In this document: positions 1 to 64,000 of the stretch, piece after piece
How positions within the stretch are numbered: the first letter of the stretch is position 1
How the letters are laid out: every line of letters begins with the position of its first letter
DNA from: a bacterium
GTDB taxonomy: Bacteria; Verrucomicrobiota; Kiritimatiellia; CAIKKV01; CAITUY01
Assembly (NCBI GenBank): GCA_037128595.1
Contig: JBAXWB010000007.1
Coordinates: 96,588-160,587, forward strand
Direction of reading: 5' to 3'
DNA length: 64,000 nt
Made by a program: the position numbers and the translations under genes
Notes under the pieces: generated by a model
Database searches by the model: none
Seen by the model: only the letters and a program-made list of their open reading frames with translations
What the model was told of the DNA's origin: nothing

Positions 1-872
1 TCCTGTTCCGGTGTCACCGTTATCTTGCCACGCTTCAAATCAATGTGTTTCCAGTCTAGTGGGCCATGATCGGTCTTTTCGCCATGCATCTCGACAGGGC
101 GCAAGCCTGCAAAAAGGCCAATGGCGACATAAGGGATAAGTTCTGGATCTTTCTTGACTGTGGCACGGAGCAACTGCTCGACTTCTTTCGGGGTCAAGTA
201 GGTGATCGGTTTCTTATCCAGTCGCGGCACTTCCATAATCATGACCGGGTTCTCAGCCATGAAACGCCGTTTAACAGCCCACTGAAAGAATGCGCCCAGA
301 TGCCTCATGACAGACCGACGCGTCACCATCGTAAATTTCTTTGACCGGAGCCAGTCTTCCAGAACGGCAACCGTGATGTGGGCGATTGGTTTGGAGCCAT
401 AGTCTCGGCAGAAGAAGGTTAATCTGTCAGAGTACGCCCTTACAGTAAGCGCCCTGCATCCCCGTTCTTTCCTCGACATAATAAACTCAGGCATCGCCTC
501 TGCCACCGTTTTCTTGCCATGGGCGGAGTGGTTGTGACGCATATAGAATGCGGCAGCATCAGATAATCGCACGGTTCTTTTGAGAATGCCCAGCCCTTGA
601 GCCGCGTCCATTAAATCGTCGTTCGTCAGTTTAGTGGCAAATTGACCGATCCGTTTTGACAGTGATTTCTGTCGCTCTGTATCGACATCCTTCTTCTTTC
701 CCCAGTTACGGATTGCACGCTCAGCCTGGGCAAGCGTTTTGAACGATTGGCGGGTACGCTTAGTGTTCACCTGGCCGAAGTCCACATCATAGCGCACGTA
801 CCTGTGCCCCTTGACCATGCAGACCCGCTCGTGTATCTTTGGTTCTGGTGTCTCTTGAACTTCTGTGTTCAT
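1..872 (-). CDS. tyrosine-type site-specific integrase (partial; C-terminus beyond window start)
   Basis: Absent from the ORF track because there is no stop inside the window. Minus-strand translation from ATG 872-870 is open to position 1 and reads MNTEVQETPEPKIHERV...RAYSDRLTFFCRDYGSKPIAHI...LTPKEVEQLLRATVKKDPELIPYVAIGLFAGLRPVEM...HIDLKRGKITV. That is a SAM-like core-binding region followed by the start of a catalytic domain with the GLRxxE arginine box. The start faces the 5' side of tRNA-Leu 110 bp away. Confidence 0.65.
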   Translation of the reverse strand, partial: MNTEVQETPEPKIHERVCMVKGHRYVRYDVDFGQVNTKRTRQSFKTLAQAERAIRNWGKKKDVDTERQKSLSKRIGQFATKLTNDDLMDAAQGLGILKRTVRLSDAAAFYMRHNHSAHGKKTVAEAMPEFIMSRKERGCRALTVRAYSDRLTFFCRDYGSKPIAHITVAVLEDWLRSKKFTMVTRRSVMRHLGAFFQWAVKRRFMAENPVMIMEVPRLDKKPITYLTPKEVEQLLRATVKKDPELIPYVAIGLFAGLRPVEMHGEKTDHGPLDWKHIDLKRGKITVTPEQ

Positions 873-873
873 T

Positions 874-930
874 GTTTGCGCCTTTTTTTAGGTGATTTCT
901 GCGGAAATAGTGGCGCAAACTGGCGCAAAC
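874..930. repeat. three copies of GGCGCAAAC (one inverted at 874-882; tandem direct TGGCGCAAAC x2 at 911-930) in the integrase leader
   Basis: Read directly: gtttgcgcc ... tggcgcaaactggcgcaaac between the integrase start and the tRNA. Candidate arm-type or regulatory sites. Confidence 0.5.
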
Positions 931-982
931 GTCAACACTGAAAAAGCATGATACGCCGTAAGTAGTTAACAGTCAGTATGTT

Positions 983-1064
983 GGGCGAGTGGTGAAATTG
1001 GCAGACACGCAAGACTTAGGATCTTGTGCCGCAAGGCTTGGGGGTTCAAGTCCCCCCCCGCCCA
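983..1064 (+). tRNA. tRNA-Leu (anticodon TAG), long variable arm, no encoded CCA
   Basis: Cloverleaf read by hand: acceptor GGGCGAG/CCCGCCC (one A-C mismatch); D-arm GGTGAAATTGGCAGAC typical of Leu; anticodon stem CAAGA/TCTTG with loop CTTAGGA (anticodon TAG); variable hairpin GCC-GCAA-GGC; T-arm GGGGG-TTCAAGT-CCCCC; discriminator A. Confidence 0.8.
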
Positions 1065-1084
1065 TTTAATAAAGAAGAGATACT

Positions 1085-1684
1085 ATGAGCAAAAAACACC
1101 ATCACGAACCGGCCGCAACCCCTCCTGTCGAGACGGAACCCACCCCGGTGGTTGCTGAGCCCGTGACCGAACCTGTCGTCGAGCCACTCTCCATTGACCC
1201 CAAGGATCAGGAAATTGCCGCCTTGAAGGATCGGCTCCTGCGGTTGCAGGCGGACTTCGATAATTTCCGCAAGCGCACCCTCCGGGACCGGGAAGACATG
1301 GCGCGCCGCGCCGGGGAACGCCTGCTGCAGGATCTCCTCCCTATCGTGGATCATTTCGAGCTGGGTCTTGAAGCGGCCCGCCAGAATCACATCAAACACA
1401 GCGTGATCGAGGGGTTTGAAGGCATTCTCAAACAGTTCAAAACGAATCTTGATAAAGCCGGAGTGACCCCCATTGAAACGAAGGGGCAGCTCTTCGACCC
1501 GAATTGCCATGAATGTGTCACCCAGCTCGCTTCCGAGGAGCATCCGGAAGGCACGATCATCGAGGAGACCCGCAAGGGCTATAAACTGGGCACCTACCTT
1601 CTCCGCGCCTCACAAGTGATTGTCTCGACCGGACCGGCCCGCGCGGCAGAACCGGCCGCCAGTCAAGAACCACCGGTGTCTTAA
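1085..1684 (+). CDS. grpE: nucleotide exchange factor GrpE
   Basis: 199 aa; IAALKDRLLRLQADFDNFRKRTLRDRE ... LLPIVDHFELGL motifs typical of GrpE; Pro/Glu-rich N-terminal tail. Confidence 0.9.
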   Translation: MSKKHHHEPAATPPVETEPTPVVAEPVTEPVVEPLSIDPKDQEIAALKDRLLRLQADFDNFRKRTLRDREDMARRAGERLLQDLLPIVDHFELGLEAARQNHIKHSVIEGFEGILKQFKTNLDKAGVTPIETKGQLFDPNCHECVTQLASEEHPEGTIIEETRKGYKLGTYLLRASQVIVSTGPARAAEPAASQEPPVS

Positions 1685-1699
1685 TCACGCGCACAATAG

Positions 1700-1797
1700 T
1701 TTGAACAGAAGTCACGAAGGTCATAAAGAAGATTTTTCTTAACCGCCTCCGGCGGAAAACGATTCCCCCTTCGTGGTCTTCGCGGCTTCTGTTCAAA
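1700..1797. terminator. long imperfect inverted repeat (12-bp outer stem TTTGAACAGAAG/CTTCTGTTCAAA, inner CGAAGG stems, central CCGCC-TCC-GGCGG hairpin) between convergent grpE and CDF genes; putative bidirectional terminator
   Basis: Read directly from sequence; no long T-run, so Rho-independent function is uncertain. Confidence 0.35.
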
Positions 1798-1818
1798 TTC
1801 TTTTCTGACCTGAATTCT

Positions 1819-2751
1819 TTACAGCCGCGTCAGATCCTCATGCGGTTCCGCATGGGGATTAATGTGAATCATCACATCCCCGATGTTCGGGAACTGGCAG
1901 AATAACTGGCGCTTGACGCTGGTGGCCACATCGTGGGACCGCTTGACGGTCATCAGCGCATCCATCTCAAGCTTCAAATCCACAATCAGGTATTGCCCGG
2001 ACCGGCGCCCCCTGATTTCATGAATGCCCGCCACGCCGTCAACCCCGGCGGCCGTCTGGCTCATTTCCGCCAACAGCTCCGCAGGGAGCGAGACGTCCAT
2101 CAGATCGCCCAGCGCAGGACGGAGCGTCTCCCAGCCAATCCGGATGATAAAGAAGGCCGAGACCACCGCCGCAATCGGGTCCATGATCTTCCAGCCGAGA
2201 TATGCGCCGGTGACCCCGATTAACGTGGCGATGGACGTGATGGCATCCTTGCGATGATCCTTCGCGACGGCCAGGACGGAGGGACTTTCCAGATGCCCCG
2301 CGACCCGCAGGGTATACCGGCAGAGCCCTTCCTTGATGAGAATGGTCATCGCCGCGGCGATGACCGCGATCATGGCCGGGGTTTCAAGTTGATGGATGAT
2401 CATGGTGTGGGCGGATTTCCAAACAATCCCCACCCCGGTCATCAGGATCAGGCTGGCTACCAGAATCGCCGACACACTCTCCGCCTTACCATGTCCATAG
2501 GGGTGTTGCTGATCAAACCGCTTCCGGCCCATCCGCAACGCCACCATGGCGGAGGTGATGGCAAAGAAGTCACACATGCTCTCCAGGCCGTCCGCAAACA
2601 CCGCCTCGGATTTACCATACCAGCCGGCCGTCAACTTCAATACCATCAGAAAGGCATTGACTCCGAAGCCAACCCAGATCACCAGTTCGGCCCGGTCAAA
2701 TCGGTCGTCACGGTCTTTTTTTTCGTCGCTAGACATGATGCCGGTTCCCAT
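1819..2751 (-). CDS. cation diffusion facilitator (CDF) family divalent-cation efflux transporter
   Basis: 310 aa; TM-rich N-terminal half plus cytoplasmic C-domain; LKLTAGWYGKSEAVFADGLESMCDF ... HGKAESVSAILVASLIL resembles CzcD/FieF-type CDF proteins. Confidence 0.8.
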   Translation of the reverse strand: MGTGIMSSDEKKDRDDRFDRAELVIWVGFGVNAFLMVLKLTAGWYGKSEAVFADGLESMCDFFAITSAMVALRMGRKRFDQQHPYGHGKAESVSAILVASLILMTGVGIVWKSAHTMIIHQLETPAMIAVIAAAMTILIKEGLCRYTLRVAGHLESPSVLAVAKDHRKDAITSIATLIGVTGAYLGWKIMDPIAAVVSAFFIIRIGWETLRPALGDLMDVSLPAELLAEMSQTAAGVDGVAGIHEIRGRRSGQYLIVDLKLEMDALMTVKRSHDVATSVKRQLFCQFPNIGDVMIHINPHAEPHEDLTRL

Positions 2752-2774
2752 TGATTAAGCAATTTATCCCGCCG

Positions 2775-3590
2775 TTATGGCCGGGATGCCCCCCGCGATT
2801 TTTCATATTCCACAAGGGCTTGCGGCAGTTCCGCTTCCAGCCGCTTGATGCGCGTGGCATCCACCGGATGCGTGCTGAGGAACTGGATCTGGGACCCACC
2901 CTCCTTATTGTTGAAGGCGGCAAACCGCCGCCAGAACTCCACCGCCTGCCGGGGATCATAGCCCGCGCGGGCCATATAAATCAATCCGAGATGATCCGCC
3001 TCCAATTCCTGTTGCCGTGAATGGGGCAAGGCCACTGCCAGACTGCTCCCGACGCCGTAGGCAGCCAACACCGCCAGCCGATTGACATCGGACTTATCCT
3101 TCACCACCTGATCCAGCGCCACCCCGCCCACCGCGATGAGCAGGGCCTCTGACATCCGCTCTCCGCCATGCCGGGCAATGGCATGCGACACTTCATGCCC
3201 GATCACGGTGGCCATCCCGGCTTCATCCGCGGTGATTTTCAGGATACCGGTATAGACCCCGACTTTCCCGCCCGGCAGACAAAAGGCGTTCACTGTCTTG
3301 GCATCGTCAAAGACCACAAACTCCCACTGGGCATCGGGCATCGGCGCCACGGCGGCGATCCGCGTCCCCACCCGGCGCACCAGCGCGTTGAGTTCCGCAT
3401 CCTTGGACACCGGCGTGTCTTTCTTGAGTTTCTGGAACTCCGTCAGACCCAACTGCGCTTCCGTGCCGGAACTGGTCAGCAGCAATTGCCGCCGCCCCGT
3501 CTCAGGCACGGTGGCACAGGACATCAGCAACATCGCGGCCATCAGCGCCAGGCCGAACCGGCCAAAAGAGGATAAGTGGACGAATTTCAT
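2775..3590 (-). CDS. M48 family zinc metallopeptidase (lipoprotein-type signal, LMSC)
   Basis: HExxH (VIGHEVSHAIARHGGER) in an M48/Ste24-like context; N-terminal signal ending LLMSCAT. Confidence 0.75.
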   Translation of the reverse strand: MKFVHLSSFGRFGLALMAAMLLMSCATVPETGRRQLLLTSSGTEAQLGLTEFQKLKKDTPVSKDAELNALVRRVGTRIAAVAPMPDAQWEFVVFDDAKTVNAFCLPGGKVGVYTGILKITADEAGMATVIGHEVSHAIARHGGERMSEALLIAVGGVALDQVVKDKSDVNRLAVLAAYGVGSSLAVALPHSRQQELEADHLGLIYMARAGYDPRQAVEFWRRFAAFNNKEGGSQIQFLSTHPVDATRIKRLEAELPQALVEYEKSRGASRP

Positions 3591-3639
3591 TTCACAGGAT
3601 CATAACAGGCATCGCGCGACCCGTAAAGATGCACCATAC

Positions 3640-4437
3640 TCACCGCAAGGACTTCAGCCACTTCTGCTCCATGGCCTCCACGGAGGGGAGGTCAGAGGAA
3701 TAGACTGACGTCAGGGCCGCGTCGACCGTTTTGCCGTCGCGCAAAGCTTTGCAGAACGACCCGAAGCGGGGCCCTCCATACATCGTAATCATGAACCCCA
3801 CGACGCTGGCTGATTGCGCATAGAACACAGCCACCCGCTGTTGATCCGGATCCTGGCGGATATCGGCGACCATCAACTCTTTCAACTTGAACCCCAGTCC
3901 CTGCCTGAAGCCACTGGATTTCCGCCCCTCCTGCTCCCATTGGGCGAAGCCCTCGGTCAGCCACAAGGGCACCCGGTCATGTCCCATGAAGTCCGAAAGG
4001 ATCAGATGCGACAGCTCATGGGGCAGCAGGGATGTCAGGAACCCTGCCCCGCTTTGCGGGTAGCTGGCGATTTCATGCCGCTCATAGCTGGCCCGGCCGG
4101 TGGCCCAGACGGGGGCCTGACAGGCATCGGCAAAGGCCCGGGCCGTCGGGTAGATCAGGATTTTGACCCGGTTATCCCAGACCCAGAAGTTCTGATATCG
4201 CGTAAACCCCAGATCCGCGGCTATCGCGGTATAATAGGACTCGGCTTTATCGGAGACACTGTTGGCAAAGGGTTCATCGCCGGTATGCATGACAATAAAA
4301 TGGGTGGATTTCACCACCTGCCACTCCTGGGTAGATGCGGCGGGAGCGACACGGGGAAGTGCCAGTAAGGCCATCATTACCCCAACAGCCAGTTTCCGCA
4401 CCCTGGCCAAGCATAACGGGCTCATAGTCATTATCAC
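3640..4437 (-). CDS. peptidase MA-like (Peptidase_MA_2-type) secreted zinc-dependent protein
   Basis: Signal peptide; HELSHL...LWLTEGFAQWEQEG, a zincin HExxH plus a downstream Glu. Confidence 0.5.
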   Translation of the reverse strand: MIMTMSPLCLARVRKLAVGVMMALLALPRVAPAASTQEWQVVKSTHFIVMHTGDEPFANSVSDKAESYYTAIAADLGFTRYQNFWVWDNRVKILIYPTARAFADACQAPVWATGRASYERHEIASYPQSGAGFLTSLLPHELSHLILSDFMGHDRVPLWLTEGFAQWEQEGRKSSGFRQGLGFKLKELMVADIRQDPDQQRVAVFYAQSASVVGFMITMYGGPRFGSFCKALRDGKTVDAALTSVYSSDLPSVEAMEQKWLKSLR

Positions 4438-4487
4438 CCGCTAAAGTTAGCACATTTTATCAGTCTGTAGTGGGCAAAATTCTGACG

Positions 4488-5111
4488 TCAGAGGCGTGCA
4501 TTGCTCACCCACCCGTTCAACCATCCCGCAATAAACGCCCCCTGTTTCTCCCGTATGTGCTCATGGAAGTGGACATGATCACAGTAGAGGTCCGGGCCCA
4601 GATTGCGCGTGAACGTGTAAAGGTCCAGCAACGGGACTCCTGCCTGACTCATGACGCGATCCGCCACGGCATTGTAGGCGACCCCATCGGCAGAGAAGCG
4701 ATACATACTGATACCAGGGCTGTTATGCACGGCCTCATCGCAGGGAGTGGTGCGAATCCAGACCAGTTTGACTCGCAACTCACTGGCGACAACGACAATG
4801 GAACGGAGGTTCTGTTCGTAATCATCGAGCGCTACCTGGGGTTTATTGGTCTGGAGATCCCGCCTAATGTCATGGAGCCCGCAATTCACCAGAAGGAGAT
4901 CGGCCTCAAGCCCTCCCGTTCGCGCCAATCCTTTCAAATAGGCTAACACCATCGAGGAGTCGCCCCCGTTGGCGCCCTGGGGATTGTCCAGATTCAGCAA
5001 CGCCTCGGCGTCCCCCTCCTTTCGCGCGTACTCCACTACGCCAGTCAGATAGTTCTTCAAATAGGGGCCATAGTGGATAGATATACTGTCACCGATCACA
5101 TAAATTTTCAT
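4488..5111 (-). CDS. SGNH/GDSL family hydrolase
   Basis: MKIYVIGDSIS N-terminal GDS(L) block; C-terminal DHVHF block. Confidence 0.7.
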   Translation of the reverse strand: MKIYVIGDSISIHYGPYLKNYLTGVVEYARKEGDAEALLNLDNPQGANGGDSSMVLAYLKGLARTGGLEADLLLVNCGLHDIRRDLQTNKPQVALDDYEQNLRSIVVVASELRVKLVWIRTTPCDEAVHNSPGISMYRFSADGVAYNAVADRVMSQAGVPLLDLYTFTRNLGPDLYCDHVHFHEHIREKQGAFIAGWLNGWVSNARL

Positions 5112-5146
5112 CGGATGTTCCTTAACGGCTCTCTTTACAGGCCTGG

Positions 5147-6391
5147 TTAGAGTGTAGCCACATCCACCATCCGCCCCTCACGGCGTGATTTTTCAGCGGC
5201 AAACACAATGGAATGGGTTTTCAGCGATTCCTGCGCGTTGGCCACCAGACTCCGGTCATCGCGACTGTGCAGGGCCTGGAGCCATTCACGTACGACGCGT
5301 TCATCCCCGCCTCCATGCCCCCCGGCCTCCTCCCCGATGTCAATGCGGGTGACATTCTTGTCGGCAAAGGTCTTGATCGTGATGGACTGCTGGTCAAAAC
5401 TGATATCACCCAGGGTGCCGTGGATCCGAAGCCGCCGCCCATGATCCAATGCAAACGCCGTCATCGTGAATGTAACCGTGATGTTGCCTTCGAACAGCAT
5501 ATTGACCGTCTGGTGATCCACCACGTCATTGTCACATTTCCAGACGCAACGGCCATAAGGCCCCGTCCGGATGGCCGCCATGTGCGCCTCATACGAATGA
5601 TCGGGGCTGACCACATTGGCCGGCCAGTCCTGCCGGCGGCCATGGACATAGGCTTTGATCGCCGAGTAGGTGCAGGAAGGTTCCAGCGGACAGGCCTCCG
5701 TGCAGCGGTCAGCACTACCCGCCGGGGCTTTATCGCGCCGGAAATAATTCAGGGCACCAAAGGAGCTCACCTTGAGACACGGCCGGTTCACCAGATAGGA
5801 GATATAATCAATGTCATGACAACTCTTGGCCATCAGCATGAAGGTCGCCGGTGCCTCTTTTCCCCAGTTGCCACGCACGAAACTATGAGCCTGGTGCCAG
5901 TAGGTAACCTGCTCAATATGGTCAACCGTGACGAGTTCTCCGATGACGCCACTGGAAACCAGCTCCTTCACCTTGCGGAACCCCTTCTGGTACCTGAGGG
6001 AATGACAGACGGCAACGAGCCGGCCTGTCCGCCGCTGGGCCGCCTCGATGGCCCGACAATCCTCGATCGAGGTTGCCATGGGCTTCTCCAGCAGGACATC
6101 ATACCCGAGGTCCATGCAGGCCACCGCCGGTCCGACATGGTCCTGATCCATGGTGGCAATCACCACGGCGTCGGCCATGGCAGGCCGAGCCACAAACTCA
6201 TGCCAGTCCGAAAACACCTGATTGCGGGGAATATCATGAGTCTTTGCCAGCGCTTCGCGATAGGCCTCACGAGGCTCGGCCACCGCCGTCACCTTGCCCA
6301 GGTAAGAATACTGCTGGATGAGCGTGGCAAATCCCGTGCCACGGCCACCGGCTCCAAGAATGGCGATTGTCTTCAATTTTTTCGAGGTCAT
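5147..6391 (-). CDS. Gfo/Idh/MocA family NAD(P)-dependent oxidoreductase
   Basis: LKTIAILGAGGRGTGF Rossmann start; EKPMATS motif; 414 aa. Confidence 0.8.
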   Translation of the reverse strand: MTSKKLKTIAILGAGGRGTGFATLIQQYSYLGKVTAVAEPREAYREALAKTHDIPRNQVFSDWHEFVARPAMADAVVIATMDQDHVGPAVACMDLGYDVLLEKPMATSIEDCRAIEAAQRRTGRLVAVCHSLRYQKGFRKVKELVSSGVIGELVTVDHIEQVTYWHQAHSFVRGNWGKEAPATFMLMAKSCHDIDYISYLVNRPCLKVSSFGALNYFRRDKAPAGSADRCTEACPLEPSCTYSAIKAYVHGRRQDWPANVVSPDHSYEAHMAAIRTGPYGRCVWKCDNDVVDHQTVNMLFEGNITVTFTMTAFALDHGRRLRIHGTLGDISFDQQSITIKTFADKNVTRIDIGEEAGGHGGGDERVVREWLQALHSRDDRSLVANAQESLKTHSIVFAAEKSRREGRMVDVATL

Positions 6392-6456
6392 GATCGGCTC
6401 TTTCCTTCTGGTTATTTCGATTCACTATATGTCGATGGCCACAGGGTTGCCTGGCT

Positions 6457-7668
6457 TCACTTAAACAGTTCTTCCACCCTCACCGTGCGTTCTTCACGCC
6501 GGGACAGTTCCGCAGCCTGCCCGATGGCGGTGGCCCAAAGGCCGTGCTCCGTCGTTGAGGTGTTGACCTCTTCCCCTTTCAAGACCCGGAAGAAGGAATT
6601 GATCAATTCGGGATCAGCGCCCCCATGCCCGCCGCTTTCCTCCGGAATATGATAGGTAATGACTTCCTTGCTCCAGCGGGGGCGGACCGTAATCTCCCGC
6701 TTGTCCACGCTGGCTTCAGCTTGTCCCAGCTCACCGACCACGGTGTAGAGCCGGTCTGTCACCGAGGTCACAAAACACTCCAGATGACTGGCCTTGGCCC
6801 CGTTTTCATATTCCACCATGGCGATCCCGTTATCATGGGTATCCTTGTCCGACAGGTACAGGCAGAGATCTTTGGAATAGCCATCACAGGCAACCGCACG
6901 GTCATTCCAGGGGCTTTCCTGGATATTCGGGATAATATTGATATCGGGGCAAACGGCGCCATAGGCGCATTCATGACAGGTGGGCCCCACCGGCACTCCG
7001 GGCTTCACGGCAAAGGGGAGATGTTTCGAATTGAACACATCCACCCCGGCAAAGGCGCTGACCTTGACCGGTTTGGGAAAGTCCAGCAGCCAGTTGAACA
7101 CATCAAAATCATGACTCCCCTTGTGGATCCAGAGACCGCCGCTCTTGGCATAGAGCCGGTTCCAGCGCGCCATATAGGTGCGGCCCCCATCATAGAATTC
7201 CCGGTTCTCGATCAGGAAGATGCGCCCTAACGTTCCTGAAGAAATCACTTTTTTCAGGCGCCTCACGACCGCGTGATGCCGCAAATTGAACCCCATCATG
7301 GCGACTTTTCCCGCCTTTTCGGAGGCCTTGATGATGTTCTGACAGGCTTTGACAGACGTTGCCAGGGGTTTGTCAATGAGGACATGCACCCCGCTACTCA
7401 AAGCTTCCACCGCATTGGATTCATGACAACAATCCGGGCTGGTAATCACCACCGCATCAGGCTTCTCGGCCGCAATCAGGGCGGTAATGGAGGAGTAAAA
7501 GGCAGGCTTGAGCCCCAATTCCCTGGCCGTCAGCTCCATCCGGACGGGATTAGGATCACAAAATGCCACAATCTCCGCATCCTTCCGGGTGGCGATTTCC
7601 TTGCCAAACGCCAATACACAGCGCCCCCCCGTCCCGATCAACCCTACTCTCAATTTCTGCTTATTCAT
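6457..7668 (-). CDS. Gfo/Idh/MocA family oxidoreductase (start moved to internal ATG, MNKQKLRVGLIGTGG)
   Basis: The track ORF runs to 7983, but its first 105 aa overlap the upstream gene in another frame. The true start at 7668 gives ATGAATAA, an 8-nt overlap with the stop of the FAD oxidoreductase; VGLIGTGGR ... LIDKPLATS motifs. Confidence 0.75.
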   Translation of the reverse strand: MNKQKLRVGLIGTGGRCVLAFGKEIATRKDAEIVAFCDPNPVRMELTARELGLKPAFYSSITALIAAEKPDAVVITSPDCCHESNAVEALSSGVHVLIDKPLATSVKACQNIIKASEKAGKVAMMGFNLRHHAVVRRLKKVISSGTLGRIFLIENREFYDGGRTYMARWNRLYAKSGGLWIHKGSHDFDVFNWLLDFPKPVKVSAFAGVDVFNSKHLPFAVKPGVPVGPTCHECAYGAVCPDINIIPNIQESPWNDRAVACDGYSKDLCLYLSDKDTHDNGIAMVEYENGAKASHLECFVTSVTDRLYTVVGELGQAEASVDKREITVRPRWSKEVITYHIPEESGGHGGADPELINSFFRVLKGEEVNTSTTEHGLWATAIGQAAELSRREERTVRVEELFK

Positions 7669-8902
7669 GTATTTCCTTAACGATGAATGGATCCAATAAT
7701 ACTCCTTGGCCCTGTAGCTTTTTTTGCAGGATCCGAACGTCCAAAGCATGCACATCCGTAGTCGTCTGTCTGGCCGCAAGGGCGGCGGCCGTACCCGCCG
7801 CCTCCCCTGAAACGGCACACGGCGGAATGGCCCGGGTGACATCCCATGCCGTCGTATCGGCGGAGAGGCAACGCCCGGCCGCAAGCAGGTTATCCGTATG
7901 CACCCCGCAAAGGGACCGGAACGGCAAGGCATAGACCGGTCCGGACTTCCGCCAGTCGCCCGTGAACCCGATGGCATCGTCAAACCATTGATGCAGATGC
8001 TTCTCGCCGAGACTGAATGCGCCGATCAGTCGACGCGTCATCCGGAAGCAGGCAATCGTGGCAGGCATGACAAGTTGCACATCCTTATCTGGATGAGCGG
8101 CACGCAGGGTCTCCATCGCGGAACGAAGGGTTTCCCTCGTCTTCAGGATGTGACCGGTCACCTGATCCCCATCATCACCCCGGAAGAACGGCGCCCGCCC
8201 CCCCTCCCGCGTCCCCAGGCTGCAATACTTATTCGAATGAAAGTTCAGTTTAAGTTCATCTGCCGTAAAGGTGTAAAACCACCCTGCAAACACGTTCGAA
8301 TCCAGCGATTCGGTTGCTTCACCGGCCACAAAGCACACATCGGCATCACCCGTCGCATCCACCACCACTCCACACGCGATCGCAAAACGGCCGCTCTTAT
8401 TTTCCACGATGACATGCGTGATGCGCCTGCCCTCACGCTGGATCGCGCAGAAACGGGTGTCGTATAACAGTTTGACTCCAGAATCGACCACCAGTTTCTC
8501 CAGGGCCATCATGTAGGAAGCAGGATTGAAACAGGATTCATAGCGCGCTTTCTTGCGCTCCTCCACCTTGCCACCCTGCCGCCAACATTCCGGAATCCCC
8601 TTGAAATAGGCCGAATCATTATTGCGGATCAAATCGGCGACTGATAATTTCAACAGCTCTTCGCCCAACCCGCCAATGACCTGGCGCCCACGCCCATCAC
8701 AGATCGGCAACCACATCGTGACGTTACCCAATGTCGCAAGCCCGCCCAGGGCGCTTTGCTTATCCAACAGGCAGACGGAGACCCCATTACGGGCGGCCGC
8801 CACGGCGGCGGCCACTCCCGCCACCCCGCCGCCGACCACAATCACATCAAACTTTCCGGTTACGGGGAGCTCACGTGAAGGCTCAAGTATGGTCATGTTC
8901 AT
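7661..8902 (-). CDS. FAD-dependent oxidoreductase (FAD_oxidored family)
   Basis: FDVIVVGGGVAGVAAAVAAARNGVSVCLLDK dinucleotide fold; first gene of a minus-strand operon with the two Gfo/Idh/MocA genes. Confidence 0.7.
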   Translation of the reverse strand: MNMTILEPSRELPVTGKFDVIVVGGGVAGVAAAVAAARNGVSVCLLDKQSALGGLATLGNVTMWLPICDGRGRQVIGGLGEELLKLSVADLIRNNDSAYFKGIPECWRQGGKVEERKKARYESCFNPASYMMALEKLVVDSGVKLLYDTRFCAIQREGRRITHVIVENKSGRFAIACGVVVDATGDADVCFVAGEATESLDSNVFAGWFYTFTADELKLNFHSNKYCSLGTREGGRAPFFRGDDGDQVTGHILKTRETLRSAMETLRAAHPDKDVQLVMPATIACFRMTRRLIGAFSLGEKHLHQWFDDAIGFTGDWRKSGPVYALPFRSLCGVHTDNLLAAGRCLSADTTAWDVTRAIPPCAVSGEAAGTAAALAARQTTTDVHALDVRILQKKLQGQGVLLDPFIVKEIHE

Positions 8903-8994
8903 GTGTTATTCCAGGATTCCGTCGGTTTGACACAGCACGGGCTTCTTTGTTATATAGATGTTCAGAAAATTCAGCAAATTCGTCAACTCACAGT

Positions 8995-9020
8995 TTGTGA
9001 TTTTATCGGGTGGTTTGTGA
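8995..9020 (+). promoter_or_regulatory. TTGTGA-N14-TTGTGA direct repeat (site d) in the divergent AraC / FAD-oxidoreductase intergenic region, overlapping the AraC start
   Basis: GTTTGTGAttttatcgggtgGTTTGTGACATGcg; the same architecture recurs at 15107, 21509 and 26584. Confidence 0.55.
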
Positions 9021-9021
9021 C

Positions 9022-9891
9022 ATGCGTGACTTTTTCCTCTATACACGGACGCTTCCCGGACTCCCTCAATTACCCCGGCTGATCTGCGTCGGGCTGGAAA
9101 CCCAAAGCCTGCCCACCTATGGCCAATCCGGCCGAAAGCGCGATGACCGGCCTCATGCCATTTTCCAATACACCATCGCCGGAGAGGGAGTCTTTCGCAA
9201 CGCCTCAGGGACGCATCTGATTAAGCCCGGGTGCGGATTCCTCTGCGAGTCACATGATCCTGAAATCACGTATAGCTATCCCTCTGGGGCGAAAACCCCG
9301 TGGCAGTTTCTCTTTGTCGACATTGCCGGCCGCGCCGCGCATGTTTTTATCCACGATCTGATCAATAAATTCGGGGCCCTCTACGAATTGCCACCCACCC
9401 ACCCGGTCATTGAACGACTCATGGCTTTGCGGGTCTATGATCAAGTCGGATGCCTGCTTTCAGCAACCGAAAATACCCGGTTGGTCCTCGACCTTCTCCA
9501 GGCCTTACTCGCCAGCAAGGAATCCGCACTCGAGAAAAATCCGGATCACGTCCTGATCAAGCGCGTTCACGAGTATATCCAGGCCAAGATGGCTACGCGT
9601 ATTACCGTCAGCTCCCTGGCTGATGATCTGGGTATTTCGCGTGAACACCTGACCCGTGTCTTCACGGCTCAAAGCGGGATGAGCCCCTACCAACACATCC
9701 TGGCCTGTAAGATCGAATGCGCCTGTGGGTTATTGCGCTCCGCCAACCCGCCGTCCATCAAGGAAATCACTTCGCGATTGGGGTTTGACCATGTGGATCA
9801 CTTTACCCGCGCCTTCAAACGCATCACCCACTGTGCTCCCAGGGAATTCAACCGCTTGGGCGTATTACCCACCGCTCACCGGATCAGGTAG
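9022..9891 (+). CDS. AraC family transcriptional regulator (N-terminal ligand-binding domain + C-terminal dual HTH)
   Basis: C-terminal ITVSSLADDLGISREHLTRVFTAQSGMSPYQHILACKIECACGLL...FDHVDHFTRAFKRITHCAPREF is the AraC signature. Track start 9010 is GTG; ATG at 9022 preferred. Confidence 0.8.
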   Translation: MRDFFLYTRTLPGLPQLPRLICVGLETQSLPTYGQSGRKRDDRPHAIFQYTIAGEGVFRNASGTHLIKPGCGFLCESHDPEITYSYPSGAKTPWQFLFVDIAGRAAHVFIHDLINKFGALYELPPTHPVIERLMALRVYDQVGCLLSATENTRLVLDLLQALLASKESALEKNPDHVLIKRVHEYIQAKMATRITVSSLADDLGISREHLTRVFTAQSGMSPYQHILACKIECACGLLRSANPPSIKEITSRLGFDHVDHFTRAFKRITHCAPREFNRLGVLPTAHRIR

Positions 9892-12800
9892 ATCGAGCCC
9901 GCGCCGATTCCAAACGTTGGCGCCAAACCCGTCCGCACCGTAACATCGTCAAGATAGGTTGCCCCTATCCCTGAAAAGATCAACTGACTCATCAGCGTAT
10001 TGGTCTGAACCATATGGAACCAGGAACCGGTTCGTGACAGACTGCCCTGGACCCAACTCCACCCGGCGGGATCCTCGATAGCAGCCGCCTCGTCCACACG
10101 CAACTGGAACAGGTGGTTCGAGTAGTCCTGCGCCACGGTAAACCGGGTCCAGTTTGACGTATCCACCAACGCGGCATGGGATAGCGTCAACCACTCGTTG
10201 GTCGGGGTCCCCGTCATATTCCGGTGCCAGATCACCATCTGGCGATTGGTACTGACGTAGAAGGCATACTGGAGAGTGGCATCGTTGACGGGAAGTTCCG
10301 ACATCGGCACGGGATACATCATGAAATCGAGGTATACCAGTTGCCCGGTTGAACTGTGGATTTCAGTCCGGATGTTGTCGCGCACCAGTAGCGTTTTGGT
10401 ATGGGTGGTCAGGATCGGGGGGCCGGAGAAAGAAGGATAGGGGTCCGCCAACTTGCTGTTCATGGCGGCGTTGTTGGTCACCTGGGCGGCATCGCCATAA
10501 TAGTCCGCCGTCCAGCCGTTCGTCCCCGCCAGCAGGAATCCATTAGGATAGGTTTCAAATGGCTCCTCATAGGGCACCGTGTTGATGAAAACAGTGTCAT
10601 TGATGAAAACCACACTGAAGTTGGTCTGGTAGTTCACCACTTGATCCGCATCAGCCTGGACAAAAGCCCCCTGCTGGAAGGTCAGGGTCATGTTGTAAAC
10701 CGTATCATTCGAGGCATGGGAGGTTGCGGTCCCTGTTAAATTCACACTTAACTGGTTGGCACTGTTGCGGGTGAGCTCAAACACAAGCCCGGCAGGTACG
10801 TTGGAGGTAGTATAGAGACCTGTTAAATCGGACGCAAAACTGTCCCCCGTCAGGGTGATGACCAGCGGGGTCTGGTTATCTATGGCGCCCAGGGAGCGCT
10901 CTGCAAACGTCGCCCGGCTATACGCCAGGCTCGGTGGATTTTTGAATGTAACGGCTAGATTCGTCGTTGACCCATAAATGTTGGCGGCAGCAACGGTCGA
11001 AAACGCCTCATTACTGAAAGTCAGCCGAAGATCGGCCCGTGATTGGCCGCTGGTATGCAACGCCGCCACGTTGGTCAGGGAAAGGGTAACCTGGGTGTCG
11101 CTATCCCGTATCAGACAGAGCCCCAGGCCAGCCGGCACATTCCCAAGGGAATAATGGCCTGTGAGATCGCTGGCAAAGGCCCCGTCAGTCAGGGTCACGG
11201 GCAGGGAATTCCCGATTGACCCGTTATTCCGGGATGACTCGGTGAACTCCAGACCACTGGGCAGGGCCAGGGAGGGCTGGTTGCTGAAAATAATACTGAG
11301 ATCAGTTCGTGACGCTCCCGCCAGCAGGGCCGCATTCCCTCCTGAAAAGGCCGCGTCACCAAAACTAATGGTCACATTATTGAGGCGGCTATCGGAGTTC
11401 AGATGCGCTGTGGCGTTGTTTGAAAAAACCAACACCACGCCGGCCCCGCTGTTGGTGCGGAAGGCATGGAGCTCCAGACCCGGAGGCAAATCTGAAGTCA
11501 CCGCCCCTGCTAAATCATCCCCGTCTAATCCGGCAAAGGTCTCAAAGTGAATAGCCACTACCGTCCCATTGACAGACCCGTCATTGGCTGGCTTTTCAGT
11601 AAAGGTCGTCGTCCCGTAAATCAGTGCCGGGGCATCCATGAATTGCACGGCTATGGCCGCTGTGTAATTGGACACATTTGCCGCCACCACATTGCTGGCA
11701 AATGCGCCCGCTTGAAAGGTCAGGGTCAGGTTGGTGCTGTCGGCACTGGAATTCGCCAGCGCCTTGCCCAGCAGGGTCATTTGCAACTGGGTGTCATTGA
11801 TCTTGCTGACCTGCCCTGTCAACCCCGTCGGCAGGCCGATAATGCTCAACTTGACGCTATTGGTGGCATAATCCTCACCATTATCCCCGGTGAACAGATC
11901 ATTCGTCAGATTGATGGTCAGTGCGGGTGAATTATTGATGGCGCCATCACTCACGCCCGTCATCTCCCGGAACACATTGGTGCTATACGACAGAATTCCG
12001 GTATTCCTGAAAGCAATCGTCCGGTTCCCGCTGGAGGCTCCATCAACACTGCTCGCGGACCCCAACATCAATGCGGAATCAAGAAGCGTGAAGGTCAGGT
12101 CCGAAATGCTGTTGATGGCCTCATTGGATACGGCCTGCCCCGTCAAGGCGATGCTGAGGTGGGTGTCGTTGATCTTGGTCACAACCGCCGTCAGGTTGGA
12201 AGGGAGGTTCCCCACGACATATTTGGTAGCGGCAAATATGCCATCACCGTCTGTAAAGGAGTCATAGCGCAAGCTGACGGTCAGGGGGATGGTATGGTCG
12301 ATGCTCCCATTATTGGTGACACTCTCCGTAAATCCGCCGGCGCTCCACGCAAGGGAGCGATTGGTCACCACAAAATCATCCACATAGTTGGTGCCACCGT
12401 CGCCGAAAATGACCTGCGCCATCAGGGGATTGGTCTGCACCATATAGAACCAGGAGCCAGCCGCCTGCGCCCCGCCTGCCGTGTAGCCCGCCGCGCTGGT
12501 GATCGGATCAGCCCCGTTGACGCGAACCTGAAACATCTTGTTCGAATAATCCTGTACAATCGTAAACCGCGCCCAGGTACCGGTATTGACCAGCGTCCCG
12601 GCGCCTAGGTCCAGCCATTGATTCGTCACCACCGGACTCTTACTGTGCTGCCAGATCACCACATGCTGGTTGGTCTTGATATAGAGCGCCCATTGCACAC
12701 TCGCATCATCCGGCGGATTGAGGTCGCACCAGGTCGGCATGACGGTGAAGTCCAGCACCGCCACTTTCCCGGAGGAACTCAGGATATCATTGTCCAACAA

Positions 12801-13097
12801 ATCCGTCACCGCCACTACATTGGTGTGCGAGGCCAGCGGCAGGGGATAGGCATAGGACTGGGCGTAGGTGTTGGTCAGGGCAAAGACCTGTGACACCGCA
12901 TTCGTGACCAGCCCAGCCCCTATTTTGCCGGATGACCACCCATTAGTTCCCTGAAGCAGCGTCCCACTTGAATAGGATTCAAACGAATCCGCCCACGGCG
13001 CCGAATGAGTGGCGGCCAACCCTGCCGCCGCCCAACCCAGACAAGCCATCAGGAGCGCACTCCGGAAAACCCGCCCTGGCGATGTTTTATTCATCAT
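9876..13097 (-). CDS. giant secreted repeat protein: duplicated N- and C-terminal lectin/LamG-like domains flanking ~90-aa Ig-like repeats
   Basis: Signal peptide MMNKTS...LAATHS. N-terminal domain (ADSFESYSSGTLLQGTNGW...QVRVNGADP...SWFYMVQTNPLMAQVIFGDGGTNYVDDFVV) is clearly paralogous to the C-terminal domain (FETYPNGFLLAGTNGW...QLRVDEAAA...SWFHMVQTNTLMSQLIFSGIGATYLDDVTV). Between them are repeated (L/M)TxxG(Q/K)A...S modules rich in N-x-S/T. Start chosen at ATG 13097. Confidence 0.55.
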   Translation of the reverse strand: MMNKTSPGRVFRSALLMACLGWAAAGLAATHSAPWADSFESYSSGTLLQGTNGWSSGKIGAGLVTNAVSQVFALTNTYAQSYAYPLPLASHTNVVAVTDLLDNDILSSSGKVAVLDFTVMPTWCDLNPPDDASVQWALYIKTNQHVVIWQHSKSPVVTNQWLDLGAGTLVNTGTWARFTIVQDYSNKMFQVRVNGADPITSAAGYTAGGAQAAGSWFYMVQTNPLMAQVIFGDGGTNYVDDFVVTNRSLAWSAGGFTESVTNNGSIDHTIPLTVSLRYDSFTDGDGIFAATKYVVGNLPSNLTAVVTKINDTHLSIALTGQAVSNEAINSISDLTFTLLDSALMLGSASSVDGASSGNRTIAFRNTGILSYSTNVFREMTGVSDGAINNSPALTINLTNDLFTGDNGEDYATNSVKLSIIGLPTGLTGQVSKINDTQLQMTLLGKALANSSADSTNLTLTFQAGAFASNVVAANVSNYTAAIAVQFMDAPALIYGTTTFTEKPANDGSVNGTVVAIHFETFAGLDGDDLAGAVTSDLPPGLELHAFRTNSGAGVVLVFSNNATAHLNSDSRLNNVTISFGDAAFSGGNAALLAGASRTDLSIIFSNQPSLALPSGLEFTESSRNNGSIGNSLPVTLTDGAFASDLTGHYSLGNVPAGLGLCLIRDSDTQVTLSLTNVAALHTSGQSRADLRLTFSNEAFSTVAAANIYGSTTNLAVTFKNPPSLAYSRATFAERSLGAIDNQTPLVITLTGDSFASDLTGLYTTSNVPAGLVFELTRNSANQLSVNLTGTATSHASNDTVYNMTLTFQQGAFVQADADQVVNYQTNFSVVFINDTVFINTVPYEEPFETYPNGFLLAGTNGWTADYYGDAAQVTNNAAMNSKLADPYPSFSGPPILTTHTKTLLVRDNIRTEIHSSTGQLVYLDFMMYPVPMSELPVNDATLQYAFYVSTNRQMVIWHRNMTGTPTNEWLTLSHAALVDTSNWTRFTVAQDYSNHLFQLRVDEAAAIEDPAGWSWVQGSLSRTGSWFHMVQTNTLMSQLIFSGIGATYLDDVTVRTGLAPTFGIGAGSIYLIR

Positions 13098-13138
13098 AAG
13101 CCCCCCGCGAACAAAGACGTCGTGCCCCACAGTGTCAT

Positions 13139-15046
13139 TTACTTAACCATGATCACAAACCCCGTCGCGCGGGGGCGCAATACCAGATTGGTATTCCCCA
13201 CGACCACCATTCGATGTGTCAGGGGAACCCCCTGCCAGTTAGCGGGTGAGCCCCCGGTGATATTGGCGGCCGTGAACAGGGTTAACTGGGTATCCCGGCT
13301 GATGACACTATCCATAACATTCAAGTTGACCGTTGCATTGGTCGGCAGGTTCAGGACGCCCCCCACATTCACCACCACCGCATTACCGGCCGCATTGGTC
13401 GTCCAGTTGAGTGTGGTATTTTCAGCGAGAGTACAGGCCCCTGTAATCGTCACCGCACTGTTTACCACCTCCATGGTGCCGAAGCTGTTTGTCAGCGAGC
13501 CCTCCAAGCGGGCAATAGTATTCGAGAACAGGATTGAGCCGCCCGTCCCGATCGTCACGTTACCACCCCGATAGCAGTTTGTGGCGTTCACCAATTCCAG
13601 CCTTGTGTAGTTAGCGGCACCCGGATTTGAGGCGAAGGTGTAGGTCTGGCCAGACGTTGCATTGGTCGCGTTGTTCAGGCGGAAGGCGTTCTTGCCACCT
13701 GCGGTAAAAGACATATTCGTCAGAGGAGAACCGGCTTGGTTTCCATTCACATCCACTGCTGCCACATCTCGAAAGGCAATTGTTCCCCCATTGATAACAA
13801 CTGGCCCGCCGTTCGTGTTGATCGCAGGAGTAGTCGAACTGTATACACTAAACTGGTAAACCCCACCGGCATTGCTAATGATGTTTCCTCCTCCATTTGG
13901 ACAAAGCAGGGAATTGGCATCCAGGAGACCGCCCGTGACCAGAATGGTATTATTGCTAGCGCCGGCCACATAACCTGCGGTCACCAACGTGCTACCTACC
14001 GTCCTGACTTCCCCCCCTGAAATCGTCAGTGTGCCTTTCGATGTCACACCATTGGTGGGGGAGTTGTCCCCCAACCTGACACTATTGGCAAGCCAAGACC
14101 CGCCAGACAGGGTCAGCGCTCCGACGCCACTGCTTCCAATATAAACACCGGTGGCAGCGGAGCTATCAAGAACCCCGCCTGTGATCACCACAGTACCCGT
14201 GCTACCCGAACTACTGCCTAAAGAAGAAGACGCTAAAACGACGACCGTTCCGCTCCCTGAGATATTCAATCTACCAGATGAACCTGAAGCATTACCAACG
14301 ATCAAACCTTTCATTAACCACGTCCCGCCCGAAACGTTCATCGTGGCATCATTCGCATCTCTGCCGACATACGAAGTGCAGGATCCGTTTGTCGTCACCA
14401 ATACCCCGCCTGTCAAATTAACCATTCCGACGCTCCCGGCAAGTTGGCCGACAGTTAATACACCCACACCGCCGAATAATTCATTGGTTCCCCCGTTCAG
14501 ATTTAGTAGCCCACATGATCCGGAACTATACCCAATAGTCGCCGAGTAACCTACCCAACGCCCACTCGCCACGGTCATCACTCCGGTTCCAGAAAACCCG
14601 ACAGCGGAATATGTGGTACTATTGGACGTTACGAGCAAACCATTATTAGACAGCAGGAGCGATCCACATCGACCGACGGCAGTCCCGACCTGCAGAGGGG
14701 AGACACTTCCTGCGCTCAAAACGAATGGACTGGTATTTCCAGAAATCACTATCGTGTTGGTAGCCCCACCCGGCGCACCGATATATAGGTTGGAATTCAC
14801 AAGGAAGTCTGTGGGCGTATTATTGTCAACCGTAACCGTCTTGCTCACGGCGTTTGTGATGTAGACAAAGTTATTAGACGGCGCGAGTCCCGTTGACCAA
14901 TTCGTTTCGGCACCAAAGCTCCATGCACCACCACTACTACTGGCGTTCGTCCATGTAGTGATCGCCGATTGACACATCCCCGGCGTCAAGATCAACATCA
15001 ACGTTAACCCCAACACGCCACCTCGAACAATAGTTGAATTCCTCAT
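13139..15046 (-). CDS. autotransporter-associated beta-strand repeat (PATR-like) secreted protein
   Basis: Signal peptide after MRNSTIVRGGVLGLTLMLILTPGMCQSA; long run of G/S/T/N-rich GGxxxVxxG beta-strand repeats. No recognisable beta-barrel or PEP-CTERM. ATG 15046 with AGGGGG RBS preferred over GTG 15079. Confidence 0.6.
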   Translation of the reverse strand: MRNSTIVRGGVLGLTLMLILTPGMCQSAITTWTNASSSGGAWSFGAETNWSTGLAPSNNFVYITNAVSKTVTVDNNTPTDFLVNSNLYIGAPGGATNTIVISGNTSPFVLSAGSVSPLQVGTAVGRCGSLLLSNNGLLVTSNSTTYSAVGFSGTGVMTVASGRWVGYSATIGYSSGSCGLLNLNGGTNELFGGVGVLTVGQLAGSVGMVNLTGGVLVTTNGSCTSYVGRDANDATMNVSGGTWLMKGLIVGNASGSSGRLNISGSGTVVVLASSSLGSSSGSTGTVVITGGVLDSSAATGVYIGSSGVGALTLSGGSWLANSVRLGDNSPTNGVTSKGTLTISGGEVRTVGSTLVTAGYVAGASNNTILVTGGLLDANSLLCPNGGGNIISNAGGVYQFSVYSSTTPAINTNGGPVVINGGTIAFRDVAAVDVNGNQAGSPLTNMSFTAGGKNAFRLNNATNATSGQTYTFASNPGAANYTRLELVNATNCYRGGNVTIGTGGSILFSNTIARLEGSLTNSFGTMEVVNSAVTITGACTLAENTTLNWTTNAAGNAVVVNVGGVLNLPTNATVNLNVMDSVISRDTQLTLFTAANITGGSPANWQGVPLTHRMVVVGNTNLVLRPRATGFVIMVK

Positions 15047-15106
15047 TGTTGCCCCCTTTTTACGGTTAAATTTTAGCACTTCTGCAATTCATCACATAGA
15101 GTCATT

Positions 15107-15132
15107 TTGTGACATGCTACGCCAAATTGTGA
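15107..15132 (+). promoter_or_regulatory. TTGTGA-N14-TTGTGA direct repeat (site a), 61 bp upstream of the beta-strand-repeat gene start
   Basis: tTTGTGACATGCTACGccaaATTGTGAc. Confidence 0.55.
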
Positions 15133-15147
15133 CTTGGTATATCACCT

Positions 15148-18100
15148 TCAATAAGTGCCGAAATCACGGAATCGCAGGACGGGAGTGACCTCAACCTCGT
15201 TGACTAGGTTGATCACCTGGCTACCCATCGCCACGCCAATCCCCGTAAGTTTTATCGGATAGTCAACCTTGTGATTTCCCGTCCCGTCATGTCGCCAATC
15301 CAAGGTCTCAGGCATAATACTCGGCGGCTTCAGGTGGGATTTTGAATTTATTGGAAACCTCACAAAATGCCACCCATCAAAATTGATGGAGGCCAGATCT
15401 GCCAGGTCATAAACATCGCACCCAAATCCCCCGGTGGGCCCGGAGGTCCATTGTTCACCTTCAGCATCCACAAACTCAAAAAACAATTTACCCCATCCCG
15501 AGTTACCCTTAACCCACACCCCGATGGTGTCCGGCTCACCGGGAACGGGCACAGGTCGTTTCAACTTGAGTGAGCCATACTCCTGAACGAGGAGGTGGGG
15601 CTTGTCACTCTTGCGTAACTCCAGTTCCAGGCATGCGCCTTTCTCGTCGTCATTCCCTTGACGTAATTCAAAGTTGCCCGGCTTGCGAAAACGCGTGTTT
15701 TTGGGAGCCGCCAAGACGGGAACATCAAGCAGGTCGTCTCTGCCCATAACCAATTGCCAGCCATTTGTGCCATTCATGGCATCACCAATGAATGGGGATT
15801 TTCCAGCAGGGACGGCTTCCCGCGGGAAGCTGCGTTTGCCAAGACCACCCACATTCAATGGCCGGGAGCTTGTGATATAGAATGGCTCCTCCGATATTCG
15901 CGCCTCAATTTTCTTCTCCCGGCTGGTGATTTTCACCTCCGAGCCGAATAGACCGGTTTGAATGACTTCCGCATCCTGATCCAGTAAAAGCGTGGCCTCA
16001 AGCTGCCCACGGGCCGTCCAGAAAGCATAGACGTAGCCACCCCCTCTCTTGTTAAACTCAAGGCCATACACCGTGGCAGATCCGGTATCAAGCTGCTGTT
16101 CCAGCTTGGCGCCATCGAGTATTGCCGTCATGGTGGCCGCTGCCGCATAGGCCGGATAGGGATAAACCTCGGGATAGCGGGACAAGAGCCCATCGCCCCA
16201 ACACGAGTAATAGTAGTAGTTGCCCGCATCCGTAATACTGGTGAACGGGATCCGCGGACTCCGCCACGCATGGGCTACCAGCCAATCACGGGCCGACCAG
16301 ACCGCATTCTGACGCAGCCCCTCATGCTGCACCTTGCGGTATTTCCACTCATAACAGGCAATGACTGGCTTTTCGGCCCCGAACTTACGGGAGAGTTCCC
16401 TGAGGATCCAGAAGTGACGACTCAACCCGTCTTCAGGAAGCTTATACAGCCCGCCCCCCAACTCCTCCCCGATATAATCGATATACTCGGAAGGGAATTT
16501 ATTACGATACAGAGACGCCATCACCCCGACTGAATCGCCACAGTTTCCGACCTCAAGTTTAAGTTGGGGATAATATTTCCGATAGAGCTTGGCCGTAGCC
16601 AGTGCCTCATCATAGTTTTTCTTCTCTGCCGCATCAGCCACCGCATCGGGAGGAAGGCTCTCCCCCATAAGCTCAACCGGATATCGCCCCCCCTTCCCTT
16701 CATGGAAAAGGGTTGCGGATTTCACATGGGGGAAATTGGTGAGATACCCATCCACCATCGCCCTGAAGGCATTGACATACTCCAGAGACTCAAACCCGGG
16801 AAATTTCCAATCCGCCTTGTTTCCGGCCGCTTGCTTGAACTTGTTTATAATACGACGATTTACCCAGGGAACATCGGCACTTGTAATCTGCCGGGGTTCA
16901 TAGTCTTTTTCTGAAAAGACCGGCGTGATGGTACCAATCCCCGCCCGTCCATAAATATCCTTAAGGAGTTCAGGCCGGGGAATGTCGCCATGAACGCCCC
17001 CATGACTCCAGGCAAAATAGCGGGAATCATAGCCCGCCTTCCGGGTGTCTTCGGGGAACAGGCAAAAGAATGCCGTGTGATTCAGGAGCTTCCGTCCTGT
17101 CGCTCCAGAGAGACTGAAATCAATGCTGTACCAGCCGTGCTCCGCTTGGTGCAACGCTACGGGAAACCTGGATTCATCCCCGGCCTTAGCAAGCCGGATA
17201 TCCCGTTGCCCTCCTCCTGACGCCTTGCCATCAATGTCCCGAATCGTCCATTCCAATTTATAGTCCCCTTTTTCCACAGCTCTCAACGAGGCATCCATCT
17301 CAGCGCGTTCCCCGGGCAGGTAACTATTCCCCAATACTGCGGGGAAAACGCAGAACTCAACCGGACTTTGCTCCAAGGTCGCTCCAAAAACATGGACTGA
17401 ACTGGCAACCGTATACGACGGAAGCGCTTCGCGACTGACGTAGAAATGATTCCCCTGTTCCTTTTCCCCCAACAGCTCAAAGTCAAGACGGGGCACCCTG
17501 CTTCGGTTGCTATCCTTCAGCACGCCCGGCTGCACGGACTGGAATATCAGGTCCTGGATTTTACCGGCCTCAAGCTTGATCTCGACCAGATAGAGGGGAA
17601 CGGATTTGTCATGGATCGTGATGGAACCGGCATTGGCCACTCCCTCCGGCAGCGGCTCTCCAGCCAGGGGAAGGCGAACCGTGGTATCGGCAATCTGAGG
17701 CCCCACCAGACCGCCATACCGGGTGAGCCGCGCCGTAAGAACGGGCTGTTTGGCCGGCGATTCTTCGACAGCACAAAGGACCCAGGCCCGGTAATATGGC
17801 TTATTGGGCACCGGTACCACGCAATTCTCCCTAGCGGCATTGTAGGGGTTGCGCGTCCAGTAACGTTCCCCGCCCAGATCATCCCCCCACACGTTCCTGA
17901 TGCTTGAAAGATCTACATTGTCCCCGCCACTGAGCACATTGAAAGGGATACCCGCCACTTGACTTAAGCCTCCACCACTCTTCAGGTCAAGCAGCAGAAA
18001 CCGGGAAGGCTCCTTTCGTACCGCGACAGCAATGTCCCGTATTGCCGTATTTGGCGGCATTTCAAAGGATATCTTATTAAGCGGGTTCGCCAACCCGATC

Positions 18101-19278
18101 CGGCCACAGTACCGCCCGCCGATCCAAACCTCCACGTTCGCGGGATCAGTCAAGCGAAACTCATATTTAACAAATCGTTCGGATGCCCCGGGAATCTGCG
18201 CCCAATCCCGCATATAAGCGGGTTGCGCATCCGGATCCATTTGCGAAATCTGTGGCCTCACAAAGTAGTCGATTTCATCACGGAGTCCCGCATCGAGCCC
18301 TGAAAACTTGATTGAGGCATCAGGCAACAAAACACTCCCGGGCACCTGCTTCGATACCGGTTTGTCTGCAAATTGCCCCGTTTTGTCGTCCTGCTCATAA
18401 ATACTTTGCGCCACCATCCGGGTGAAACGAAGCGGCATGACTTTCCCGGTAATCACCTTCTCGACCCCGGCCTGATCGACCAGCCTTATAGCCACTCCGC
18501 CTTTCAACCATCCAATCCTGACGCTGGCGCTGACGGTTCCGGCATCCGCCGGAACGGGAATATCCCACACGGAAAACCCATTGGCCGTGGAGATGCTGCC
18601 CTCGGCAACAAAGGCCTCTTTCCCGCGAACAGGCAAGGCCACCAATTGAATTTCATCAAAATCAATGGGAGTACTGGTTTTGAAATTGAACCCCATCAAT
18701 GGGGTCCCCAGTGTCTCGACGACCCCGAATTTAACCCATCGTCCGTCGATGGCCGCAAACGCTTCCAGAGTACGTCCGCAGGAAACCATCTTGATTTCCG
18801 ACCAACCCGATGCGGGAAACCCCGCCAGTTGAAGATCCTTGAACGACGCCATCGGCATGGCCATCCTGGATGTGGCGGCCCCATTTTTGAACGCCATCCC
18901 TTCATCGCTAATGGCAAACGTATATTTCTGCAGCTTCAGCTTGTTCCCGTCGCCTTTCGCCACGAGTTCCAGGTCAAAGGCCCTCTTGCTGTCGCGCGGA
19001 AACTGAAACTTAAAGCGAAATTCATAATCGGGGACTTGAGCCGCCGGGATCAATTGATTCATCCCCCCGGCGTAAACGGAAGCGGGCTTGTCTTCTTTCG
19101 GCCTGAACTTCAAATATCGCAGGGCCGGGGGAATTTCGCCCAGTGTGCAGGCATCGGTAAAGATGGACTGCGGAGGAATGTCGTTATAGCCATTGAAATC
19201 ATCCTTAAAAACAACGCCCTCCGCGACAGCCACGCCGGCCATTCCCGCAAGAACCAATATCATCATCCATTTTTTCAT
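15148..19278 (-). CDS. very large secreted protein (1376 aa), function unknown; possible carbohydrate-active or binding protein
   Basis: Clean signal peptide MKKWMMILVLAGMAGVAVA. No motif I can assign. Begins 19 nt after the 711-aa gene. Confidence 0.5.
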   Translation of the reverse strand: MKKWMMILVLAGMAGVAVAEGVVFKDDFNGYNDIPPQSIFTDACTLGEIPPALRYLKFRPKEDKPASVYAGGMNQLIPAAQVPDYEFRFKFQFPRDSKRAFDLELVAKGDGNKLKLQKYTFAISDEGMAFKNGAATSRMAMPMASFKDLQLAGFPASGWSEIKMVSCGRTLEAFAAIDGRWVKFGVVETLGTPLMGFNFKTSTPIDFDEIQLVALPVRGKEAFVAEGSISTANGFSVWDIPVPADAGTVSASVRIGWLKGGVAIRLVDQAGVEKVITGKVMPLRFTRMVAQSIYEQDDKTGQFADKPVSKQVPGSVLLPDASIKFSGLDAGLRDEIDYFVRPQISQMDPDAQPAYMRDWAQIPGASERFVKYEFRLTDPANVEVWIGGRYCGRIGLANPLNKISFEMPPNTAIRDIAVAVRKEPSRFLLLDLKSGGGLSQVAGIPFNVLSGGDNVDLSSIRNVWGDDLGGERYWTRNPYNAARENCVVPVPNKPYYRAWVLCAVEESPAKQPVLTARLTRYGGLVGPQIADTTVRLPLAGEPLPEGVANAGSITIHDKSVPLYLVEIKLEAGKIQDLIFQSVQPGVLKDSNRSRVPRLDFELLGEKEQGNHFYVSREALPSYTVASSVHVFGATLEQSPVEFCVFPAVLGNSYLPGERAEMDASLRAVEKGDYKLEWTIRDIDGKASGGGQRDIRLAKAGDESRFPVALHQAEHGWYSIDFSLSGATGRKLLNHTAFFCLFPEDTRKAGYDSRYFAWSHGGVHGDIPRPELLKDIYGRAGIGTITPVFSEKDYEPRQITSADVPWVNRRIINKFKQAAGNKADWKFPGFESLEYVNAFRAMVDGYLTNFPHVKSATLFHEGKGGRYPVELMGESLPPDAVADAAEKKNYDEALATAKLYRKYYPQLKLEVGNCGDSVGVMASLYRNKFPSEYIDYIGEELGGGLYKLPEDGLSRHFWILRELSRKFGAEKPVIACYEWKYRKVQHEGLRQNAVWSARDWLVAHAWRSPRIPFTSITDAGNYYYYSCWGDGLLSRYPEVYPYPAYAAAATMTAILDGAKLEQQLDTGSATVYGLEFNKRGGGYVYAFWTARGQLEATLLLDQDAEVIQTGLFGSEVKITSREKKIEARISEEPFYITSSRPLNVGGLGKRSFPREAVPAGKSPFIGDAMNGTNGWQLVMGRDDLLDVPVLAAPKNTRFRKPGNFELRQGNDDEKGACLELELRKSDKPHLLVQEYGSLKLKRPVPVPGEPDTIGVWVKGNSGWGKLFFEFVDAEGEQWTSGPTGGFGCDVYDLADLASINFDGWHFVRFPINSKSHLKPPSIMPETLDWRHDGTGNHKVDYPIKLTGIGVAMGSQVINLVNEVEVTPVLRFRDFGTY

Positions 19279-19296
19279 AGTAGGGGTCCCGGTATT

Positions 19297-21432
19297 TTAG
19301 ATATGTCGCCGCTGAAATTCCGAAGGTTTAAGGCTCACATCCATCACGCCCGTCGGCAAATGAAGCTTAAAGTCATGAGAGCGGTCAAAATCGATATTCA
19401 TCAAACAGACCGAGCGATCCTCGGGAAAATAACTGAACATGATATAGTCACACTCGGTGCGAGGCAATAGCCCGTCATCCGTAATGTAAACCGTCCCGCG
19501 CGACTTATTGGCGAGATGCTTGAAAATATAGCCAGGCAGGCCCACGGAGTCCAGCACCGCACTCGGACCCTCATCCCGGTAAAGGGCCCCGGGATAACTC
19601 CACGAATTCAGGAAATAGACCTCGCCCTTTCCGAATTGATGACGGACCATGAGCGGAGAAAAATCCTCATCATCGCAAAGCATCACCTCCACGTCGCCGG
19701 TTATCTCCATCTCCCCCATGCACGTGTGCATGGTGCCGAAACGACGGGGATAGGCAAACTCGAACTGGCTGTTCATCCGGGAAGACTCGGAGGTCGCCCA
19801 ATAGAAACGCTTGCCCCGCCCCTTGACCTTAACCCCGCACAATTCAGAGAAATCACCGCCCCGCACCAGTTCTGTAACGGCATAATTCCCATAATTGCGG
19901 GTTTCATTGGTTGAAAGATGAGGGATCGAGATGAAAATACGCCCTCCCCGCCTAACATACTGCGAGATCAAAGCATATTGTTCTTCCGAACAGGTATTCC
20001 AGCCGGTAAAAATCAAGGTTTGATAATTCTCCACCAGGAAATCGACATCTATTTTCCCGGATAAACTCACGATATCCACGGGTCCGTAAGGGGTCCCTGA
20101 AATATAGCGGTTATAGTATTTCCCGGTAATATTCCGCCTTGGGAAAAAGACTTTCTTGGCGAGATCCCAACCCCGTTCCGGCGCCCCTTCAAACCAGAGC
20201 GGGTTTTGGTCCGCGAGGTTGTAGGCCCCGGCAATAGCCCGGTTGGGATTGAATTCGTCACAACACGTCAACAGGTCAAGGTTCCCTTTAGCTAATGCGA
20301 TCCTCGTCTCCGGCTGTCCCGCTGGGGTCCCGTTCTCCTTTACATAATCATAGAAGTCGGAGATTTCCTGCCGGTACCGCCGGGCGTGCGGCGAGTCGTA
20401 GTTAATGGTGTGATAGTGACGACGGGCCTCGTCCACGTAATCAGCCGAACGATTGTAATCATTTTTCCGCCCGGGTTGATGCAACTTTGGCATTTCAGTC
20501 ACCATCGGGGAATCCTCACAGAGATTTGACTGCAAGTACCAGTTCCCGCATTCATTGATCAACATTTTCGAGCCTGACATGTACTTGATATACATGCCGT
20601 TCCGGAACGATTCAAACCGGTATTTACAGCTATAGGGCAACCACGCATACCACTCGTGATTCATATGGGTGCCCCACCCCGCCAGGCCATATTGCCGGGC
20701 AAGGCCCCGACACAGCGCCGAGGCCATATTGTCGGCATAATCTTCAAACAGCGGAAATTCTATGCCGGCCTGAATCTCGTAATCCACGGCAAATGAGCCG
20801 CCGGTCGACATCAGCATCCCCCACCCCGCCTGATGATATTCATCGCACTTCGCCTTGACGGTGGCCCGGAAACCGTCAGCAAGCTGACTGAGCTTCACCC
20901 CTTCGGCGGCGCTGATCGATGTCAGGGACTCGTCAAACCGGAATGTAAATATCTCCCCGAAATCGGAGCCAAGATACCTGTCGCCAAAGCGCGAAAGCAT
21001 TTCAGAATATTTCTTTTCTGCGTGGGAATAGATGACCATGGAATACAAGTTCTTTTCTGCCGCCTTTTCAATGAAATCAATCATCCCTTCGCCGAAACGC
21101 GCATCACTCTTCGCAATTTCAGGCCAATCCCCCGGGGAGAGCATCTTCCGGTTTTTCCAGTCTGGCTGCGGAATGTCGACGCCGTCCTTAAACATCCCTC
21201 GCCACCAGGCCGCCGCCTTCAATTGGCTGCCAAGACAGTTTGGCCAAAGCTGGACAATGTTCCCCTGGTTCTCTTCGATCGTCTTGTCCAAATACCATTC
21301 CGGCGCATGATCCTCAGGGTTCCAACAGGTGAACAGGCGTCCAAGTCCGATGGTGTAATCGGCAAAAGACACATAGATGGCTGAGCCAATGAATATTCCG
21401 CACGGAGGCAACCGTAATATTCTGTCCGACAT
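19297..21432 (-). CDS. hypothetical 711-aa protein (no signal peptide)
   Basis: ATG with GGGAGAGAG RBS; first gene of an operon with the 1376-aa protein; no recognised motifs. Confidence 0.5.
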   Translation of the reverse strand: MSDRILRLPPCGIFIGSAIYVSFADYTIGLGRLFTCWNPEDHAPEWYLDKTIEENQGNIVQLWPNCLGSQLKAAAWWRGMFKDGVDIPQPDWKNRKMLSPGDWPEIAKSDARFGEGMIDFIEKAAEKNLYSMVIYSHAEKKYSEMLSRFGDRYLGSDFGEIFTFRFDESLTSISAAEGVKLSQLADGFRATVKAKCDEYHQAGWGMLMSTGGSFAVDYEIQAGIEFPLFEDYADNMASALCRGLARQYGLAGWGTHMNHEWYAWLPYSCKYRFESFRNGMYIKYMSGSKMLINECGNWYLQSNLCEDSPMVTEMPKLHQPGRKNDYNRSADYVDEARRHYHTINYDSPHARRYRQEISDFYDYVKENGTPAGQPETRIALAKGNLDLLTCCDEFNPNRAIAGAYNLADQNPLWFEGAPERGWDLAKKVFFPRRNITGKYYNRYISGTPYGPVDIVSLSGKIDVDFLVENYQTLIFTGWNTCSEEQYALISQYVRRGGRIFISIPHLSTNETRNYGNYAVTELVRGGDFSELCGVKVKGRGKRFYWATSESSRMNSQFEFAYPRRFGTMHTCMGEMEITGDVEVMLCDDEDFSPLMVRHQFGKGEVYFLNSWSYPGALYRDEGPSAVLDSVGLPGYIFKHLANKSRGTVYITDDGLLPRTECDYIMFSYFPEDRSVCLMNIDFDRSHDFKLHLPTGVMDVSLKPSEFQRRHI

Positions 21433-21508
21433 AGCGACACTCTCTCCCTGTCAGTTATTCTGACTCCCTTGATCGTCACACGCCATAACCGGGCGAACAA
21501 GTCGCCAT

Positions 21509-21534
21509 TTGTGACATGTTGCGCTGTATTGTGA
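21509..21534 (+). promoter_or_regulatory. TTGTGA-N14-TTGTGA direct repeat (site b), 77 bp upstream of the 711-aa gene
   Basis: aTTTGTGACATGTTGCGctgtATTGTGAc. Confidence 0.55.
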
Positions 21535-21561
21535 CATAGAACGGGACAAGAGATCAGCACC

Positions 21562-23247
21562 TCACCCTGCAGACGAAGAGGTACTTCTGTCCCGATCGGC
21601 ATCTTGCGGTATGACAGGTAGAATCAGTCGCGATGGGTATTCCCGCGAATGGTAAACCATCTGGACCGATTCCTGTAGTTCAGCTTCATCGCCCGCCGTC
21701 CTGCCGGTATTCGGGTTACGGGAATAATGAGGAAAATTGCTTCCGGCAATTTCCAGCCGGACGCCATGCCCCTGCATGAAGACATAGGCGGTTACATCCA
21801 CTTCAAAACTGAATTCATATACGGTACCGGGGTTCATCAGTTGCGGCTCCTTTTCGATTCCGCCGCGGAAACGTGCCCGCATGATCCCGTCACAGACATT
21901 ATACGGCCTTCCGTCAGGATACACATCCACCAGCTTGACGGCAAAATCAGCATCAGGCGTTGAGGCGGCGGCGAAAAGCGTAACGGACACAGGACCGGTT
22001 ACCTCCATCGGTTGTTCCAATGGCGGCAAGGTGTAAACCAGCACATCCTGTCTATTTTCGATATCAGACTGGTCGCGTTGCCCCGCATTTCCCACCCCGC
22101 GACCGCCACAGGTAGGGACCGGGTTTTGAGGGTCACTGATAAAGATATCCGGCGGACACTCATTCCCGTCAAGCTTGAACCGGCTCAGACGCCCATCCCC
22201 GCTCGCTGTATTGGCATGCCCATTGCCCCCGAGATAAAAAGGAGTCCAGTTCGTCCGCTTAAGCGGCCATTCATTCTCAAACCGCCATTTGTTTTCGCCC
22301 ATGACGAAAATCTGGAGAGGCGACGGATTCCCAGCTGATTCCGGGACCTGGCCTTTCAATAAGCATGTCAGGAAGTCGATTTCATGGTCTTCAGTAACGA
22401 GGGCAGCCGGGCCATAATCCAATTCACCCTCCTTGACATTAACCCCATGCCCCCAAGGGCCGATTCTCAAGCAAGAATACTTTTGACGCGGGGTTGAAGC
22501 AATGCCCGGGCTGTTGATGATTTCACTGAAAAAGGTAAACACTTTTGAGCCGATATGGTCGAACCAGCTATTCTGAAGAAATACGCCTACCTCGGTATCC
22601 CGGAAGCGGATTTTACTGGTTTTTTCTTTCCAATAGTTGTCCCTGCCATCGTGAGCCACAATCTCTTTCCATGAGGGACAAGGAATGCCGGCCTCGTCGT
22701 CTAACGAGGAAAGCGGTGTTTTCTTCAATAGTTCCGGCCAGTCTGGCAAAAGAGTCCCTTCGCTTTTGCGTTGTGTCATCCCCACATGCCAGGCGAGCAT
22801 GAAAGCCAACGTCAATACTCCATGGGTGTAATACACCGAGTAAAGATCGTTCTGAATGGCGGACGGCGCGATCGCTTTGAGTGCGGGATGCCGGCTGGCC
22901 GCCGCCGCCAACTGGGTAAAGCCGGCGTAGGAGCCTCCCACCATGCCGATATTGCCGTCACACCACGACTGTCCCTGTATCCACTCAAGCAGCGCATAGG
23001 CATCATCCTGCTCATTCACCCATGGCGTGAAATTACCACCAGACTTAAACCGGCCTCGACAATCCGCACATACAAAGGCAAACCCGTGCCCGGCCCACTT
23101 CATCGCAGCTGGAAGATGACCACTGGTGACATCATAGGGGGACAGGAGCAGGACGACAGGGTACGCCCTGGCGTCATCGGGAGGCAGATACACATTGCAC
23201 GTCAACTTCACGCCATCGCGCATGATTACTGGTTCATCAGTGATCAT
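21562..23247 (-). CDS. CocE/NonD family hydrolase (X-Pro dipeptidyl-peptidase S15-like alpha/beta hydrolase)
   Basis: GMVGGSYAG nucleophile elbow; PYDVTSG ... VCADCRG typical of CocE/NonD. Start taken at ATG 23247 (MITDEPVIMRDGVKL) rather than the upstream track start. Confidence 0.7.
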   Translation of the reverse strand: MITDEPVIMRDGVKLTCNVYLPPDDARAYPVVLLLSPYDVTSGHLPAAMKWAGHGFAFVCADCRGRFKSGGNFTPWVNEQDDAYALLEWIQGQSWCDGNIGMVGGSYAGFTQLAAAASRHPALKAIAPSAIQNDLYSVYYTHGVLTLAFMLAWHVGMTQRKSEGTLLPDWPELLKKTPLSSLDDEAGIPCPSWKEIVAHDGRDNYWKEKTSKIRFRDTEVGVFLQNSWFDHIGSKVFTFFSEIINSPGIASTPRQKYSCLRIGPWGHGVNVKEGELDYGPAALVTEDHEIDFLTCLLKGQVPESAGNPSPLQIFVMGENKWRFENEWPLKRTNWTPFYLGGNGHANTASGDGRLSRFKLDGNECPPDIFISDPQNPVPTCGGRGVGNAGQRDQSDIENRQDVLVYTLPPLEQPMEVTGPVSVTLFAAASTPDADFAVKLVDVYPDGRPYNVCDGIMRARFRGGIEKEPQLMNPGTVYEFSFEVDVTAYVFMQGHGVRLEIAGSNFPHYSRNPNTGRTAGDEAELQESVQMVYHSREYPSRLILPVIPQDADRDRSTSSSAG

Positions 23248-24718
23248 TTTTTGAATCCTCAGAAAGGGGCCTACTTTCCCCATGGAACACGCACGCCTCT
23301 CCACCGCGTTTCTTCCATTCCTTGTATACCATGGCGAGCAATATCAAACCCAAGCTAGCGAAAAAAAGTTGCCAGCCCGGAATTAACCGGTAACAGAAGT
23401 CTTGCCCGTAGATCATATCCGGGTAAATCCGCCGCATCCGATCGATGTACAGGCCCCCGATGATACCTGAGGCCACACCGACCAGCGCGGTACAAATTGC
23501 CAGAAACGAACAGAACTGGCCAAATTGCTCACGGGGGAAGAGGCGCATGTAAAGCGGCATGAGCGTTGCGGCATAGATTTGCCAGAAGATCACACTAATG
23601 ACGTTCAAACTCAAAAGGATCTTGAAATTAACGGATGGCTCGAAATGGGTGAACAGCCACACGAAGTTGAGCGGCATCCAGATGACCATCCCCAGCTTCA
23701 GCCACACCATCACCCGCATGGGATGGAACCGGTCCGCCAGCATTCCCGCCGGATAGGCCAGCAACCCTGTCGCCACACTCGTAATACCGGCAAGGATCCC
23801 GATTTGTGCCAGCGTGAGGCCCAATGACAAATACATGAACACAAGGAATGCGGCACAAGCCGAGGCCAGGGTCCACACCATGGTATGCAGGTAAAGGAGC
23901 ACGAATAACTTCTGATGGAGACACTCCTTCACATAGACGCGTATCCTGGCCAGGGAGCCATCACCCACCGGGCGCGAGGAAGGAGGGGGATACTCCCCTT
24001 CTTTCACGCGGAAACACATCATCACAAATCCGACGCAATACAGTAAGCCGGCCACTACAAAAATAACCCTCATGTGGGTCAGCGCGTGCTGGAAAACGAA
24101 AAATTCATAGAGCGCGCCCCCAGCCAGGCCTACCACACGGGCCAAGGCAAGGAAACGGGCAATCACCTCCCGCGGAACCACATCGTTGAAAAAATAGTAG
24201 AACAGCGTACTGATGAATAATTCAGCAATCCGGAATAGAGCAATAACGGCACCAATCACCCCGATGGTAATGGCACTCAAGCTTAACCCGGTTGCCCGCC
24301 CAAGCCCGAGATCGTACAAACCCCGTCCAATTTCTGGGAAAAACCCCATTACACACAGGAGGATCCCGATAAATGGCGAGGCGATCAGCATAAAAGGACG
24401 GCGCCTGCCCCACGAACTGCGATAACGGTCACTGGCGGTACTGATCAACGGATTGAGGAGCAAGTTGAGAATCTGGGGTAGACTCACCATGACGGCGCCG
24501 ATCACCCAGTTTGGCGCCTGAAGTTCCTTGATCTTCAGGGGGATAATGCTGGCCCACACCTTCTCCATGATGACGAAACAGAAGTCGCCCCATAGCAGCC
24601 AGAAGAACAGCGTGACCAGCCCGGCGGCCGTATAGGTCAGCGTGCCGGCCTGGTACGTTTTACAAGGTACCCCGTCAGCGGATGCCGAAGGACCCTCGGG
24701 TGTCAGCGGGCTATTCAT
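23237..24718 (-). CDS. MFS transporter, glycoside-pentoside-hexuronide (GPH) cation symporter family
   Basis: About 12 TM segments; DRYRSSWGRRRPF, the GPH family D-R-x-x-x-x-G-R-R-R-P signature. Confidence 0.75.
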   Translation of the reverse strand: MNSPLTPEGPSASADGVPCKTYQAGTLTYTAAGLVTLFFWLLWGDFCFVIMEKVWASIIPLKIKELQAPNWVIGAVMVSLPQILNLLLNPLISTASDRYRSSWGRRRPFMLIASPFIGILLCVMGFFPEIGRGLYDLGLGRATGLSLSAITIGVIGAVIALFRIAELFISTLFYYFFNDVVPREVIARFLALARVVGLAGGALYEFFVFQHALTHMRVIFVVAGLLYCVGFVMMCFRVKEGEYPPPSSRPVGDGSLARIRVYVKECLHQKLFVLLYLHTMVWTLASACAAFLVFMYLSLGLTLAQIGILAGITSVATGLLAYPAGMLADRFHPMRVMVWLKLGMVIWMPLNFVWLFTHFEPSVNFKILLSLNVISVIFWQIYAATLMPLYMRLFPREQFGQFCSFLAICTALVGVASGIIGGLYIDRMRRIYPDMIYGQDFCYRLIPGWQLFFASLGLILLAMVYKEWKKRGGEACVFHGESRPLSEDSKNDH

Positions 24719-24726
24719 AATCAGGA

Positions 24727-26538
24727 CTATTCAGCGACCGGGGCCCTGCTTTTCTTGCGCTTTATACCCAACCCTGATTCCGCGATCTCGCCTTTGCAGT
24801 TATCAACCATCACATCGATATCCGGACCTTTTGCCTCGTATACGATGGAACAATCGCTGAACTCACAGTTTTTGAAGTGAACCAGACGGGTGTCGCTGTC
24901 GGCAATGAAGTGCACATTTGTGAGATTGCAGTCCACGAAACTGAAATAGGTTCCCTTGATCCGCTTGACGTCGTTAAGGGTTTCGTGTTCGAACCTGAGA
25001 GGACGCGTTTCAACGGACTTCGCCGGCGTGTGGACGAAGCCGTCATTAAATCCCTTGGGATCAAATATGATAGAGAGGGTCTGGAATTTTTCGTAAAGAT
25101 TTCCCTGCATACTGGCAACGCCCGTCCGTGTCTTGAAGCCGGTGTCGCCCATGAAATGGTTCTTACGGAAGGTATAGTTGTGCGTACGGCCCCACACGTA
25201 CACATTCTTCTCGAATTGATTCCCTTCAAATATCATCTCACTCCCGGCGCAAACCACGAGGTCGCCCTTGCGGTTGTCCTTGAAGGTGTTGTTCCTGAAC
25301 ACGACATCCTGCATAAAGTCCCACCCATCTTCAAAATCGATACCACACCCCGGTGCGGTACCCCCGTTTCCTTCAAATCGGTTTTCCTCGATGAGCCATC
25401 GCTGCCCCCCGCAAAACGCGAAGCCCAACCGCCTGTTGCCCGCGAGAATGTTATGATGAAAATGCACGTCCATCGGGGGGCGGGAACTGAGAACGGCCCC
25501 GTAGAGTGAAGGAGCTTCAGGGCCTTTGGCCTCAGGCTGATTAAATTCCAAACGAACGAATTTCCCGCCTTCCGGTATCGCTGTTTTCTTAAACTGAATA
25601 CAGGATTTCTTCTGAAGGAACTTCATATCCTTGTCATAGAAGCATGCCTGATAATACCGATCCATCACCGCCGGATAACTCATATACCCGAACATGAACC
25701 CGAACTCGAGTTCCCCATTGAATTCCTCACCCGGCAGTTCATAGGGTTTTATCGTCCGCGTCTTCAGTGCATCCGGCTCCGGTACGCCGGCGTTTGAAAG
25801 GGCACCCTGTTCAAGGTTTTTCGCCATCACCTTCAGACAGCGCTTGGCGTCCTTGAACGGAAGACCGGCATTGGAACGGATGCCATCGCCGGTACAATTG
25901 GTGACGGTGACATGATCGACCTCCAAATTGACGCCTCCATCGAAGACCAGACCGCACCCCCACTCGTGCGTCCCCGGCACGGTCTTGTAGTCATGTGACT
26001 CCTTGTCCCCGCACAGTCGGCCGTTAGTAAGTCTGACATTTTCAGCCCCGTGCTCAAACCTGAAGATGGCATATTTCGGGAGCCCGTTTGGATTGATCCT
26101 GAACGTTGCCCCATTCAGGTCAATGATCATATCCTTGTTGATGATCACCACCGGGTTTGACTCGCCAATCAGGTAGGTCCCGGGCGGAAATACAATCCGA
26201 TTGGCTCCTGCCGCCTGAGCCTCCCGAAGGGCCAGGTTGATTCCTTGCGAGGTTTCAACAGGATTTGTGGCATTGCAGCTGATGTGAAATTTATCGAGGT
26301 CAATGCGGTATTCCCGGGTATGCTTCGAGTCGTCCGCCGTCGCTTTCGGGGTTTTAGTAATCGCGACCGGCGTCGCTTTCAAGTTCCCATGATAGGCCCC
26401 GTCCATTTTGCCGTTTCGGGCTTCTTCAGGCACCCACTCGTACTTGTTTTCCGAACTGAAGCAAGGATGGACGAGCACACATGCCGCCATGAGTGCTGTG
26501 ATAATGGCCTCTTTTGCTTTTTCAGGAAGGGTTAACAT
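24727..26538 (-). CDS. right-handed parallel beta-helix repeat protein (pectate-lyase-fold glycoside hydrolase / polysaccharide lyase candidate)
   Basis: Signal peptide MLTLPEKAKEAIITALMAACVLVHP (start moved to ATG 26538). Repeated NxxxxN/GxxG beta-helix rungs: HFHHNILAGNRRLGFAFCGGQ, NNTFKDNRKGDLVV, GNQFEKNVYVWG. Confidence 0.6.
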   Translation of the reverse strand: MLTLPEKAKEAIITALMAACVLVHPCFSSENKYEWVPEEARNGKMDGAYHGNLKATPVAITKTPKATADDSKHTREYRIDLDKFHISCNATNPVETSQGINLALREAQAAGANRIVFPPGTYLIGESNPVVIINKDMIIDLNGATFRINPNGLPKYAIFRFEHGAENVRLTNGRLCGDKESHDYKTVPGTHEWGCGLVFDGGVNLEVDHVTVTNCTGDGIRSNAGLPFKDAKRCLKVMAKNLEQGALSNAGVPEPDALKTRTIKPYELPGEEFNGELEFGFMFGYMSYPAVMDRYYQACFYDKDMKFLQKKSCIQFKKTAIPEGGKFVRLEFNQPEAKGPEAPSLYGAVLSSRPPMDVHFHHNILAGNRRLGFAFCGGQRWLIEENRFEGNGGTAPGCGIDFEDGWDFMQDVVFRNNTFKDNRKGDLVVCAGSEMIFEGNQFEKNVYVWGRTHNYTFRKNHFMGDTGFKTRTGVASMQGNLYEKFQTLSIIFDPKGFNDGFVHTPAKSVETRPLRFEHETLNDVKRIKGTYFSFVDCNLTNVHFIADSDTRLVHFKNCEFSDCSIVYEAKGPDIDVMVDNCKGEIAESGLGIKRKKSRAPVAE

Positions 26539-26583
26539 GCCGCTTATTCTTCCACGTCTCTTCAGGGCACACAAGACTCCCAT

Positions 26584-26609
26584 TTGTGACATGTTACGGT
26601 GAATTGTGA
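26584..26609 (+). promoter_or_regulatory. TTGTGA-N14-TTGTGA direct repeat (site c), 46 bp upstream of the beta-helix gene start
   Basis: aTTTGTGACATGTTACGgtgaATTGTGAt. Confidence 0.55.
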
Positions 26610-26625
26610 TGACCCTCGCTTTTAT

Positions 26626-26703
26626 TTGGTCGTAGACCATCCCTGCTTCGCTAAAGCTACGCAGGGCAGGCCGTAGCTCAAGCCGAACGGCGCCGAGCGA
26701 AGG
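26626..26703. repeat. copy A of a ~47-bp flank repeat (TTGGTCGTAGACCATCC ... CCGTAGCTCAAGCCGAACGGCGCCGAGCGAAGG), split by a 28-bp GC hairpin insert
   Basis: Near-identical to 27023-27070, which abuts the tRNA-Gly 3' end. The insert is CCCTGCttcgctaaagctacGCAGGG. Confidence 0.7.
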
Positions 26704-26946
26704 CTACCAAAGGTGCTTGTGCGCGAAGGCATGTCCAGATCCGGTCTTGAAATATTGCTCAAGCCGCCGGGCCTGATCTTCAGTACGTACTGCCACGTAC
26801 GTAACGATTTCCCACGGGCAAAACCTTGAAGTATAGGGGCATTCCCCGGCATTGTGGGTAATCAGTCGAGATTCAACATCCGAAGTCATTCCCACATACG
26901 TTTTATTGGGCCGAGAGATGCTTCGAATCAAATAGACAAAGTACAT
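26704..26946 (-). CDS. GIY-YIG family nuclease (stand-alone, 80 aa)
   Basis: MYFVYLIRSISRPNKTYVGMTSDVESRLITHNAGE is the canonical GIY-(x10)-YVG ... R ... HN GIY-YIG core; sits between the two copies of the flank repeat. Confidence 0.7.
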   Translation of the reverse strand: MYFVYLIRSISRPNKTYVGMTSDVESRLITHNAGECPYTSRFCPWEIVTYVAVRTEDQARRLEQYFKTGSGHAFAHKHLW

Positions 26947-27022
26947 CCTGTGATCGTGCCCTCCTACGCCCTGCGGCTTCGCCTTGTGCTTCGCAGGGCA
27001 TCCTTCGCTCGGCGCCTATGGC

Positions 27023-27070
27023 TTGGTCGTAGACCATCCGTAGCTCAAGCCGAACGGCGCCGAGCGAAGG
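27023..27070. repeat. copy B of the flank repeat, immediately 3' of tRNA-Gly; its last 15 nt (GGCGCCGAGCGAAGG) are also present inverted at 27002-27016
   Basis: Read directly; see copy A. Confidence 0.7.
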
Positions 27071-27071
27071 A

Positions 27072-27147
27072 TGGAGCGGGCGACCGGGTTCGAACCGGCG
27101 ACCATCTGCTTGGAAGGCAGAGACTCTACCAACTGAGTTACACCCGC
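27072..27147 (-). tRNA. tRNA-Gly (anticodon TCC) with encoded CCA
   Basis: Reverse complement GCGGGTG-TA-ACTC-AGTTGGTA-GAGT-C-TCTGC-CTTCCAA-GCAGA-TGGTC-GCCGG-TTCGAAC-CCGGT-CGCCCGC-T-CCA. All stems pair. Confidence 0.85.
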
Positions 27148-27260
27148 TTTGTGTGGTAAGACAGCGCTTCTTATATCAGACGCTGCTGGAAGCGTCAACA
27201 TTGTGCGCTGGACTCCAAAATCAGGCGTGGTATGATTGACCGAATATTTAGGAGAAACCC

Positions 27261-28664
27261 ATGAAAAAGAAGAATGATTTTATCGTTAAAGACATGTCGC
27301 TGGCCGCTTTCGGCCGCAAGGAAATCGAACTGGCCGAGAAGGAAATGCCCGGCCTGATGGCCATGCGCGCGGAATTCGGCAAGAAGAAACCCCTCAAGGG
27401 CGCCCGTATCACCGGCTCGCTCCATATGACGATTCAGACCGCCGTCCTGATCGAAACGCTCCAGGATCTGGGCGCCAAGGTCCGCTGGGCCAGCTGCAAT
27501 ATCTTCTCCACCCAGGATCATGCCGCCGCCGGCATCGCCGCCACGGGTACCCCGGTCTTCGCCGTCAAGGGCGAGTCCCTGGAAGACTACTGGGATTACA
27601 CCGACCGGATTCTGGACTGGGGTAACGGACAGGGTCCGAATATGATTCTCGATGACGGCGGCGATGCGACCCTGTTTGTGCATCTGGGCTTCCGGGCCGA
27701 GGAAGATCCCTCCATCCTCAACCGCAAACCGGAGAGCCATGAGGAAGCCATCCTGCTGGCCCAGCTCAAGAAGTCCCTCAAGAAGGACCCCAAGCGCTTC
27801 CACCGGATTATCAAGGAGATTCGCGGCGTCAGCGAAGAGACCACCACCGGGGTTCACCGCCTGGAGCAGATGCACGCCCGGGGCGAACTGATGATGCCGG
27901 CCTTCAACGTCAATGACTCGGTCACCAAGTCGAAGTTCGACAACCTCTACGGCTGCCGCCACTCCCTGACGGACGGGATCATGCGCGCCACCGATGTGAT
28001 GCTGGCCGGCAAAATCTGTGTCGTGGCCGGCTACGGCGACGTCGGCAAGGGCTGTTGCCAGTCCCTGCGTGGCCAGGGCGCCCGCGTGATCGTGACGGAA
28101 ATCGATCCGATCTGCGCCTTGCAGGCCGCGATGGAAGGGTATCAGCTCATGACGATGGATGAGGCCTGCCCGATCGCCGACGTCTTTGTCACCGCCACCG
28201 GCTGCAGTGATGTGATCACCGAGAAGCACATGCGCCAGATGAAGGACATGGCCATCGTCTGTAACATCGGCCACTTCGACAGCGAAATCCAGGTCGAGGC
28301 GGTTAAGAAGTATAAGTGGCTGGAAATCAAGCCGCAGGTCCACAAAATCACGTTCCCCAGCAAGCGCAGCATCATCATGCTGGCCGAGGGACGGCTCGTG
28401 AATCTGGGTTGCGCCACGGGTCACCCCAGCTTTGTGATGTCGGCCAGCTTCACCAATCAGGTGATGGCCCAGATCGAGCTCTACACGGACACGGCCAAGT
28501 ATCCCGTGGGCGTGTACGTGCTGCCCAAGCGGCTGGACGAGAAGGTCGCGGCCCTGCACCTTGGCAAGCTCGGTGTCAAACTCGAGAAGCTTACCAAGAA
28601 ACAGTCCAAATATCTCGGAATCCCTGAAAATGGTCCCTTCAAGCCCGCGCATTACCGGTATTGA
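27261..28664 (+). CDS. ahcY: adenosylhomocysteinase (S-adenosyl-L-homocysteine hydrolase)
   Basis: 467 aa; [28 protein letters not shown]; NAD domain [40 protein letters not shown]; highly characteristic. Confidence 0.95.
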
Positions 28665-29680
28665 TGGGCGACCGTCTCACATTCCCGCCCAACTCCGTGG
28701 CACTGGTTACCGGTGCCACGGGCTTTACCGGGGCCGTACTCATAAAAAAACTTTGTGAGTGCGGGATCCGCGTCAGCGCCATCGCCCGCGCCTCCTCCAA
28801 CCGGGAGGCCTTGCAGGCGCTTCCGATTGAATGGATCGAAGGCAATGTCTACGATCCCGACACCGTCACACGGGCCGTCGCGGGCGTGGATTTCATTTTT
28901 CATGTGGCTGCGGCCTACCGGGAAGCCGGCATTGCCGATGAGACTTACCGTAAAGTTCATGTGGACAGCACCCAGTTACTGGCTCGTGCCGCGCTCAACA
29001 ACCCCGGCTTCAAGCGGTTTGTGCATGTGTCCACGGTCGGCGTGCATGGGCATATCGAGACCCCTCCCGCCAATGAGTTGTATCCCTTCAGTCCGGGCGA
29101 TATCTATCAGCAAACCAAGGCGGAAGCGGAATTATGGCTCCGGGATTTCGCGCCAAAAAACGGACTGCCCTTCACGGTCATCCGGCCGGCGGCCATCTAT
29201 GGCCCCGGTGACCGGCGTCTGCTGAAGATTTTCAAGATGGCGACCTGGCCGGTTTTCCCGGTTCTCGGCCGTTCCCGCGGTCAGTTGTACCACCTTATCC
29301 ACGTCGAGGATCTGGCGGGAATTTTCATTCAGGCGGCCCTGCATCCCAAGGCGCAGGGGGAAGTGTTTATCGGCGGCGATCCCCGCGCCCTGGCCCTGGC
29401 GGACATCGTCAGTATCATCAGCACCGAATATGGCCGCCAGGCCCGGATGCTGCGCATCCCTGCCTGGCCCTTCTTCTGGCTGGCCGCCCTGTGCGAAACC
29501 GTATGCCGGCCCTTCGGAATTGCCCCGCCGATCTATAGGCGCCGGGTCGCTTTTTTCACGAAGGACCGTTCATTTGACACCACGAAGCTGCGAACGCTCC
29601 TGGACTTTCACTACAGCCGGACCACCGAGCAGGGCCTGCGCGAAACCGCCCGCTGGTATCGGGACCATAACTGGATATAA
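28661..29680 (+). CDS. NAD-dependent epimerase/dehydratase (extended SDR) family protein
   Basis: [18 protein letters not shown] Rossmann start; YxxxK region (YQQTKAEAE); 4-nt overlap with the ahcY stop. Confidence 0.75.
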
Positions 29681-29781
29681 GAACAATGGAGGGCGCCGCT
29701 CTGTCGGCGCCAGCGTGAATCACTTGACTTTATCGAGCTAAGGCGTAATCAATATCACCCTATTTATAGCAGGAGTAACTG

Positions 29782-30408
29782 ATGAATGACGTAAGTATTA
29801 TCGATATGATGATCCGTGGGTGGCCGGTTCTGGCCATTCTGCTGGTGATGTCCATTTTTTCCGTGACCATTATCGTGGACCGGGTGCGCCTCATCCGCCG
29901 TTTCAAAGTCAATGAGCGCTCCTTCATGGCGCGCCTGCTCCGTATTCTTGCCGAACAAGGGCACGCCGCAGCGTTGGAGTTCTGCCGCAAATACGACTTC
30001 CCGATTGCCGCGGTGTCCGCTGAAATCCTGTCCCAGCCCGGTGGACGCGAAGCCAAGGAGCGGGCGATGCAACATGGCATTCAGGCGCAGGAGCGAAAAC
30101 TGGGTGCCATGGTTCCGGTACTCGGCACCGTCGCAGGCACGGCCCCCTTTGTGGGTCTGTTCGGTACCGTCATCGGGATCATCAAGGCCTTTGCCAGTAT
30201 TGCCGCCAATAGCGGCGGCGGCCCGGAAGTGGTCTCGGCCGGTATCGCCGAGGCCCTGATCACCACCGCCTGTGGTCTGGTGGTCGCGATTCCCGCCCTG
30301 ATCGGCTACAACTACTGCATCCACATGACCGAAGTCCTGATGACCGATGCGGAACTCCTGGCGTTTGACCTGATCGAGACGCTCTGTCCGGAAGGCAAGC
30401 CCGCGTGA
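29782..30408 (+). CDS. exbB: MotA/TolQ/ExbB proton-channel family protein
   Basis: 208 aa, three TM; LGTVAGTAPFVGLFGTVIGII signature. Confidence 0.8.
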   Translation: MNDVSIIDMMIRGWPVLAILLVMSIFSVTIIVDRVRLIRRFKVNERSFMARLLRILAEQGHAAALEFCRKYDFPIAAVSAEILSQPGGREAKERAMQHGIQAQERKLGAMVPVLGTVAGTAPFVGLFGTVIGIIKAFASIAANSGGGPEVVSAGIAEALITTACGLVVAIPALIGYNYCIHMTEVLMTDAELLAFDLIETLCPEGKPA

Positions 30409-30827
30409 AGGCCCCCTCCCGGGCGTCCGGCAAGCACCGCATCATGGCGGACATCAATATGATCCCGTTCATTGATGTATCGCTGGTATTGCTGCTGATC
30501 TTCATGATCATGACCCCGCTGATGGTGCGTTCCCAGCTGAAGATCAACCTGCCAAGCACCAAGGACTCCCAGCAGGACATTACCCGCAAGGAAACCATTC
30601 AGGTTCAGGTCGACCGGACCGGTACGGCCTATCTTTCCGGCATGCCGGTGGCACCCGACCTGCTTGAGAGCCGTCTGCGCCAGCTTTTGAAAGATCCGAA
30701 TCAGCCCGTTGTGGTCGAGGCCGACAAGGACGTTCCCTTCCAGTTCGTGATCACCGTCATGGATGCGGCCAAACGCATTGGCGCCCTCAAACTCGCCGTC
30801 TGCGTGAAGAAGCAGGGAAAGAAATGA
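30405..30827 (+). CDS. exbD: ExbD/TolR biopolymer transport protein
   Basis: INMIPFIDVSLVLLLIFMI N-terminal TM and periplasmic domain; translationally coupled to exbB (ATGA overlap). Confidence 0.8.
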   Translation: MKAPSRASGKHRIMADINMIPFIDVSLVLLLIFMIMTPLMVRSQLKINLPSTKDSQQDITRKETIQVQVDRTGTAYLSGMPVAPDLLESRLRQLLKDPNQPVVVEADKDVPFQFVITVMDAAKRIGALKLAVCVKKQGKK

Positions 30828-30946
30828 AGTGGGGGCTGCTCTGCGTGGGATTGCTGGCTCTGATTCTCCTCCGCAATCAGCCCTGGGATTGTCTCACCGG
30901 ATATGACCAGGCCAAACAGGCGTACGTCTCACTGGAAATGGTCTAG
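30824..30946 (+). CDS. small hypothetical membrane protein (40 aa), translationally coupled to exbD
   Basis: ATGA overlap with the exbD stop; AGGGAAAG RBS; one TM (LLCVGLLALILL). Ends at TAG 30944-30946, in the same frame as the downstream ORF 31037-31489. Confidence 0.3.
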   Translation: MKWGLLCVGLLALILLRNQPWDCLTGYDQAKQAYVSLEMV

Positions 30947-31036
30947 GATGGGCACTGGTGGCACCAGCATCTCCCGACCGGCCGACCGGCCACCAAGCCT
31001 CCGCTGGCAGGCTGGGCTTCAGCCGCCCTCTATCCC

Positions 31037-31489
31037 GTGATGGGCGGCTGGTGGGAAGGCGCCTGGCGGGCCCCGTCCCTCCTCGCCTATATCGGAATGC
31101 TGTTTATCCTGGGGCGGGCGGCCTGGCACGTGAGCCGGGAATGGGGCGGCTATACCGCGTATTGGCATCTGGACACCCGGAATCAGGAAAAGAACAAGGA
31201 ACTTGCCCGGCATGACTTGTGCCATCAGGTCACCGACTTTGCACACAAAACCGGGGTTGACATCAAAGGGGCAAGGCCGGTTTCAGACTTGAACCAGTCC
31301 CTGTTGACCACCCTGCGCTGCACGCGCCCCATCGGACAGAATCAACTGAGGGGCGAGTTGGATAAAGGCAACGCCGTCCTCCTGCCCTTGCCGAAGGAGG
31401 CTAAATCCAACGAGGCATGGCTTGTGGTGGTCTCGAGTGATCGCGTCACCGAGGCCGGCCGTGGCTATGGCTTACTCTATCGAAAGTGA
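31037..31489 (+). CDS. hypothetical protein (150 aa, one predicted TM)
   Basis: GTG/ATG start; in frame with the preceding 40-aa ORF; no known motifs. Confidence 0.35.
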   Translation: MMGGWWEGAWRAPSLLAYIGMLFILGRAAWHVSREWGGYTAYWHLDTRNQEKNKELARHDLCHQVTDFAHKTGVDIKGARPVSDLNQSLLTTLRCTRPIGQNQLRGELDKGNAVLLPLPKEAKSNEAWLVVVSSDRVTEAGRGYGLLYRK

Positions 31490-31534
31490 ACACCGTATGT
31501 TAACCCGTGTTTTAAATAACCGGCCGTTATCTCG

Positions 31535-31969
31535 CTACGGAATCATCGCGCTGGTCTCACTATTCTTCCTGCTTTGCCTGCCCCAGTTGCCTTGGTCGTT
31601 GAGTGTGATGTTCAGGGTCTCCGCCCCGTTGGTATAACCGACCGTCGTCAGCAGGTAGTTGCTCGATGTCACAGCGGTTAGGGTATAGCCATCAGTCTTG
31701 AAGAATTTGCCATCAAAATCCCTGTTTGTAACGCACAGATCTGTGATTTCCGTTAAGTTTTTCCCGGAATCTCCTGTTGGATAGTGCCCATTTTCTGCTT
31801 GGTACGCCTCCATCGCCCTGCGGATTGTGCTCAATCCCACCCGTGCCTCGGCCACCATGGTCCTGTTTTTAGTTCCCGTTATTAGTGGCGCAACCACCGC
31901 CACCACAATGGCTATAGTAGTCGCAACCATCAAAAATTCCGCTAACGCAAAACCGGCTTTAATCTTCAT
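31535..31969 (-). CDS. prepilin-type N-terminal cleavage/methylation domain protein (type II secretion pseudopilin / type IV pilin-like)
   Basis: MKIKAGFALAEFLMVATTIAIVVAV is the class-III signal: G|F cleavage site, Glu at +5, hydrophobic helix. Start taken at the internal ATG (MKIKAG). Confidence 0.7.
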   Translation of the reverse strand: MKIKAGFALAEFLMVATTIAIVVAVVAPLITGTKNRTMVAEARVGLSTIRRAMEAYQAENGHYPTGDSGKNLTEITDLCVTNRDFDGKFFKTDGYTLTAVTSSNYLLTTVGYTNGAETLNITLNDQGNWGRQSRKNSETSAMIP

Positions 31970-32034
31970 ATTTTTCCTGACGTGAACTTGACCACCCGGC
32001 ATACATATAATTAACTGCCGCTAAGAACGATTTT

Positions 32035-33423
32035 TCATGTTTCTCGATCGCCATTGTCTCCATGCGTAGGCTTAGCTCCTTCGCAAGCGTTGTCCGTTCT
32101 GAATTCTGTTGGAGTAACACCAATAACTGATTCGTCGGGTGTCAGGCTTTTGACAACCCTTATTGCACCCCATAGCAGCGGTGGGATGGCGGCCAGCAGG
32201 ATCCAGGATGGGCCACCCACAAATTGCCAGAATACATGGGCGGTGTGGAGAAATAAAATTCTGAAACTGCCCGGGGGAAGGGTGATGCTGGCCCAGGCGA
32301 GGGCTGTTCCGGTCAGAACCCAGATCCACCCCGGCTTCGGGAAGGACTTGACCAGCATGGCCGCGCCCAACATGGGCAGGGGCGCCAGCATGAGAAGATG
32401 ACGGGAATTAGTCTGTGGACTGAAGATAAGCGCCAGCGCGATCAGAACCGCCCACTCCAAGGCGATTAAGGCTTGCCAGGGTTGCTGTTGCTGTTGACTC
32501 GCGTCGGGCCAGTGAAGTCGGGGGATGCCGCCCCGCCGATAGACCCATGCGCCGAAAACAATGATCGCCAGGAAGATGGTTCCCACGGCGGCCCAAGCCA
32601 GGAGTTCATGGCCGGGGCCAACCATTCTAACAATGCCGCTGGGGAGCGAAACGCTATAGGAGGCCGTCACATCCTTGATCTGGGCTTTTTGATGAACCCC
32701 AGTTTGTATTCCGAGAAGTGACAGGAACCCTCCCGAGGACTGCGCCAGATATTGCAGATTTGTTTTCCATCCAAGCGCTCCCGCCGGGAGTAGTCCGAAT
32801 GCTATCGTGGTTATCACCATGGACGCTGCGGACCGGTACCGTCGCCTGAATAAAAGGTAAGGCAACATGATGATAGGGAAGGCTTTGATGTTCATCGCCA
32901 AGCCGAGGGCGGCTCCCGCCAAAAATGGGCGGCGATCGAGCCAGCGTAACGAAAGAACTAGGAGGAATAGCAGAAGGGAGTTGACTTGAAACATCTGCAG
33001 ATCGGACTTGATCCGGTCCTCCATGATCGCAAATGAAATGAGGAGCGTAATTCCGAACAGAAGGGGGGTGACAGGAACATTGAACCTACGCAGGATTTCC
33101 CGGACTCCCCAGGAAAAGGAAAGCAGGATCGCGGCGACCATGACCGGTACGTAAGCCATGGCCGCAATATTGGCGGGAAGTAAGGCCAAAGGCATGCAGA
33201 GTGTCGCAAAGAGAGGAGGGTAAATATATGGTCTTTCCGCGAAAACGTATGGGTCGTTGTGTTCGCAGAGCGCTTTGGCGGCAACATAATAGGCCTGAAA
33301 ATCGCAGAGGTCGCCGCGGGCCGCTTTTTTAAAGGCGTGAGCCGTGAAGGCAAGCATCATGGTGCTGATGACAAGGGAAATGAGAAGGATCCATTTTTGG
33401 GGTGAAATGCTACTCTGTTTCAT
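32035..33423 (-). CDS. GT-C type integral-membrane glycosyltransferase (GT87 / DUF2029-like)
   Basis: 462 aa polytopic protein; AYYVAAKALCEHNDPY...YIYPPLFA N-terminal block typical of DUF2029/GT87 mannosyltransferase-like proteins. Confidence 0.55.
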   Translation of the reverse strand: MKQSSISPQKWILLISLVISTMMLAFTAHAFKKAARGDLCDFQAYYVAAKALCEHNDPYVFAERPYIYPPLFATLCMPLALLPANIAAMAYVPVMVAAILLSFSWGVREILRRFNVPVTPLLFGITLLISFAIMEDRIKSDLQMFQVNSLLLFLLVLSLRWLDRRPFLAGAALGLAMNIKAFPIIMLPYLLFRRRYRSAASMVITTIAFGLLPAGALGWKTNLQYLAQSSGGFLSLLGIQTGVHQKAQIKDVTASYSVSLPSGIVRMVGPGHELLAWAAVGTIFLAIIVFGAWVYRRGGIPRLHWPDASQQQQQPWQALIALEWAVLIALALIFSPQTNSRHLLMLAPLPMLGAAMLVKSFPKPGWIWVLTGTALAWASITLPPGSFRILFLHTAHVFWQFVGGPSWILLAAIPPLLWGAIRVVKSLTPDESVIGVTPTEFRTDNACEGAKPTHGDNGDRET

Positions 33424-33457
33424 GTTGTTTAGCCCTGTGATTAAGGTCTAGAGAGTA

Positions 33458-34651
33458 ATGATAGAGCAGCGTGATGTCGATGGCATTCCTGCGGGGTGGC
33501 CGGGGCTGTTGAAGTCAACGGTGTTTCTCCTTGACGGGTCTTCTTGCTCGGATGATGATATCGCTCATTTTCAGCGAGCATATATGAAAGTATTACTGGT
33601 AGCGGGGGTTGGTGATCGGCCGGAAGCGTATCTTTTTCCGGAACTGGCGGCTAGGGGCGTGCAGGTTAAGCTCCTTTGCGATTCCACATCCCCATACTTT
33701 GATTCCCTGAAGGAATCGGGTTTCCCGATGACCCATTTTGTCATGAAGGCCCGGATTGATCCTGCGGCGATTCGAGTCCTCTGGCGGACACTTCGGACAG
33801 ATTCTTATGATATTGTGCACGCGTTTAATAGCCGGGCACTTTCGAATAGCCTGCTTGCCTCTATGGGAATGAACCTGAAACGCATCGGGTTTTGTGGTAC
33901 CATGGGACATCTCAAACGGTGGGACCCCTCAGCCCGCTTGGCGGTGTTGAGTTCACGCGCCGACCGGATTGTATGCGTCTCACGGGCGGTTAAGGGTTAT
34001 CTTCGCGAACTTGGAGTCCCCGACAGTCGCCTTCTCACGATTTATGCCGGGCACGATCCGTCCTGGTTTGCTCCTGCGCCCCGCTCGGCTCTTCGGGAGT
34101 TTGGCATCCCGGATAATGCCGTGGTAATTGCCTGTACTGCGAAGGCCCGACCGATCAAGGGGGTGCCCATCCTCATGCAGGCGGTTCGCCGCCTGGCGGC
34201 TGATTTCCCCGTCCATGTCCTGCTGATCGGACAAAATGACGATGCTGAAATCAGCGAACTTCTTGGCGATCATGTGTTGCGCGAGCGAATTCACCTGACT
34301 GGCTTTCGAATGGATGCACCAGCACTGATGGGGGCCTGCGACTTGTTTGTGATGCCGACTCTCAGGAATGAAGGGTTATCCAAGGCCGTCGCGGAGGCGA
34401 TGTGCATGGGTGTGCCCTCCATCATATCGGCCGTTGGTGGAATGGTGGAACTCGTGGAGAATGGTAAAACCGGGCTAATCGTTCCCCCGGGAGATCCTGC
34501 CCCGTTAGCGGAGGCGATAACGAAATATGTCCGCGACCCCTTGATGCGGAAACAGCATGGTGCTTCCGCCCGTGAACGTCTGCTCGCTTCTTTTTCATTC
34601 ACGCAAATGGCAGATCAGACGGTGGCGATGTATCGTTCCCTTGTCGCGTAA
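33458..34651 (+). CDS. glycosyltransferase family 4 (GT-B, group 1)
   Basis: C-terminal CDLFVMPTLRNEGLSKAVAEAMCMGVPSIISAVGGMVELVENGKTGLIV EX7E-type motif. Confidence 0.8.
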   Translation: MIEQRDVDGIPAGWPGLLKSTVFLLDGSSCSDDDIAHFQRAYMKVLLVAGVGDRPEAYLFPELAARGVQVKLLCDSTSPYFDSLKESGFPMTHFVMKARIDPAAIRVLWRTLRTDSYDIVHAFNSRALSNSLLASMGMNLKRIGFCGTMGHLKRWDPSARLAVLSSRADRIVCVSRAVKGYLRELGVPDSRLLTIYAGHDPSWFAPAPRSALREFGIPDNAVVIACTAKARPIKGVPILMQAVRRLAADFPVHVLLIGQNDDAEISELLGDHVLRERIHLTGFRMDAPALMGACDLFVMPTLRNEGLSKAVAEAMCMGVPSIISAVGGMVELVENGKTGLIVPPGDPAPLAEAITKYVRDPLMRKQHGASARERLLASFSFTQMADQTVAMYRSLVA

Positions 34652-34672
34652 ACTTATCCGGCACCACAGTCA

Positions 34673-35734
34673 ATGAAAGTCCCAGGAAAACATCGATACG
34701 CTGCGCCCCTTTTGACGGTGGCGCTGGTCTTGGCCGTGGCGGTATTCGCCTATCCCCATGATACTCAGATCTTCCGTGCCATGCAGTCACTCTCCATCCG
34801 GGCAGGAAAATTCCATGTTATACGGGAATTTCTAGAGATGTTCCGCCCCTTCGGGCAGGCGGATGTCATTTTGGTGATTGCTGCCGGCATGGGGTTGTGC
34901 GGGGCGCGCCGCCGCGCCCTGCATATCATTCTGGCGCTTGCGGTGATGAGCCTTCTAATCTGGCCGGTCAAGGTCGGGGTCGGCCGGGAGCGCCCCGCCT
35001 TCAAGAACTTCCAGTCGTTCCCCAGCGGAGATGTTGCCACAGCTGCCGCATTTGTGACGCCGCTGGTAGGCTTATCTTACTGGATGGCCCCTGCCGCGGT
35101 CTTTGGGACCGGGGGCGTTGCCCTGGAACGGGTATATTATGGCCGCCACTATGCCAGCGATGCCCTGGCGGGGGCCGGATTTGGAGTTTTGTCCGCTGTC
35201 ATCGCCATGGCTATTCTTCGACGGTGGCGGTGGCGCCCCAAACGGTGCTGGTTCGTTCTGGCGGGGCTTCTCCTGATGGTAACCCCATTGATTGCCAGCC
35301 TCCTGCGTTCCCGCGGGGCACCCTATCTTTTCGATGTTCTTCGTGTCTGGGGGCCTTTTGGCGCCTTCCTCATTTCGGCACGCCTAATTCCCGGTTTGAT
35401 CCGGAAACGCAGAACGAAGACCGGTCTCCCTCCGCGACCATTCTCCTCCGGTGGAGTCGGGGTCCAAATGTTGCTGGTCGCCAGTATCGCGGGAGGCTTC
35501 ATGCTTCTGGTCACCCCCTGGTTTATGCCCGTCTTCGGGCTACGCCTCCCCCTTGTGACTATGGGACTGATTACCCTGGCCATGGCTCGCAGCGTCTGGC
35601 GGTTGAACCGGAAAAAGCGAGGGGAGGCCATCCCCGCTGTAACGCTCATGGGCCTGGTGTGTGCGCTCCTGTCGACCGGACTCGCGCTCCTTCCTGCCTT
35701 TCTCGCTTATCGGGATTCGGTGCTGACTTTCTAG
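34673..35734 (+). CDS. PAP2 (phosphatidic acid phosphatase type 2) superfamily membrane protein
   Basis: KVGVGRERP ... FPSGDV ... RVYYGRHYASDA is the three-box PAP2 signature, with extra C-terminal TM helices. Confidence 0.7.
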   Translation: MKVPGKHRYAAPLLTVALVLAVAVFAYPHDTQIFRAMQSLSIRAGKFHVIREFLEMFRPFGQADVILVIAAGMGLCGARRRALHIILALAVMSLLIWPVKVGVGRERPAFKNFQSFPSGDVATAAAFVTPLVGLSYWMAPAAVFGTGGVALERVYYGRHYASDALAGAGFGVLSAVIAMAILRRWRWRPKRCWFVLAGLLLMVTPLIASLLRSRGAPYLFDVLRVWGPFGAFLISARLIPGLIRKRRTKTGLPPRPFSSGGVGVQMLLVASIAGGFMLLVTPWFMPVFGLRLPLVTMGLITLAMARSVWRLNRKKRGEAIPAVTLMGLVCALLSTGLALLPAFLAYRDSVLTF

Positions 35735-35824
35735 ATACGATTCTTCCGTCTTGACTCCATTCCCCATGGAAAGTAGCTTGCTAAGCAATGATTTCGAGGC
35801 CATGAGCCGGAAAGTGTTTCAACG

Positions 35825-36931
35825 ATGATGATAGGTGATGTTCTTTTCATAATCAACGGGTTAGGGATGGGGAACAGTACCCGTTGCCATGCCATCATAG
35901 AACATCTCATGGATCAGGGGATCCGGATCCATGTACTCACATCGGGAAACGGGCTCATGTATTTCTCTGGCGTCAAGGAAATTGCCTCGCTGACTCCGAT
36001 GGAGTCTTTTTTTTATTCAGGCAAAAACGGCGGAGTGAGCGGGTGGCGGACTTTCGCTTCTATTCACGCGTTATATGGTCGCGCTACGGTCAAAAAGCGG
36101 CAGCTTGAAGCCTTCCTCCAAACACATCACATTGATGTTGCCGTGGTTGACTCGGAATACATCACCTCGCCGTTGCGCAGACGAAAAATCCCCATCATCG
36201 GACTGAACAACGCCGATGTGGTGGTCTCGGAATACTTGAAGCTGAAAAATCCGCCCCCCGAAATCCGCAGCCATTTCTGGCTCGTTGAATTTACGGACTA
36301 CCTGTTCCACCGGTTTTTCTGCAATTGGGTGATTAGTCCTTCTGCAGTTCCCGGAGAACTCCGTCATTCCCGTATTCGGCGCGTGGGGCTCATTGTCCGC
36401 CGATCGATCCTCAACGTGCTTCCTGCGGAGCCCTCGGTCCCGGTACACCCGGCGGAGATGAAGTCCATGGTGTTTCTGTTGAGCGGTTCCGTATACGCCT
36501 CCCAGATCGAGATGGGGGACGGAAAATTTGCGTTCCCGGTTGATGTGGTTGGCCGGGAGGGTGAGAACATCGGGGATGTGACTTATCGTGGACGGATGAT
36601 GGACAACATCGCGTATCTTCAAAAGGCTGACGCCATGGTCATCAATGGCGGCTTTTCGGCGGTCAGCGAAGCCATGGCGCTCGGAAAAATCACTTTTGTC
36701 ATTCCCGTCCCTGGCCATGCGGAACAGCACATCAACGCCCGGATCCTTGCCGACATGGGGTACGGCTATGTTGTCAAGGAGAACGAGGTGGTAGCCAAAC
36801 TCAAGGAGTTGTGCCGGGGCAACCACTGGGAGGGTTTGAAGCCGCGCCAACCCATCTTGGGTGTGCAGGGTGCCCGCGAAGCTGCGGATATCATCAGTGA
36901 GGTTGTGCGGAATCGGTGTCCCAAGTCCTGA
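35825..36931 (+). CDS. MurG-like / GT28-GT1 family UDP-glycosyltransferase
   Basis: C-terminal ADAMVINGGFSAVSEAMALGKITFVIPVPGHAEQHINA resembles the MurG/MGT donor-binding region. Confidence 0.6.
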   Translation: MMIGDVLFIINGLGMGNSTRCHAIIEHLMDQGIRIHVLTSGNGLMYFSGVKEIASLTPMESFFYSGKNGGVSGWRTFASIHALYGRATVKKRQLEAFLQTHHIDVAVVDSEYITSPLRRRKIPIIGLNNADVVVSEYLKLKNPPPEIRSHFWLVEFTDYLFHRFFCNWVISPSAVPGELRHSRIRRVGLIVRRSILNVLPAEPSVPVHPAEMKSMVFLLSGSVYASQIEMGDGKFAFPVDVVGREGENIGDVTYRGRMMDNIAYLQKADAMVINGGFSAVSEAMALGKITFVIPVPGHAEQHINARILADMGYGYVVKENEVVAKLKELCRGNHWEGLKPRQPILGVQGAREAADIISEVVRNRCPKS

Positions 36932-36943
36932 TGGAGCATTGTC

Positions 36944-37741
36944 ATGATCGTGTGTGCCGATGATTTCGGGTTGTCCAGTGACATTGATCGCGCCATTCTC
37001 CAACTTTCGGAAAGCGGCAGGATTTCAGCAGTGTCATGCATGGTGGGCCTCAGCCACTTCGACCGGGTGGCGTTTTCAAAACTGCTCCGTTTGGGAGGCC
37101 GGGTGGATATCGGTCTTCATCTGACACTTACGGATATTCCGCCCCTCCATGCCGTATCCGGTGTGGTTTCGCTGCTCCAGTCAAGGGGTGTTTTTCATCC
37201 CATGGATGTCTTACTGAGGCGGGGAGTGCTGGGGCGGATCAAACCGGATGATGTGACTCGCGAGACTCAAAGTCAGTATGATCGCTTCATTCAGTTTGCA
37301 GGACGTCCTCCGGACTATCTGGATAGTCATCTCCACATTCATCAGTTCCCGGGTGTCCGGGAAGGTATTCTGAAGTTTCTGGACGGGATGGGACCTGAAG
37401 CCGCGCCCTATGTCCGGAATTCCGCCATGACCCTCCGTAAAATCATCCGGCAGGGAGTCTCTCCCTTGAAATGTATGGCCATCGGTTTTTTGGGAAATCA
37501 TTTCCGCAAGGCCCTTCAATTACGGGGGTTGAAAACCAATGACGGGTTTGCCGGTATTTATGCTTATGACGGGCATCGTGCCTACCCAGAGTACCTCAGG
37601 CGCTTTGTGGATTGCATGGAAAGCCGGAATGGAATTCTAATGACCCATCCCGGTGAGAGCGAGGCCTGGCGGAAATGCGAATACAAAACGTTGCTTGAGT
37701 CTGACAATCTTCCGGGCCTGCTCAACCGGTTTGGCGGATAA
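36944..37741 (+). CDS. ChbG/HpnK (YdjC) family carbohydrate deacetylase
   Basis: MIVCADDFGLSSDIDRAILQL plus a DSHLHIH metal-site block. Confidence 0.75.
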   Translation: MIVCADDFGLSSDIDRAILQLSESGRISAVSCMVGLSHFDRVAFSKLLRLGGRVDIGLHLTLTDIPPLHAVSGVVSLLQSRGVFHPMDVLLRRGVLGRIKPDDVTRETQSQYDRFIQFAGRPPDYLDSHLHIHQFPGVREGILKFLDGMGPEAAPYVRNSAMTLRKIIRQGVSPLKCMAIGFLGNHFRKALQLRGLKTNDGFAGIYAYDGHRAYPEYLRRFVDCMESRNGILMTHPGESEAWRKCEYKTLLESDNLPGLLNRFGG

Positions 37742-37930
37742 GGCTGTTGTTCTTTTTGGACGAGTCGCTTTTTTCTAATAAAATCCGGCGACATGGCTCG
37801 GCATGACTCTTCCAGGGTGCCCTAGATGTTTTCTGGCCGGTGGCTGAGTTGCGGGTTATTCGAGATGTTAAACACTGAGACGGTGCCGCCCCACTTGGGA
37901 GCCGCAACCCTCATCCCTTTCGCCCGCGGC

Positions 37931-38521
37931 TCAGTAAAGTTTATACAGCGTGGGCAGGATGCCCGCGTTCCTTAAGGCCTCAGCCATCTGGATGATTCCC
38001 AGAATCCACACGAACCAGATCGCGTCCAGCAAGGCATGCCGGAATTTGACGGGCGAGACGATATACTCTTCAGGTTCCACAATCTTAAAGTTGCGCGGCC
38101 AGAAGCGCGGCACGCTGGCCATGTAGGCCTTGAAGGGCTCCCCGTGCAGTTCGGCCAGCTTCGTCTCCTCATCGCGGATGACTTTCGGATAGAACACCGC
38201 AAACAGGAGCGCCAACACAAAGGGAATGGTGAGCGTCTCGGTGGCAAACCCGAGCCCGACCGCCCCGATGGAGCTGAAGACATACAGGGGATTCCGGGAT
38301 AAGGAATACGGTCCGCTGGTGACCAGGTGCTTGGTCTTGTACGCGCAGATGTACTGGGAACACCACAGCCGGCCGATGGCGGCCGTACTCACAAACACAC
38401 ACCCGATCAGGAAGAGCAAGCCGCGCAACACAAACTGCTGCTCCCATTGAGAGCCCGCGAGAATGATCCCCACGGCGAGAGGCCAGACAATTAGTCGTGA
38501 AGTACGTATTCTGTAGCGCAT
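37931..38521 (-). CDS. isoprenylcysteine carboxyl methyltransferase (ICMT/PEMT) family membrane methyltransferase
   Basis: SRNPLYVFSSIGAVG ... EETKLAELHGEPFKAYMASVPRFWP matches the ICMT C-terminal signature. Confidence 0.7.
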   Translation of the reverse strand: MRYRIRTSRLIVWPLAVGIILAGSQWEQQFVLRGLLFLIGCVFVSTAAIGRLWCSQYICAYKTKHLVTSGPYSLSRNPLYVFSSIGAVGLGFATETLTIPFVLALLFAVFYPKVIRDEETKLAELHGEPFKAYMASVPRFWPRNFKIVEPEEYIVSPVKFRHALLDAIWFVWILGIIQMAEALRNAGILPTLYKLY

Positions 38522-38738
38522 AAAAATCTACCCTCTCGCGGCTTGCTTTTGAAGCATACTTAGTTTTAAGACATTCAAAAAATCGACTGAAACTACAGTG
38601 GTCACAGCAAAATGTAAATTGGAGGCTGGCCGCCTCTAACTATTCGGCAGAATCAAGATAATCTGACAGAATTTACAGAATGTATAAAATGGTGAAACAA
38701 ACCCTTGCAAACGCATCTCTGTGTTTTGGCTCCACCCT

Positions 38739-40160
38739 TCAGGGCTCAATAAACACGTACAGGATCGTTTTTCGCTGCAGCAGGGGGGCAACGAACTCGC
38801 GGAACGCCCCGTACCTCATGGATGGGGGGACAAACGCCAGGATGACCCCCGGCACGTCTTCTTTGGACGTCAACGCAGGGATGAGTTGAGCCGCCGTTGG
38901 AACGGGAAGACGGGTCTCGCTGAAGGTGGGCGTGGAGTCGTCCCCCTTCCACTCCATACTCACCAGGACCAGGGTTCCCGTGGCCCCTGTGGCTCCGTTT
39001 TCAAGAATCAACTCTGCCGCCAGGGCCGGCCGGGCTTCCCGTTTCCGATGCTGTTCGTTGGGAAGAAAGGCCCGGAAATAAGGATGACCCGGTGGCGGCG
39101 CATCCACCCGGACGCCATGTTCCGAATCCAGTTTATCCAGCAGCCTCGCCACTTTCTGCAAGGATACCATGGTCAGGGACTCCTCCGGATGGAAAGTCAG
39201 ATACGCGGCCTGATCGATACCGGAGAAGCCTTCGAGCACATCGAGCACCCCTGAGAGGGTCCGGTTCGTATTCACCGGCTGTCCCGCCGCATCCTGTAAC
39301 GTGTAAGCCAGATCCGCGGTATTGCTTCCTGAGCCCGGGCCGACCGTCAATACGAAATCAAAGTCATGTGCACGCCCGTCCTTGAAATAAGGTTCAAAGG
39401 TCACCTCGATCACCTGGTTGGAAGGGAGCCGCAGGGCTGGATTGGGGACTTGATAGGAATAGACTTCACTTTGGGCGTCACGGCGGGGCACATCCAGCAC
39501 CGTCGTCCGTTCATTGTAATGCGACACAATGCAACCCGGGGTGAACGCATCGGCGGCATACACCCGGCCGGTGACCGGCTCCGTCACCTCCGTCCACTCG
39601 GACCCCGTGAACACAAAGCCATTCTCAGGCAGCGTTTTCCCCGTGCGGGTATCAATGGTCAATCGAGCGGCCGGAATATGGACCTGGTTGGTAAGGGTGG
39701 GATCCTGGTAATGGAAGGTGACGGCCACGCGGTCCCCCCTCGGCCAGAACTGGAGAGCGCCCGCATCCACCCCGTGGCCTGGTTTCAACCCGATGAACTG
39801 CAAGGCATTATGAATATCCAATGCGGCAGCGAACGCCACCGCATGCGCCTCGTAATCCTTCCCGCTGGTCGCGGTCACCAGCGGGAACTCGGCCGGGCTG
39901 CCCGGCTCCAGCCTAAGCGACTCCGCTGACACCCGGACGATGCGGCCGGTTTTGTCAGCCAGCAATCCGGGACGCACCATAAAATTATCCTGCCCGCCAT
40001 ACTGCTTCAGCCGGGCGGCATCGAACGCCTGAACGCTGACGAGGGCTTTTTCACGTGGGGTCAGTTCCACCGGCGGCGCAGCTACCGCACCCACCTGCAT
40101 CCTGTTGAGCGCCCACACGGCGCCGAGAAGTCCCATCCATTGCTGGCTACGCATCATCAT
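38739..40160 (-). CDS. hypothetical secreted protein (473 aa)
   Basis: Signal peptide MMMRSQQWMGLLGAVWALN; no recognised motifs; 21 nt upstream of the MipA-like gene end. Confidence 0.45.
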   Translation of the reverse strand: MMMRSQQWMGLLGAVWALNRMQVGAVAAPPVELTPREKALVSVQAFDAARLKQYGGQDNFMVRPGLLADKTGRIVRVSAESLRLEPGSPAEFPLVTATSGKDYEAHAVAFAAALDIHNALQFIGLKPGHGVDAGALQFWPRGDRVAVTFHYQDPTLTNQVHIPAARLTIDTRTGKTLPENGFVFTGSEWTEVTEPVTGRVYAADAFTPGCIVSHYNERTTVLDVPRRDAQSEVYSYQVPNPALRLPSNQVIEVTFEPYFKDGRAHDFDFVLTVGPGSGSNTADLAYTLQDAAGQPVNTNRTLSGVLDVLEGFSGIDQAAYLTFHPEESLTMVSLQKVARLLDKLDSEHGVRVDAPPPGHPYFRAFLPNEQHRKREARPALAAELILENGATGATGTLVLVSMEWKGDDSTPTFSETRLPVPTAAQLIPALTSKEDVPGVILAFVPPSMRYGAFREFVAPLLQRKTILYVFIEP

Positions 40161-40181
40161 GATTCCTGTTGAAGAGTCCGT

Positions 40182-41138
40182 TTATGGTTTCGCCCGCTTC
40201 ACCTGATTTTTTGACTGGGCGATTTTCCAGGTGAACCCCAGGCCCACCATATAGCTGTTCTGCGCCCGCACCAGGGGACTGTCCTCATAAACCGCCCCCG
40301 CGACATTATCCATCCGGGCGTAAAGAGCCGCCGATACCCCATCGAACAGGCGGCGGGACAGCCAGCCGGAGGCAAACGCCCCGCTATATCCGCCCTGACT
40401 GTGATAATAGGGCCGGGCAGAAGTGACGTAAGCCTCATCCACATCATAGAAATACCCGTGGTAATCCCGGTCCGAAAAATCCAGCCCTGTTTTCAGGCCG
40501 GCCGTCCATAGCGAGGTGGGCGTCGGCTTGAACCCGGCCAGCACCAGACTGAGACTGCTTTTCAGTCCTTCATAGCCGGGGCTCAGATCATCCATATCGA
40601 TGGAAATGACCCCGCGGACGGCGGCTTCCAGAAAGATGGCCCTCACTTTTTCCCCGTTATACAAATAGAATCGGGCCGCCGGCCCCAGCTCAAGCAGCGG
40701 GTTCAAATCCGGCATCCCGGTTCGCGCGCCCCCCTCGTCCGTTACCGGAGGATTGCCGCTCATCGATAGTTCAAGCTCGAACCGGTACCCCTTGTAAAAT
40801 GAACCCCGGACGCCATCCTTGTCCGCCTGGATATAGTCCCCGCGATAGATGAAGAACGGGAGGGGAAAGGCATAGGTTTTATACTCATCGGAGCCACGGT
40901 AAAACGGGACACGGGCGGCCATTCCAAAGACGCCAACCTCCCATTTCGGCAACCCCGGCGGAACCGGGGGGCCGGCGGGGGCATTGGAGATCGCGATATC
41001 CGCAAACCCGTAAGTCCCCATTCCCAGGAGGAGCACGCCCATTATTATTAATTTAATCAATTTGATCTCATTTACCGGCCACGATAAGACCTGAAACACT
41101 TGTCGGGCTAAACTAACGGGCCAGCCATCAGCATGCAA
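40182..41138 (-). CDS. MipA/OmpV family outer-membrane scaffolding protein (start uncertain)
   Basis: Alternating beta-strand pattern rich in Tyr/Gly; YKGYRFELELSMSGNP ... SYMVGLGFTWKI resembles MltA-interacting protein family. Confidence 0.55.
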   Translation of the reverse strand: MHADGWPVSLARQVFQVLSWPVNEIKLIKLIIMGVLLLGMGTYGFADIAISNAPAGPPVPPGLPKWEVGVFGMAARVPFYRGSDEYKTYAFPLPFFIYRGDYIQADKDGVRGSFYKGYRFELELSMSGNPPVTDEGGARTGMPDLNPLLELGPAARFYLYNGEKVRAIFLEAAVRGVISIDMDDLSPGYEGLKSSLSLVLAGFKPTPTSLWTAGLKTGLDFSDRDYHGYFYDVDEAYVTSARPYYHSQGGYSGAFASGWLSRRLFDGVSAALYARMDNVAGAVYEDSPLVRAQNSYMVGLGFTWKIAQSKNQVKRAKP

Positions 41139-41259
41139 CTATTTTGACTCGCCTGTTCCAATATCTATATTGACAGCAGCAGAGGCGAAAGCTTAGGCTT
41201 TCCTGCAATTGGGACCTTTGAGTCGCATTTAAGACATACGACAGCAAACAGGAGGTAGC

Positions 41260-41550
41260 ATGAAGAAAATAATAATGGGTTTGGTCATCACCAGCGTCTT
41301 GCTCGGAACCGTGTGTCCGTCCCAGGCGATTAATGAAAAACGTGGCGGATTAATGGGCTTCATCGCCGGTTGCTGCTTTGGCATCCGTGCTGGAGCCGCT
41401 TATAATGACGGCAGAGAGATCCACTGGCGCGAATGGGTTATGCTGATTCCGTATGTCAATATCGTGTTCGCGATCTGGAACGGAATTGACGGCGCCAACG
41501 GCATGCAAACGTCTGATTATACCAAGAAATACGGCGCTGCGTTTTATTGA
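41260..41550 (+). CDS. small secreted TM2-domain-like protein (paralog 1, 96 aa)
   Basis: AGGAGG RBS; signal peptide (...CPSQA|INE); GFIAGCCFGIRAGAAYNDG ... IVFAIWNGIDGANG resembles the TM2 two-helix G-rich / IWxxID pattern. Confidence 0.5.
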   Translation: MKKIIMGLVITSVLLGTVCPSQAINEKRGGLMGFIAGCCFGIRAGAAYNDGREIHWREWVMLIPYVNIVFAIWNGIDGANGMQTSDYTKKYGAAFY

Positions 41551-41605
41551 GTTGTTTCGCGGATAAATTGACAATTACTAAATTCAGATATATTCAGGAG
41601 AAATA

Positions 41606-41896
41606 ATGAAAAAAATAGTCATGTGTTTGACGATCAGCGGCATACTGTTCAGTTCGGTAAGTCCGTCTATGGCCATTAACGAACAACGCGGCGGGTTGAT
41701 GGGTTTCATCGCCGGATGCTGCTTCGGCATTCGTGCTGGAGCTGCCTATAATGATGGTAAAGACATTCACTGGCGTGAATGGATTTTGTTGATTCCTATC
41801 GTCGGTTTTGTGGCATCCATCTGGAATGGAATCGATGGCGCCAATGGAATGCAAAAGGCTGATTACGCGAAGCAATATGGCTCTACGTTTTATTGA
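41606..41896 (+). CDS. small secreted TM2-domain-like protein (paralog 2, 96 aa; ~70% identical to paralog 1)
   Basis: AGGAGA RBS; same architecture; tandem duplicate. Confidence 0.5.
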   Translation: MKKIVMCLTISGILFSSVSPSMAINEQRGGLMGFIAGCCFGIRAGAAYNDGKDIHWREWILLIPIVGFVASIWNGIDGANGMQKADYAKQYGSTFY

Positions 41897-41919
41897 GACA
41901 CCCTGCCATTTAATAAAAA

Positions 41920-41953
41920 GGATTCCGGGCTTTTTGACCGGAATCCTTTTTTT
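41920..41953 (+). terminator. Rho-independent terminator (GGATTCCGG-gctttttga-CCGGAATCC + T7)
   Basis: Perfect 9-bp stem followed by TTTTTTT, directly after the paralog 2 stop. Confidence 0.7.
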
Positions 41954-41969
41954 ATTTCTGCCCTTCCGG

Positions 41970-42737
41970 GTGACTGCGGCGGATACGGACTTAGCCGATC
42001 AACTATTTCAAGAGGGGAACTGGACGACCTGCATGCAGGAAAGCCAGCGGATCTTGTGCCATACCCCCTCCAACGAACAGGCCCTCCTGCTCTACACCAC
42101 CTCCGCCCTGCGATCCGGCAAGGCTCATGCCACCAATAGCCTGCCCGCCCTGCTTCACCTCTCGAACCTGGCCCGGCAGCCTGATATCCGGGCACAAGCC
42201 GCCAATGAGGCCGCCTGGCTTCTGGCCCGTCAGAACCGGCTTCAGGAAGCCTGGCCCCTTGCCGAACAGGCGTTTCTATCATCTTCCCAGACCCCGATCT
42301 TCCTTTCCAGCGGGGCCCTGTTGCTGCGACTCATGACCGCTCATTCCCAGCTCTTCACCCCCTCCGAAAGCCTTCGACTCCAGCTGGAAAGTTGCGACCC
42401 TATCCTGCGAGACGTTCTCCCGCCTCCTATCGGCGCCCTCCCCTCAAAACCGGCCTCCCTTCTGTCCAGACCGGGACAATGGGTCGTCGCCTTCTACCGA
42501 CGCGCCATTCGCCCGGCCATTGGGGCACGCTGTTCGCTGAAACCGCACTGTTCGGAATATTTCCTGCAGGCAGGGCGGGCCCATCCGCTCCTCGCCCTCC
42601 CCATGATCGCCGACCGGCTCGTGCGTGAACCCAGCGTGGTCAACTCCGGTACATCGGACGTCGTCCAGGAAAATGGCACGACCTTTTACAAAGATCCGCT
42701 TTCAAATCATGACTTCTGGATGACCACACACCTATGA
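41970..42737 (+). CDS. YidD-domain (membrane protein insertion efficiency factor-like) protein with N-terminal TPR-like extension
   Basis: C-terminal FYRRAIRPAIGARCSLKPHCSEYFLQAGRAHPLLALPMIADRLVRE matches the YidD/DUF37 core (YxxxISPxxGxxCRFxPTCSxY). The track ORF start (41808) overlaps the upstream gene and the terminator; GTG 41970 is the first plausible start. Confidence 0.5.
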   Translation: MTAADTDLADQLFQEGNWTTCMQESQRILCHTPSNEQALLLYTTSALRSGKAHATNSLPALLHLSNLARQPDIRAQAANEAAWLLARQNRLQEAWPLAEQAFLSSSQTPIFLSSGALLLRLMTAHSQLFTPSESLRLQLESCDPILRDVLPPPIGALPSKPASLLSRPGQWVVAFYRRAIRPAIGARCSLKPHCSEYFLQAGRAHPLLALPMIADRLVREPSVVNSGTSDVVQENGTTFYKDPLSNHDFWMTTHL

Positions 42738-43624
42738 CACACCCTTCTCCCCCCCTCTTGACCATCTTTTCCCTGGGACTGGCCTTCTGCCTGCTGCCCC
42801 TCCTTCCCGCCCGTGGGACTGACCCTGCCGATGCCAACATCCTCCTGGCCAACACACTCGGCGAGGAAGGCCATCACACAGCGGCAGCCGTGGAATTCCG
42901 CCGACTGGCCCTCCTGTCCCCCGCCCCGAGCGACCAGGCCTCCTTCTCCTGTGCGGCAGCCTATGAATACCAGCGTGCGGGAGATATCTTGCTTGCCGAA
43001 AAAATGCTCGATCAGGCGGAAAATGAGTATTCTGGGATCACCCCGGAAATCCTCCTGTTCCGGGGCAAGAACGCCATGTCGGCCGGAAACTGGACGGAGG
43101 CCTCATTCTATTTCCAGGGTCTGACCCAGGGGGCGACGCAGCCCGTCACACGGTTGGCCAGCCGTTCGCTAGCCGTAACCCAACTCCATCTCAAGGATCC
43201 TGCAGGGGCCAAAAAATCCCTCACCGAATCCCCCGGCGATGAAACTGAGGGACTCAAGGCTCTTGAGCACTACTCCCGCGGCTCCGACAAGAGTCCCCGC
43301 ATCGGAGGACTCCTCGGCATGATCCCCGGCATGGGCTACGCCTACTCAGGGGAATACCCGAACGCCGCACGCTCTTTGATCCTGAATGGCATCTTTATCT
43401 TCGGTATGGTCTCCACGGCGGAAGAGGATCTCTGGGGGGCCTTCACCGTCATCAGTTTCTTTGAAGTGACCTGGTACTCGGGAAGTATCTATGGCGGTGT
43501 CGACGCCGCCAACCGCTACAATCAGAACCGCCTGGACACCTGCACCTCCGCCATCTACCGGGAGAGTCAGGCCAGACCGGACTATACCCAACTGCCCCTC
43601 TTGCGCCTTCAATACAAGTTTTAA
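42734..43624 (+). CDS. hypothetical signal-peptide protein, TPR-like N-terminus, Gly-rich TM2-like C-terminus
   Basis: 4-nt overlap with upstream gene; signal peptide LGLAFCLLPLLPARG; C-terminal GLLGMIPGMGYAYSGEYPNAARSLILNGIFIFG. Confidence 0.45.
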   Translation: MTHPSPPLLTIFSLGLAFCLLPLLPARGTDPADANILLANTLGEEGHHTAAAVEFRRLALLSPAPSDQASFSCAAAYEYQRAGDILLAEKMLDQAENEYSGITPEILLFRGKNAMSAGNWTEASFYFQGLTQGATQPVTRLASRSLAVTQLHLKDPAGAKKSLTESPGDETEGLKALEHYSRGSDKSPRIGGLLGMIPGMGYAYSGEYPNAARSLILNGIFIFGMVSTAEEDLWGAFTVISFFEVTWYSGSIYGGVDAANRYNQNRLDTCTSAIYRESQARPDYTQLPLLRLQYKF

Positions 43625-43654
43625 TGGAAAAAACGAACCCCTCAGGAGCTCCCC

Positions 43655-44416
43655 ATGACCCCACGCCTTGAATCGATTGCACTGGCCCTAGTGTTTGTGT
43701 TAGGTTCCGCCACCATGAATTCCGCCAGCACCCTTGTTGACCAGTTGATTGCCGGATACGAGACCATCCAGTCCGTATCCTGCGATGTGCGGCGTGACGC
43801 CGAATCATCGGGCAACAAGGTGCGTGCCCTGAGCCGCGTCTTCTTCGAGAAACCTGATAAACTTCATGTGGATAATGTCACGCCGCTGCCCCGCCGGATT
43901 ATTTGCGACGGAGTCACGTTCTTCAGTTTTTTGGAGGGGGACCCCAAGGGGTATTCCCGCCCGGTAAGTAAGCTGGAAAATGACATGCTGATTTCGTTAC
44001 GGAAAGTACCTGCCACCGCCATGGATCACCTGCTCCGGTTGCGCGGTATGGCGGAAACAAATCTGGAGGCCACCAGCACGTATCCCGTCCGCAAGGGGTA
44101 TGATACCGGCAAGATGTTTGCCGTGCTCTCCCTGGACACCTCCAATCGCCTCACTCGCATTGAAATGTTCACCTCGGCGGACTTGAAACAGCTGATTGCC
44201 CGGATGGATTACGGAAATTTCGTTGAAGCCGTACCCGGCGTCTGGCTGGCGGCTCTCCATCAGAGTTCCATGTGGTTGGGGGGAAAAGAAAGCAAGGAGA
44301 CCTCCCGCTTCGATCATCTCACCATCAATCAACCCATTGCGCAGGATCTATTCAAGGCGTCCCTCTATTTCAAGGGCATTGAGTTTGTTTCCAGCTTTGA
44401 ACAAATGTATCCATGA
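43655..44416 (+). CDS. LolA-like / outer-membrane lipoprotein-sorting fold protein
   Basis: Signal peptide; LIAGYETIQSVSCDVRRD ... N-terminal pattern common to LolA-like (DUF2092/LolA_like) proteins; weak. Confidence 0.45.
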   Translation: MTPRLESIALALVFVLGSATMNSASTLVDQLIAGYETIQSVSCDVRRDAESSGNKVRALSRVFFEKPDKLHVDNVTPLPRRIICDGVTFFSFLEGDPKGYSRPVSKLENDMLISLRKVPATAMDHLLRLRGMAETNLEATSTYPVRKGYDTGKMFAVLSLDTSNRLTRIEMFTSADLKQLIARMDYGNFVEAVPGVWLAALHQSSMWLGGKESKETSRFDHLTINQPIAQDLFKASLYFKGIEFVSSFEQMYP

Positions 44417-44495
44417 AGGTAGCCAGAAGTCAGAATTCTGAATACCTGAGCGGTTCCCCACGAAGAAGCCCGACGAACTAGGAAAACACCCCCTC

Positions 44496-46022
44496 ATGTC
44501 TGATCCCACCATTGAAGAACTCAAAGCGGCGACCGCGCTGCTCAAACAAGTCGCCGGCAACCGGGCGTTATTAGCGGAACTCTCCCTGGAAGACCGCAAG
44601 CATCTGATCTCCGCCGCGGGCGATGTCTACTGCCCGGATATGTTTGAACGCCGGCGTCTGGTCCGCGCCACTGAACGCCGCCGTAAAGCCGAATTGATCG
44701 CCCGCGATCAGGCGAAACTCGCGGACACAGGAATCCGCAAACTGCGCCAGAAGCCCGTCTTCACCACCCCCAACATCCTGCCTCCCGCCCAGTTTGAGCA
44801 GCAGGATGTCGAGGGCGACCCGGAATTCCGCGATGTGGTGGAGCCCCGCAACTGCTATACCTGCAAACAGAACTATACGTCGATCCACCATTTCTACGAT
44901 CATCTCTGCCCCGCCTGCGCCACCTTGAACTTCCATAAACGCACCGAGTCCGCCAATTTGAGCGGCCGAGTCGCCCTGCTGACCGGTGGCCGCGTGAAAA
45001 TCGGCTATCAGGCGGGCATCAAGCTACTGCGGGCCGGCGCCCACCTGATCGTCTGCACGCGCTTCCCCCGCGATTCGGCCACCCGCTATGCCGCGGAAGC
45101 GGATTTCGCGGAGTGGGGACACCGGCTGGAAATCTTCGGCCTGGATTTCCGCCACACGCCCAGTGTCGAGGCCTTCTGCCGGCATCTGCTGGCCACCCTG
45201 CCCCGGCTGGACTTCATTATCAATAACGCCTGCCAGACGGTGCGGCGTCCGCCCGACTTCTATCAGCATATGATGGCGGGCGAAACCGCCGCCATTCAGG
45301 ATATGCCGGAGGCGACCCGGCGCTTGCTGGGCGCCTATGAAGGTTTGCGCGGCTACCATCTGTTACCGGAAGGCGATGCCGTGGTTGCCCAGAAGCGGAT
45401 GTCCGAGGTCGTCGGCATGACCCATGCCGCCGAACTGTCACAGATCCCCCTGCTCCCCGATGAACTGGCGGCCCAGCAGTCCCTCTTCCCGCAAGGCCGG
45501 CTCGACCAGGATCTGCAACAGGTCGATCTGCGCACCACCAACTCCTGGCGGATGCTGATGGCCGATGTGCCGGCCGTGGAGTTACTGGAAGTTCACCTGG
45601 TGAACGCCGTGGCCCCCTTCCTGCTGAATGCGCGGCTCAAACCGCTGATGCTGCGTACACCGGAGCGCGACAAACATATTGTGAATGTCTCGGCCATGGA
45701 AGGCCAGTTCTACCGCAAGCTCAAAACCACCCGCCATCCCCACACGAACATGGCCAAGGCCGCCTTGAACATGATGACCCGCACCTCGGCCACCGACTAT
45801 TTCAACGATGGCATCCATATGAACGCCGTGGATACCGGCTGGGTGACCGACGAAGACCCCATCGAGCTGGCCGAGATGAAGACCAAGATGCACCGCTTCC
45901 ACCCGCCACTGGACATCGTGGACGGTGCCGCCCGGATTGTGGACCCCATTATCGACGGCTTCAATACCGGCACCCACGTCTGGGGCAAGTTCCTGAAGGA
46001 CTACAAGCCGACGGATTGGTGA
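44496..46022 (+). CDS. SDR family oxidoreductase with ~160-aa N-terminal extension
   Basis: [31 protein letters not shown] (TGxxxxIG Rossmann); NNAC motif; YRKLK Tyr-Lys catalytic dyad. Confidence 0.7.
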
Positions 46023-46080
46023 GGAGAGAGGTCGAAGTCGTGAGTTGCGAGTCCAAAGCCGAACGTGGGCACTCGTGACT

Positions 46081-47181
46081 TTATTCGCTTAGGCGATAGC
46101 TTGTGCTCCGCCCGCGACTCGGATTCAGCATCAGGGTGCCACGCTCGAGAAGTTCCCTTATATCACGCAAGGCAGTGTCGGCGGAACAGTGCGCCAGCTT
46201 GGCATATTTGGATGAGGTCAGGTTCCCCTCAAACCCATCCAAAAGCCGGTTGACCACCAGGCGCTGACGGTCATTGATGGCTGACATGTTGATTTTCTCC
46301 CAGATCCGGGCTTTTCGCAAGACACCGGCCAGCGTCGTGTGCGCAAGCTCCAAGGCACGACCCAGACATTCAAGAAACCATTTCATCCACAGGGTGATCT
46401 CGATGGTGCCCTTCTGGCTGGACTCCAAAATCTGATAATAGTCTTTTCGTTCCGCTTCAATCTGGGCTGACATGCTGTAAAACCGAGTAGCCGTGCCATC
46501 AGCTCTGGCCAGGGCCATGTCCGCGATGGCACGGGCAATACGCCCGTTTCCATCCTCAAACGGATGGATCGTCACAAACCAGAAATGCGCCAAAGCGGCC
46601 TTCAATACCGGATCGACGGCAGGCGGCGCGTTGAACCATTGAAGAAACGCGTTCACCTCGGCATCCAGTCTGAGAGCGGCAGGAGCCTCGAAGTGCACCT
46701 TTTCGCGGCCGATTCCACCGGACACCACTTGCATTGGCCCCGACTCCATCGTACGCCATGCCCCCACGGTGATCTTTCTCATATTGCTATAGCCTGTAGG
46801 AAACAGCGCAGCGTGCCAGGAGAAAAGTCGTTCCTGAGTCAGGGGTTCGGCATACTTTTGCGTGGCATCAAGCATCATCTCCACCACGCCCTCAATGTGC
46901 CGGGACGACAGAGGTGTCCCGCCAGTCTCCATCCCCAGTTTACGAGCCAGGGAGGAGCGAACTTCGCCCGCATCCAGTGACTCGCCCTCTATAGCAGCAG
47001 ACTTCACAATATCAACGGTCAAGGTGGCAAGGTGCGCTTCATCACGCAAATGGAACCCCAACGCTTCCATTCGCCCCAGAAGCCGGCCTTGCCGATGCCG
47101 AATTTCCACCAGCGCAGGAGCCAATAGCGCATCATCCCACTTGAAATTCGGCCAATCTCGATCTTCGTATATGTACGGCAT
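46081..47181 (-). CDS. Fic family protein (AMPylase/adenylyltransferase fold) with C-terminal wHTH
   Basis: HPFEDGNGRIARAIADMALAR is the canonical HPFx(D/E)GNGRxxR Fic motif; start moved to MPYIYEDRDWPNFKWDD, the typical Fic N-terminus. Confidence 0.85.
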   Translation of the reverse strand: MPYIYEDRDWPNFKWDDALLAPALVEIRHRQGRLLGRMEALGFHLRDEAHLATLTVDIVKSAAIEGESLDAGEVRSSLARKLGMETGGTPLSSRHIEGVVEMMLDATQKYAEPLTQERLFSWHAALFPTGYSNMRKITVGAWRTMESGPMQVVSGGIGREKVHFEAPAALRLDAEVNAFLQWFNAPPAVDPVLKAALAHFWFVTIHPFEDGNGRIARAIADMALARADGTATRFYSMSAQIEAERKDYYQILESSQKGTIEITLWMKWFLECLGRALELAHTTLAGVLRKARIWEKINMSAINDRQRLVVNRLLDGFEGNLTSSKYAKLAHCSADTALRDIRELLERGTLMLNPSRGRSTSYRLSE

Positions 47182-47347
47182 AAACACCTCACCTGATCGA
47201 GATACTGAACTTTTAACGCGAATAGCGCAAGTATTTACCGCATATCCTGCGGTGATTAAGACGCTTATTCGCCGCAAATACCATCATCTCTCCTTCTGTT
47301 CTGGCTCCTGGATACGGTCATTTTTCGCCTCTTGATTTTATCAATAG

Positions 47348-47380
47348 CCAATGCTAAACAGCTTGAGCATGAGCAAGACC
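47348..47380. repeat. copy 1 of a ~33-bp direct repeat (CCAATGCTAAACAGCTTGAGCATGAGCAAGACC) spanning the start codon of the LacI-HTH gene
   Basis: Second copy at 48947-48979 (about 27/33 identical), immediately after the same gene's stop. Confidence 0.7.
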
Positions 47381-48943
47381 GCTACGTTAAAAGATGTGGC
47401 CATAGCCGCCGAAGTGGATCCTTCGACAGCCTCTTTTGTCATCAACGGCAAAGGAGATAAGCTCCGGATCAGTCCCTCCACCCAGGCTCGGATTATGGCT
47501 GCAGCCCGCCAGTTGGGATACCGCCCGAACGCCATTGCCAGGGATGTCGCTCTGGGGCGCGGTGTCGAGCCGATTATCACAAGTGACGCCTCGTCCACGT
47601 CGGCAATACCGAGAGAGCGGCAAATCGGCCTTGTGCTCTCGGCCACCAGTCCGGGCGAAACCCTGGCCTTGATCCCCAGGCTGGAGCCGCCACTCTCCGC
47701 CGCAGGCTACCAGTTGGTCGTGATCACCCTTCCTGTTGATGAGAGTGCAGTCCGGGAACGAGTGTTGAAACTTGGGTTTGCCGGACTCATCTGCTGTCCC
47801 ACCGTCTACGCCACCGTGTCCACGCTGGTCGCCGGGGTATGTCCCACCATCGTTTTATGGGAAGGCGCAGGGAAGGCGATCTTGATTGCGGTGAGCCCGC
47901 CACGAGCGGATGCAACCGTGGAGGGCAGTAGGCAGTCGGCAGTGAGCAATCCACAGCCTCCGGTACAACCCGCACCACCCATCCTTCAACCCAAACCGAT
48001 AGCCGTTGCGCCAGTTGCAACACCGAAGCCGGTCATCGTGGCTCCAACGCCGAGACCCGTTCCCGCGCCGACACCGGAGCCAATACCTGTGCCTGACACG
48101 GTCCCAGCGCCGGTCTTTACGCCCGAACCCGAGCTGGCTCCGGTGTCGGAGCCGAGTCCGGCCTTGGCCGATCCTGAACCGGTGTTATCGCCTTTGTCGC
48201 CGGAAGCCAGCATGTCAACACCGGCAACACCGGAATTGGATTCCAACCCGGTGCCGGAGACCGCAACACCGGAGCCCATTCCGGTGTCAGAGCCGAGTCC
48301 GGCCTTGGCCGATCCTGAACCCGTATCGTCGCCTTTGTCGCCGGAAGCCAGCGTGTCAACACCGGCAACACCGAAATTGGATCCCAGCCCGGCGACGGAG
48401 GCCGCAACACCGGTGCCGGTCATTGAGCCCAGTGAACTCACGCCGGTCACGGTGGCAGACCCTGCCGCTGACAACCCTTCGACAAGCTCAGGGCAGGCGG
48501 CGGCTACTACAGAAGAAAATTCAATTCCGGTTGTGACCGACGAGGTGCACGCTGCACCTGTAGTAACCGGTGTATCGCCGGTAGAAGCCAATCCAGAGCC
48601 ACAACCGGAACCTGCCCCGGAACCCGTGCCGACATTTACGCCAATCGTTACTTCAGCTCCGGCTCCCGAACCAGTAGCCCCACCCCCTGAACCCATCGCA
48701 GATCCACCGCCAGTGGTTTCCCCGCCGCCCGCGCCAGTGATACCTGCTGAGCCGCCACCTATCATTCCGGTCCCGGCTCCGGCAGAAGTTCTACCGCCAA
48801 CTGATTTTCCGATTCCCGAGGCACCTTCAGCCGACCCGCTGTCAGCAGCGAATGAGGCAACCATCGACACCGATTCGCCGATGTCAGAAACTGATTCGCA
48901 AGCTACGATTTCGCCCGATAAGCAGGCACCACCAATTCAATAA
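47351..48943 (+). CDS. LacI-type HTH protein with degenerate periplasmic-binding-like domain and long Pro/Ala/Thr/Glu-rich low-complexity tail
   Basis: N-terminal ATLKDVAIAAEVDPSTASFVINGKG...ISPSTQARIMAAARQLGYRPNAIARDV is the LacI/GalR HTH. The tail has PEPxP / PAP repeats including a 47-aa tandem duplication. Possible start at the second ATG (MSKTATLKDVA). Confidence 0.6.
   Translation: MLNSLSMSKTATLKDVAIAAEVDPSTASFVINGKGDKLRISPSTQARIMAAARQLGYRPNAIARDVALGRGVEPIITSDASSTSAIPRERQIGLVLSATSPGETLALIPRLEPPLSAAGYQLVVITLPVDESAVRERVLKLGFAGLICCPTVYATVSTLVAGVCPTIVLWEGAGKAILIAVSPPRADATVEGSRQSAVSNPQPPVQPAPPILQPKPIAVAPVATPKPVIVAPTPRPVPAPTPEPIPVPDTVPAPVFTPEPELAPVSEPSPALADPEPVLSPLSPEASMSTPATPELDSNPVPETATPEPIPVSEPSPALADPEPVSSPLSPEASVSTPATPKLDPSPATEAATPVPVIEPSELTPVTVADPAADNPSTSSGQAAATTEENSIPVVTDEVHAAPVVTGVSPVEANPEPQPEPAPEPVPTFTPIVTSAPAPEPVAPPPEPIADPPPVVSPPPAPVIPAEPPPIIPVPAPAEVLPPTDFPIPEAPSADPLSAANEATIDTDSPMSETDSQATISPDKQAPPIQ
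48120..48405 (+). repeat. 141-bp tandem duplication (x2) inside the Pro-rich coding region
   Basis: GAGCCGAGTCCGGCCTTGGCCGATCCTGAACC recurs at 48149 and 48290; encodes TPEP...SEPSPALADPEPV(L/S)SPLSPEAS(M/V)STPATP(E/K)LD twice. Confidence 0.75.
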
Positions 48944-48946
48944 TAA

Positions 48947-48979
48947 CTAATGCTCAACAGCTTGAGCACAAGCAAATAG
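48947..48979. repeat. copy 2 of the 33-bp repeat; contains the perfect palindrome TGCTCAA-CAGC-TTGAGCA (48951-48968) and would encode MLNSLSTSK*
   Basis: Read directly; it recapitulates the first 9 codons of the LacI-HTH gene, then hits TAG. Confidence 0.7.
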
Positions 48980-48986
48980 CGAGGTA

Positions 48987-49616
48987 TCAAATCTTCGTGG
49001 ACACAGTGGACTTTGCTGACGGGGTTGACCAAGGACGTGGCGAACGTTTCTCGGAGCGGATCCGGTAGAGGCGTTCAGTGAAACCGCCTTCGGCCTCAAA
49101 AGCAGAGGCTTGAGATGCAATTTGGCGATCAAGCAAACTGCAGGCAACCGCCAGCAAAACCAGCGCCGCATTGGCCGCAAGTTCAGGATATGGGTTTTGT
49201 CCACTTGGTCCACCCAGTCCACTCCCCCGATTATCCCGCACCCAGACAGCCACATCATCCGCGGTCACGCAACGGCGATCAATCAGGTTTTGTCGGCGAG
49301 GATCCTCGCGCTTCCAGATCGGCATGCTTCTCTGGCGAAGGAAATCTTCGTAATCGAGGCGGAGTTCTTCCAAACTGGCACGGGCCACATTCGTAAGTTT
49401 CAGTTCGGTCTTTTTGGAAGTTCCCGAAGCCTGGCTCCCTTCGGCAATATTCTGGACCCCGGACCGCGCCGCCTGGACCATCTGGTCATGGGTACGACTT
49501 CGCCGGTCAATGAATCGGTCGCAAAAACGCACGGTGATATCGAAAGCCAATTGAGCGACCTGAAAGCTTTTGAGCTTCCGGTAGCCTCCATGCACAGGTA
49601 TGAGCGGCTCGGCCAT
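48987..49616 (-). CDS. four-helix-bundle protein (TIGR02436-like, 23S rRNA IVS protein family) with C-terminal extension
   Basis: GYRKLKSFQVAQLAFDITVRFCDRF ... AARSGVQNIAEG ... NVARASLEELRLDYEDFLRQ matches the family pattern (YRxL, NIAEG, SLxEL). Confidence 0.6.
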   Translation of the reverse strand: MAEPLIPVHGGYRKLKSFQVAQLAFDITVRFCDRFIDRRSRTHDQMVQAARSGVQNIAEGSQASGTSKKTELKLTNVARASLEELRLDYEDFLRQRSMPIWKREDPRRQNLIDRRCVTADDVAVWVRDNRGSGLGGPSGQNPYPELAANAALVLLAVACSLLDRQIASQASAFEAEGGFTERLYRIRSEKRSPRPWSTPSAKSTVSTKI

Positions 49617-49798
49617 TATTCATCAACTCCTGCTTATTAAGCAGGTAATATGACAGCACCAGCCGAGTTTCGTCTATCTGCGCCAGTAACGATTTTTCTA
49701 TCAGCGAATGTTGGAGCAGAGCGGTGTTGTTGCGGTATTGCAACTTACTCAGCTTCGTACTATTGTTTCAGAACATTACAGGGAGACAAACCTTCAGC

Positions 49799-50500
49799 AT
49801 GCCAGACAAACACACAGATATTCGCTACACGCCCCTTTACCGACTGCCCGAAGTAGCAATGTACACGCATGGCAACTTGAGCACGCTTCGCACATGGGTT
49901 ATGGGGCGTTCACACGCCACCAAAGATGGCCAAAAATACCAGCCAGTAATCAAGGTCGAACAACCTAACCGCGCGGATGCCTTAAGTTTTATCAACTTGA
50001 TCGAAAGTCACGTTCTGGTGGCATTGAGGAGGACTCATCAAGTTCCCCTGCCTAAAATCAGGGATGCCGTCCTTTGGCTCCAGCAGGAAACGGGTTCAGA
50101 ACATCCTCTGGCAGAACTCCAGATCGAGACAGACGGACTTAATGTTTTCTTTCGCCATTTAAATCAAATCATTAGTGCTTCCGAGAAAGGCCAAGTGGTA
50201 ATTCGGGATGTCATGGAGCGCTACCTGCGCCGGATCGAACGTGACGCCAAAGGCATTCCTATCAGTTTTTGCCCCTTCACCCTTTCGGATCCTTTGCGTG
50301 ATTCTCAAACCGATATCATCATGGATCCTGCCGTTGCATTCGGACGCCCAGTGATCCGGGGAACACGCATTGCAACCGCCACAATTTTGGAGCGCTATAA
50401 AGCGGGGGAAGGCCTGACTGACCTCTCAAAAGACTATGACTTGGAGATGAGACTCATTGAAGAAGCACTCCGCTGCGCAATCGACCAGCAAGCCGCCTGA
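49799..50500 (+). CDS. DUF433-domain (antitoxin-like) protein with long N-terminal extension
   Basis: C-terminal IIMDPAVAFGRPVIRGTRIATATILERYKAGEGLTDLSKDYDLEMRLIEEALR is the DUF433 fold. ATG 49799 with GGGAGA RBS preferred over GTG 49724. Confidence 0.6.
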   Translation: MPDKHTDIRYTPLYRLPEVAMYTHGNLSTLRTWVMGRSHATKDGQKYQPVIKVEQPNRADALSFINLIESHVLVALRRTHQVPLPKIRDAVLWLQQETGSEHPLAELQIETDGLNVFFRHLNQIISASEKGQVVIRDVMERYLRRIERDAKGIPISFCPFTLSDPLRDSQTDIIMDPAVAFGRPVIRGTRIATATILERYKAGEGLTDLSKDYDLEMRLIEEALRCAIDQQAA

Positions 50501-50888
50501 CGCTTTCCGACTGGTTCTTGACGAAACCTTGGCCGGAAAATCCATTCTGGAAGGACTGCAGCAACAAGGTATTCCTGCAATCCCCTTAACTGAATTCGTT
50601 CCCAGGGGAGCGACAGATGAAGCGGTGCTGGAAGCATTGGCGCAAAAGGGAGACCTGTACTTTATCACCCGCGACCATCATTTCCGGTATCATCCAGGGG
50701 TCAAAGAAAGACTTCTTGCAGGTGGAGTGGGTGCATTTGTCATCACATCAGCAGGGAATAAGACGGCCGCGCAAATAGTTGAGCTTTTGTTAGCAGCCTG
50801 GCCCCACATTAATAAATTTGTGAGTACCCACCAACGGCCCTTTGCAGCCAAGGTAGCCGCATCCGGGAAAATCGAGTTACACTCGTAA
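50457..50888 (+). CDS. DUF5615-family (Mut7-C / PIN-like) putative toxin; start uncertain (TTG)
   Basis: FRLVLDETLAGKS ... GDLYFITRDHHFRY resembles the DUF5615 N-terminal LxDENL and D-rich core; partners with the DUF433 protein. Confidence 0.5.
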   Translation: MKKHSAAQSTSKPPDAFRLVLDETLAGKSILEGLQQQGIPAIPLTEFVPRGATDEAVLEALAQKGDLYFITRDHHFRYHPGVKERLLAGGVGAFVITSAGNKTAAQIVELLLAAWPHINKFVSTHQRPFAAKVAASGKIELHS

Positions 50889-50945
50889 CAGTCCCGTTAC
50901 GCATTGCAGAATGTCGCTTCCACCAGGTTGAGATAATCTAGTCCG

Positions 50946-52058
50946 CTAAATTCCGCGTTTGTCTTCAATTAACTTGAAGTAATTCATCAGCGCCTTCGGC
51001 CGGTATTTCGGATCGCCATCCCACCGCGACAAGACACTGGCATGCAAAGACTGGGTTGGATCAATTGAGGGGGCCGTTTTACGCGATTCGGCAGGGCCTG
51101 AAGGCTGGCCGATGGCACGATCTATACCGAAGGTGGGCCAATAGACGCCGGTTTTGGAGTTATGCAGTTTGGCGAGAGGATCAGGATGGATCAAATGGGT
51201 TTGAATTACACCTTCATCAAAGACCAATCCGGCTCCGCGTGCCTTCTCAATCATCCATCCCAGGGCAATATCCGAATGTCCACATTCCGAGGCCGGATAC
51301 CCGCCGCCGATATCACTATGCGCACCACAAAACCAGACTTGTTCAACTGTCTGCCCCGGTTTCGGCACATAGTCCCATATTGACGGGGCGAATGGGGCGC
51401 GATGCTCATCAATGGCTAGGGCGTGGTAAGCAGATTCAACCGTCTTACTTAATTCCGTGTCGTGGAACTGAAAATCATGCCGGGTAAGATACCGCAATCC
51501 CCGTAACGGTATACCAAGCGCACCCACCGTATCCCAAACCCCAATAAACTTAATGGGAATATTTTCGGCACCACAAATGGAAAAGTCCGTCCTGAATTTA
51601 AGCGGCTGCTCATCGTCGGGATGGACGTCCATCTTCCTGTACAAATCAATTGCGTCCCGGTAATGCTGAACAAATTCACGCTTGAGAATGCCACATTTGC
51701 GAATCATCCCGGCAATACTGCGAGCGGTAAAGGCCCCGCGACTAAACCCAAACAGAAAAATCTCATCCCCAGGCTCATAATTGGCCACCAGAAACCGATA
51801 GGCATCATGAATATTGGCCTCCAACCCTTCGCCAAAAGCCCCACCTGTCGCCCTATCGACCGAATTCCCCGTCCCAACCCCCTGATCGTAATAGATGATC
51901 TGAGGAATATCGCCATCCCGCTTGGCCACTCGATAGGCAATTTTTACGACATTAGAGGGGCAAGGAACGCCATTATCATCTTCCTGGTCGGGCTTATTCC
52001 AGGTGCCGTCACAACAAAGAATGAGTCTTTTCACTTTTACCCCATAATTCTGATTCAC
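50946..52058 (-). CDS. DUF2235 alpha/beta-hydrolase (T6SS Tle1-type phospholipase fold), last gene of the four-gene system
   Basis: LILCCDGTWN N-terminal block and GFSRGA nucleophile elbow (GxSxG) are hallmarks of DUF2235/Tle1; GTG start, 22 nt after the ATPase gene. Confidence 0.7.
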   Translation of the reverse strand: MNQNYGVKVKRLILCCDGTWNKPDQEDDNGVPCPSNVVKIAYRVAKRDGDIPQIIYYDQGVGTGNSVDRATGGAFGEGLEANIHDAYRFLVANYEPGDEIFLFGFSRGAFTARSIAGMIRKCGILKREFVQHYRDAIDLYRKMDVHPDDEQPLKFRTDFSICGAENIPIKFIGVWDTVGALGIPLRGLRYLTRHDFQFHDTELSKTVESAYHALAIDEHRAPFAPSIWDYVPKPGQTVEQVWFCGAHSDIGGGYPASECGHSDIALGWMIEKARGAGLVFDEGVIQTHLIHPDPLAKLHNSKTGVYWPTFGIDRAIGQPSGPAESRKTAPSIDPTQSLHASVLSRWDGDPKYRPKALMNYFKLIEDKRGI

Positions 52059-52080
52059 TGCCTACATGCCCTTGCACCCC

Positions 52081-53802
52081 CTAGAAACGACGGCCGAATA
52101 GTCCGCCATCTTCCTTTGCATCGGTCAGGACGACAGGTAAAACATGTTCTCGTAGGTCAAACCCATCCGTCTTCTCTTTGTAAGCATCATCTTCGTTCAT
52201 TGTGACAATATATTGGAATCTAAGCTCCCGAGCAGTTTCCGCCCCCACCTTCAACGCACTGACAACTTGTCGTCCATCCACCCCATCAAAAAGGTGGCTG
52301 TCATGCACCAAAAAACCGGGGCCAATCCCACGCTTCGCACAAAGGCGCATAAGCATCATATCAAAACAGAATATCTGCATGTTCTTTATACCCCTACTAC
52401 GCGCGCCCTGCATGGGAAATTGAAAAACGGGCCCGTTGGAGGTTTCCTCGATAGTCATACTGCCGGCTGACTCATAAAGGCGTTTTGACGTCTCTTCGAA
52501 AGCGAGAATTGCCTCTGCCAAACGACCCTTTTGTTCTGAAAAATCCCGACGCAGGCGTATTGCTAGGTGATTTCGTTCAATTTCAAGCTCGTTTTTGGTG
52601 CCTTCCAACTGCTCGGCAGACTCAAAGCGTTGGCGTAACGATGCCACCTCCGATTCAAGACGGCCTGCTTCACCTTGCAGTTTTGCAAACTGCTCCAAAG
52701 CCCCGTGACTATCCAACACGCTCATAACTTCGGCTCGACGCTGATCGAGGCGTCGCTTCTCCACGCCTCGGGAGGCCATTCGCTCTTTGGCTGCGCCTAA
52801 TTCCCCTGATAGGTAATCGCGTCGGTTACGGATTATCGACTCATGGAAACATCGTACTTCCTCGTAGCGTTTGACAGTTAGTCCCGGCAAGGCGACCCCC
52901 GCTTCAGCATAAATACTTTCAATCTCGATCTGTGATGGCGGCGCCTCTCCTTTCATAGCACTCTCAAGGTCATGGATTGCCGCAGTGTCTATGATGTTGA
53001 CGTTGGATATGGTCTTAATTTGTTTCGTAATCTGATCCGCTTCTGCTTCAAGTAGTTCATATTGTGGCAACACGCGAAAGGCAGTAATTTGAGACTGCAA
53101 ATCGATCAGTCGAGATTCAGCAACTGTCAGTTGCGTTCGAAGGTCGGCAGCCTTGCCAATGATGCTCCCGAAGGCGCCAGCTCCGGCGGCCTTCTTAAGT
53201 GCGGCAAGCGTTTTTTCTCGGTCGCGCACTTTCTGCCAGTCGCTCGCGATTTTCCAATCTAGACCAAGCAAAAACAACAGAGCCACCTGATAGTCTCCGG
53301 CCTGTTGCATGGCAGCCTGCTTCTCAGGTGTCATGAATGCCCCGCTATGTTGACGCCGGACGAAGTATGCAAAAAGTGATCTAAAGGTTGGGACGCGTCC
53401 CTCCATTTCGGATATAGCCTTCAATCCGAACATCTTTTCCCCAAGCGCCTGAACCCACTCAGAATTGGACAGGCTTGTTTTCCCATTTAGAAAAGCACCG
53501 CCCTCAACAAAAATTTTTGATTTCTCCTTTCCACAGCGCTTCACCGCTGCTCGATCTACACCAAGATCGAGATCAATGCCGAACATTTCACCGGCAACCG
53601 CTTCCCCTCGGAAAAGTGAATCTTTCCCAGCCTCAGAACCCGTGAGAAAATGAATAATCTCAATCAAGCTTGTTTTACCTGCCCGGTTCCGGGTTTGCTT
53701 TTCGGTTGCACCCGACTCCTTCTGAGCAATCAAGACATTTAGTCCATGGGTGAATTCAAGATTCTTAAAAGTTGTGAGGCTGCTAGAAATGCTATGAATC
53801 AT
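52081..53802 (-). CDS. ABC/SMC-like ATPase with central coiled-coil insertion (ABC-three-component-type ATPase candidate)
   Basis: Walker A NRAGKTSLIEIIHFLTG near the N-terminus; about 250 aa of heptad-rich coiled coil (LEAEADQITKQIK...LESEVASLRQRFESAEQLEGTKNELEIERNHL); C-terminal Walker-B/D-loop-like GFLVHDSHLFDGVD. ATGA overlap with the upstream 81-aa gene. Confidence 0.6.
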   Translation of the reverse strand: MIHSISSSLTTFKNLEFTHGLNVLIAQKESGATEKQTRNRAGKTSLIEIIHFLTGSEAGKDSLFRGEAVAGEMFGIDLDLGVDRAAVKRCGKEKSKIFVEGGAFLNGKTSLSNSEWVQALGEKMFGLKAISEMEGRVPTFRSLFAYFVRRQHSGAFMTPEKQAAMQQAGDYQVALLFLLGLDWKIASDWQKVRDREKTLAALKKAAGAGAFGSIIGKAADLRTQLTVAESRLIDLQSQITAFRVLPQYELLEAEADQITKQIKTISNVNIIDTAAIHDLESAMKGEAPPSQIEIESIYAEAGVALPGLTVKRYEEVRCFHESIIRNRRDYLSGELGAAKERMASRGVEKRRLDQRRAEVMSVLDSHGALEQFAKLQGEAGRLESEVASLRQRFESAEQLEGTKNELEIERNHLAIRLRRDFSEQKGRLAEAILAFEETSKRLYESAGSMTIEETSNGPVFQFPMQGARSRGIKNMQIFCFDMMLMRLCAKRGIGPGFLVHDSHLFDGVDGRQVVSALKVGAETARELRFQYIVTMNEDDAYKEKTDGFDLREHVLPVVLTDAKEDGGLFGRRF

Positions 53803-54044
53803 GGTGTTCTCCGGGATAAAAGCCCATTTTGAAGGTCAATTGCACCAATGAGAAAAAGAAGGTCAAGAGCAAGAACAAAGCTGTCATAGCGCAAGGGTGG
53901 CACAATATTCCGCCCGATGTCCCTTCGCGGCAATTCTTCCCATAATGCGGACATCGTTTTCGGCTGTGGCAAGTGATGCAAGATCCGAGCCCCTATCGAG
54001 AGAAGCGCGCGGTCTTGAGAAAGATGTTTCGATGGCAGGATCAT
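53799..54044 (-). CDS. small alpha-helical protein (81 aa); candidate middle component
   Basis: ATGA overlaps on both sides (coupled to the 301-aa gene and to the ATPase). No motif recognised; size, position and predicted helicity fit ABC-3C middle components. Confidence 0.45.
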   Translation of the reverse strand: MILPSKHLSQDRALLSIGARILHHLPQPKTMSALWEELPRRDIGRNIVPPLRYDSFVLALDLLFLIGAIDLQNGLLSRRTP

Positions 54045-54946
54045 AACTCAAGAGTTTTAGGTTCTTCAAAAATATCACACCTCTCAAAATAATAAGCAAT
54101 CACCGTCAAGACTGCCAGTTCATGCTCTGGCGTGCCGCGGTGGCCACCTCCAGCCCATGATTGTAGCTCAAAAAAAACCTCATTTGGGCTAAATTTAGTC
54201 CGGAGTTCTTGATATTTGGCCTTGAATGATTCAGCGATGCGCTCCCCTAACGTTTCGTCATGCCACTTGCTGAAGAAAGTTTCGACTAACAATGCCTTGG
54301 TGATACCAACCTTCAATAAATCGGTGACGCTTATAGACAATGCATTAGCTTCGATCTTCCCCATGGGCACTTCCCTCACCGCAAGTGCTGTCAGCACTGG
54401 TCGTTTTGCGATGGTTTCTAACACAACTTGTAAATCTTTAAAACCCAAATGAGTCTTGGTCTCTTCTGAAGGAACAGGTCCAAACCAAGACTGGAGGTCG
54501 TCGTGTGACAATCTACGAAATACGAGGCGAAATTCCTCTAAACCCCATGTTTCCAGCGTAATACCTGAATTGGCTACTTCAAAGTCGAGCACAAACTTTT
54601 GAACATGCGGAGGAATTCCCCCAGTTGCGTTGTGCGCGAAAACCCATTTATCAAAATGTTTACCCCAGTAGGCTTTGGCCCCCTCAAAATCCTCGGTAAT
54701 TTTCGAAATTGCCTTGGATGCCTCCATCTCGTTTGGCGCATATACTTGAAATAATCTTCTTTCTGATTTCAGAAAACCATCGTTCTTACGGTCTCCCTGA
54801 TTCCCCCATGGCCGACAAGCCATAAAATCAGCCTTGTAAGCCAAGCCCATCAATCTTTCGAAAAGTGACTGAAATTCGTTACCCTTCGCCCGGAGAAAGG
54901 CAATCTCGAAACCTTGCTCATAAAATGCTTTTTGTAGGCGGTCCAT
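54041..54946 (-). CDS. hypothetical 301-aa protein; candidate effector/C-terminal-domain component (possible degenerate Mrr-like nuclease N-domain)
   Basis: Starts 3 nt after the hsdMS stop. N-terminal FMACRPWGNQGDRKNDGFLKSERRLFQVYAP loosely resembles Mrr-cat (GDxGxDG...QxK); the C-terminal half is helical. Confidence 0.45.
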   Translation of the reverse strand: MDRLQKAFYEQGFEIAFLRAKGNEFQSLFERLMGLAYKADFMACRPWGNQGDRKNDGFLKSERRLFQVYAPNEMEASKAISKITEDFEGAKAYWGKHFDKWVFAHNATGGIPPHVQKFVLDFEVANSGITLETWGLEEFRLVFRRLSHDDLQSWFGPVPSEETKTHLGFKDLQVVLETIAKRPVLTALAVREVPMGKIEANALSISVTDLLKVGITKALLVETFFSKWHDETLGERIAESFKAKYQELRTKFSPNEVFFELQSWAGGGHRGTPEHELAVLTVIAYYFERCDIFEEPKTLEL

Positions 54947-54949
54947 GTT

Positions 54950-57481
54950 TTAACCCTCCGTGTTTGCTATTTCTTCTCCCCACACCCGCCCCAACGTCGT
55001 CTGGATCTTCTTCTCAAATCGGACGATCAGTTCGCGGTTCGCCGCTACCAGCGCTTGCTCGGCTTCGATCTCCGCAATGATCGCTTTCTGCGTGGCGAGG
55101 GGCGGGAGGGGAATTTGAACGGAAGACAGAATGCCTTGGTTTAAGTTCTTCATTGTGACGCCAATGGCTTGTTCTTCGAGATATGCCCTAACCTTTTGAG
55201 ATGCAATTTGGAAGAAAGCGAATCGAGGGAGGCACTTGCTTTTTAAACGAATGACAAAACTCCCAGTACCGCAAAGCCAGCCAGCCATGTCCGCAGAGAC
55301 CACTGCACACCTTCCCATTTCACCTCGCCTACCGATAACAATGTCATTCCCCTGGACAGTGAATTCTTTTAGGCGGTCTCTGGTGGCAGCGGACACCATC
55401 TTTACACCATCAGTGCTTATAGCTCCATCGACTATGTTTTGCGGATTGATGACAGGTATTCCATCCGCGACGTAATCACTTTGGTGTAGAGCAGTTCCGA
55501 ATGGACCGGTCATTATGGCCTCACACACCTCCCCCAACTCCACCATCGGCCACCCGGGGTCAATAGTGATGTGGGGGCAGTAGTTATCGAGGACGGCGCG
55601 GGCACCATCGATGACTTTCTGGTAACCCTCGATCTCTGTCACGATCTCCTTCTGTATCTCTAATGGCGGAAGGGGGATTTGAATCGACCTCAAGATCGGC
55701 ATATTTAAACCGCTTCGTTCATTGTCTCCCGTTAATGCCCGAATTTCTGCATACATCGAGCGAAGCACCCAAAAGACAAACTCTACGACTGCTCGGGGTG
55801 GTTGCGCCGGGGTAATAGCAACGAGAGATTGGTTACAAGTAGCACCTTCCATACGCAGCAATGCAACTGTCCCGCGCGTTTTCCCCTGCCCATTAAGCGC
55901 GATTAAAACACTGTCCTTTGGTAAGATTCGGGCATTCGAGTTCTCCACTGCCTTCCGGGTAATGCGCTTCTCGCAATCCCAAATCTCAAACCCATGAATA
56001 TCACCCGATACCAACCATGGAACGGACCCATTCTCGTAATATTCCGCGAGGGTTGAGGTTGGTGTTCCCCCAGTCATAAAAGTGCATATTTCTCCAAGTG
56101 AAACGGTTGGCCATTTTCCCTGAAGCATCCGTGTTTGCTCGCTATACCGCTCTCCACTGAGGTTGTAGTCGCCATTGGCGCCTATCTTTTCTTTTGGAAC
56201 GATGAGTCCCGTGGTGATGGCTATGCTCTCGACTCGCTGCTTGGCTCGGATTGCTTGAAGGTAGGACTCCAATTCACCCTGCACTTGCGGAAGGTCATTT
56301 TTATTGAAGGCGCGGCGCTGAGCCCCGAGGCCGAAACCGTCGTTTTCAACTTTGAAAAAGGCGATGGTCTGGCATTGCCGGGCCAGGGATTTGTCGAGAA
56401 TGAGAATACTGGTCTTCACTCCTGAGTAGGGATTGAAACAGCCCGCTGGCAGGGAGATGACGGCGACCAGGCTGGTATCCACCAGCATCTTGCGTAGTTC
56501 TTTGTAGGCGGTCTGGCTCTGGAAGATGATTCCCTCTGGCACAATGATGGCGGCGCGGCCGGTAGGCGTAAGATGCTCGGCCATGTAATCCACAAACAGG
56601 ACTTCACTGCGCTTGGCCTGGATGGAGAAGCGCTTATGGGGCTTGATCCCGCCTTTGGGTGACATGAAGGGCGGGTTGGCCAGAATGACATCGGAAAAAT
56701 CGTTCCAGCGCTCTTCGGAGGTAAGGGTGTCGTATTCGTAAATGTGGGGATCGGTAAAGCCATGAAGATAAAGGTTCACCAGGGAGAGGCGTACCATGTC
56801 GGGCGAGATGTCATAGCCCTTGAAATTCTTGGCGAGGCGCCCTTTGTCGTCAGGCGTCAATTTGCTGTGGCCCTTGGCGTCGGTGTTGTTGCGAAGAATA
56901 TGCTTATAGGCAGAGATGAGGAAACCGGCGGTACCGCAGGCGGGATCAAGGATGCTCTCGCTTTTCTTCGGCGCGAGCACCTCTACCATGAAGTCGATGA
57001 TATGGCGTGGAGTCCGGAACTGCCCAGCATCGCCCTGACTGCCCAACACGGAAAGCAGATACTCAAAGGCGTCGCCCAGCTTTTCGCTATGGTCATAGCT
57101 GAACTCGTTAACGATCTTGAGGAAAGACTTGAGCGTCTCGGGGTCACGGTACGGGAGATAGGCGTTTTTGAAGATATCGCGAAAGAGCGGCGGGATGCCG
57201 GGATTCTCCGGCATCCTGGAAATGCCTTCACCGTAGAGGCCAAGCATCTCGTGCCCACCAAGTGAGGGCGCCATGAGTTTGGCCCAGCCGTAGCGGGCGA
57301 ACTCCTTGGTGAAAAACTTGCGCTTTCCCCCAAGCTCCTCGGATTCGGCATCCATGTCATCCATGAATTTATAGATCAGCGCAATGGTGATCTGCTCAAC
57401 CTGGGATTTGGGATCAGGCACTTTGCCAACAAGAATGTCACGAGCGGAGTCGATGCGGCGTTTGGTGTCAGTATCTAGCAT
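54950..57481 (-). CDS. hsdM: type I restriction-modification methyltransferase and specificity subunits fused in one ORF (HsdM-HsdS)
   Basis: N-terminal HsdM N-domain; QFRTPRHIIDFMVEVL; DPACGTAGFLISAY (motif I); ILANPPF (motif IV); IVPKEKIGANGDYNLSGERY HsdM C-terminus. This continues without a stop into two TRDs (KWPTVSLGEICTFMTGGTPTST and GWPMVELGEVCEAIMTGPFGT) with the conserved LPPLEIQKEIV and LPPLATQKAIIAEIE HsdS coiled-coil repeats. Start at ATG 57481 (MLDTDTKRRID). Confidence 0.8.
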   Translation of the reverse strand: MLDTDTKRRIDSARDILVGKVPDPKSQVEQITIALIYKFMDDMDAESEELGGKRKFFTKEFARYGWAKLMAPSLGGHEMLGLYGEGISRMPENPGIPPLFRDIFKNAYLPYRDPETLKSFLKIVNEFSYDHSEKLGDAFEYLLSVLGSQGDAGQFRTPRHIIDFMVEVLAPKKSESILDPACGTAGFLISAYKHILRNNTDAKGHSKLTPDDKGRLAKNFKGYDISPDMVRLSLVNLYLHGFTDPHIYEYDTLTSEERWNDFSDVILANPPFMSPKGGIKPHKRFSIQAKRSEVLFVDYMAEHLTPTGRAAIIVPEGIIFQSQTAYKELRKMLVDTSLVAVISLPAGCFNPYSGVKTSILILDKSLARQCQTIAFFKVENDGFGLGAQRRAFNKNDLPQVQGELESYLQAIRAKQRVESIAITTGLIVPKEKIGANGDYNLSGERYSEQTRMLQGKWPTVSLGEICTFMTGGTPTSTLAEYYENGSVPWLVSGDIHGFEIWDCEKRITRKAVENSNARILPKDSVLIALNGQGKTRGTVALLRMEGATCNQSLVAITPAQPPRAVVEFVFWVLRSMYAEIRALTGDNERSGLNMPILRSIQIPLPPLEIQKEIVTEIEGYQKVIDGARAVLDNYCPHITIDPGWPMVELGEVCEAIMTGPFGTALHQSDYVADGIPVINPQNIVDGAISTDGVKMVSAATRDRLKEFTVQGNDIVIGRRGEMGRCAVVSADMAGWLCGTGSFVIRLKSKCLPRFAFFQIASQKVRAYLEEQAIGVTMKNLNQGILSSVQIPLPPLATQKAIIAEIEAEQALVAANRELIVRFEKKIQTTLGRVWGEEIANTEG

Positions 57482-57484
57482 TTT

Positions 57485-57511
57485 GGATTTCTGATTGAGG
57501 ATTTCTGATTG
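57485..57511. repeat. tandem GGATTTCTGATTG x2 between the four-helix-bundle gene and hsdM
   Basis: Inverted relative to 57902-57928 ((T/C)AATCAGAAATCC, CATTCAGAAATCA); together they bracket the four-helix-bundle gene. Confidence 0.7.
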
Positions 57512-57531
57512 TATGGCACGTATTGTGAAAA

Positions 57532-57894
57532 TTATTGATTGTTTTGTTTGGCGGTACGGCCAGATGCGACAAATATAGCGGTGAGTTCCCCGGCTTCTTG
57601 ATGTAGTTGCGCAACCTTCCCTGCGGGAAGAAGCCCACCTTCCATAATTAATTCCATCCAAAGGGAACTTTCATCGGCTTCCTCGGCAACGACGCCAATC
57701 TTGGCGACAAACTCTGCTTTAGAACGGCTTCGGCATGAGGCACGATAATTGGCACCTACAGAGGTACCACTGCGCACAAGTTGATTTCCGATGGCTCGAC
57801 CTGCAGTGGTTTTCGGCAACGCATCGACGAGTTTCAGCACTCTCAATGCAAAAACCTTCGTCCGTTGCTTCAGTTCTGCCTCGTTCATGAGCAT
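57532..57894 (-). CDS. four-helix-bundle protein (TIGR02436, 23S rRNA intervening-sequence protein family)
   Basis: 120 aa; LKQRTKVFALRVLKLVDALPKTTAGRAIGNQLVRSGTSVGANYRASCRSRSKAEFVAKIGVVAEEADESSLWMELI is the textbook family pattern. Inserted between hsdR and hsdM. Confidence 0.8.
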   Translation of the reverse strand: MLMNEAELKQRTKVFALRVLKLVDALPKTTAGRAIGNQLVRSGTSVGANYRASCRSRSKAEFVAKIGVVAEEADESSLWMELIMEGGLLPAGKVAQLHQEAGELTAIFVASGRTAKQNNQ

Positions 57895-57901
57895 TTTCTC
57901 C

Positions 57902-57928
57902 TAATCAGAAATCCGCATTCAGAAATCA
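57902..57928. repeat. TAATCAGAAATCC / CATTCAGAAATCA, inverted partner of 57485-57511
   Basis: Lies between the hsdR stop and the four-helix-bundle start. Confidence 0.7.
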
Positions 57929-57937
57929 AAAATCACT

Positions 57938-60472
57938 TTAAGCCGCAAATTGGTTCAGTGACACGTAGTCTTTAATATATTCCGGGATCAGTGTCCGGTA
58001 TTTCGCGGGAACGGCCTTGAAGTCTTTTGTTGAGAAAGCAGGATTCGTGGCAAGATCGGCGTATTCTTTTTCGTCAATGATGTGGCGGACACGGCCGTCG
58101 GTGATGTAGGCCTTGAAGTAAGTTTTAATTGCCGGGATGGCCTCGGCTTCTTCGGGCTTGGTGTCGGCCACAAATTTGGCGAATTCCTCCTCCAGCAACT
58201 CGTCCTTGGATTTGAAACTGGGAATGAGACCGAAGATTTTCTCCAGGATCTCCCGCAAGGTGAGGCGCCGGTCCACTGCGGCCGCTTTGCGCAGTTTGTC
58301 CAGGGTGTAATATTCCCGGGGTTTGTCAAAAACCTCGCGGTTGACATAGTCAATGACTCGGTCCCACTGACCCGCCTCAATGGCGGCGGCAATGGTCTTG
58401 TTATCGCGTACGGCATCCTCGAATTTCTCAAAGAACATCCGGTCGATTTTCATCCCCTCATAGCCAATGGTCGCCTCCTTGACCGAGGCGATGATGTCCG
58501 CACCTTTATGATCATAAATACCACCAGGTGGGGGCGGTGGGTTGGGCCCCTCCCCACCTTTACCTTTCGGCTTGGGTAACTTCAGCACCTCGTCATACTT
58601 GAACTCCTGTTCGAAGTATTCGCAGTTGGCAAAAAAATCGAAAAGTTTATAGGCGCTCTTCTGGGGCTTTGTCACCCCCTCCTTGATGGCCGGATCAAAG
58701 ACCTGTTCCAGAAAGTTGTGCTTACGGGTGCCGCGTCCCTTGATCTGAATGAAATCAGTAGGCGAGAAAATGGGACGGAACAGTCCGAGGTTCAGGATAT
58801 CCGGACAATCATAACCGGTGGTCATCATGCCCACAGTCACACAGACCCGGGCCTTACTGGTCTTGTAGGCCGGAATGAAGTTGGCGGAACCCAGCAATTT
58901 GTTGTTGGTGAAGTTGATGGTGTGCTGCTGGGCTCCATCCACCTGAGAGGTCACCTGCACGGCAAAATCCGACTGGTATTTGCCGGGGAACATGCGGTCG
59001 GCCATCTGGTTCAGGATTTGCGTCAATTTGGCCGCATGGTTCTGGCTGACCGCAAAGATAATCGACTTGCCAATCTCACCGCTGACAGGATCACGAAGAG
59101 CATTTTCGATGAACGTCTTGCAAAACAACTGATTGGTGGAATCGGCAAAAAACCGCTTTTCAAACTCGCGCTGTTTATAGGCCTCCTCCTGGTCTTCCCC
59201 GGCATCATCCTTAAAGGTAACGACAAATCCCTCTTCGGAAAGAAGTTCGGTGGTGATTTCGGTGCGGGCATCCACCACCGTGGGATTAATCAAATACCCC
59301 TCCTTGACGCCATCAAGCAGGGAGTAGCGGTAAGTGGGCTGGCTGTTTTCGCACCCGAAAGTGCGGTACGTATCCAACAACAGTCGGCGCTCGGCTTCAC
59401 GCGGGTCACGCGTGGAGGCCTTGGCATGATCAAACCGCTTGAGGTAGTCACGGGGGGTGGCCGTCAACCCCAGTTTATACCCGATAAAATAATCAAACAC
59501 CGCGCGGGCATTGCCGCCAATGGAGCGGTGAGCTTCGTCAGAGATCACCAGGTCGAAATCCGTCGGCGAGAAAAGCTTCTGATATTTGTTATTGAACAAC
59601 AGGGACTGCACAGTGGTCACTACAATTTCCGCATGACGCCAGTCGTCCCGGTTTTCCTTGTAAATGACGGTCTTGAAGTCGGCCGAAAGCTGGGCATCGA
59701 ATGCTTTCTGGGCCTGGGTTTCCAACTCAAGACGGTCCACCAGAAACAGCACACGCCGGGCGTTGCCGGACCGCAAGAATAACTTGATCACCGCAGCGGC
59801 CGTCAAGGTCTTGCCGGTCCCCGTGGCCATCTCGAAAAGAAACCGGTCCTTCCCTTCTTTTACGGCCCGCTGTAAGGCATGGATGGCGTTCAACTGGTAA
59901 GGACGCAGAAAGCGGAGTTTATTGACCTGGATATAGCCGGGCCGCTCGGCTTCATTTTTCCAGGCCGCCTCGGATTGGTAGTTGGGGCACTGGGTCAGGA
60001 CGATATAGTCCGCACCGACCTGATCCTCGCCCAGTTGTTCCGGATTGGGCTTAACCTGCTGGTAGCCGGCAACGGAATCCGGCGTAGGGAAAGATGTGAT
60101 GAGGCAGGGATTTCCGCGTTCGAGATCCCAGAAATAATGCAGATTGCCATTGGAGAGGATGACAAAGCGGCAGTTTTGCGACTTCGCATACTTACGCGCC
60201 TGTTCTTTGCCGACCAGCGGGTCCTTGTTTTCGGCCTTGGCCTCCAGCACGAGGAAAGGGAAGCCTTTGGCATTGAGCAGGAGAAAGTCGATGAACCCTT
60301 TCCCGGCCTTCTCGAAGTTATTACCCAACGCATCAAGGTCATGCGCCTTAAGCACCACGCTGGGTTCAAGCTGAATGTTGGCGGGGCCGGCGTCGTCTGC
60401 AAAGAAACGCCAGCCGGCGGCTTCGAGCAGTTTATTGATCTTGATACGGGCGGTTGCTTCTTTATCAGCCAT
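57938..60472 (-). CDS. hsdR: type I restriction endonuclease subunit R (HsdR)
   Basis: 844 aa; N-terminal nuclease region; DEAD-box helicase motifs (EMATGTGKT Walker A, DEAH-like VISDEAHRS, TATP); C-terminal HsdR domain. Confidence 0.9.
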   Translation of the reverse strand: MADKEATARIKINKLLEAAGWRFFADDAGPANIQLEPSVVLKAHDLDALGNNFEKAGKGFIDFLLLNAKGFPFLVLEAKAENKDPLVGKEQARKYAKSQNCRFVILSNGNLHYFWDLERGNPCLITSFPTPDSVAGYQQVKPNPEQLGEDQVGADYIVLTQCPNYQSEAAWKNEAERPGYIQVNKLRFLRPYQLNAIHALQRAVKEGKDRFLFEMATGTGKTLTAAAVIKLFLRSGNARRVLFLVDRLELETQAQKAFDAQLSADFKTVIYKENRDDWRHAEIVVTTVQSLLFNNKYQKLFSPTDFDLVISDEAHRSIGGNARAVFDYFIGYKLGLTATPRDYLKRFDHAKASTRDPREAERRLLLDTYRTFGCENSQPTYRYSLLDGVKEGYLINPTVVDARTEITTELLSEEGFVVTFKDDAGEDQEEAYKQREFEKRFFADSTNQLFCKTFIENALRDPVSGEIGKSIIFAVSQNHAAKLTQILNQMADRMFPGKYQSDFAVQVTSQVDGAQQHTINFTNNKLLGSANFIPAYKTSKARVCVTVGMMTTGYDCPDILNLGLFRPIFSPTDFIQIKGRGTRKHNFLEQVFDPAIKEGVTKPQKSAYKLFDFFANCEYFEQEFKYDEVLKLPKPKGKGGEGPNPPPPPGGIYDHKGADIIASVKEATIGYEGMKIDRMFFEKFEDAVRDNKTIAAAIEAGQWDRVIDYVNREVFDKPREYYTLDKLRKAAAVDRRLTLREILEKIFGLIPSFKSKDELLEEEFAKFVADTKPEEAEAIPAIKTYFKAYITDGRVRHIIDEKEYADLATNPAFSTKDFKAVPAKYRTLIPEYIKDYVSLNQFAA

Positions 60473-60704
60473 TCGTTTCCCTATTCCACAGATATGTTTT
60501 CGAGAGTGTCAAAAGGCCACCGGGAAGGCAAGAGCGATGACTTCACCGGTCCGGTTATTTCTTTTCGAGCACCGCCAGGACCCGGTCCAGTTTCGCATTC
60601 AACTGCTTCACCTCGACACTGTTCTTATAGGCCATGGCCACCACTTTAACGGATATCAGAAAGACACCCGCCTCCAGGAACAGGTCGTGAGTCATTCCTT
60701 TGAC

Positions 60705-60795
60705 AAAAAAAAAGGATTCAGAACCCAGAATCCAGGAAGTGATCTCACTCCCCATTCTGACTCCTGAATCCTGACTTCTGGATTCTGTCTTTTTT
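60705..60795. terminator. bidirectional Rho-independent terminator (A9 - nested GGATTCAG / CTGAATCC and CAGAATCCAG / CTGGATTCTG hairpins - T6) downstream of the cyclophilin gene
   Basis: Read directly; the minus-strand transcript of the PPIase gene meets a hairpin followed by a U9 run. Confidence 0.55.
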
Positions 60796-61372
60796 ATTTC
60801 CGCTTCACGGACTTGATCATGACCGCAGTGGCGGGGACATCGCCCATGCCATTCTTGTTGGTCGTCTTGACGGCGGCGATCTTATCCACCACGTCCATAC
60901 CGGCCGTCACCTTGGCGAACACCGCATATCCGAAATCACGGCTGCCGTTATTGAGGAAGTCGTTATTGGCCACATTGATGAAGAACTGCGAGGTCGCGCT
61001 GTCCACCACCGCCGTGCGGGCCATGGCCAGGGTGCCGCGATCATTCTTGAGCCCGTTCTTAGCCTCATTCTTGATCGGCGCCTTGGTGCTCTTCTGGCTC
61101 ATATTGGCTTCGAAACCGCCACCCTGGATCATGAAATTGGGGATCACGCGGTGAAAGACCGTGTTGTCATAAAAGGCCGCATCCACATAGGCCAGGAAAT
61201 TACTGACCGACACCGGGGCCTTGTCCGCAAACAGTTCGATCTCGATATCGCCCTCGGACGTCGCCATCACCACCACTGTATTCGCTGTCACATTCGTCGT
61301 CATATTTGTCTCTCCTGCACTCACGGACCCCGCGAGCAGCATTGTTGTTAACGCCATCATTGATAGTTTCAT
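60794..61372 (-). CDS. peptidyl-prolyl cis-trans isomerase, cyclophilin type (secreted)
   Basis: Signal peptide; [15 protein letters not shown] ... cyclophilin core. Confidence 0.9.
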
Positions 61373-61467
61373 AACTGACTCCTTAACCTAAACGCCGCTT
61401 ATGGTATTACAGCCTGCGCTGCCGGTCAATATCGCCGCATTGCCAGCCCGATTCCTTTATTGCTATA

Positions 61468-62256
61468 GTGCATTCCATGACACCTCTTGAACTCATCCGC
61501 ACGAAAACCGGTTTTATCTGCGACATGGACGGCGTGGTCTACCACGGAAACCAGCTCCTGCCCGGAGTCGTGGAATTTGTGAACTGGCTCAAGGCCGAAC
61601 AAAAGAAATTCCTCTTCCTGACCAACAGCAGCGAGCGGTCCCCGCGCGAGTTGTGCCACAAACTCAAACGACTCGGCCTTGACGTCAGTGAAGACCATTT
61701 TTACACCAGCGCCCTGGCCACCGCCGCCTTCCTGGCCAGCCAGCATCCCGGCGGCAGCGTCTATGTCATCGGCGAAGGCGGCCTGAACAATGCCCTCTAT
61801 GACGCCGGACTCACCAATAATGACATCAACCCGGACTATGTCGTGGTCGGCGAATCGCATGACTATACCTATGAGCGCATCTGCCGGGCAGTCAAACTGG
61901 TCCTCAAGGGCGCCAAGCTGATTGGCACCAACCCCGACCTGACAGGCCCGGTCGAAGGCGGACTGGTGCCCGCCACCGGCGCCCTGATGGCGCCCATAGA
62001 ACTGGCCACCGGCAGCAAGGCGTACTATGTGGGCAAGCCCAATCCGCTGATCATGCGCAACGCCCTCAAGAAACTCGGTTGCCGCCGGGAGGAGTCGGTG
62101 ATCATCGGCGACCGGATGGACACGGACATCATCGCCGGCGTGGAGTCTGAAATTGACACCATCCTGGTCCTGACCGGGGTCAGCACGGAGGCGGATTTAA
62201 AGCATTTCGCCTATCGTCCGCACCATGTGATCAAAGACCTGCAGACACTTTTATAA
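61468..62256 (+). CDS. HAD-IIA family hydrolase (NagD-like sugar-phosphatase)
   Basis: FICDMDGVVY (DxDG motif I), LTNSS, GKP, IGDRMDTD motifs. Confidence 0.85.
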   Translation: MHSMTPLELIRTKTGFICDMDGVVYHGNQLLPGVVEFVNWLKAEQKKFLFLTNSSERSPRELCHKLKRLGLDVSEDHFYTSALATAAFLASQHPGGSVYVIGEGGLNNALYDAGLTNNDINPDYVVVGESHDYTYERICRAVKLVLKGAKLIGTNPDLTGPVEGGLVPATGALMAPIELATGSKAYYVGKPNPLIMRNALKKLGCRREESVIIGDRMDTDIIAGVESEIDTILVLTGVSTEADLKHFAYRPHHVIKDLQTLL

Positions 62257-64000
62257 GCCGCCCGCCAGTAACTCCATGATGGTCTCCGCCACCTGGTCGG
62301 CGGTGGGTGTCGTCGTATCCACCTGATGAGGAATGGCGGCATACAGGGCCTTGCGTTTCTCCAGAAGCTCCACAATCCGCTGCATGCGGTCTTTCTCTTC
62401 CAACAGGGGCCGGTTGCGGTCCTTGGCGGTACGTTTGAAAATGGCCTCCGGCGTGGCCGTCAGACACACCACCCGCCCAGTCCGGCCATAGTCCCGGACA
62501 TTGTCGGGATCAAGCACCACCCCGCCGCCACAGGCGATCACCAGCCCGTGTTGCCGGGAAAGCTCCTGCGACAAGGCCCGCTCCAGGGCACGGAAATGCG
62601 GTTCCCCTTCCTCGGCAAAAATCCGGGCAATCGGCTTTCCCGCCCGCTCCACCAGGATCGCATCCATATCCAGGAACCGCATGCCGAGCCGATGCGCCAA
62701 TACCCGGCCAACCGTGCTTTTGCCGGTCCCCATAAAGCCCATAAGGACGATGTTGGAGAGGTTGTTATTGGTTATCAGTTCCTGGTGATTGGGACAGGTG
62801 GGGGCGGACCAGATCAGCTTTCCATCACAGAATGTTTTGATGGCGCGACCGATCAGCGGCCACCCGTCAAAGGGAGTGTTGCGGGATTTGGACGCAAACT
62901 CATCAGCGTTGACTACCCATTCATGTTCAAGATCCAACAGGACCAGATCCGCAGGCGCCCCCGGGGCCAGGGTGGGCGCAGGCCGGCCGATAATGCGGGC
63001 CGGCTCGGTCGTCCAGCGGGCGGCCCAGTCGAGTGCCGTCATCAGCCCCTTTTTGACCAGCAGGGTATAAGTGACCCCGACAGCCGTTTCGAGGCCAACC
63101 ACTCCAAAGGGCGCGGTCAGAAATCCCTTGGCCTTGGTCGCCGCCGTGTGGGGCGCATGATCAGTGGCAAAACACGCCAACGAGCCATCCAACAAGCCCG
63201 CCACCAGGGCGGTGCGATCCGCCTCGCTCCGGACGGGCGGATTCATTTTGTAACATTCCGGTTTCGCCGCATCGACCATGGCATCAGTCAGCGCCAGATG
63301 ATGCGGGGTCAGTTCGCCCGACACCCGCAGCCCGTCCTGACGGGCTGTCCGGATGAGATCCACCGATCCGGCCGCTGACACATGCTGGATATGCATCGCA
63401 CAACCGGTGGTGCGGGACAGTTGAATGTCGCGCTCCACAATCACGGTTTCTGCCGCCGAGGGAATTCCCGCCAGGCCCAGGGCGCGGGAATACACCCCTT
63501 CGTGCATCACCCCCCGGCCGGCCAGTTTTCCATCCAGGGCATGATCCATCACGGGAATATTCAGCCGACCGGCTTCCTGCATGGCCCTTTCCATTACCTC
63601 ATTACTGGATACCGTGCACCCATCATCGGTGAAAGCCACGGCTCCGGCCCGGGCCAGGGCGGCCAGATCAGCCACCTCATACCCCGACCGGCTCCGGGTA
63701 ATGCAGGGCGCGGGCAAGACATGAATCAGGTTTGCGGCAGCGGCCCGCTCCGCCAGGGCGGCCACCTGCGCGGGCGTATCCAGCGCCGGATTGGTGTTGG
63801 GCATCACCACGATCGCAGTGAAGCCGCCGCGCGCGGCCGCCTGACATCCGGTGGCTACCGTCTCCGCCGCTTCATGCCCGGGCTCGCGGAGATGGACATG
63901 AAGATCGATCAGGCCCGGGACCGCCACCAACCCTTTTGCATCCATCACCACGGCGTCAGGCGGCAAAACATCGGGCACGGCGGCAAACACCCCGTCCTGG
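62251..64000 (-). CDS. dihydroorotase fused in-frame to shikimate kinase (5' end beyond window)
   Basis: N-terminal about 410 aa: PGLIDLHVHLREPG ... FATDHAPH (cyclic amidohydrolase/DHOase). It continues without a stop into NIVLMGFMGTGKSTVGRVLA ... (AroK P-loop, about 165 aa). The reading frame stays open to position 64000, and the expected DHOase N-terminal ~20 aa are missing. Confidence 0.7.
   Translation of the reverse strand, partial: QDGVFAAVPDVLPPDAVVMDAKGLVAVPGLIDLHVHLREPGHEAAETVATGCQAAARGGFTAIVVMPNTNPALDTPAQVAALAERAAAANLIHVLPAPCITRSRSGYEVADLAALARAGAVAFTDDGCTVSSNEVMERAMQEAGRLNIPVMDHALDGKLAGRGVMHEGVYSRALGLAGIPSAAETVIVERDIQLSRTTGCAMHIQHVSAAGSVDLIRTARQDGLRVSGELTPHHLALTDAMVDAAKPECYKMNPPVRSEADRTALVAGLLDGSLACFATDHAPHTAATKAKGFLTAPFGVVGLETAVGVTYTLLVKKGLMTALDWAARWTTEPARIIGRPAPTLAPGAPADLVLLDLEHEWVVNADEFASKSRNTPFDGWPLIGRAIKTFCDGKLIWSAPTCPNHQELITNNNLSNIVLMGFMGTGKSTVGRVLAHRLGMRFLDMDAILVERAGKPIARIFAEEGEPHFRALERALSQELSRQHGLVIACGGGVVLDPDNVRDYGRTGRVVCLTATPEAIFKRTAKDRNRPLLEEKDRMQRIVELLEKRKALYAAIPHQVDTTTPTADQVAETIMELLAGGL

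What the first reader, a model, noticed from the sequence alone, without database searches (positions are those of the whole stretch)
8995..26609. Conserved TTGTGA-N14-TTGTGA direct-repeat motif in four promoters of the giant-secreted-protein locus; putative AraC regulon
Four intergenic regions carry the same architecture, two TTGTGA half-sites exactly 20 bp apart: site a at 15107, b at 21509, c at 26584, d at 8995. Sites a-c also share the spacer TTGTGACATG(C/T)T(A/G)CG...ATTGTGA. They sit 46-77 bp upstream of the first genes of three minus-strand operons. Site d lies in the divergent AraC / FAD-oxidoreductase region and overlaps the AraC start codon. Direct repeats about two helical turns apart are the typical binding mode of AraC/XylS dimers. 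This ties the oxidoreductase operon and about 17 kb of giant secreted proteins, a hydrolase and a sugar transporter into one regulon.
Basis: seen in the sequence. Interest (0 to 1): 0.7.

Follow-up and report, generated by a model that had tools for sequence, protein, structure and literature searches.

The report
AraC-type operator repeated at four promoters
A 33-bp direct-repeat DNA motif found four times next to an AraC-family regulator gene is very probably that regulator's binding site, and the same motif sits beside more than 100 related regulator genes in Lentisphaerota and other PVC bacteria. It is a real but conventional sugar-utilisation switch.

Summary
TTGTGA-N14-TTGTGA occurs exactly four times in 64 kb (8995, 15107, 21509, 26584), against none in 100 shuffles. 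All four copies are on the + strand, in intergenic DNA, and upstream of minus-strand genes.

- The motif tracks one AraC subfamily. In 1.27 Mb around about 145 homologues (29-98% identity), a matrix built from it finds 130 sites and none in shuffles.
- 112 of the 130 sites lie just upstream of the regulator gene, on its sense strand, and often end 1-7 nt before its ATG, exactly as site d does.
- The 20-bp period is sharp. The unit is CAWT-N3-TGAYAT.
- A TTG (-35) and an A/T-rich -10 are conserved on the opposite strand, with the TTG starting 8 bp from the core. This is the geometry of an AraC/XylS-type activator at a divergent promoter.
- Orthologous regulators (46-56% identity) carry the motif in front of homologues of the window's 711-aa and 1376-aa genes. 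Loci that hold those genes without this AraC lack the motif.
- The 711-aa protein models as a GH42-like glycosidase.

Verdict: a new regulator-operator pair of a well-known kind. No binding or expression data exist, and the inducer is unknown.

The parts
9022..9891 (+). AraC/XylS-family regulator gene (289 aa): N-terminal cupin-type AraC_binding domain and a C-terminal DNA-binding domain with two helix-turn-helix motifs. The predicted recognition helices are SREHLTRVF (residues 206-214) and HVDHFTRAFK (about residues 257-266).
   Evidence: Pfam hits HTH_18 at 6.8e-21, HTH_AraC, and AraC_binding at 26.4 bits against a cut-off of 21.1. The gene is called identically on the source contig. Alignment to MarA maps the helices. 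The protein reaches no NCBIfam equivalog cut-off. It is the only subfamily member in the window.
8991..9023 (+). Site d: CAGT TTG TGATTT ... TTTG TGACAT, with core 8995-9020. It lies in the 119-bp divergent region between the FAD-oxidoreductase gene (ATG 8902, minus strand) and araC (ATG 9022). This is the family-typical position. I propose it activates the leftward promoter and autoregulates araC.
   Evidence: Exact match; matrix score 22.2 bits. The same position and orientation are seen in 112 of 130 family sites. It is conserved in L005 (98% identical AraC), L006 (74%), L007 (51%) and L008 (42%).
8958..8986 (-). Predicted sigma-70-type promoter of the oxidoreductase operon: -35 TTGACG (8986-8981), 17-bp spacer, -10 GAACAT (8963-8958), with the transcription start near 8951. 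This is an inference.
   Evidence: Read from the sequence. The geometry matches the family-wide conserved TTG at positions -8 to -10 and the A/T block at -30 to -33 on the opposite strand.
15103..15135 (+). Site a: CATT TTG TGACAT GCTACGC CAAA TTG TGACTT, with core 15107-15132. It lies in the 101-bp gap between the stop of the 1376-aa gene (15148) and the ATG of the 635-aa gene (15046).
   Evidence: Exact match; matrix score 24.4 bits. It is conserved in L005 at 9510. Predicted promoter: -35 CTATGT (15099-15094), -10 TAAAAT (15075-15070), then an AGGGGG ribosome-binding site before ATG 15046 (inference).
21505..21537 (+). Site b, with core 21509-21534. It lies in the 129-bp gap between the stop of the CocE/NonD hydrolase gene (21562) and the ATG of the 711-aa gene (21432).
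   Evidence: Exact match; matrix score 12.2 bits. Predicted promoter: -35 TTGTTC (21500-21495), -10 GACGAT (21477-21472) (inference). Homologues of the downstream genes lie behind the same motif in L007 and L004.
26580..26612 (+). Site c, with core 26584-26609, 46 nt upstream of ATG 26538 of the beta-helix protein gene, which is the first gene of the cluster.
   Evidence: Exact match; matrix score 9.2 bits. Predicted promoter: -35 TTGTGT (26574-26569), -10 AAGAAT (26551-26546). That would put the transcription start at or next to the ATG, so the mRNA may be leaderless (inference).
4488..8902 (-). Transcription unit behind site d: FAD-dependent oxidoreductase (7661-8902), two GFO/IDH/MocA oxidoreductases (6457-7668 and 5147-6391) and a GDSL esterase (4488-5111).
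   Evidence: Pfam; gene calls on the source contig. A homologue of the second GFO/IDH/MocA oxidoreductase (5147-6391), 81% identical, is divergent from the AraC orthologue in L006, with the motif between them.
9876..15046 (-). Transcription unit behind site a: a 635-aa protein and a 1084-aa protein, both with signal-peptide-like N-termini and no recognisable domains.
   Evidence: No hits in Pfam or NCBIfam. Orthologues occur only in L005, plus a C-terminal fragment in L002.
15148..21432 (-). Transcription unit behind site b: a 711-aa protein with a predicted GH42/GH164-like three-domain glycosidase fold and no signal peptide, and a 1376-aa secreted protein of unknown fold.
   Evidence: AlphaFold2 model with pLDDT 91 and pTM 0.92. 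Foldseek matches to beta-1,2-glucosyltransferase 7vkw, GH42 galactosidases, GH164 mannosidase and exo-glucosaminidases at E 1e-15 to 1e-19, TM about 0.5, about 10% identity. The family is widespread and has no Pfam domain.
21562..26538 (-). Transcription unit behind site c: a right-handed beta-helix protein (24727-26538), an MFS transporter matching MFS_1 and MFS_2, the Pfam MFS/sugar-transport family (23237-24718), and a CocE/NonD-family hydrolase (21562-23304).
   Evidence: Pfam and NCBIfam. An MFS homologue, 67% identical, lies in the AraC-adjacent cluster of L002.

Best explanation
The four motifs are operators of the AraC-family regulator encoded at 9022-9891.

Site architecture. Each site holds two direct-repeat units with a 20-bp period. 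The family consensus unit is CAWT-N3-TGAYAT. In this clade it reads (C)AnT-TTG-TGAYAT, which explains TTGTGA-N14-TTGTGA. I propose that two regulator subunits, probably a dimer held by the N-terminal cupin domain, each bind one unit through their two helix-turn-helix motifs.

Activation. All sites are oriented so that the promoter-proximal unit ends about 4 bp before a -35-like TTG hexamer on the opposite strand. That places the regulator at roughly -40 to -76, the AraC/XylS class-II-like position. When loaded with an unknown, probably glycan-derived effector, the regulator would recruit RNA polymerase to four leftward promoters:
- an oxidoreductase/esterase operon (site d);
- the beta-helix / MFS / CocE-NonD unit (site c);
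- the GH42-like 711-aa / 1376-aa unit (site b);
- the 635-aa / 1084-aa unit (site a).

Autoregulation. The distal unit of site d abuts the regulator's own start codon, so occupancy should also autoregulate araC, most likely negatively.

What is shown and what is inferred. Shown in silico: the motif is not chance; it is associated with this regulator subfamily; its spacing, orientation and promoter geometry are fixed; some targets are conserved. Inferred: physical binding, activation rather than repression, dimer stoichiometry, the effector, and the sign of autoregulation.
For: Not chance:
- Four exact sites against none in 100 shuffles.
- No other matrix hit above 6.1 bits in 64 kb.

Association with the regulator subfamily:
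- In 722 kb around AraC homologues, spacing N14 gives 13 exact and 16 one-mismatch matches. Every other spacing from N8 to N23 gives at most 1 exact and at most 5 one-mismatch matches.
- 99 of 138 non-redundant regions upstream of araC carry a site of at least 12 bits, against 1 of 2760 shuffles; 95 of the 99 are on the araC sense strand.
- 130 sites occur in 1.27 Mb and none in shuffles; 112 are immediately upstream of araC.
- A seed-free 6-mer enrichment that excluded the window ranks TGTGAT, TTGTGA and TGATAT at the top (about 50% of regions against about 3% background, p down to 1e-56). It shows a sharp 20-nt spacing peak of 38 against 5 or fewer at other spacings.

Promoter geometry:
- Conserved CAA at -10 to -8 (the TTG of a -35 on the opposite strand) and an A/T block at -30 to -33.
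- The upstream neighbour is divergent in 64 loci and co-directional in 2.
- A -35/-10 pair starts at -8 or -9 in 42 of 108 loci.
- By eye, the four window sites fit the same geometry.

Conserved targets:
- In L007 (51% identical AraC) the motif is followed by a 711-aa homologue and then a 1376-aa homologue.
- In L004 (56% identical AraC) two motifs, in the target orientation, precede operons, one of which contains a 711-aa homologue.
- In L006 the motif lies between araC and a GFO/IDH/MocA homologue.

Negative controls:
- 117 kb of Lentisphaerae-type loci that carry 59-81% identical 711-aa homologues, but GntR-type regulators, an unrelated AraC or no regulator instead, have no credible site.

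Regulator:
- The protein has the AraC two-helix-turn-helix DNA-binding domain and a cupin domain.
- The helix-3 sequence SREH..R..F is invariant in the 13-sequence alignment A2 (41-74% identical to the window protein), matching the invariant TGA core of the motif.
Against: - There is no binding, transcript-start or expression data. The source is a metagenome contig from an uncultured Lentisphaerota-like organism.
- Paralogues only 29-40% identical to this AraC share the same core motif. DNA sequence alone therefore cannot prove that sites a-c are read by this paralogue rather than by another one elsewhere in the genome.
- The loci were retrieved with peptide patterns that include the helix-3 sequence SREH[LF][TS]R[VI]F. 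Invariance of that helix across those loci is therefore partly built in.
- The matrix was refined on the same upstream regions it was scored on. Shuffles, the spacing scan and the seed-free k-mer test mitigate this.
- The -10 elements predicted in the window are weak (GAACAT, GACGAT, AAGAAT), the generic promoter scan did not flag them, and the promoter consensus of this phylum has not been established.
- Sites a and b sit in short gaps inside a co-directional 17-kb cluster with no convincing terminators, so they may only modulate a longer transcript.
- L002 (74% identical AraC) keeps only one half-site.
Confidence: 0.8

Rival explanations
1. The same protein binds the same sites, but it acts mainly as a repressor or roadblock at all four sites, and is relieved by the effector, rather than as a class-II-type activator.
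For: - Site d abuts the regulator's own start codon, as do 56 of 95 family sites that end 0-20 nt before the araC ATG. That position is typical of autorepression.
- Sites a and b lie between co-directional genes with no clear terminators, where a bound protein could block read-through.
Against: - The fixed orientation, with a conserved -35-like TTG 8 bp from the core and a -10-like block 16-17 bp further on, is the classic activator arrangement and places the protein upstream of the polymerase.
- In the window the -35 hexamers are poor in three of the four promoters, as expected for activator-dependent promoters.
- From established knowledge, most sugar-responsive AraC/XylS members are activators.
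Confidence: 0.12
2. The motif is read by a different factor, either another paralogue of the same subfamily encoded elsewhere in the genome or a shared global regulator. The adjacent AraC would then be only one of its targets.
For: - The core (TGA ... TGTGA at a 20-bp period) is shared by paralogues only about 30% identical to this AraC.
- Six paralogues, 67-81% identical to each other, from one metagenome have almost identical operators. Cross-recognition is therefore plausible.
Against: - Across more than 100 loci with varied gene content, the only constant neighbour of the motif is a member of this AraC subfamily.
- The motif disappears when the target genes are paired with GntR-type regulators.
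- The window clade has its own signature, TTGTGA in both halves, shared by the 49-98% identical orthologues.
- Direct repeats argue against the LacI-type protein in the window and against CRP-type factors.
Confidence: 0.06
3. The motif is not a regulator site. It is either a promoter (TTGAYA as -35 and GAYATT as -10 on the + strand), the remains of a repeat or mobile element, or chance.
For: In 49 of 108 family sites the two half-sites themselves pass a relaxed -35/-10 test on the araC sense strand.
Against: - In the window the hexamers are 14 bp apart, not 16-18 bp.
- At sites a-c they point away from every gene.
- In site d the would-be -10 overlaps the ATG of a conserved N-terminus (M-R/H-D-F-F-L-Y), so transcripts would start inside the coding sequence.
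- Only about 33 bp are similar between copies, with no terminal repeats and no similarity in the flanks.
- Chance is excluded.
Confidence: 0.02

Closest known systems
E. coli AraC with araI1-araI2 at pBAD, and its autoregulatory site araO1 (from established knowledge)
   Same: - The regulator has an N-terminal cupin domain and a C-terminal DNA-binding domain with two helix-turn-helix motifs.
- It is encoded divergently from its target operon.
- Its operator is two direct-repeat units about two helical turns apart.
- The promoter-proximal unit adjoins the -35.
- It has an additional role in autoregulation.
- It is a sugar-catabolism regulon.
   Different: - The DNA-binding domain is only about 25-30% identical to solved AraC-family domains, and the protein falls far below the NCBIfam AraC equivalog cut-off (47.9 against 208 bits).
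- The period is 20 bp, not 21 bp.
- The unit sequence (CAWT-N3-TGAYAT) is unrelated.
- The same pair of units serves both the divergent promoter and the regulator's own start region, and no distal O2-type looping site was found.
- There are four promoters in one 18-kb cluster.
XylS / Pm operator of the Pseudomonas TOL plasmid (TGCA-N6-GGNTA, two direct repeats at a 21-bp period; from established knowledge)
   Same: The units are bipartite and repeated directly at about two helical turns. The proximal unit touches the -35, and the activator depends on an effector.
   Different: The sequence is different and the period is 20 bp. The regulator gene is adjacent and divergent, with the operator on its start codon. 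The taxon is different (PVC superphylum).
MarA/SoxS/Rob and the marbox (from established knowledge; structures 1bl0 and 1xs9 matched)
   Same: The DNA-binding domain has the same fold, and the recognition helices can be aligned. The idea that several paralogues recognise one degenerate core sequence applies to both.
   Different: MarA is a monomer without a ligand domain and binds a single 20-bp box. Here there are two phased units and a full-length two-domain protein.

Membership tests
AraC/XylS family of transcription regulators (protein) | A C-terminal DNA-binding domain of about 100 aa with two helix-turn-helix motifs | tested here: met
   Pfam HTH_18 at 6.8e-21 (74.8 bits, cut-off 33.6) and HTH_AraC in two stretches. 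PDB matches to MarA, XylR, AraC and RamA DNA-binding domains. Alignment to MarA covers both helices.
AraC/XylS family of transcription regulators (protein) | An N-terminal effector-binding and dimerisation domain of the AraC cupin type, which distinguishes two-domain members from MarA-like monomers | tested here: met
   Pfam AraC_binding at 26.4 bits, above the cut-off of 21.1 (E 6e-6), covering residues 39-116. Dimerisation itself was not tested.
A characterised orthologous group (AraC, RhaS/RhaR, MelR, XylS-like, FeaR and others) | Score above the curated NCBIfam equivalog cut-off | tested here: not met
   The best hits reach 61 bits against a cut-off of 200 and 47.9 against 208 (AraC). All 31 matching families are far below their cut-offs. 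This is an uncharacterised subfamily.
AraC/XylS-type operator | Two or more direct-repeat units with a fixed period of about two helical turns | tested here: met
   The period is exactly 20 bp in all four window sites. At family level the spacing peak is at N14, or 20 nt start to start.
AraC/XylS-type operator | Each unit is bipartite, with one sub-element for each of the two helix-turn-helix motifs | tested here: inconclusive
   CAWT and TGAYAT recur in both units. Their centres are only about 8 bp apart. An alternative grouping, TGAYAT-N7-CAWT with about 12 bp between centres, cannot be excluded without footprinting.
AraC/XylS-type operator | The promoter-proximal unit adjoins or overlaps the -35 of the activated promoter, in a fixed orientation | tested here: met
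   A TTG is conserved 8 bp from the core on the opposite strand, with a -10-like block 16-17 bp further on. The window sites fit. The test is in silico only, with no transcript-start data.
AraC/XylS-type operator | Physical binding by the cognate regulator and transcription that depends on an effector | not testable with these tools
   This needs EMSA, DAP-seq or footprinting, and reporter or RNA-seq experiments.
CRP/FNR-type site (TGTGA-N6-TCACA) | An inverted repeat of TGTGA with a 6-bp spacer | tested here: not met
   Both TGTGA copies are on the same strand, 20 bp apart, with no inverted partner.
The motif as a sigma-70 promoter | Hexamers 16-18 bp apart, oriented toward a gene, with the transcript start upstream of the start codon | tested here: not met
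   The spacer is 14 bp. Sites a-c point away from all genes. In site d the would-be -10 overlaps the araC ATG.

The most novel reading that the evidence does not exclude
The operator core (TGA ... TGTGA at a 20-bp period) and the recognition helix SREH..R..F are shared by a large, expanded AraC subfamily across Lentisphaerota, Kiritimatiellia, Phycisphaerae and Verrucomicrobiota. Its paralogues might therefore cross-bind one another's operators and form a marbox-like, phylum-wide network that coordinates glycan-utilisation loci. In addition, the strictly conserved placement of the operator 1-7 nt before the regulator's ATG might reflect an unusual autoregulatory mechanism, such as a leaderless araC mRNA whose start lies inside the operator.
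Probability: 0.15. Interest if true: 0.55.

Novelty: new member of a known kind. Interest (0 to 1): 0.4.

Why it matters
- **First regulatory handle.** It gives a concrete, testable regulatory code (operator matrix, regulator, promoter geometry) for an uncultured Lentisphaerota-type organism and for an AraC subfamily spread through the PVC superphylum. I found no described transcription-factor motif for these groups in three full-text searches.
- **Function of unknown genes.** It links a set of genes without recognisable domains into one unit that is probably glycan-responsive. These are three large secreted proteins and a widespread 720-aa family with a GH42-like fold and no Pfam domain. The link narrows the search for their substrate.
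- **Annotation.** The matrix can be used to annotate similar regulons in metagenomes.
- **Limit.** The mechanism is conventional AraC/XylS biology and does not change any concept.

Tried and rejected
- **One-mismatch site at 57503-57528.** Rejected as chance. It scores below 6 bits with the matrix, lies inside a type I restriction-modification locus, and about 0.3 such matches are expected.
- **Generic promoter and terminator scan of 8800-27200.** The counts were no higher than in shuffles, and nothing was flagged at the four sites, so it was uninformative.
- **First neighbour classification.** With ORFs of at least 120 aa it suggested 39 co-directional upstream neighbours. Stricter ORFs of at least 200 aa gave 64 divergent against 2 co-directional, so the first figure was an artefact of spurious ORFs.
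- **The motif as the araC promoter.** Considered because the half-sites resemble TTGACA and GATATT. Rejected because the start codon follows within 1-7 nt in most loci.
- **A separate araC promoter in the window.** TTGACA at 8927-8932, then 17 nt, then TTATAT at 8950-8955 is a candidate, but family-level support is weak, so it stays a suggestion.
- **The four large proteins.** Pfam, NCBIfam and PDB sequence searches found nothing. Only the structure prediction of the 711-aa protein was informative.
- **Literature.** Searches for AraC together with Lentisphaerae, Victivallis, Kiritimatiella or Phycisphaerae found no description of the motif.
- **L002 (74% identical AraC).** It keeps only the half-site at the ATG. 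Its target operon's promoter lies beyond the DNA I retrieved.
- **Not tried.** I did not retrieve the remaining roughly 57 kb of the source contig, and I did not analyse co-variation between helix-6 residues and the variable motif positions.


Full report
**1. Observation**

TTGTGA-N14-TTGTGA occurs exactly four times in the 64-kb window, at 8995, 15107, 21509 and 26584, always on the + strand. None of 100 dinucleotide-preserving shuffles has a match. Single hexamers are only slightly enriched, 41 against 30 expected. Sites a-c share TTGTGACATG(C/T)T(A/G)CG-N4-ATTGTGA.

All four sites are intergenic and lie upstream of minus-strand genes:

| Site | Core | Distance to start codon | Downstream gene |
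|---|---|---|---|
| a | 15107-15132 | 61 nt to ATG 15046 | 635-aa protein |
| b | 21509-21534 | 77 nt to ATG 21432 | 711-aa protein |
| c | 26584-26609 | 46 nt to ATG 26538 | beta-helix protein |
| d | 8995-9020 | 93 nt to ATG 8902 | FAD-dependent oxidoreductase |

Site d also ends 1 nt before the ATG (9022) of the divergent AraC gene.

**2. Genes**

- The protein encoded at 9022-9891 is a two-domain AraC/XylS regulator, with Pfam HTH_18, HTH_AraC and AraC_binding. It reaches no curated NCBIfam equivalog cut-off and is the only member of its subfamily in the window.
- Behind site d lie a FAD-dependent oxidoreductase, two GFO/IDH/MocA oxidoreductases and a GDSL esterase.
- Behind site c lie a right-handed beta-helix protein, an MFS transporter (MFS_1/MFS_2) and a CocE/NonD hydrolase.
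- Behind site b lie a 711-aa and a 1376-aa protein. Behind site a lie a 635-aa and a 1084-aa protein. None of these four has a Pfam, NCBIfam or PDB sequence match.
- The 711-aa protein belongs to a widespread family of about 720 aa with no domain annotation. An AlphaFold2 model (pLDDT 91, pTM 0.92) has the three-domain architecture of GH42 beta-galactosidases, GH164 mannosidase, exo-glucosaminidases and a beta-1,2-glucosyltransferase. Foldseek gives E 1e-15 to 1e-19, TM about 0.5 and about 10% identity. The cluster therefore looks like a glycan-utilisation locus.
- The window comes from ENA metagenome contig ERZ4224321 NODE_130. The nearest AraC relatives in genomes, at 49-52% identity, are in Lentisphaerales/Lentisphaerae MAGs.

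**3. Comparative evidence that the motif belongs to the regulator**

*Orthologues.* I fetched contigs that encode homologues of the AraC protein. The motif reappears next to them in different gene arrangements:

| Locus | AraC identity | Where the motif lies |
|---|---|---|
| L005 | 98% | Equivalents of sites d and a |
| L006 | 74% | ATGTGA-N14-TTGTGA between araC and a divergent GFO/IDH/MocA gene |
| L004 | 56% | Three phased half-sites after the araC stop and in front of the next operon, plus a second pair in front of a PKD-protein gene; both on the strand opposite to the + strand targets |
| L007 | 51% | An exact copy between araC and a divergent gene |
| L008 | 42% | TAGTGA-N14-TTGTGA between araC and a divergent GH4 gene |

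The orientation relative to the target gene is the same as in the window.

*Wider family.* Two collection scans with an alignment of the orthologues brought in 160 more loci. They come from Lentisphaerota, Victivallales, Kiritimatiellia, Phycisphaerae/Planctomycetota and Verrucomicrobiota.

- In the first 722 kb, spacing N14 gives 13 exact and 16 one-mismatch matches. Each other spacing from N8 to N23 gives at most 1 exact and at most 5 one-mismatch matches.
- An iteratively refined matrix finds a site of at least 12 bits in 99 of 138 non-redundant araC upstream regions, against 1 of 2760 shuffles. 95 of the 99 are on the araC sense strand, and 56 of those 95 end 0-20 nt before the ATG.
- Across 1.27 Mb there are 130 sites and none in shuffles. 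112 of them are immediately upstream of the subfamily gene.
- A seed-independent 6-mer enrichment that excluded the window and its near-identical relatives gives TGTGAT, TTGTGA, TTTGTG and TGATAT as the top words, with p down to 1e-56. It also shows a sharp 20-nt spacing peak.

*Negative controls.* Loci with 59-81% identical homologues of the 711-aa gene carry GntR-type regulators, an unrelated AraC or no regulator instead of this subfamily. Across 117 kb of such loci there is no credible site.

The motif therefore follows the regulator gene, not the target genes and not the taxon.

**4. Anatomy**

The family consensus is CAWT-N3-TGAYAT repeated at a 20-bp period. The elements sit at positions -3 to 0, 4-9, 17-20 and 24-29, counting the first T of the first TTGTGA as position 1. 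The window's clade (49-98% identical regulators) has TTGTGA in both halves.

Outside the repeat two further conserved features appear. One is CAA at -10 to -8. The other is an A/T block at -30 to -33. Read on the opposite strand, these are the TTG of a -35 hexamer starting 8 bp from the core, and a TAww -10 element 16-17 bp further on.

With reliable ORFs, the upstream neighbour is divergent in 64 loci and co-directional in 2. A -35/-10 pair starts at exactly -8 or -9 in 42 of 108 loci.

The four window sites fit this geometry:

| Site | -35 | -10 |
|---|---|---|
| d | TTGACG | GAACAT |
| a | CTATGT | TAAAAT |
| b | TTGTTC | GACGAT |
| c | TTGTGT | AAGAAT |

These were read by eye and are inferences. 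The regulator would therefore sit at roughly -40 to -76 of leftward promoters, which is the AraC/XylS arrangement.

**5. Mechanism proposed**

Two subunits bind the two units, each through two helix-turn-helix motifs. Helix 3 (SREHLTRVF) is invariant in the 13-sequence alignment A2 and in the further loci checked, as is the TGA core. With an effector bound, the regulator activates four promoters.

Site d, the ancestral position, lies on the regulator's own translation start and should autoregulate it. A possible araC promoter (TTGACA at 8927-8932, 17-nt spacer, TTATAT) would put the operator at about +28 to +60 of the araC transcript. That favours autorepression, but family-level support for this promoter is weak.

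**6. Regulon conservation**

- In L007 the motif is followed by a 711-aa homologue (46% identical) and then a 1376-aa homologue (31%).
- In L004 the operon behind the motif contains a 711-aa homologue (47%).
- In L006 the divergent gene is 81% identical to the window's second GFO/IDH/MocA oxidoreductase (5147-6391).
- L002 holds MFS (67% identical) and 1084-aa C-terminal homologues (70%) in the cluster next to its AraC.

The window is the only locus retrieved with three or more strong sites.

**7. Caveats**

- There is no experimental evidence of any kind.
- The collection scans used peptide patterns that include the helix-3 sequence, which biases the set toward regulators sharing that helix.
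- The matrix was trained and scored on overlapping data. Shuffles, the spacing scan and the k-mer test control for this.
- Start codons and ORFs were estimated crudely.
- The promoter consensus of this phylum is assumed, not known.
- Paralogues share the core. Six paralogues, 67-81% identical to each other, from one metagenome have nearly identical operators. Assigning sites a-c to this particular paralogue therefore rests on adjacency and on the clade-specific TTGTGA signature.

**8. Comparison and novelty**

Functionally and architecturally this is an AraC/XylS-type regulator-operator pair. It resembles AraC with araI1-I2 and XylS with Pm in these respects:
- direct repeats about two helical turns apart;
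- a proximal unit at the -35;
- a divergent regulator gene;
- autoregulation.

It is not a member of any characterised orthologous group. I found no description of the motif in three full-text searches.

I rate it a new member of a known kind. The finding is real and well supported, useful for annotating PVC glycan-utilisation loci, and mechanistically conventional. Interest is 0.4.

Noticed in passing
window 26626-27147: An 80-aa GIY-YIG nuclease-domain ORF (26704-26946, minus strand) is flanked by direct repeats of 17 nt (26626-26642 and 27023-27039) and 33 nt (26671-26703 and 27038-27070). It lies immediately beside tRNA-Gly(TCC) at 27072-27147. This looks like a small GIY-YIG element inserted with duplication of the region 3' of the tRNA.
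   Followed up: partly
window 19297-21432: The 711-aa protein belongs to a widespread family of about 720 aa. At least 350 clusters reach E of 1e-5 or better, and the members listed are 46-94% identical to it. It occurs in Lentisphaerota, Verrucomicrobiota, Abditibacteriota and Acidobacteriota and has no Pfam domain. It models confidently as a three-domain glycosidase of the GH42/GH164 type, so it is a candidate for an undescribed glycoside hydrolase family.
   Followed up: partly
window 9876-19278: Three large proteins with signal-peptide-like N-termini (1084, 635 and 1376 aa) have no match in Pfam, NCBIfam or PDB sequences. The 1084-aa protein appears internally repetitive.
   Followed up: partly
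window 50946-60472: A defence-island-like stretch. It holds a type I restriction-modification system (HsdR-like at 57938-60472 and a fused methylase/specificity protein at 54950-57481, with a 23S-rRNA-IVP family gene between them), two proteins with the CTD10 domain of ABC-three-component (ABC-3C) systems, one of which also has DUF2326, and a Tle1-like phospholipase.
   Followed up: no
window 57503-57528: TTCTGA-N14-TTGTGA, a one-mismatch match to the motif, lies 22 nt upstream of the methylase gene's ATG. It has a low matrix score and is probably chance.
   Followed up: yes
L029, L030, L032, L033, L044, L055 (metagenome Ga0074199): Six AraC paralogues, 67-81% identical to each other and on separate contigs of one metagenome, have almost identical operators (CAATAnTTGATATTAATTACCAnnTTGTGA). 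Several carry a third phased unit 20 bp upstream. This raises the question of how paralogues are told apart.
   Followed up: partly
L022, L105, L106, L108: These loci hold tandem pairs of subfamily genes with one operator between them, in the target orientation, 72 nt upstream of the second gene. One paralogue may therefore control the next.
   Followed up: no
window 47351-48943: A 530-aa protein has an N-terminal LacI-type helix-turn-helix motif but is far longer than usual LacI-family proteins. It has no link to the motif.
   Followed up: no
window 9876-9891: The 3' ends of araC (+ strand) and the 1084-aa gene (minus strand) overlap convergently by 16 bp.
   Followed up: no

Follow-up and report, generated by a model that had tools for sequence, protein, structure and literature searches.

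With moderate confidence, we interpret positions 26626–27147 of a 64-kb stretch of bacterial DNA (hereafter the window) as one copy of a widespread nuclease cassette that targets tRNA ends and is mobilised by recombination, through a mechanism that we infer. The cassette consists of two parts, a folded leader and an 80-amino acid (aa) GIY-YIG gene of the Slx1/UPF0213 type, placed together at the 3′ extremity of a tRNA or tmRNA gene.

Organisation of the tRNA-Gly locus

The features of the locus, in the order of its transcription, are as follows.

27170–27198, minus strand: putative promoter, TTGACG-17 nt-TATAAG, read from the sequence, about 22 nt ahead of the 5′ end of the tRNA
27072–27147, minus strand: tRNA-Gly(TCC) gene with encoded CCA (ARAGORN; Rfam tRNA, 66.7 bits)
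26947–27071, minus strand: structured leader, from the base after CCA to the base preceding ATG
27056–27073, minus strand: 5′ strand of helix P1, CATCCTTCGCTCGGCGCC (inverted repeat, family model and fold)
27023–27070, minus strand: proximal copy of the 48-nt repeat, which makes up the leader's 5′ half (5′ strand of P1 with the inner hairpin)
27017–27055, minus strand: P1 interior, with a conserved GGCTTGAGCTACGGATGG element and the mini-hairpin TGGTC-TAC-GACCA
26999–27016, minus strand: 3′ strand of P1, GGCGCCGAGCGAAGGATG (inverted repeat and family model)
26958–26999, minus strand: hairpin hp2 (family consensus with covariation; fold)
26704–26946, minus strand: GIY-YIG nuclease gene, 80 aa, Slx1/UPF0213 type (Pfam, alignment, PDB profiles, AF2 and dN/dS)
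26626–26703, minus strand: second leader, distal and partial, in which the 48-mer is copied without the P1 3′ strand
26643–26670, minus strand: 28 nt inserted into the distal copy, forming a canonical hairpin of the hp2 type, CCCTGCGTAGC-TTTA-GCGAAGCAGGG

An earlier, sequence-only reading had described the GIY-YIG ORF as framed by two copies of a repeat, and this description holds: the proximal copy (27023–27070) equals 26626–26642 plus 26671–26703 with 100% identity over 48 nt. The GC-hairpin insert that it placed in the distal copy and the CCCTGCG...CGCAGGG hairpins that it placed on both sides of the ORF are also present. The proximal copy does lie next to the tRNA CCA end, but not in direct contact with it, as base 27071 intervenes when the repeat is taken as first defined. 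Similarly, the inverted copy reported as 15 nt long and 40 bp away is indeed inverted (26999–27016 against 27056–27073, 100% complementary), but it measures 18 nt, because it also takes in the CA of CCA and the T that follows CCA, and its arms are 39 nt apart. The CA of the tRNA-Gly CCA (27072–27073) forms the opening pairs of P1.

The 31-mer and the 17-mer of the repeat occur exactly twice each in the 64 kb, where shuffled sequences predict 0.00 and 0.11 copies. The stop codon of the nuclease gene (TAG, 26704–26706) adjoins the distal repeat, and the junction of the 28-nt insert, which is comparable to hp2 of the homologous locus L059, shows a possible 2-nt GG/CC duplication. The distal partial leader, whose fold was also computed, gave a weak covariance-model match (26639–26695, 23.6 bits). 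The window holds a single cassette copy and no dispersed hairpins. A repeat scan over 350 nt on either side of the ORF returned leader sequence only, on reading the window sequence beyond the distal repeat we noticed no trace of the tRNA-Gly 3′ end, and no recombinase gene lies between tRNA-Gly and that repeat in the window.

A family of cassettes anchored at tRNA and tmRNA ends

The nuclease has 46 close homologues. Relatives are encoded in at least 561 stretches among the 600 JGI-metagenome matches listed, and there are 4,978 cluster representatives at E<=1e-10. We sampled 80 metagenomic homologue loci by protein alone, 78 of which could be assessed for the leader. A leader was found upstream of the ORF, on the same strand, in 72 of these 78. 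Among the 80 loci, 35 have a tRNA and the leader, 8 have tmRNA and the leader, and 29 have the leader behind a CCA end that is tRNA-like but cut off or fragmentary; just 3 lack both a tRNA/tmRNA and a leader. The leader is found directly behind the CCA of tmRNA and of at least 15 kinds of tRNA. The ORF of L073 and L093 is oriented oppositely to the tmRNA and the leader, so that co-transcription of the tRNA or tmRNA with the ORF is not universal.

No members of the family were found in plasmid and phage collections. Scanning IMG/VR with two leader patterns gave 38 loci, and a true leader was present in L155 and L160 only, without an ORF; the other 36 are probably chance matches, which the covariance model did not confirm. 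An exact 21-mer scan of GTDB genomes returned just two matches, both in Actinomycetota and due to chance. These cassettes constitute a large family at tRNA and tmRNA ends that no Rfam family or PADLOC model covers. The literature that we searched, whose coverage is incomplete, contains no description of tRNA-linked Slx1-like cassettes, and an earlier description may exist.

The leader has a conserved and covarying fold

Across the family, the leader (about 90–130 nt) begins right after CCA and comprises helix P1, an inner hairpin and then hairpin hp2. P1 pairs the CA of CCA and the next 10–24 nt with a downstream strand that ends in TG, and it would enclose another, imperfect partner for its 5′ strand. 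Its interior is conserved in L004, L006, L009, L013, L021 and L024, and the inner helix is present in the minimum free energy (MFE) fold. The GGCTTGAGCTACGGATGG element could pair imperfectly with CCATCC...CTC, replacing the P1 3′ strand. In the window, hp2 has GCCCTGC/G.AGGGC as its outer stem, an internal loop of GAA/GTA and GC..GC as its inner stem, with additional sequence inside, and its 3′ strand contains GGAGG, 13 nt before the ATG. Family-wide, the internal loop of hp2 is a conserved GNA/GNA and GGAGG lies in the 3′ strand, and a CG(A/T)AG core is shared by all hairpin modules.

A covariance model built solely from the other loci matched the window leader at 26957–27074 on the minus strand (36.8 bits, E about 1e-5). 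The MFE of the window leader is −65.4 kcal/mol (z = −4.8). Locating the P1 3′ strand from hp2 with a regular expression gave noisy results owing to nested hairpins, and the covariance model was used instead. P1 opens with the CA of CCA in 57 loci, and the positions that follow CA covary (CATCC/GGATG, CATAC/GTATG, CAACC/GGTTG, CAGCC/GGCTG, CACCC/GGGTG and CATGC/GCATG). In the 57 covariance-model matches, 97.4% of the cells are paired, as against 81.5% in shuffles, compensatory double changes occur in 16 of the 22 leader pairs, and there are 169 double-change cells compared with 40.5 ± 5.6; slid controls gave 39–45%. These covariation statistics support the predicted fold. Between orthologous loci the leader is 76–87% identical, while third codon positions there are 45–54% identical, which shows that the leader, like the ORF, is under purifying selection.

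The counts of G-T versus A-C mismatches were 8 versus 9 in P1, with no strand preference, and 11 versus 2 in hp2, with a mild one. These counts leave the fold compatible with a role as RNA and with a role as single-stranded DNA, and both strands of the window leader fold equally well. In searches against Rfam 15 the tRNA and tmRNA models alone gave matches; the leader had none at E<=10 in the window and none reaching the gathering score in 20 loci.

The encoded protein is a minimal GIY-YIG domain

The 80-aa protein matches the Pfam GIY-YIG family PF01541 with E=6.7e-12 (46 bits, against a cut-off of 22.6), and residues Y5, Y17, G19, R27, H31, N32 and E63 are invariant in an alignment of 28 sequences. 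The PDB profile matches were 1zg2 (UPF0213; 1.7e-10), SLX1 (1e-8) and I-TevI (0.12). The AF2 model (pLDDT 96.8) bears the GIY-YIG fold, a three-stranded sheet with flanking helices, and its top PDB folds are SLX1, HIGLE and UPF0213 (TM 0.70–0.76). These sequence and model data identify the protein as a minimal, stand-alone domain of the Slx1/UPF0213 type and a predicted nuclease. The chain ends at residue 80, with no further domain and without the C-terminal RING domain of eukaryotic SLX1; the absence of RING and SLX4 features implies that it is not a strict SLX1 orthologue. With the catalytic domain alone occupying the 80 aa, no sequence-specific DNA-binding module is recognisable in it. The sequence-only reading had seen a homing-endonuclease-like mini-element here; the enzyme has no DNA-binding domain and is not a homing endonuclease of the I-TevI type.

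The gene is under strong purifying selection (dN/dS 0.06–0.13, or about 0.1). A distinctive C-terminus, KTGSGHAFAHKHLW, marks the cassette subfamily. The nuclease matched no NCBIfam model and none of the PADLOC defence profiles (0 families), and its PHROGs matches were weak (E about 1e-3), one being a GIY-YIG homing-endonuclease family. To our knowledge, bacterial stand-alone GIY-YIG proteins (UPF0213/YhbQ and Slx1-like) are common and have no assigned function.

Presence, absence and duplication of the cassette

We graded relatives of the window genome by AhcY identity. In a relative with 92% identity (L111–L113), tRNA-Gly is immediately followed by a single 47-mer, identical at 45 of 49 aligned positions, and no GIY-YIG gene is present; an empty site of this kind had been predicted from the window. 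A relative with 97% identity (L108) has a decayed solo copy of the 47-mer at tRNA-Gly and likewise no GIY-YIG gene. In L120–122 an intact leader is interrupted by an ISL3 element, and the closest relative (99%), where an ISL3 element and the end of the contig intervene, counts as evidence for neither presence nor absence. These results show that the cassette was gained or lost between close relatives, and the difference at the tRNA-Gly site may be either an insertion or a deletion between the two repeats. Copies of the 47-mer with 86–92% identity lie behind a tRNA-Pro and two tRNA-Ser genes. With such copies behind other tRNAs and the gene present in some relatives and missing from others, the locus is neither invariant nor unique in sequence. 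The 47-mer is not, as had been proposed, a copied host target, but the 5′ half of a leader that is conserved across the whole cassette family.

Duplicated flanks recur in other members, in which either the tRNA 3′ end or the leader is directly repeated. Of 47 loci, 11 have significant copies of the tRNA 3′ end and/or the beginning of the leader downstream. The 3′ segment of the tRNA is directly repeated in L059, L064, L066, L071, L074, L092 and L102; the window repeat comprises the leader only. The DNA between the repeats consists of the leader and the ORF alone, over 350–600 bp. In L077 the ORF is flanked by 112-nt leader copies that are 100% identical, the second of which begins with CCTTCGC, like that of the window. 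The modules are polymorphic in copy number in L023/L024/L027 and in L004/L006/L029, and many contigs break inside the leader. L073 contains a nested hairpin insert like the 28-nt insert of the window, and L013 has a leader-like hairpin of 46–48 nt inserted in frame within the ORF. L013 also has two copies of a unit of tRNA fragment and leader with a large serine recombinase adjoining, and L006 has a tyrosine integrase beside tRNA-Ser; most homologue loci have no recombinase within 2 kb.

We envisage that the cassette moves among tRNA genes, and is lost from them, via recombination between repeated leader or tRNA-3′-end sequences in an R-X-R arrangement. In the window, R would be the 48-mer and X the P1 3′ strand, hp2 and the ORF. 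One conceivable route is Campbell-type integration and excision; another is break-induced copying (homing) into an R-bearing site, which the nuclease would stimulate by acting on folded or branched DNA. The R-X-R structures are compatible with cleavage of a gene-less allele and copying by break repair. The single 48-mer of the relative would represent either an unoccupied site or a footprint left after loss.

Expression of the nuclease gene

The TTGACG/TATAAG site upstream of tRNA-Gly is missing from the list of the automatic promoter scan because that scan demands a T at the end of the second hexamer. Between tRNA-Gly and the ORF, the scan gave no promoter-like or terminator-like site on the minus strand. 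The nuclease gene may lack a promoter of its own and be transcribed together with the tRNA from the tRNA promoter. P1 would then provide a double-stranded processing site that frees the tRNA end, and hp2 might restrain translation by occluding the ribosome-binding site. The GGAGG of hp2 lies 4–15 nt before the start codon in minimal leaders, and in many loci hp2 is 20–100 nt from the start codon. Strict Shine-Dalgarno occlusion fits the minimal leaders only and was rejected as a family-wide rule; given the frequent distance of 20–100 nt, it is a hypothesis for part of the family.

Alternative explanations

Could the gene instead be a domesticated host gene? It would then encode a Slx1-like, structure-specific nuclease whose dose is tied through the leader to tRNA or tmRNA transcription, acting for example on branched DNA or R-loops where tRNA genes are heavily transcribed, or in RNA processing, and the repeats would have arisen from hairpin-induced slippage and unequal recombination rather than from mobility. 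We consider this explanation rather unlikely. In its favour, in syntenic loci dN/dS is 0.06–0.13 with saturated synonymous sites, the leader is conserved to the same degree as codon positions 1 and 2, and pseudogenes are few among the 80 loci. An intact ORF has been kept at the same tRNA-Leu locus in four diverged genomes (dS >1), which is more in keeping with a useful host gene than with a classical homing cycle. Such strong purifying selection over long vertical descent is not predicted for a purely selfish element; of the sequence-only proposal of a homing-like mini-element, the presence and absence of the gene is borne out, but not the copied target. The lack of members in plasmid and phage collections and the resemblance of the tandem module expansions to slippage point in the same direction, and a recorded fusion between a Slx1-like domain and a TrmH tRNA methyltransferase gives a hint of RNA metabolism (PMC1564403). 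A host gene would, however, have needed repeated relocation to at least 15 tRNA species and tmRNA, always at the same base. Close relatives lack the gene behind the corresponding tRNA-Gly, the ORF is followed by copies of the tRNA 3′ end and then by native flank, and some complete leaders have no ORF.

That the repeats are att remnants of tRNA-targeting integrase islands, with the GIY-YIG cassette as cargo or mobilised in trans, seems improbable to us. The segment from the T-loop to CCA is the classical identity block of tRNA-targeting integrases, and the duplicated tRNA segments of L059, L064 and L092 span just this part; the tyrosine integrase beside the tRNA-Ser of L006 and the large serine recombinase beside the two fragment-and-leader copies of L013 also agree with it. 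Yet neither the window, between tRNA and repeat, nor most loci, within 2 kb, contain a recombinase gene, the 350–600 bp between repeats hold the leader and the ORF alone, and 15 different tRNA sequences are too many for one integrase. We give slightly less credence still to a REP/RAYT-like system, in which hairpins of the hp2 and 48-mer types would themselves be mobile and the GIY-YIG nuclease would cut folded single-stranded DNA. Such a system would account for the nested hairpins in the distal copy of the window and in L073, the in-frame hairpin of 46–48 nt in the L013 ORF, the possible 2-nt duplications at the window and L013 inserts, and the CG(A/T)AG core common to all modules, which flank the gene as REPs flank RAYT genes. 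The modules are nevertheless confined to tRNA ends: the 64-kb window has 2, with 0.18 expected by chance, both inside the cassette, and 374 kb of unrelated loci have none except one true leader on two contigs (L155/L160), an isolated regular-expression match in L152 being unconfirmed by the covariance model. The 2-nt duplications are few and may be due to chance, and the enzyme is a GIY-YIG protein, not a HUH Y1 transposase.

Comparison with known systems and significance

Parallels exist in fungal mitochondria, where mobile endonuclease ORFs occur with hairpin elements (the double-hairpin elements of Allomyces and the GC clusters of yeast), and in the distal repeats of E. coli tyrT: small GC hairpins go with mobile nuclease ORFs and insert into genes, and the 3′ end of a gene or tRNA is duplicated downstream. 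Those elements are organellar or restricted to a single locus, are unrelated in sequence and, unlike the cassettes, have no CCA-anchored leader. In phages, homing-endonuclease genes such as I-TevI and mobE have a hairpin that sequesters the ribosome-binding site before a promoter-less gene read from an upstream transcript. In minimal leaders hp2 resembles these hairpins in that its 3′ strand carries the Shine-Dalgarno sequence GGAGG just upstream of the nuclease gene, but it differs in its strongly conserved GNA/GNA loop and in lying often 20–100 nt from the start. The cassettes share with integrase islands their location at tRNA/tmRNA 3′ ends and, in some loci, the direct repeats from T-loop to CCA, whereas they have no recombinase, are only 0.35–0.6 kb long and use one conserved leader across many tRNAs.

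SegB of phages T4 and T6 is a free-standing GIY-YIG homing endonuclease in a tRNA gene cluster with many isotypes; it cleaves tRNA-containing DNA and drives the recombination-dependent segmental duplication and amplification of the tRNA-nuclease segment (PMC13096335). The cassettes likewise have a GIY-YIG gene adjoining tRNAs, with tandem or flanking duplications of tRNA ends and modules. SegB, however, is phage-borne, belongs to the I-TevI-like branch and has no conserved folded leader at the CCA end, whereas the cassette enzyme is a chromosomal 80-aa protein of the Slx1/UPF0213 type with no members in the phage and plasmid collections. In sequence and fold it is matched best by UPF0213/YhbQ (COG2827) and SLX1 (1zg2, 1ywl, 7cq2, 6sei and 7wme), which share with the cassette protein a minimal GIY-YIG domain and the same catalytic residues; SLX1 acts with SLX4 and bears a RING domain, and the cassette has neither. 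Neither the superfamily survey (PMC1564403) nor the other literature searched links UPF0213 proteins to tRNAs or to a leader.

A bolder idea, tentative and in our view rather unlikely, is that the Slx1-type, structure-specific nuclease recognises folded or branched DNA of the leader and the tRNA 3′ end, for instance on the strand displaced when tRNA genes are heavily transcribed, and so inserts or copies its cassette exactly at the CCA end of any tRNA or tmRNA gene. If this were true, the cassette would amount to a bacterial mobile element that has no transposase and no integrase and finds its target by structure instead of sequence, and the conserved leader would double as a DNA substrate and as an RNA control of expression.

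The cassette also explains recurrent annotation artefacts, namely truncated or over-extended GIY-YIG ORFs, spurious hairpin ORFs and contig breaks behind tRNAs. It ties a large Slx1-like subfamily base for base to tRNA and tmRNA CCA ends via a conserved, covarying structure of about 120 nt, and thereby offers concrete candidate substrates for these enzymes: the leader RNA, the leader as folded DNA and the tRNA-end duplex. The family may represent a new way for small elements to exploit tRNA genes as safe, highly expressed landing sites.

Layout of the tRNA-Gly locus

The 80-aa GIY-YIG nuclease ORF of the window lies behind tRNA-Gly in a repeat-unit-repeat (R-X-R) architecture with the following features.

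27198-27170, minus strand: putative tRNA-Gly promoter, TTGACG-17-TATAAG
27147-27072, minus strand: tRNA-Gly(TCC), CCA encoded
Between CCA and the 48-nt repeat, minus strand: a single T
27070-27023, minus strand: proximal 48-nt repeat, then 6 nt
26999-27016, minus strand: the opening 18 nt again, in inverted orientation, then a GC-rich hairpin
26946-26704, minus strand: 80-aa GIY-YIG ORF with TAG stop (Pfam GIY-YIG, E=6.7e-12)
26703-26626, minus strand: distal 48-nt repeat with a 28-nt interruption, directly after the ORF's TAG

As the sequence-only reading had proposed, a duplicated flank surrounds the ORF. The two 48-nt copies are 100% identical and were found nowhere else in the 64 kb, where shuffled sequences gave 0.00 and 0.11 expected matches to the repeat halves. 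The inverted stem near the proximal copy exists, at 18 bp rather than the 15 bp claimed, because the final CA of the tRNA's CCA and the T behind it pair as well; this copy is adjacent to the CCA end, with one T intervening where direct abutment had been described. The GC hairpin noted in the distal copy is a 28-nt insert forming a canonical hp2-type hairpin (hp2 being the second leader element described below).

The Beta_helix ORF as mechanically listed (24727-26640, minus strand) begins within the distal repeat; its true start is likely the ATG near 26538 (MLTLPEKAKE..., signal-peptide-like). One NCBI record of the nuclease locus has only a 61-aa ORF from internal Met20 (P0009), a start that removes the GIY motif; the full 80-aa protein is MEI6166709.1 in another record (184-kb contig).

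The nuclease family

A PDB profile search with the window nuclease retrieved UPF0213 BH0048 (1.7e-10), SLX1 (1e-8) and I-TevI (0.12), and its AlphaFold model (pLDDT 96.8) is nearest to At-HIGLE, Slx1 and UPF0213. The protein had no match in NCBIfam or PADLOC, and matches in PHROGs were only weak. The family comprises 4,978 representatives at E<=1e-10. In an alignment of 28 sequences, Y5, Y17, G19, R27, H31, N32 and E63 are invariant, and the C-terminal motif is KTGSGHAF. About half of the best 150 of the 4,978 representatives carry spurious N-terminal extensions, which are translated hp2-like hairpins or tRNA T-arms.

Linkage of the cassette to tRNA and tmRNA genes

ORF homologues on other contigs (53-85% identity) have the same layout behind tRNA-Pro, tRNA-Ser(GCT), tRNA-Ser(CGA) and tRNA-Gln. 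Their post-CCA sequence is 86-92% identical to the 47-mer of the window repeat, so the possibility considered in the sequence-only reading, that the 47-mer occurs nowhere else, does not hold. A protein-based scan of metagenome contigs gave, among the matches listed, a further 80 loci (48-78% identity), whose contexts were assigned by ARAGORN and the leader covariance model. The ORF was directly preceded by a leader and a same-strand tRNA in 35 of these loci and by a leader and tmRNA in eight; in 29, the leader followed a tRNA/tmRNA-like ...CCA end that was contig-cut or fragmentary. One locus had a tRNA with a decayed leader, two had an inverted ORF beside a leader that, in L073, lies behind a tmRNA gene, three had neither tRNA/tmRNA nor leader, and two had upstream sequence too short to assess. 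At least 15 tRNA identities carry the cassette. By an estimate based on the usual density of tRNA genes, well under 1% of arbitrary genes would have a same-strand tRNA within 400 nt.

The inverted ORFs (L073 2241-2421; L093 about 757-934) are convergent with the leader, start with GTG and have their own upstream hairpin, GGAAGTGTCCGGAATCC...GGATTCCGGACACT.

CCA is present in nearly all cassette-bearing tRNAs; ARAGORN placed no CCA end in L022, L078, L092 and L106. The window's tRNA-Leu(TAG) (982-1065, plus strand) does not encode CCA, ending ...GCCCA and then TTTAAT, and has neither leader nor nuclease gene behind it; the tRNA-Leu(TAG) of loci L023/L024 likewise has no encoded CCA and no cassette. 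This pattern prompts the question whether the CCA comes from the cassette itself.

In two distant COG2827-type GIY-YIG proteins (P0167, P0287), the ORF directly follows a tRNA T-arm/3' end without a long leader, and the unit of tRNA fragment plus ORF is tandemly duplicated and read as one protein. This layout suggests that stand-alone GIY-YIG genes of bacteria may generally lie next to tRNA genes.

A covarying leader

In 57 loci the leader opens with helix P1, 9-26 bp long and without gaps, whose first pairs involve the CA of CCA and whose 3' strand ends in TG; the two positions after CA vary and are compensated on the opposite strand. Directly 3' of P1 lies hp2, CCCTCC-GNA-GC-loop-GC-GNA-GGAGGG, in which the sixth pair of the stem (C-G, G-C, T-A) and the closing pair of the apical loop covary. 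P1 also encloses a second, imperfect complement to its 5' strand (in the window GAGCTACGGATGG, able to pair with CCATCC...CTC); the 5' strand would therefore have two alternative partners.

A covariance model built on 16 leaders of a different subtype from the window's found a sense-strand leader in about 75 loci, including the window (26957-27074, 36.8 bits), where the distal partial copy matched weakly. In the alignment of 57 hits, 97.4% of cells were paired (39-45% in slid controls), with double changes in 16 of 22 pairs and 169 double-change cells vs 40.5+-5.6 in shuffles; this alignment was fitted to the model, which favours structure, and P1 was also found by an independent direct search. 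No Rfam match to the leader was found. The fold of the window leader has an energy of -65.4 kcal/mol (z = -4.8), and the opposite strand folds equally well; mismatches show no asymmetry in P1 and a weak one in hp2. The GNA/GNA loop, being rich in purines, speaks for a folded sense strand, whether as RNA or as single-stranded DNA. Leaders are 76-87% identical, as against 45-54% at third codon positions and about 50% in downstream spacers, and dN/dS of the ORF is 0.06-0.13. Thus, both ORF and leader are under selection.

Presence and absence in relatives

The orthologous tRNA-Gly site was located via the neighbouring AhcY gene. In the relative with 99% AhcY identity (L120-L122), the leader is intact and 95% identical to the window's; an ISL3-family insertion sequence starts 5 nt before the expected nuclease ATG (L120 about 1290-1310) and the contig ends inside it, so that the nuclease gene, if still there, is uncoupled from tRNA and leader. 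The 97% relative has a single decayed 5' half-leader followed by an unrelated gene. The 92% relative matches the empty site envisaged in the sequence-only reading: tRNA-Gly is followed by one well-preserved 47-mer (45 of 49 aligned positions identical), without the P1 3' strand, hp2 or ORF. Homology with the window stops exactly where the 47-mer ends. In the 89% relative, tRNA-Gly is absent from the site.

Duplications and inserts

Direct repeats join the upstream and downstream flanks in 15 of 85 loci, and the junction of tRNA end and leader start recurs 3' of the ORF, above shuffles, in 11 of 47 tRNA-bearing loci. In L059, L064, L066, L092 and L102, for example, a T-loop-to-CCA fragment lies downstream, then native flank. 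In L077, whose ORF is frameshifted, and L085, the entire 112-nt leader recurs after the ORF, the second copy beginning CCTTCGC as does the window's. L013 has the unit of tRNA-Ser fragment plus leader twice, one copy without the ORF, and leaders are stacked in L035. Two IMG/VR contigs (L155 6943-7033, L160 244-334) carry a complete leader (96.8 bits) without the nuclease ORF, preceded by a tRNA-Cys-like 3' end uncalled by ARAGORN and followed by a gene for a phosphotransferase-like protein.

Module number varies among contigs within one population. Across L004/L006/L029 and L023/L024/L027, the unit of P1 3' strand plus hp2 (about 80 nt) occurs 1x, about 1.6x and about 2.6x in otherwise near-identical loci, and the copy number of a 17-nt CAGGGCGTAGTAGGGCG unit differs among members of a single lake population; the leader is thus a tandem-duplication hotspot. 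A nested hairpin insert like the window's also occurs in L073. In L013 (2561-2608; P0021 ORF, 11 contigs), a 46-48-nt leader-like hairpin lies in frame within the nuclease ORF, after the YIG motif and before the Arg helix, with CC at both junctions, and the frame stays open. The window and L013 inserts each show a possible 2-nt duplication.

Discussion

The window feature is a member of a large cassette family that is apparently undescribed. The GIY-YIG fold is known, as are free-standing nuclease cassettes beside tRNA genes, from phages. We did not find base-exact anchoring to the CCA of tRNA/tmRNA genes, the covarying leader or a minimal Slx1/UPF0213 domain employed in this way in Rfam, NCBIfam, PADLOC, phage and plasmid collections or the literature searched, the coverage of which was incomplete, so that a prior description is possible.

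The interpretation of the feature as a homing-endonuclease-like mobile mini-element was partly right. A host-beneficial role for the nuclease cassette is a serious rival, favoured by long vertical persistence under purifying selection. The repeats might also be read as integrase remnants and the hairpin modules as REP-like; both readings are weaker.

Because no promoter or terminator was found between tRNA-Gly and the ORF in the window, the nuclease gene would be read from the tRNA-Gly promoter. P1 would separate tRNA maturation from the mRNA, and hp2 would restrain translation where GGAGG sits near the start codon. Among experimental precedents, phage SegB comes closest; it is likewise a GIY-YIG nuclease beside tRNA genes and provokes recombination-dependent segmental amplification (PMC13096335). 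The cassette itself would move and be lost when repeated leader or tRNA-end sequences recombine, perhaps after nuclease action on folded or branched DNA has set this off.

Follow-up and report, generated by a model that had tools for sequence, protein, structure and literature searches.

A segment between conserved SDR and PPIase genes is probably a core defence hotspot assembled in layers

In an uncultured freshwater bacterium of the PVC group (Verrucomicrobiota or Kiritimatiellia), the segment between an SDR gene and a PPIase gene is most probably a long-lived, variable core defence hotspot that was assembled in layers, with its function read from its genes. It carries variable defence and selfish genes between two conserved chromosomal genes and is an ordinary case of a known kind of locus, for which core defence hotspot (PMC10250203) is the nearest concept. 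We analysed a 64,000-nucleotide stretch of contig JBAXWB010000007.1 (the window), in which a first-pass annotation had proposed a lower-GC island of ~15 kb, implicitly gained as a unit. Our results point instead to a nested mosaic of parts that differ in age.

Bounds and gene content of the hotspot

Comparison with relatives delimits a variable segment of 14.7 kb (46023-60750). Its left bound is the stop codon, at 46022, of the core gene for an SDR-family oxidoreductase with an N-terminal extension (44496-46022, plus strand; Pfam adh_short; GC3 0.79), whose protein has 71-98% amino-acid identity across 80 PVC-group MAG loci. The right flanking core gene encodes a secreted cyclophilin-type PPIase (60794-61372, minus strand; Pfam Pro_isomerase, 1.3e-47), and the genes next to its orthologues (91-95% identity) differ on the side that faces the hotspot. 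The boundary there is the PPIase intrinsic terminator (60704-60794, minus strand), a hairpin plus a run of nine T, with an inverted repeat at 60713-60731/60754-60772 and a terminator-like site on the minus strand at 60733-60714. Near it, homology to the L187-192 group of relatives reaches 60705 and that to L008 and L193 reaches 60751; relatives' homology starts again at 60705-60795, and the segment ends at ~60705-60750. Both edges agree with those drawn at first reading, and the reported lack of a tRNA or integrase was borne out inside the hotspot by a tRNA check and Pfam calls over the block. No target-site duplication, bounding direct repeat or long terminal repeats were found around it.

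Pfam, PADLOC and NCBIfam agree on the gene content named earlier (Fic, LacI/Pro-rich, two four-helix-bundle genes, DUF433/DUF5615, ABC-3C and type I R-M). Conflict genes do dominate, with PADLOC calling a type I R-M system, PDC-M68 and a SoFic-like Fic, in addition to a PIN/COG2442-type toxin-antitoxin pair.

A restriction-modification operon paired with an ABC-3C triad

The right two-thirds of the block is a recurrent pairing of a two-gene type I-like R-M system with an ABC-3C triad. The HsdR-like restriction subunit (57938-60472, minus strand) joins an N-terminal PD-ExK nuclease to an SF2 motor (Pfam ResIII and HSDR_N_2; PADLOC REase_I, 1.2e-58; PDB match 3h1t) and scores 221 bits, under the cut-off, against the NCBIfam EcoAI-family model. 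The fused HsdM-HsdS (54950-57481, minus strand) combines an N6-adenine methyltransferase with a complete two-TRD specificity subunit (Pfam N6_Mtase and two Methylase_S). PDB entries for HsdM match its residues 28-450 and those for HsdS residues 455-616 and 640-826, and the translation includes the motifs NPPF and DPACGTAGF.

The triad (52081-54946, minus strand) corresponds to the PADLOC candidate PDC-M68; ABC-3C belongs to the Lamassu superfamily (PMC10586767). Its LmuB-like ABC ATPase of ABC-3C/Lamassu type (52081-53802, minus strand; Pfam DUF2326 and CTD10) matches PDC-M68B over its full length (PADLOC, 1.3e-147) and LmuB weakly. The LmuC-like middle component 6 (MC6; 53799-54044, minus strand; Pfam MC6, 1.8e-15) precedes it, and the LmuA-like effector (54041-54946, minus strand; Pfam and PADLOC) carries a CTD10 docking domain at residues 171-294, with PADLOC PDC-M68A covering the C-terminal half only. 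The N-terminal domain of the effector is predicted to be a PD-(D/E)xK-like nuclease: the best high-probability Foldseek matches of its AlphaFold2 model (pLDDT 84) were the restriction endonucleases EcoT38I and EcoO109I, together with Can2 and Hef, with none at E <= 1e-3 and a best relevant E-value of 0.046. Residues D51, K53, N54, D55, Q66 and Y68 are invariant.

These three genes form a unit by themselves. MC6 occurs in 80/80 related loci and the effector in 77/80, the remaining three ending at a contig edge, and the order effector-MC6-ATPase has no exception across them. The ATPase has 402 related stretches in metagenomes; triad homologues at 66-81% identity are found in unrelated phyla and on plasmids. 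Plasmids carry both modules (48 the triad family, 130 the R-M family), which are therefore mobile. Of the 34 metagenome loci whose upstream sequence extends for 2.6 kb or more, 11 have the same fused HsdMS directly upstream of the triad. Pairwise identities of effector and ATPase correlate (Spearman 0.76) whereas those of HsdR and ATPase do not significantly (0.24); the R-M and ABC-3C modules re-assort. Defence genes embedded in type I R-M systems have been described (bioRxiv 10.1101/2024.01.29.577857).

The ABC ATPase gene is followed, 22 nt on and in the same orientation, by a gene for a Tle1-like DUF2235 alpha/beta-hydrolase (50946-52058, minus strand; Pfam PF09994, 5.8e-89) with a GFSRG nucleophile-elbow motif. 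This gene adjoins the triad in 0/80 related loci and was ruled out as an ABC-3C component on that ground; it has no PADLOC match and is not a recognised defence gene.

Toxin-type, regulatory-type and four-helix-bundle genes

Left of the hydrolase gene lies a putative VapBC-like pair, comprising an HTH_66 plus DUF433 (COG2442) protein as putative antitoxin (49796-50500, plus strand; Pfam; GC3 0.54) and a PIN_10/DUF5615 PIN-like protein as putative toxin (50457-50888, plus strand; Pfam PIN_10, 3.3e-8, and DUF5615, 7.5e-6; GC3 0.51), whose gene starts before the DUF433 gene ends. PIN-COG2442 pairs are on record (PMC2701414, PMC3834315). At the left end, a DUF4172-Fic protein (46081-47184, minus strand; Pfam DUF4172 and Fic), a class II-like AMP transferase with the motifs HPFEDGNGR and SAAIEG, is a SoFic-like single-gene defence candidate. 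It matches the PADLOC SoFic model over its full length (1.8e-38) but the NCBIfam SoFic equivalog at only 48 bits against a cut-off of 550 bits, and its top PDB match is 8cil, a 'Fic family protein' (4e-95).

The adjacent gene (47351-48943, plus strand) encodes a LacI-type HTH (Pfam LacI, residues 12-60) and a long Pro-rich repetitive tail, includes a 141-nt tandem repeat (48127-48408) and has no PADLOC match. The repeats said to flank it do exist as a 34-nt direct repeat with 85% identity between copies, the second of which is the gene's own 5' end, duplicated. Copy 1 (47343-47376, plus strand) is the true 5' end, spanning the ribosome-binding region and first nine codons, and copy 2 (48942-48975, plus strand) is a truncated duplicate right behind the stop codon. 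In alignments the sequence of copy 1 also lies directly behind the SDR gene in L006 and L008, and L006 homology skips from window position 46030 to 48942; copy 2 looks like a recombination scar.

The two four-helix-bundle genes take the name IVS from the 23S rRNA intervening-sequence protein family. IVS1 (48987-49616, minus strand) is a long form with a C-terminal suffix domain, scoring over the cut-offs of TIGR04258 (66.8 bits) and TIGR02436 (30.5 bits) and under that of Pfam PF05635 (29.3; cut-off 33.8); no inverted repeat was found in its flanks. IVS2 (ORF 57532-57894; PF05635, 50.6 bits; TIGR02436, 75.6 bits) forms a minus-strand cassette (57480-57933) with 31-nt inverted repeats at both ends (57480-57510 and 57903-57933; 90% complementarity), built of GGATTTCTGATT units, a motif that occurs 3 times against 0.38 expected. 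The two arms pair in the minimum-free-energy RNA fold, and the 3' arm finishes at the hsdMS ATG. Close IVS2 homologues occupy the identical hsdR/hsdMS junction in other contigs, and more distant ones lie within BREX, DISARM-like and CRISPR-Cas operons.

Relatives hold different parts of the segment

The segment is accessory, as had been proposed, being missing or replaced in each relative that allowed a comparison (L006, L007, L008, L187-192 and L193-195). In L007 the SDR gene is followed by a 77-nt spacer and then PPIase; the hotspot genes are missing, and the spacer retains a short remnant of sequence upstream of the LacI/Pro-rich gene. L008 has the LacI/Pro-rich gene alone between SDR and PPIase (48% amino-acid identity; 74% nucleotide identity at the 5' end), and because this orthologue sits there the gene is probably native and ancestral-looking. 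L006 is the closest relative. Its SDR gene is followed by a remnant of the 5' end of the LacI/Pro-rich gene, by IVS1 (shared across window 48942-49731 at 95% amino-acid and 89% nucleotide identity) and by a histidine kinase gene; the position of DUF433 is taken by a different gene, a PocR/PAS kinase. The Fic gene is not in L006, L007 or L008.

On the other side, L187-192 match the window along 9 kb of its right flank but carry TSCPD, a LacI-PBP regulator and GDH past PPIase. In L193-195, PPIase is followed by a different Fic (a paralogue with 34% identity to that of the window, on the opposite side of the hotspot) and next by a remnant of the same hsdR, which matches window 60539-60381 and 60226-60056 at 78-81% nucleotide identity. 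Because these relatives hold a decayed hsdR at the same locus, the R-M module appears to be an old resident.

Synteny was informative for three lineages at the SDR end and for two at the PPIase end, and the SDR neighbourhood is poorly conserved outside those three. Ancestral states, and whether each event was a gain or a loss, are thus inferred from a handful of genomes, every one a MAG.

Composition and alternative histories

GC content is 52.6% in the block, against 55.8% in the left and 60.3% in the right flank, but the dip is limited to 49617-54949 (49.3% GC). GC3 is 0.44-0.54 across the six genes in this stretch and is lower in each than in any of the window's 35 reference genes (0.68 +/- 0.064; Mann-Whitney U = 0, p = 2e-7); IVS2 (0.455) likewise lies below them all. 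By contrast, GC3 is native-like in Fic (z = -0.8), HsdMS (z = -1.0) and HsdR (z = -0.1; codon likelihood also native-like, z = +1.3). The LacI/Pro-rich gene has a native-like 61% GC, but both its GC3 (z = -1.3) and its codon likelihood (z = -2.5) are atypical, as its proline-rich repeats would lead one to expect. The lower GC ascribed to the whole block thus holds for 49.6-54.9 kb and IVS2 and not for Fic, R-M or LacI/Pro-rich. The AT-rich stretch seen at ~49.7-55 kb is real but does not mark one island gained as a unit; the LacI/Pro-rich gene is probably native and the codon usage of R-M native-like. In other hosts ABC-3C genes usually lie 0-8 GC points (mostly 3-5) below the adjoining HsdMS, a deficit not present at every locus relative to HsdR. 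The dip of these genes is in part a family trait, and low GC alone therefore gives no arrival date.

These data make it unlikely that all or most of the block is an old, vertically transmitted region that is missing elsewhere through deletions only. Decay by deletion is evident in the hsdR remnant of L193-195, the L007 spacer holds its own short remnant and R-M and Fic codon usage is native-like; such a history is nevertheless at odds with the GC3 of the six genes at 49.8-54.9 kb and of IVS2, with the triad homologues in unrelated phyla and on plasmids, and with the kinase gene at the DUF433 position of L006.

Somewhat less likely still is a single mobile element that brought all SDR-PPIase genes in one insertion. 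It would account for L007, in which SDR is followed by PPIase, for a block GC below both flanks and for the plasmid-borne triad and R-M homologues. The partial sharing, with only IVS1 in L006, only LacI/Pro-rich in L008 and only the hsdR remnant in L193-195, already largely refutes it; integrase, tRNA and bounding direct repeat are lacking, composition is heterogeneous, the Tle1-like gene, toxin-antitoxin pair and Fic are never beside the triad elsewhere, and the R-M and ABC-3C modules re-assort.

An assembly or binning chimera joining the block to the core genes, conceivable for a metagenome contig with internal composition shifts, is highly improbable, given that both junctions recur in independent assemblies (left, SDR-Fic-LacI/Pro-rich, in Logan SRR12676973; right, PPIase and HsdR through the Tle1-like gene, in NCBI GCA_964444235.1; both on a single 121.8 kb contig of ENA ERZ4224321) and that the hsdR remnant beside PPIase in another species ties R-M to the locus independently; the block is no assembly artefact.

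Proposed assembly and function

In a core hotspot assembled in layers, genes would have been gained, replaced and deleted over time, most probably by recombination rather than by one integrase-mediated insertion. In the order we infer, the native LacI-HTH/Pro-rich gene would be the first layer and the old resident operon of HsdR and fused HsdM-HsdS the second. Additions in or beside that operon would follow, with IVS2 at the hsdR/hsdMS junction and the ABC-3C triad directly downstream; the Tle1-like hydrolase, the DUF433/PIN pair and IVS1 may form a fourth layer, and the Fic gene, put between SDR and LacI/Pro-rich, a fifth.

The modules, whose genes may be co-transcribed, suggest stacked protection. 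The R-M system would methylate the cell's own DNA and cut unmodified incoming DNA, and the triad may act as a second, abortive-infection layer, in which the SMC-like ATPase would sense foreign DNA or replication structures and free the nuclease-like effector. Fic and the PIN toxin-antitoxin pair may serve as additional toxin-type modules. The IVS2 inverted-repeat cassette and the defence-operon settings of its homologues merit follow-up.

A defence-rich interval between two core genes

The interval between the left flanking core gene, encoding an SDR protein (44496-46022, plus strand), and the right one, encoding a cyclophilin PPIase (60794-61372, minus strand), is a layered hotspot of known module types. 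Next to the SDR gene lie genes for a DUF4172-Fic protein (46081-47184, minus strand) and a LacI-HTH protein with a proline-rich, repetitive tail (LacI/Pro-rich; 47351-48943, plus strand), followed by IVS1 (48987-49616, minus strand), which encodes a long four-helix-bundle protein of the 23S rRNA intervening-sequence (IVS) family, and by genes for an HTH_66 and DUF433 protein (49796-50500, plus strand) and a PIN_10/DUF5615 protein (50457-50888, plus strand), the latter overlapping the end of the former. The remaining genes, all on the minus strand, encode a Tle1-like DUF2235 hydrolase (50946-52058; PF09994, 5.8e-89), an ABC-3C ABC ATPase (52081-53802; DUF2326, 4e-41; PDC-M68B, 1e-147 over the full length), a middle component, MC6 (53799-54044; Pfam MC6, 1.8e-15), an effector with a CTD10 domain (54041-54946; matched by PDC-M68A in its C-terminal half only), HsdM fused to a complete HsdS with two target-recognition domains (TRDs) (HsdMS; 54950-57481), the short four-helix-bundle protein of IVS2 (57532-57894) and an HsdR-like restriction subunit (57938-60472). 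The first-pass annotation was right to read the block as one of conflict genes: PADLOC matches to a type I restriction endonuclease, methyltransferase and specificity subunit, to PDC-M68A and PDC-M68B, and to SoFic all fall within 14.7 kb.

From hsdR through the Tle1-like gene, every gene has the same orientation and successive genes are spaced by anything from a 4-nt overlap to 50 nt. This is the layout of a single 9.5-kb operon, and the genes are presumably co-transcribed. Scanning for promoters and terminators gave counts at the level of shuffled controls, with only the PPIase terminator convincing. A 66-codon ORF at 60555-60755 overlaps that terminator, has no PADLOC match and no counterpart was seen among the ORFs preceding hsdR at seven other loci carrying the cassette; it is probably spurious.

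The same DNA recurs in ENA ERZ4224321 NODE_130 (121.8 kb), in MAG GCA_964444235.1 and in a Logan assembly. The host is an uncultured freshwater PVC-group bacterium, and the nearest public MAGs carry the labels Kiritimatiellia, Verrucomicrobiota, Chthoniobacter and Pedosphaera.

Compositional deviation is local

GC content is 52.6% across the whole block, compared with 55.8% in the left flank and 60.3% in the right. The stretch at 49.7-55 kb that had appeared AT-rich by eye is indeed so: 49617-54949 has 49.3% GC, and its six genes, with GC3 values of 0.44-0.54, are exceeded by all 35 reference genes of the window (mean 0.68, s.d. 0.064; U = 0, p = 2e-7). Composition deviates from the chromosome in this stretch (49.6-54.9 kb) and in IVS2 (GC3 0.455), and not in the Fic or restriction-modification (R-M) genes, so the earlier description of a lower-GC island of about 15 kb does not hold. 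GC3 is ordinary in Fic (z = -0.8), HsdMS (z = -1.0) and HsdR (z = -0.1), and the codon log-likelihood of HsdR is z = +1.3. The LacI/Pro-rich gene is native-like in overall G+C (61%) and atypical in GC3 (z = -1.3) and codon likelihood (z = -2.5), which the repeats of its proline-rich tail would lead one to expect. Moreover, the dip is partly a family property, because ABC-3C genes are low in GC in other hosts too: where the cassette occurs elsewhere they usually lie 0-8 GC points (mostly 3-5) under the adjacent HsdMS, a deficit that, measured against HsdR, is absent from some loci. The lowest-GC stretch of the window (41139-41807; 46.7%, 1-kb window) is intergenic and holds two 96-codon ORFs.

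No tRNA, rRNA, integrase or transposase was found in 43-64 kb by tRNA and rRNA scans and Pfam searches, bearing out the earlier remark that the block lacks a tRNA and an integrase. At the far left, the window edge truncates a phage-type integrase, of which the N-terminal part (SAM-like domains) remains beside a tRNA-Leu gene (982-1065); this segment (3-1065) probably marks where a separate integrated element, lying left of the window, ends. A further region, 9876-21432, consists of four consecutive large minus-strand ORFs (1084, 646, 1376 and 711 residues) without Pfam matches, three of them somewhat lower in GC (52-54%) and the 1084-residue ORF at 56.4%.

Related genomes carry different contents at the locus

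The SDR protein, searched against one genome for each species, matched at 80 loci, of which only the three closest retain synteny; the other 77 are uninformative in this respect because their neighbourhoods diverge quickly. Locus L007 (SDR 95% identical in amino acids) has an empty site, with 77 nt between the SDR stop codon and a PPIase gene (93%) in the same convergent orientation. L008 (SDR 95%) has an orthologue of the LacI/Pro-rich gene between SDR and PPIase. L006 (SDR 98% in amino acids, 92% in nucleotides) is homologous to the window up to 46030 and then jumps to 48942-49731, which spans IVS1, before a PocR/PAS histidine kinase gene.

From the PPIase side, L187-L192 (PPIase 95%) have 9 kb of the right flank in common with the window, with nucleotide homology as far as window 60705; past PPIase they carry TSCPD, a LacI-PBP regulator and glutamate dehydrogenase. 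In L193-L195 (PPIase 91%), PPIase is followed by a different DUF4172-Fic gene (34% identical to that of the window), a remnant of the same hsdR and arabinose genes. The remnant has 78-81% nucleotide identity to window 60539-60381 and 60226-60056, and its protein identity is 90% over residues 1-31 and 70% over residues 83-168. L195 (3542-5064) provides an example, with Fic directly after PPIase and the truncated hsdR next.

Five different contents thus lie between or beside SDR and PPIase orthologues of 91-98% identity, making the locus variable in every comparison. The R-M system was once present here in another lineage and then decayed, which fits the native-like codon usage of the R-M genes. 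Because the Fic of L193-L195 differs in both sequence and position, Fic entered the hotspot at least twice. Since L007 may have become empty by secondary loss, the direction assigned to any single event is inferred. A second, small presence/absence difference concerns a HAD-family hydrolase gene with native-like codon usage (61438-62274, between a dihydroorotase-shikimate kinase fusion and PPIase), which is missing in L187-L192 with both neighbours kept.

The LacI/Pro-rich gene is bracketed by a 34-nt direct repeat (47343-47376 and 48942-48975) that consists of the ribosome-binding region and first nine codons of the gene, repeated right after its stop codon. We considered these repeats as transposon ends and rejected the idea, as they are the duplicated 5' end of the gene itself. 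The same sequence lies directly 3' of the SDR gene in L006 and L008. The L006 repeat resembles copy 1 and its downstream flank matches the DNA after copy 2; judged from these sequences, two repeat copies appear to have recombined to give the L006 arrangement. None of L006, L007 and L008 has the Fic gene, which in the window separates the SDR stop codon from the upstream region of the LacI/Pro-rich gene. The proline-rich tail is encoded by two tandem copies of a 141-nt unit (48127-48408; 88% identical) and evolves fast, the L008 orthologue being only 48% identical.

The first-pass annotation had read the block as a horizontally acquired island, implicitly imported as one unit. The compositional deviation is local, as described, and we found no direct repeats bounding the block, the only flanking repeat being the one that brackets a single gene. 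Lacking a tRNA or att site, an integrase and flanking direct repeats, the locus is unlike an integrase-mediated genomic island, and a layered hotspot takes the place of the single import. In this it resembles the core defence hotspots cDHS1 and cDHS2 of Pseudomonas aeruginosa (PMC10250203) and the defence-island hotspots of E. coli (PMC10121019): several immune systems lie between conserved core genes, content varies among relatives, GC is below that of the chromosome in part of the locus and there is no single mobilizing element. Those hotspots were described from hundreds of isolates, whereas the present one, only 14.7 kb long, has been seen in just a few MAGs of an uncultured lineage of freshwater PVC-group bacteria.

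A recurrent pairing of R-M and ABC-3C modules

Canonical type I R-M systems have separate HsdM, HsdS and HsdR subunits (M2S1R2) encoded by three genes; here, fusion of M and S in one 843-residue polypeptide leaves two. The HsdR translation contains a D...EAK nuclease motif, a GTGKT Walker A motif and a DEAH box, with Pfam matches to HSDR_N_2 and ResIII and a PDB match to 3h1t; that of HsdMS contains DPACGTAGF and NPPF motifs and two TRDs. The PD-ExK nuclease with an SF2 motor (as in EcoAI or type IB-like HsdR), the NPPF N6-adenine motif and the two TRDs are all type I features, whereas scores fall short of the NCBIfam equivalog cut-offs for HsdM, HsdR and EcoAI. On the strength of these motifs we take the pair to be a functional type I-like system with M and S in one polypeptide.

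PDC systems were proposed as candidates on the basis of their embedding in BREX, DISARM and type I R-M operons (bioRxiv 10.1101/2024.01.29.577857), and ABC-3C belongs to the Lamassu superfamily, with an effector (LmuA), a middle component (LmuC) and an SMC-like ATPase (LmuB) (PMC10586767). The effector-MC6-ATPase triad of the window, candidate PDC-M68, has the same order as LmuA-LmuC-LmuB and DdmABC, and the Pfam domains MC6, CTD10 and DUF2326 are all present. LmuB models match the ATPase weakly (4.5e-9), and the N-terminal domain of the effector is covered neither by the PDC-M68A models nor by any Pfam model. As in R-M-embedded defence systems (bioRxiv 10.1101/2024.01.29.577857), the accessory module is co-oriented and in the same operon; unlike in those systems, it lies downstream of the fused gene and not between the hsd genes. 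We found no literature specific to PDC-M68, DUF2326 or DUF2235 in defence.

Searching metagenomes with the ABC ATPase returned 402 related stretches, from which the best 80 loci (66-81% identity) were kept. Among these best 80, the order effector-MC6-ATPase never changes: all 80 have MC6 and 77 have a full-length effector, the other three being cut by contig ends. The Tle1-like hydrolase adjoins the triad in none of the best 80 and was rejected as a fourth ABC-3C component. Upstream sequence of 2.6 kb or more is available at 34 loci, and in 11 of them the same fused HsdMS (M domain 67-84% identical) lies directly upstream on the same strand, preceded by the same HsdR (61-86% identical) wherever the contig extends that far. 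A few other triad loci are embedded between distant type I-like genes, and the remainder stand beside ordinary genes. Pairwise identities correlate within modules (effector versus ATPase, rho = 0.76; HsdR versus HsdM, rho = 0.52) and not between them (HsdR versus ATPase, rho = 0.24, not significant), so the pairing recurs but the modules re-assort.

Both modules are widely distributed. The effector family has 1285 detectable homologues (~70-77% identity), found in Nitrospirae, Gallionella, Ignavibacteria, Chloroflexi, Akkermansiaceae and other groups, and the triad is on 48 plasmids, where RefSeq names it 'ABC-three component system protein'; no homologue of the ABC ATPase was found in phage genomes. 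The M-S fusion also occurs in relatives and on plasmids, and the two-gene R-M family is on 130 plasmids, E. coli IncF plasmids included. One of these, L199 (NZ_CP116482.1), and 53 other E. coli plasmids carry the family as a 'DEAD/DEAH box helicase' and an 'N-6 DNA methylase' with one fused TRD, followed downstream by a TrlF-family ATPase in place of the ABC-3C of the window. A variable ATPase-based module may be a common downstream companion of the two-gene R-M family.

Searching the PDB with the effector and ABC ATPase sequences gave nothing useful. In an AlphaFold2 model of the effector (pLDDT 84), the N-terminal alpha/beta domain has PD-(D/E)xK nucleases as its best high-probability Foldseek matches (EcoT38I, 0.99; EcoO109I, 0.98; Can2; Hef), with E-values of 0.046 or above and no match at E <= 1e-3, and an invariant GDxKNDG...QxY pattern stands in place of the canonical (D/E)xK triad. 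We provisionally assign the modelled domain to PD-(D/E)xK-like nucleases. By analogy with Lamassu, the ATPase would sense foreign DNA or replication intermediates and then unleash the effector, so that infection would be aborted if restriction fails.

Fic, putative toxin-antitoxin and hydrolase genes

The Fic protein has the DUF4172-then-Fic architecture of the single-gene defence protein SoFic of Shewanella oneidensis, matches the PADLOC SoFic model over its full length and contains both an active-site motif, HPFEDGNGR (HPFx(D/E)GNGR), and an N-terminal inhibitory motif, SAAIEG ((S/T)xxxE(G/N)). It was rejected as a SoFic orthologue, scoring 48 bits against the 550-bit cut-off of NCBIfam NF046030; the PDB structure of SoFic matches the Fic core only (1e-9), compared with 4e-95 for 8cil. 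The DUF433 and PIN-like genes fit the predicted PIN-COG2442 (DUF433) VapBC-like toxin-antitoxin class (PMC2701414, PMC3834315), in which a gene for a DUF433 DNA-binding protein precedes an overlapping PIN-like gene. They differ in having a PIN domain of the PIN_10/DUF5615 branch, in the extra HTH_66 domain of the putative antitoxin and in having no PADLOC model. The hydrolase has the catalytic DUF2235 domain of the type VI secretion (T6SS) phospholipase effector Tle1, but not its context: no VgrG, Hcp, PAAR or immunity gene was found in the larger ORFs called across the 64-kb window.

Four-helix-bundle cassettes in defence operons

The IVS2 cassette (57480-57933) is bounded by 31-nt inverted repeats, complementary at 28 of 31 positions and composed of GGATTTCTGATT units, with the 3' arm ending at the hsdMS ATG. 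The arms pair around the ORF in the predicted minimum-free-energy RNA fold. IVS2 scores 50.6 bits against PF05635 and 75.6 bits against TIGR02436; IVS1 exceeds the TIGR02436 and TIGR04258 cut-offs, falls below that of Pfam, and no inverted repeat was found around it. The PF05635-TIGR02436 family also takes in Avd, an accessory protein of diversity-generating retroelements (DGRs). Like an rRNA IVS, the cassette is a short ORF enclosed by a long inverted repeat able to form a stem; unlike one, it sits between hsdR and hsdMS and not in an rRNA helix. No rRNA was found in the window, and no reverse transcriptase or DGR near IVS2.

The IVS2 family has at least 7973 members. All seven close homologues that we looked up (75-82% identical) are embedded in defence operons: six at an HsdR-[KilA-N]-IVS-HsdMS junction, where in four cases the stop codon overlaps the hsdMS start, and one between BrxC and a PglX-type methylase of a BREX operon. 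Of six plasmid-borne homologues that are more distant, four have DISARM-like, BREX-like or CRISPR-Cas genes on both sides, one is in a housekeeping operon and one is beside an integrase. Cassettes of ~0.45 kb co-oriented in an operon were seen in the window (57480-57933), L095, L166-L186 and L200-L205, and a KilA-N gene often stands between hsdR and the four-helix-bundle gene (L088, L166-L174, L186). PADLOC has no model for IVS four-helix-bundle proteins, and our literature search found no paper describing these genes in a defence-operon context.

Among relatives of the R-M and ABC-3C cassette, the hsdR/hsdMS junction is polymorphic. It is an 11-13-nt spacer with a Shine-Dalgarno-like GGAG or AAGA in L090, L113, L118, L127 and L135, an IVS2-like cassette in L095, a KilA-N gene (1288-1600; PADLOC PDC-S22, 6.7e-42) with an IVS1-like gene in L088 and a 32-codon KilA-N remnant in L128. 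L096 (3950-4394) instead has a 124-residue ORF, of the GxxExxY family by motif reading, with its own 29-nt inverted repeat (CCACAAAAGGCGCAGAAAGCACAAAA / TTTTGTGACTTATGTGCTTTATGTGG), so different small ORF elements occupy the same site across lineages.

Inverted repeats composed of tandem GATTnnn units flank most of the homologues and clearly exceed shuffled controls in 6 of 8 cases in each of two sets. An exact motif search across related loci gave no matches. Cognate arms pair on average no better than non-cognate ones (16.0 versus 13.8) and, as all arms belong to one motif class, covariation provides no evidence for an RNA structure. We suggest tentatively, and with some doubt, that the IVS genes form a distinct operon-embedded class of ~0.45-kb inverted-repeat-bounded cassettes that prefer, or have a function in, methyltransferase-containing defence operons. 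Such cassettes could be selfish IVS-like elements, tolerated because RNA processing removes the stem from the transcript; another possibility is that they regulate the restriction:modification expression ratio through the stem and translational coupling.

Discussion

The defence hotspot documented here is flanked by core genes and belongs to an uncultured freshwater lineage of the PVC group, from which hardly any such loci have been described. Its concrete junctions show a locus built and eroded piecemeal: one gene start survives as a duplicated scar, a relative retains part of hsdR, and a dissimilar Fic gene has inserted elsewhere in the hotspot. The four-helix-bundle cassettes could be the sole element here that goes beyond the ordinary. 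For candidate PDC-M68, the comparisons add support: the triad is strictly conserved, occurs across phyla and, in about a third of informative loci, lies directly downstream of one two-gene R-M family.
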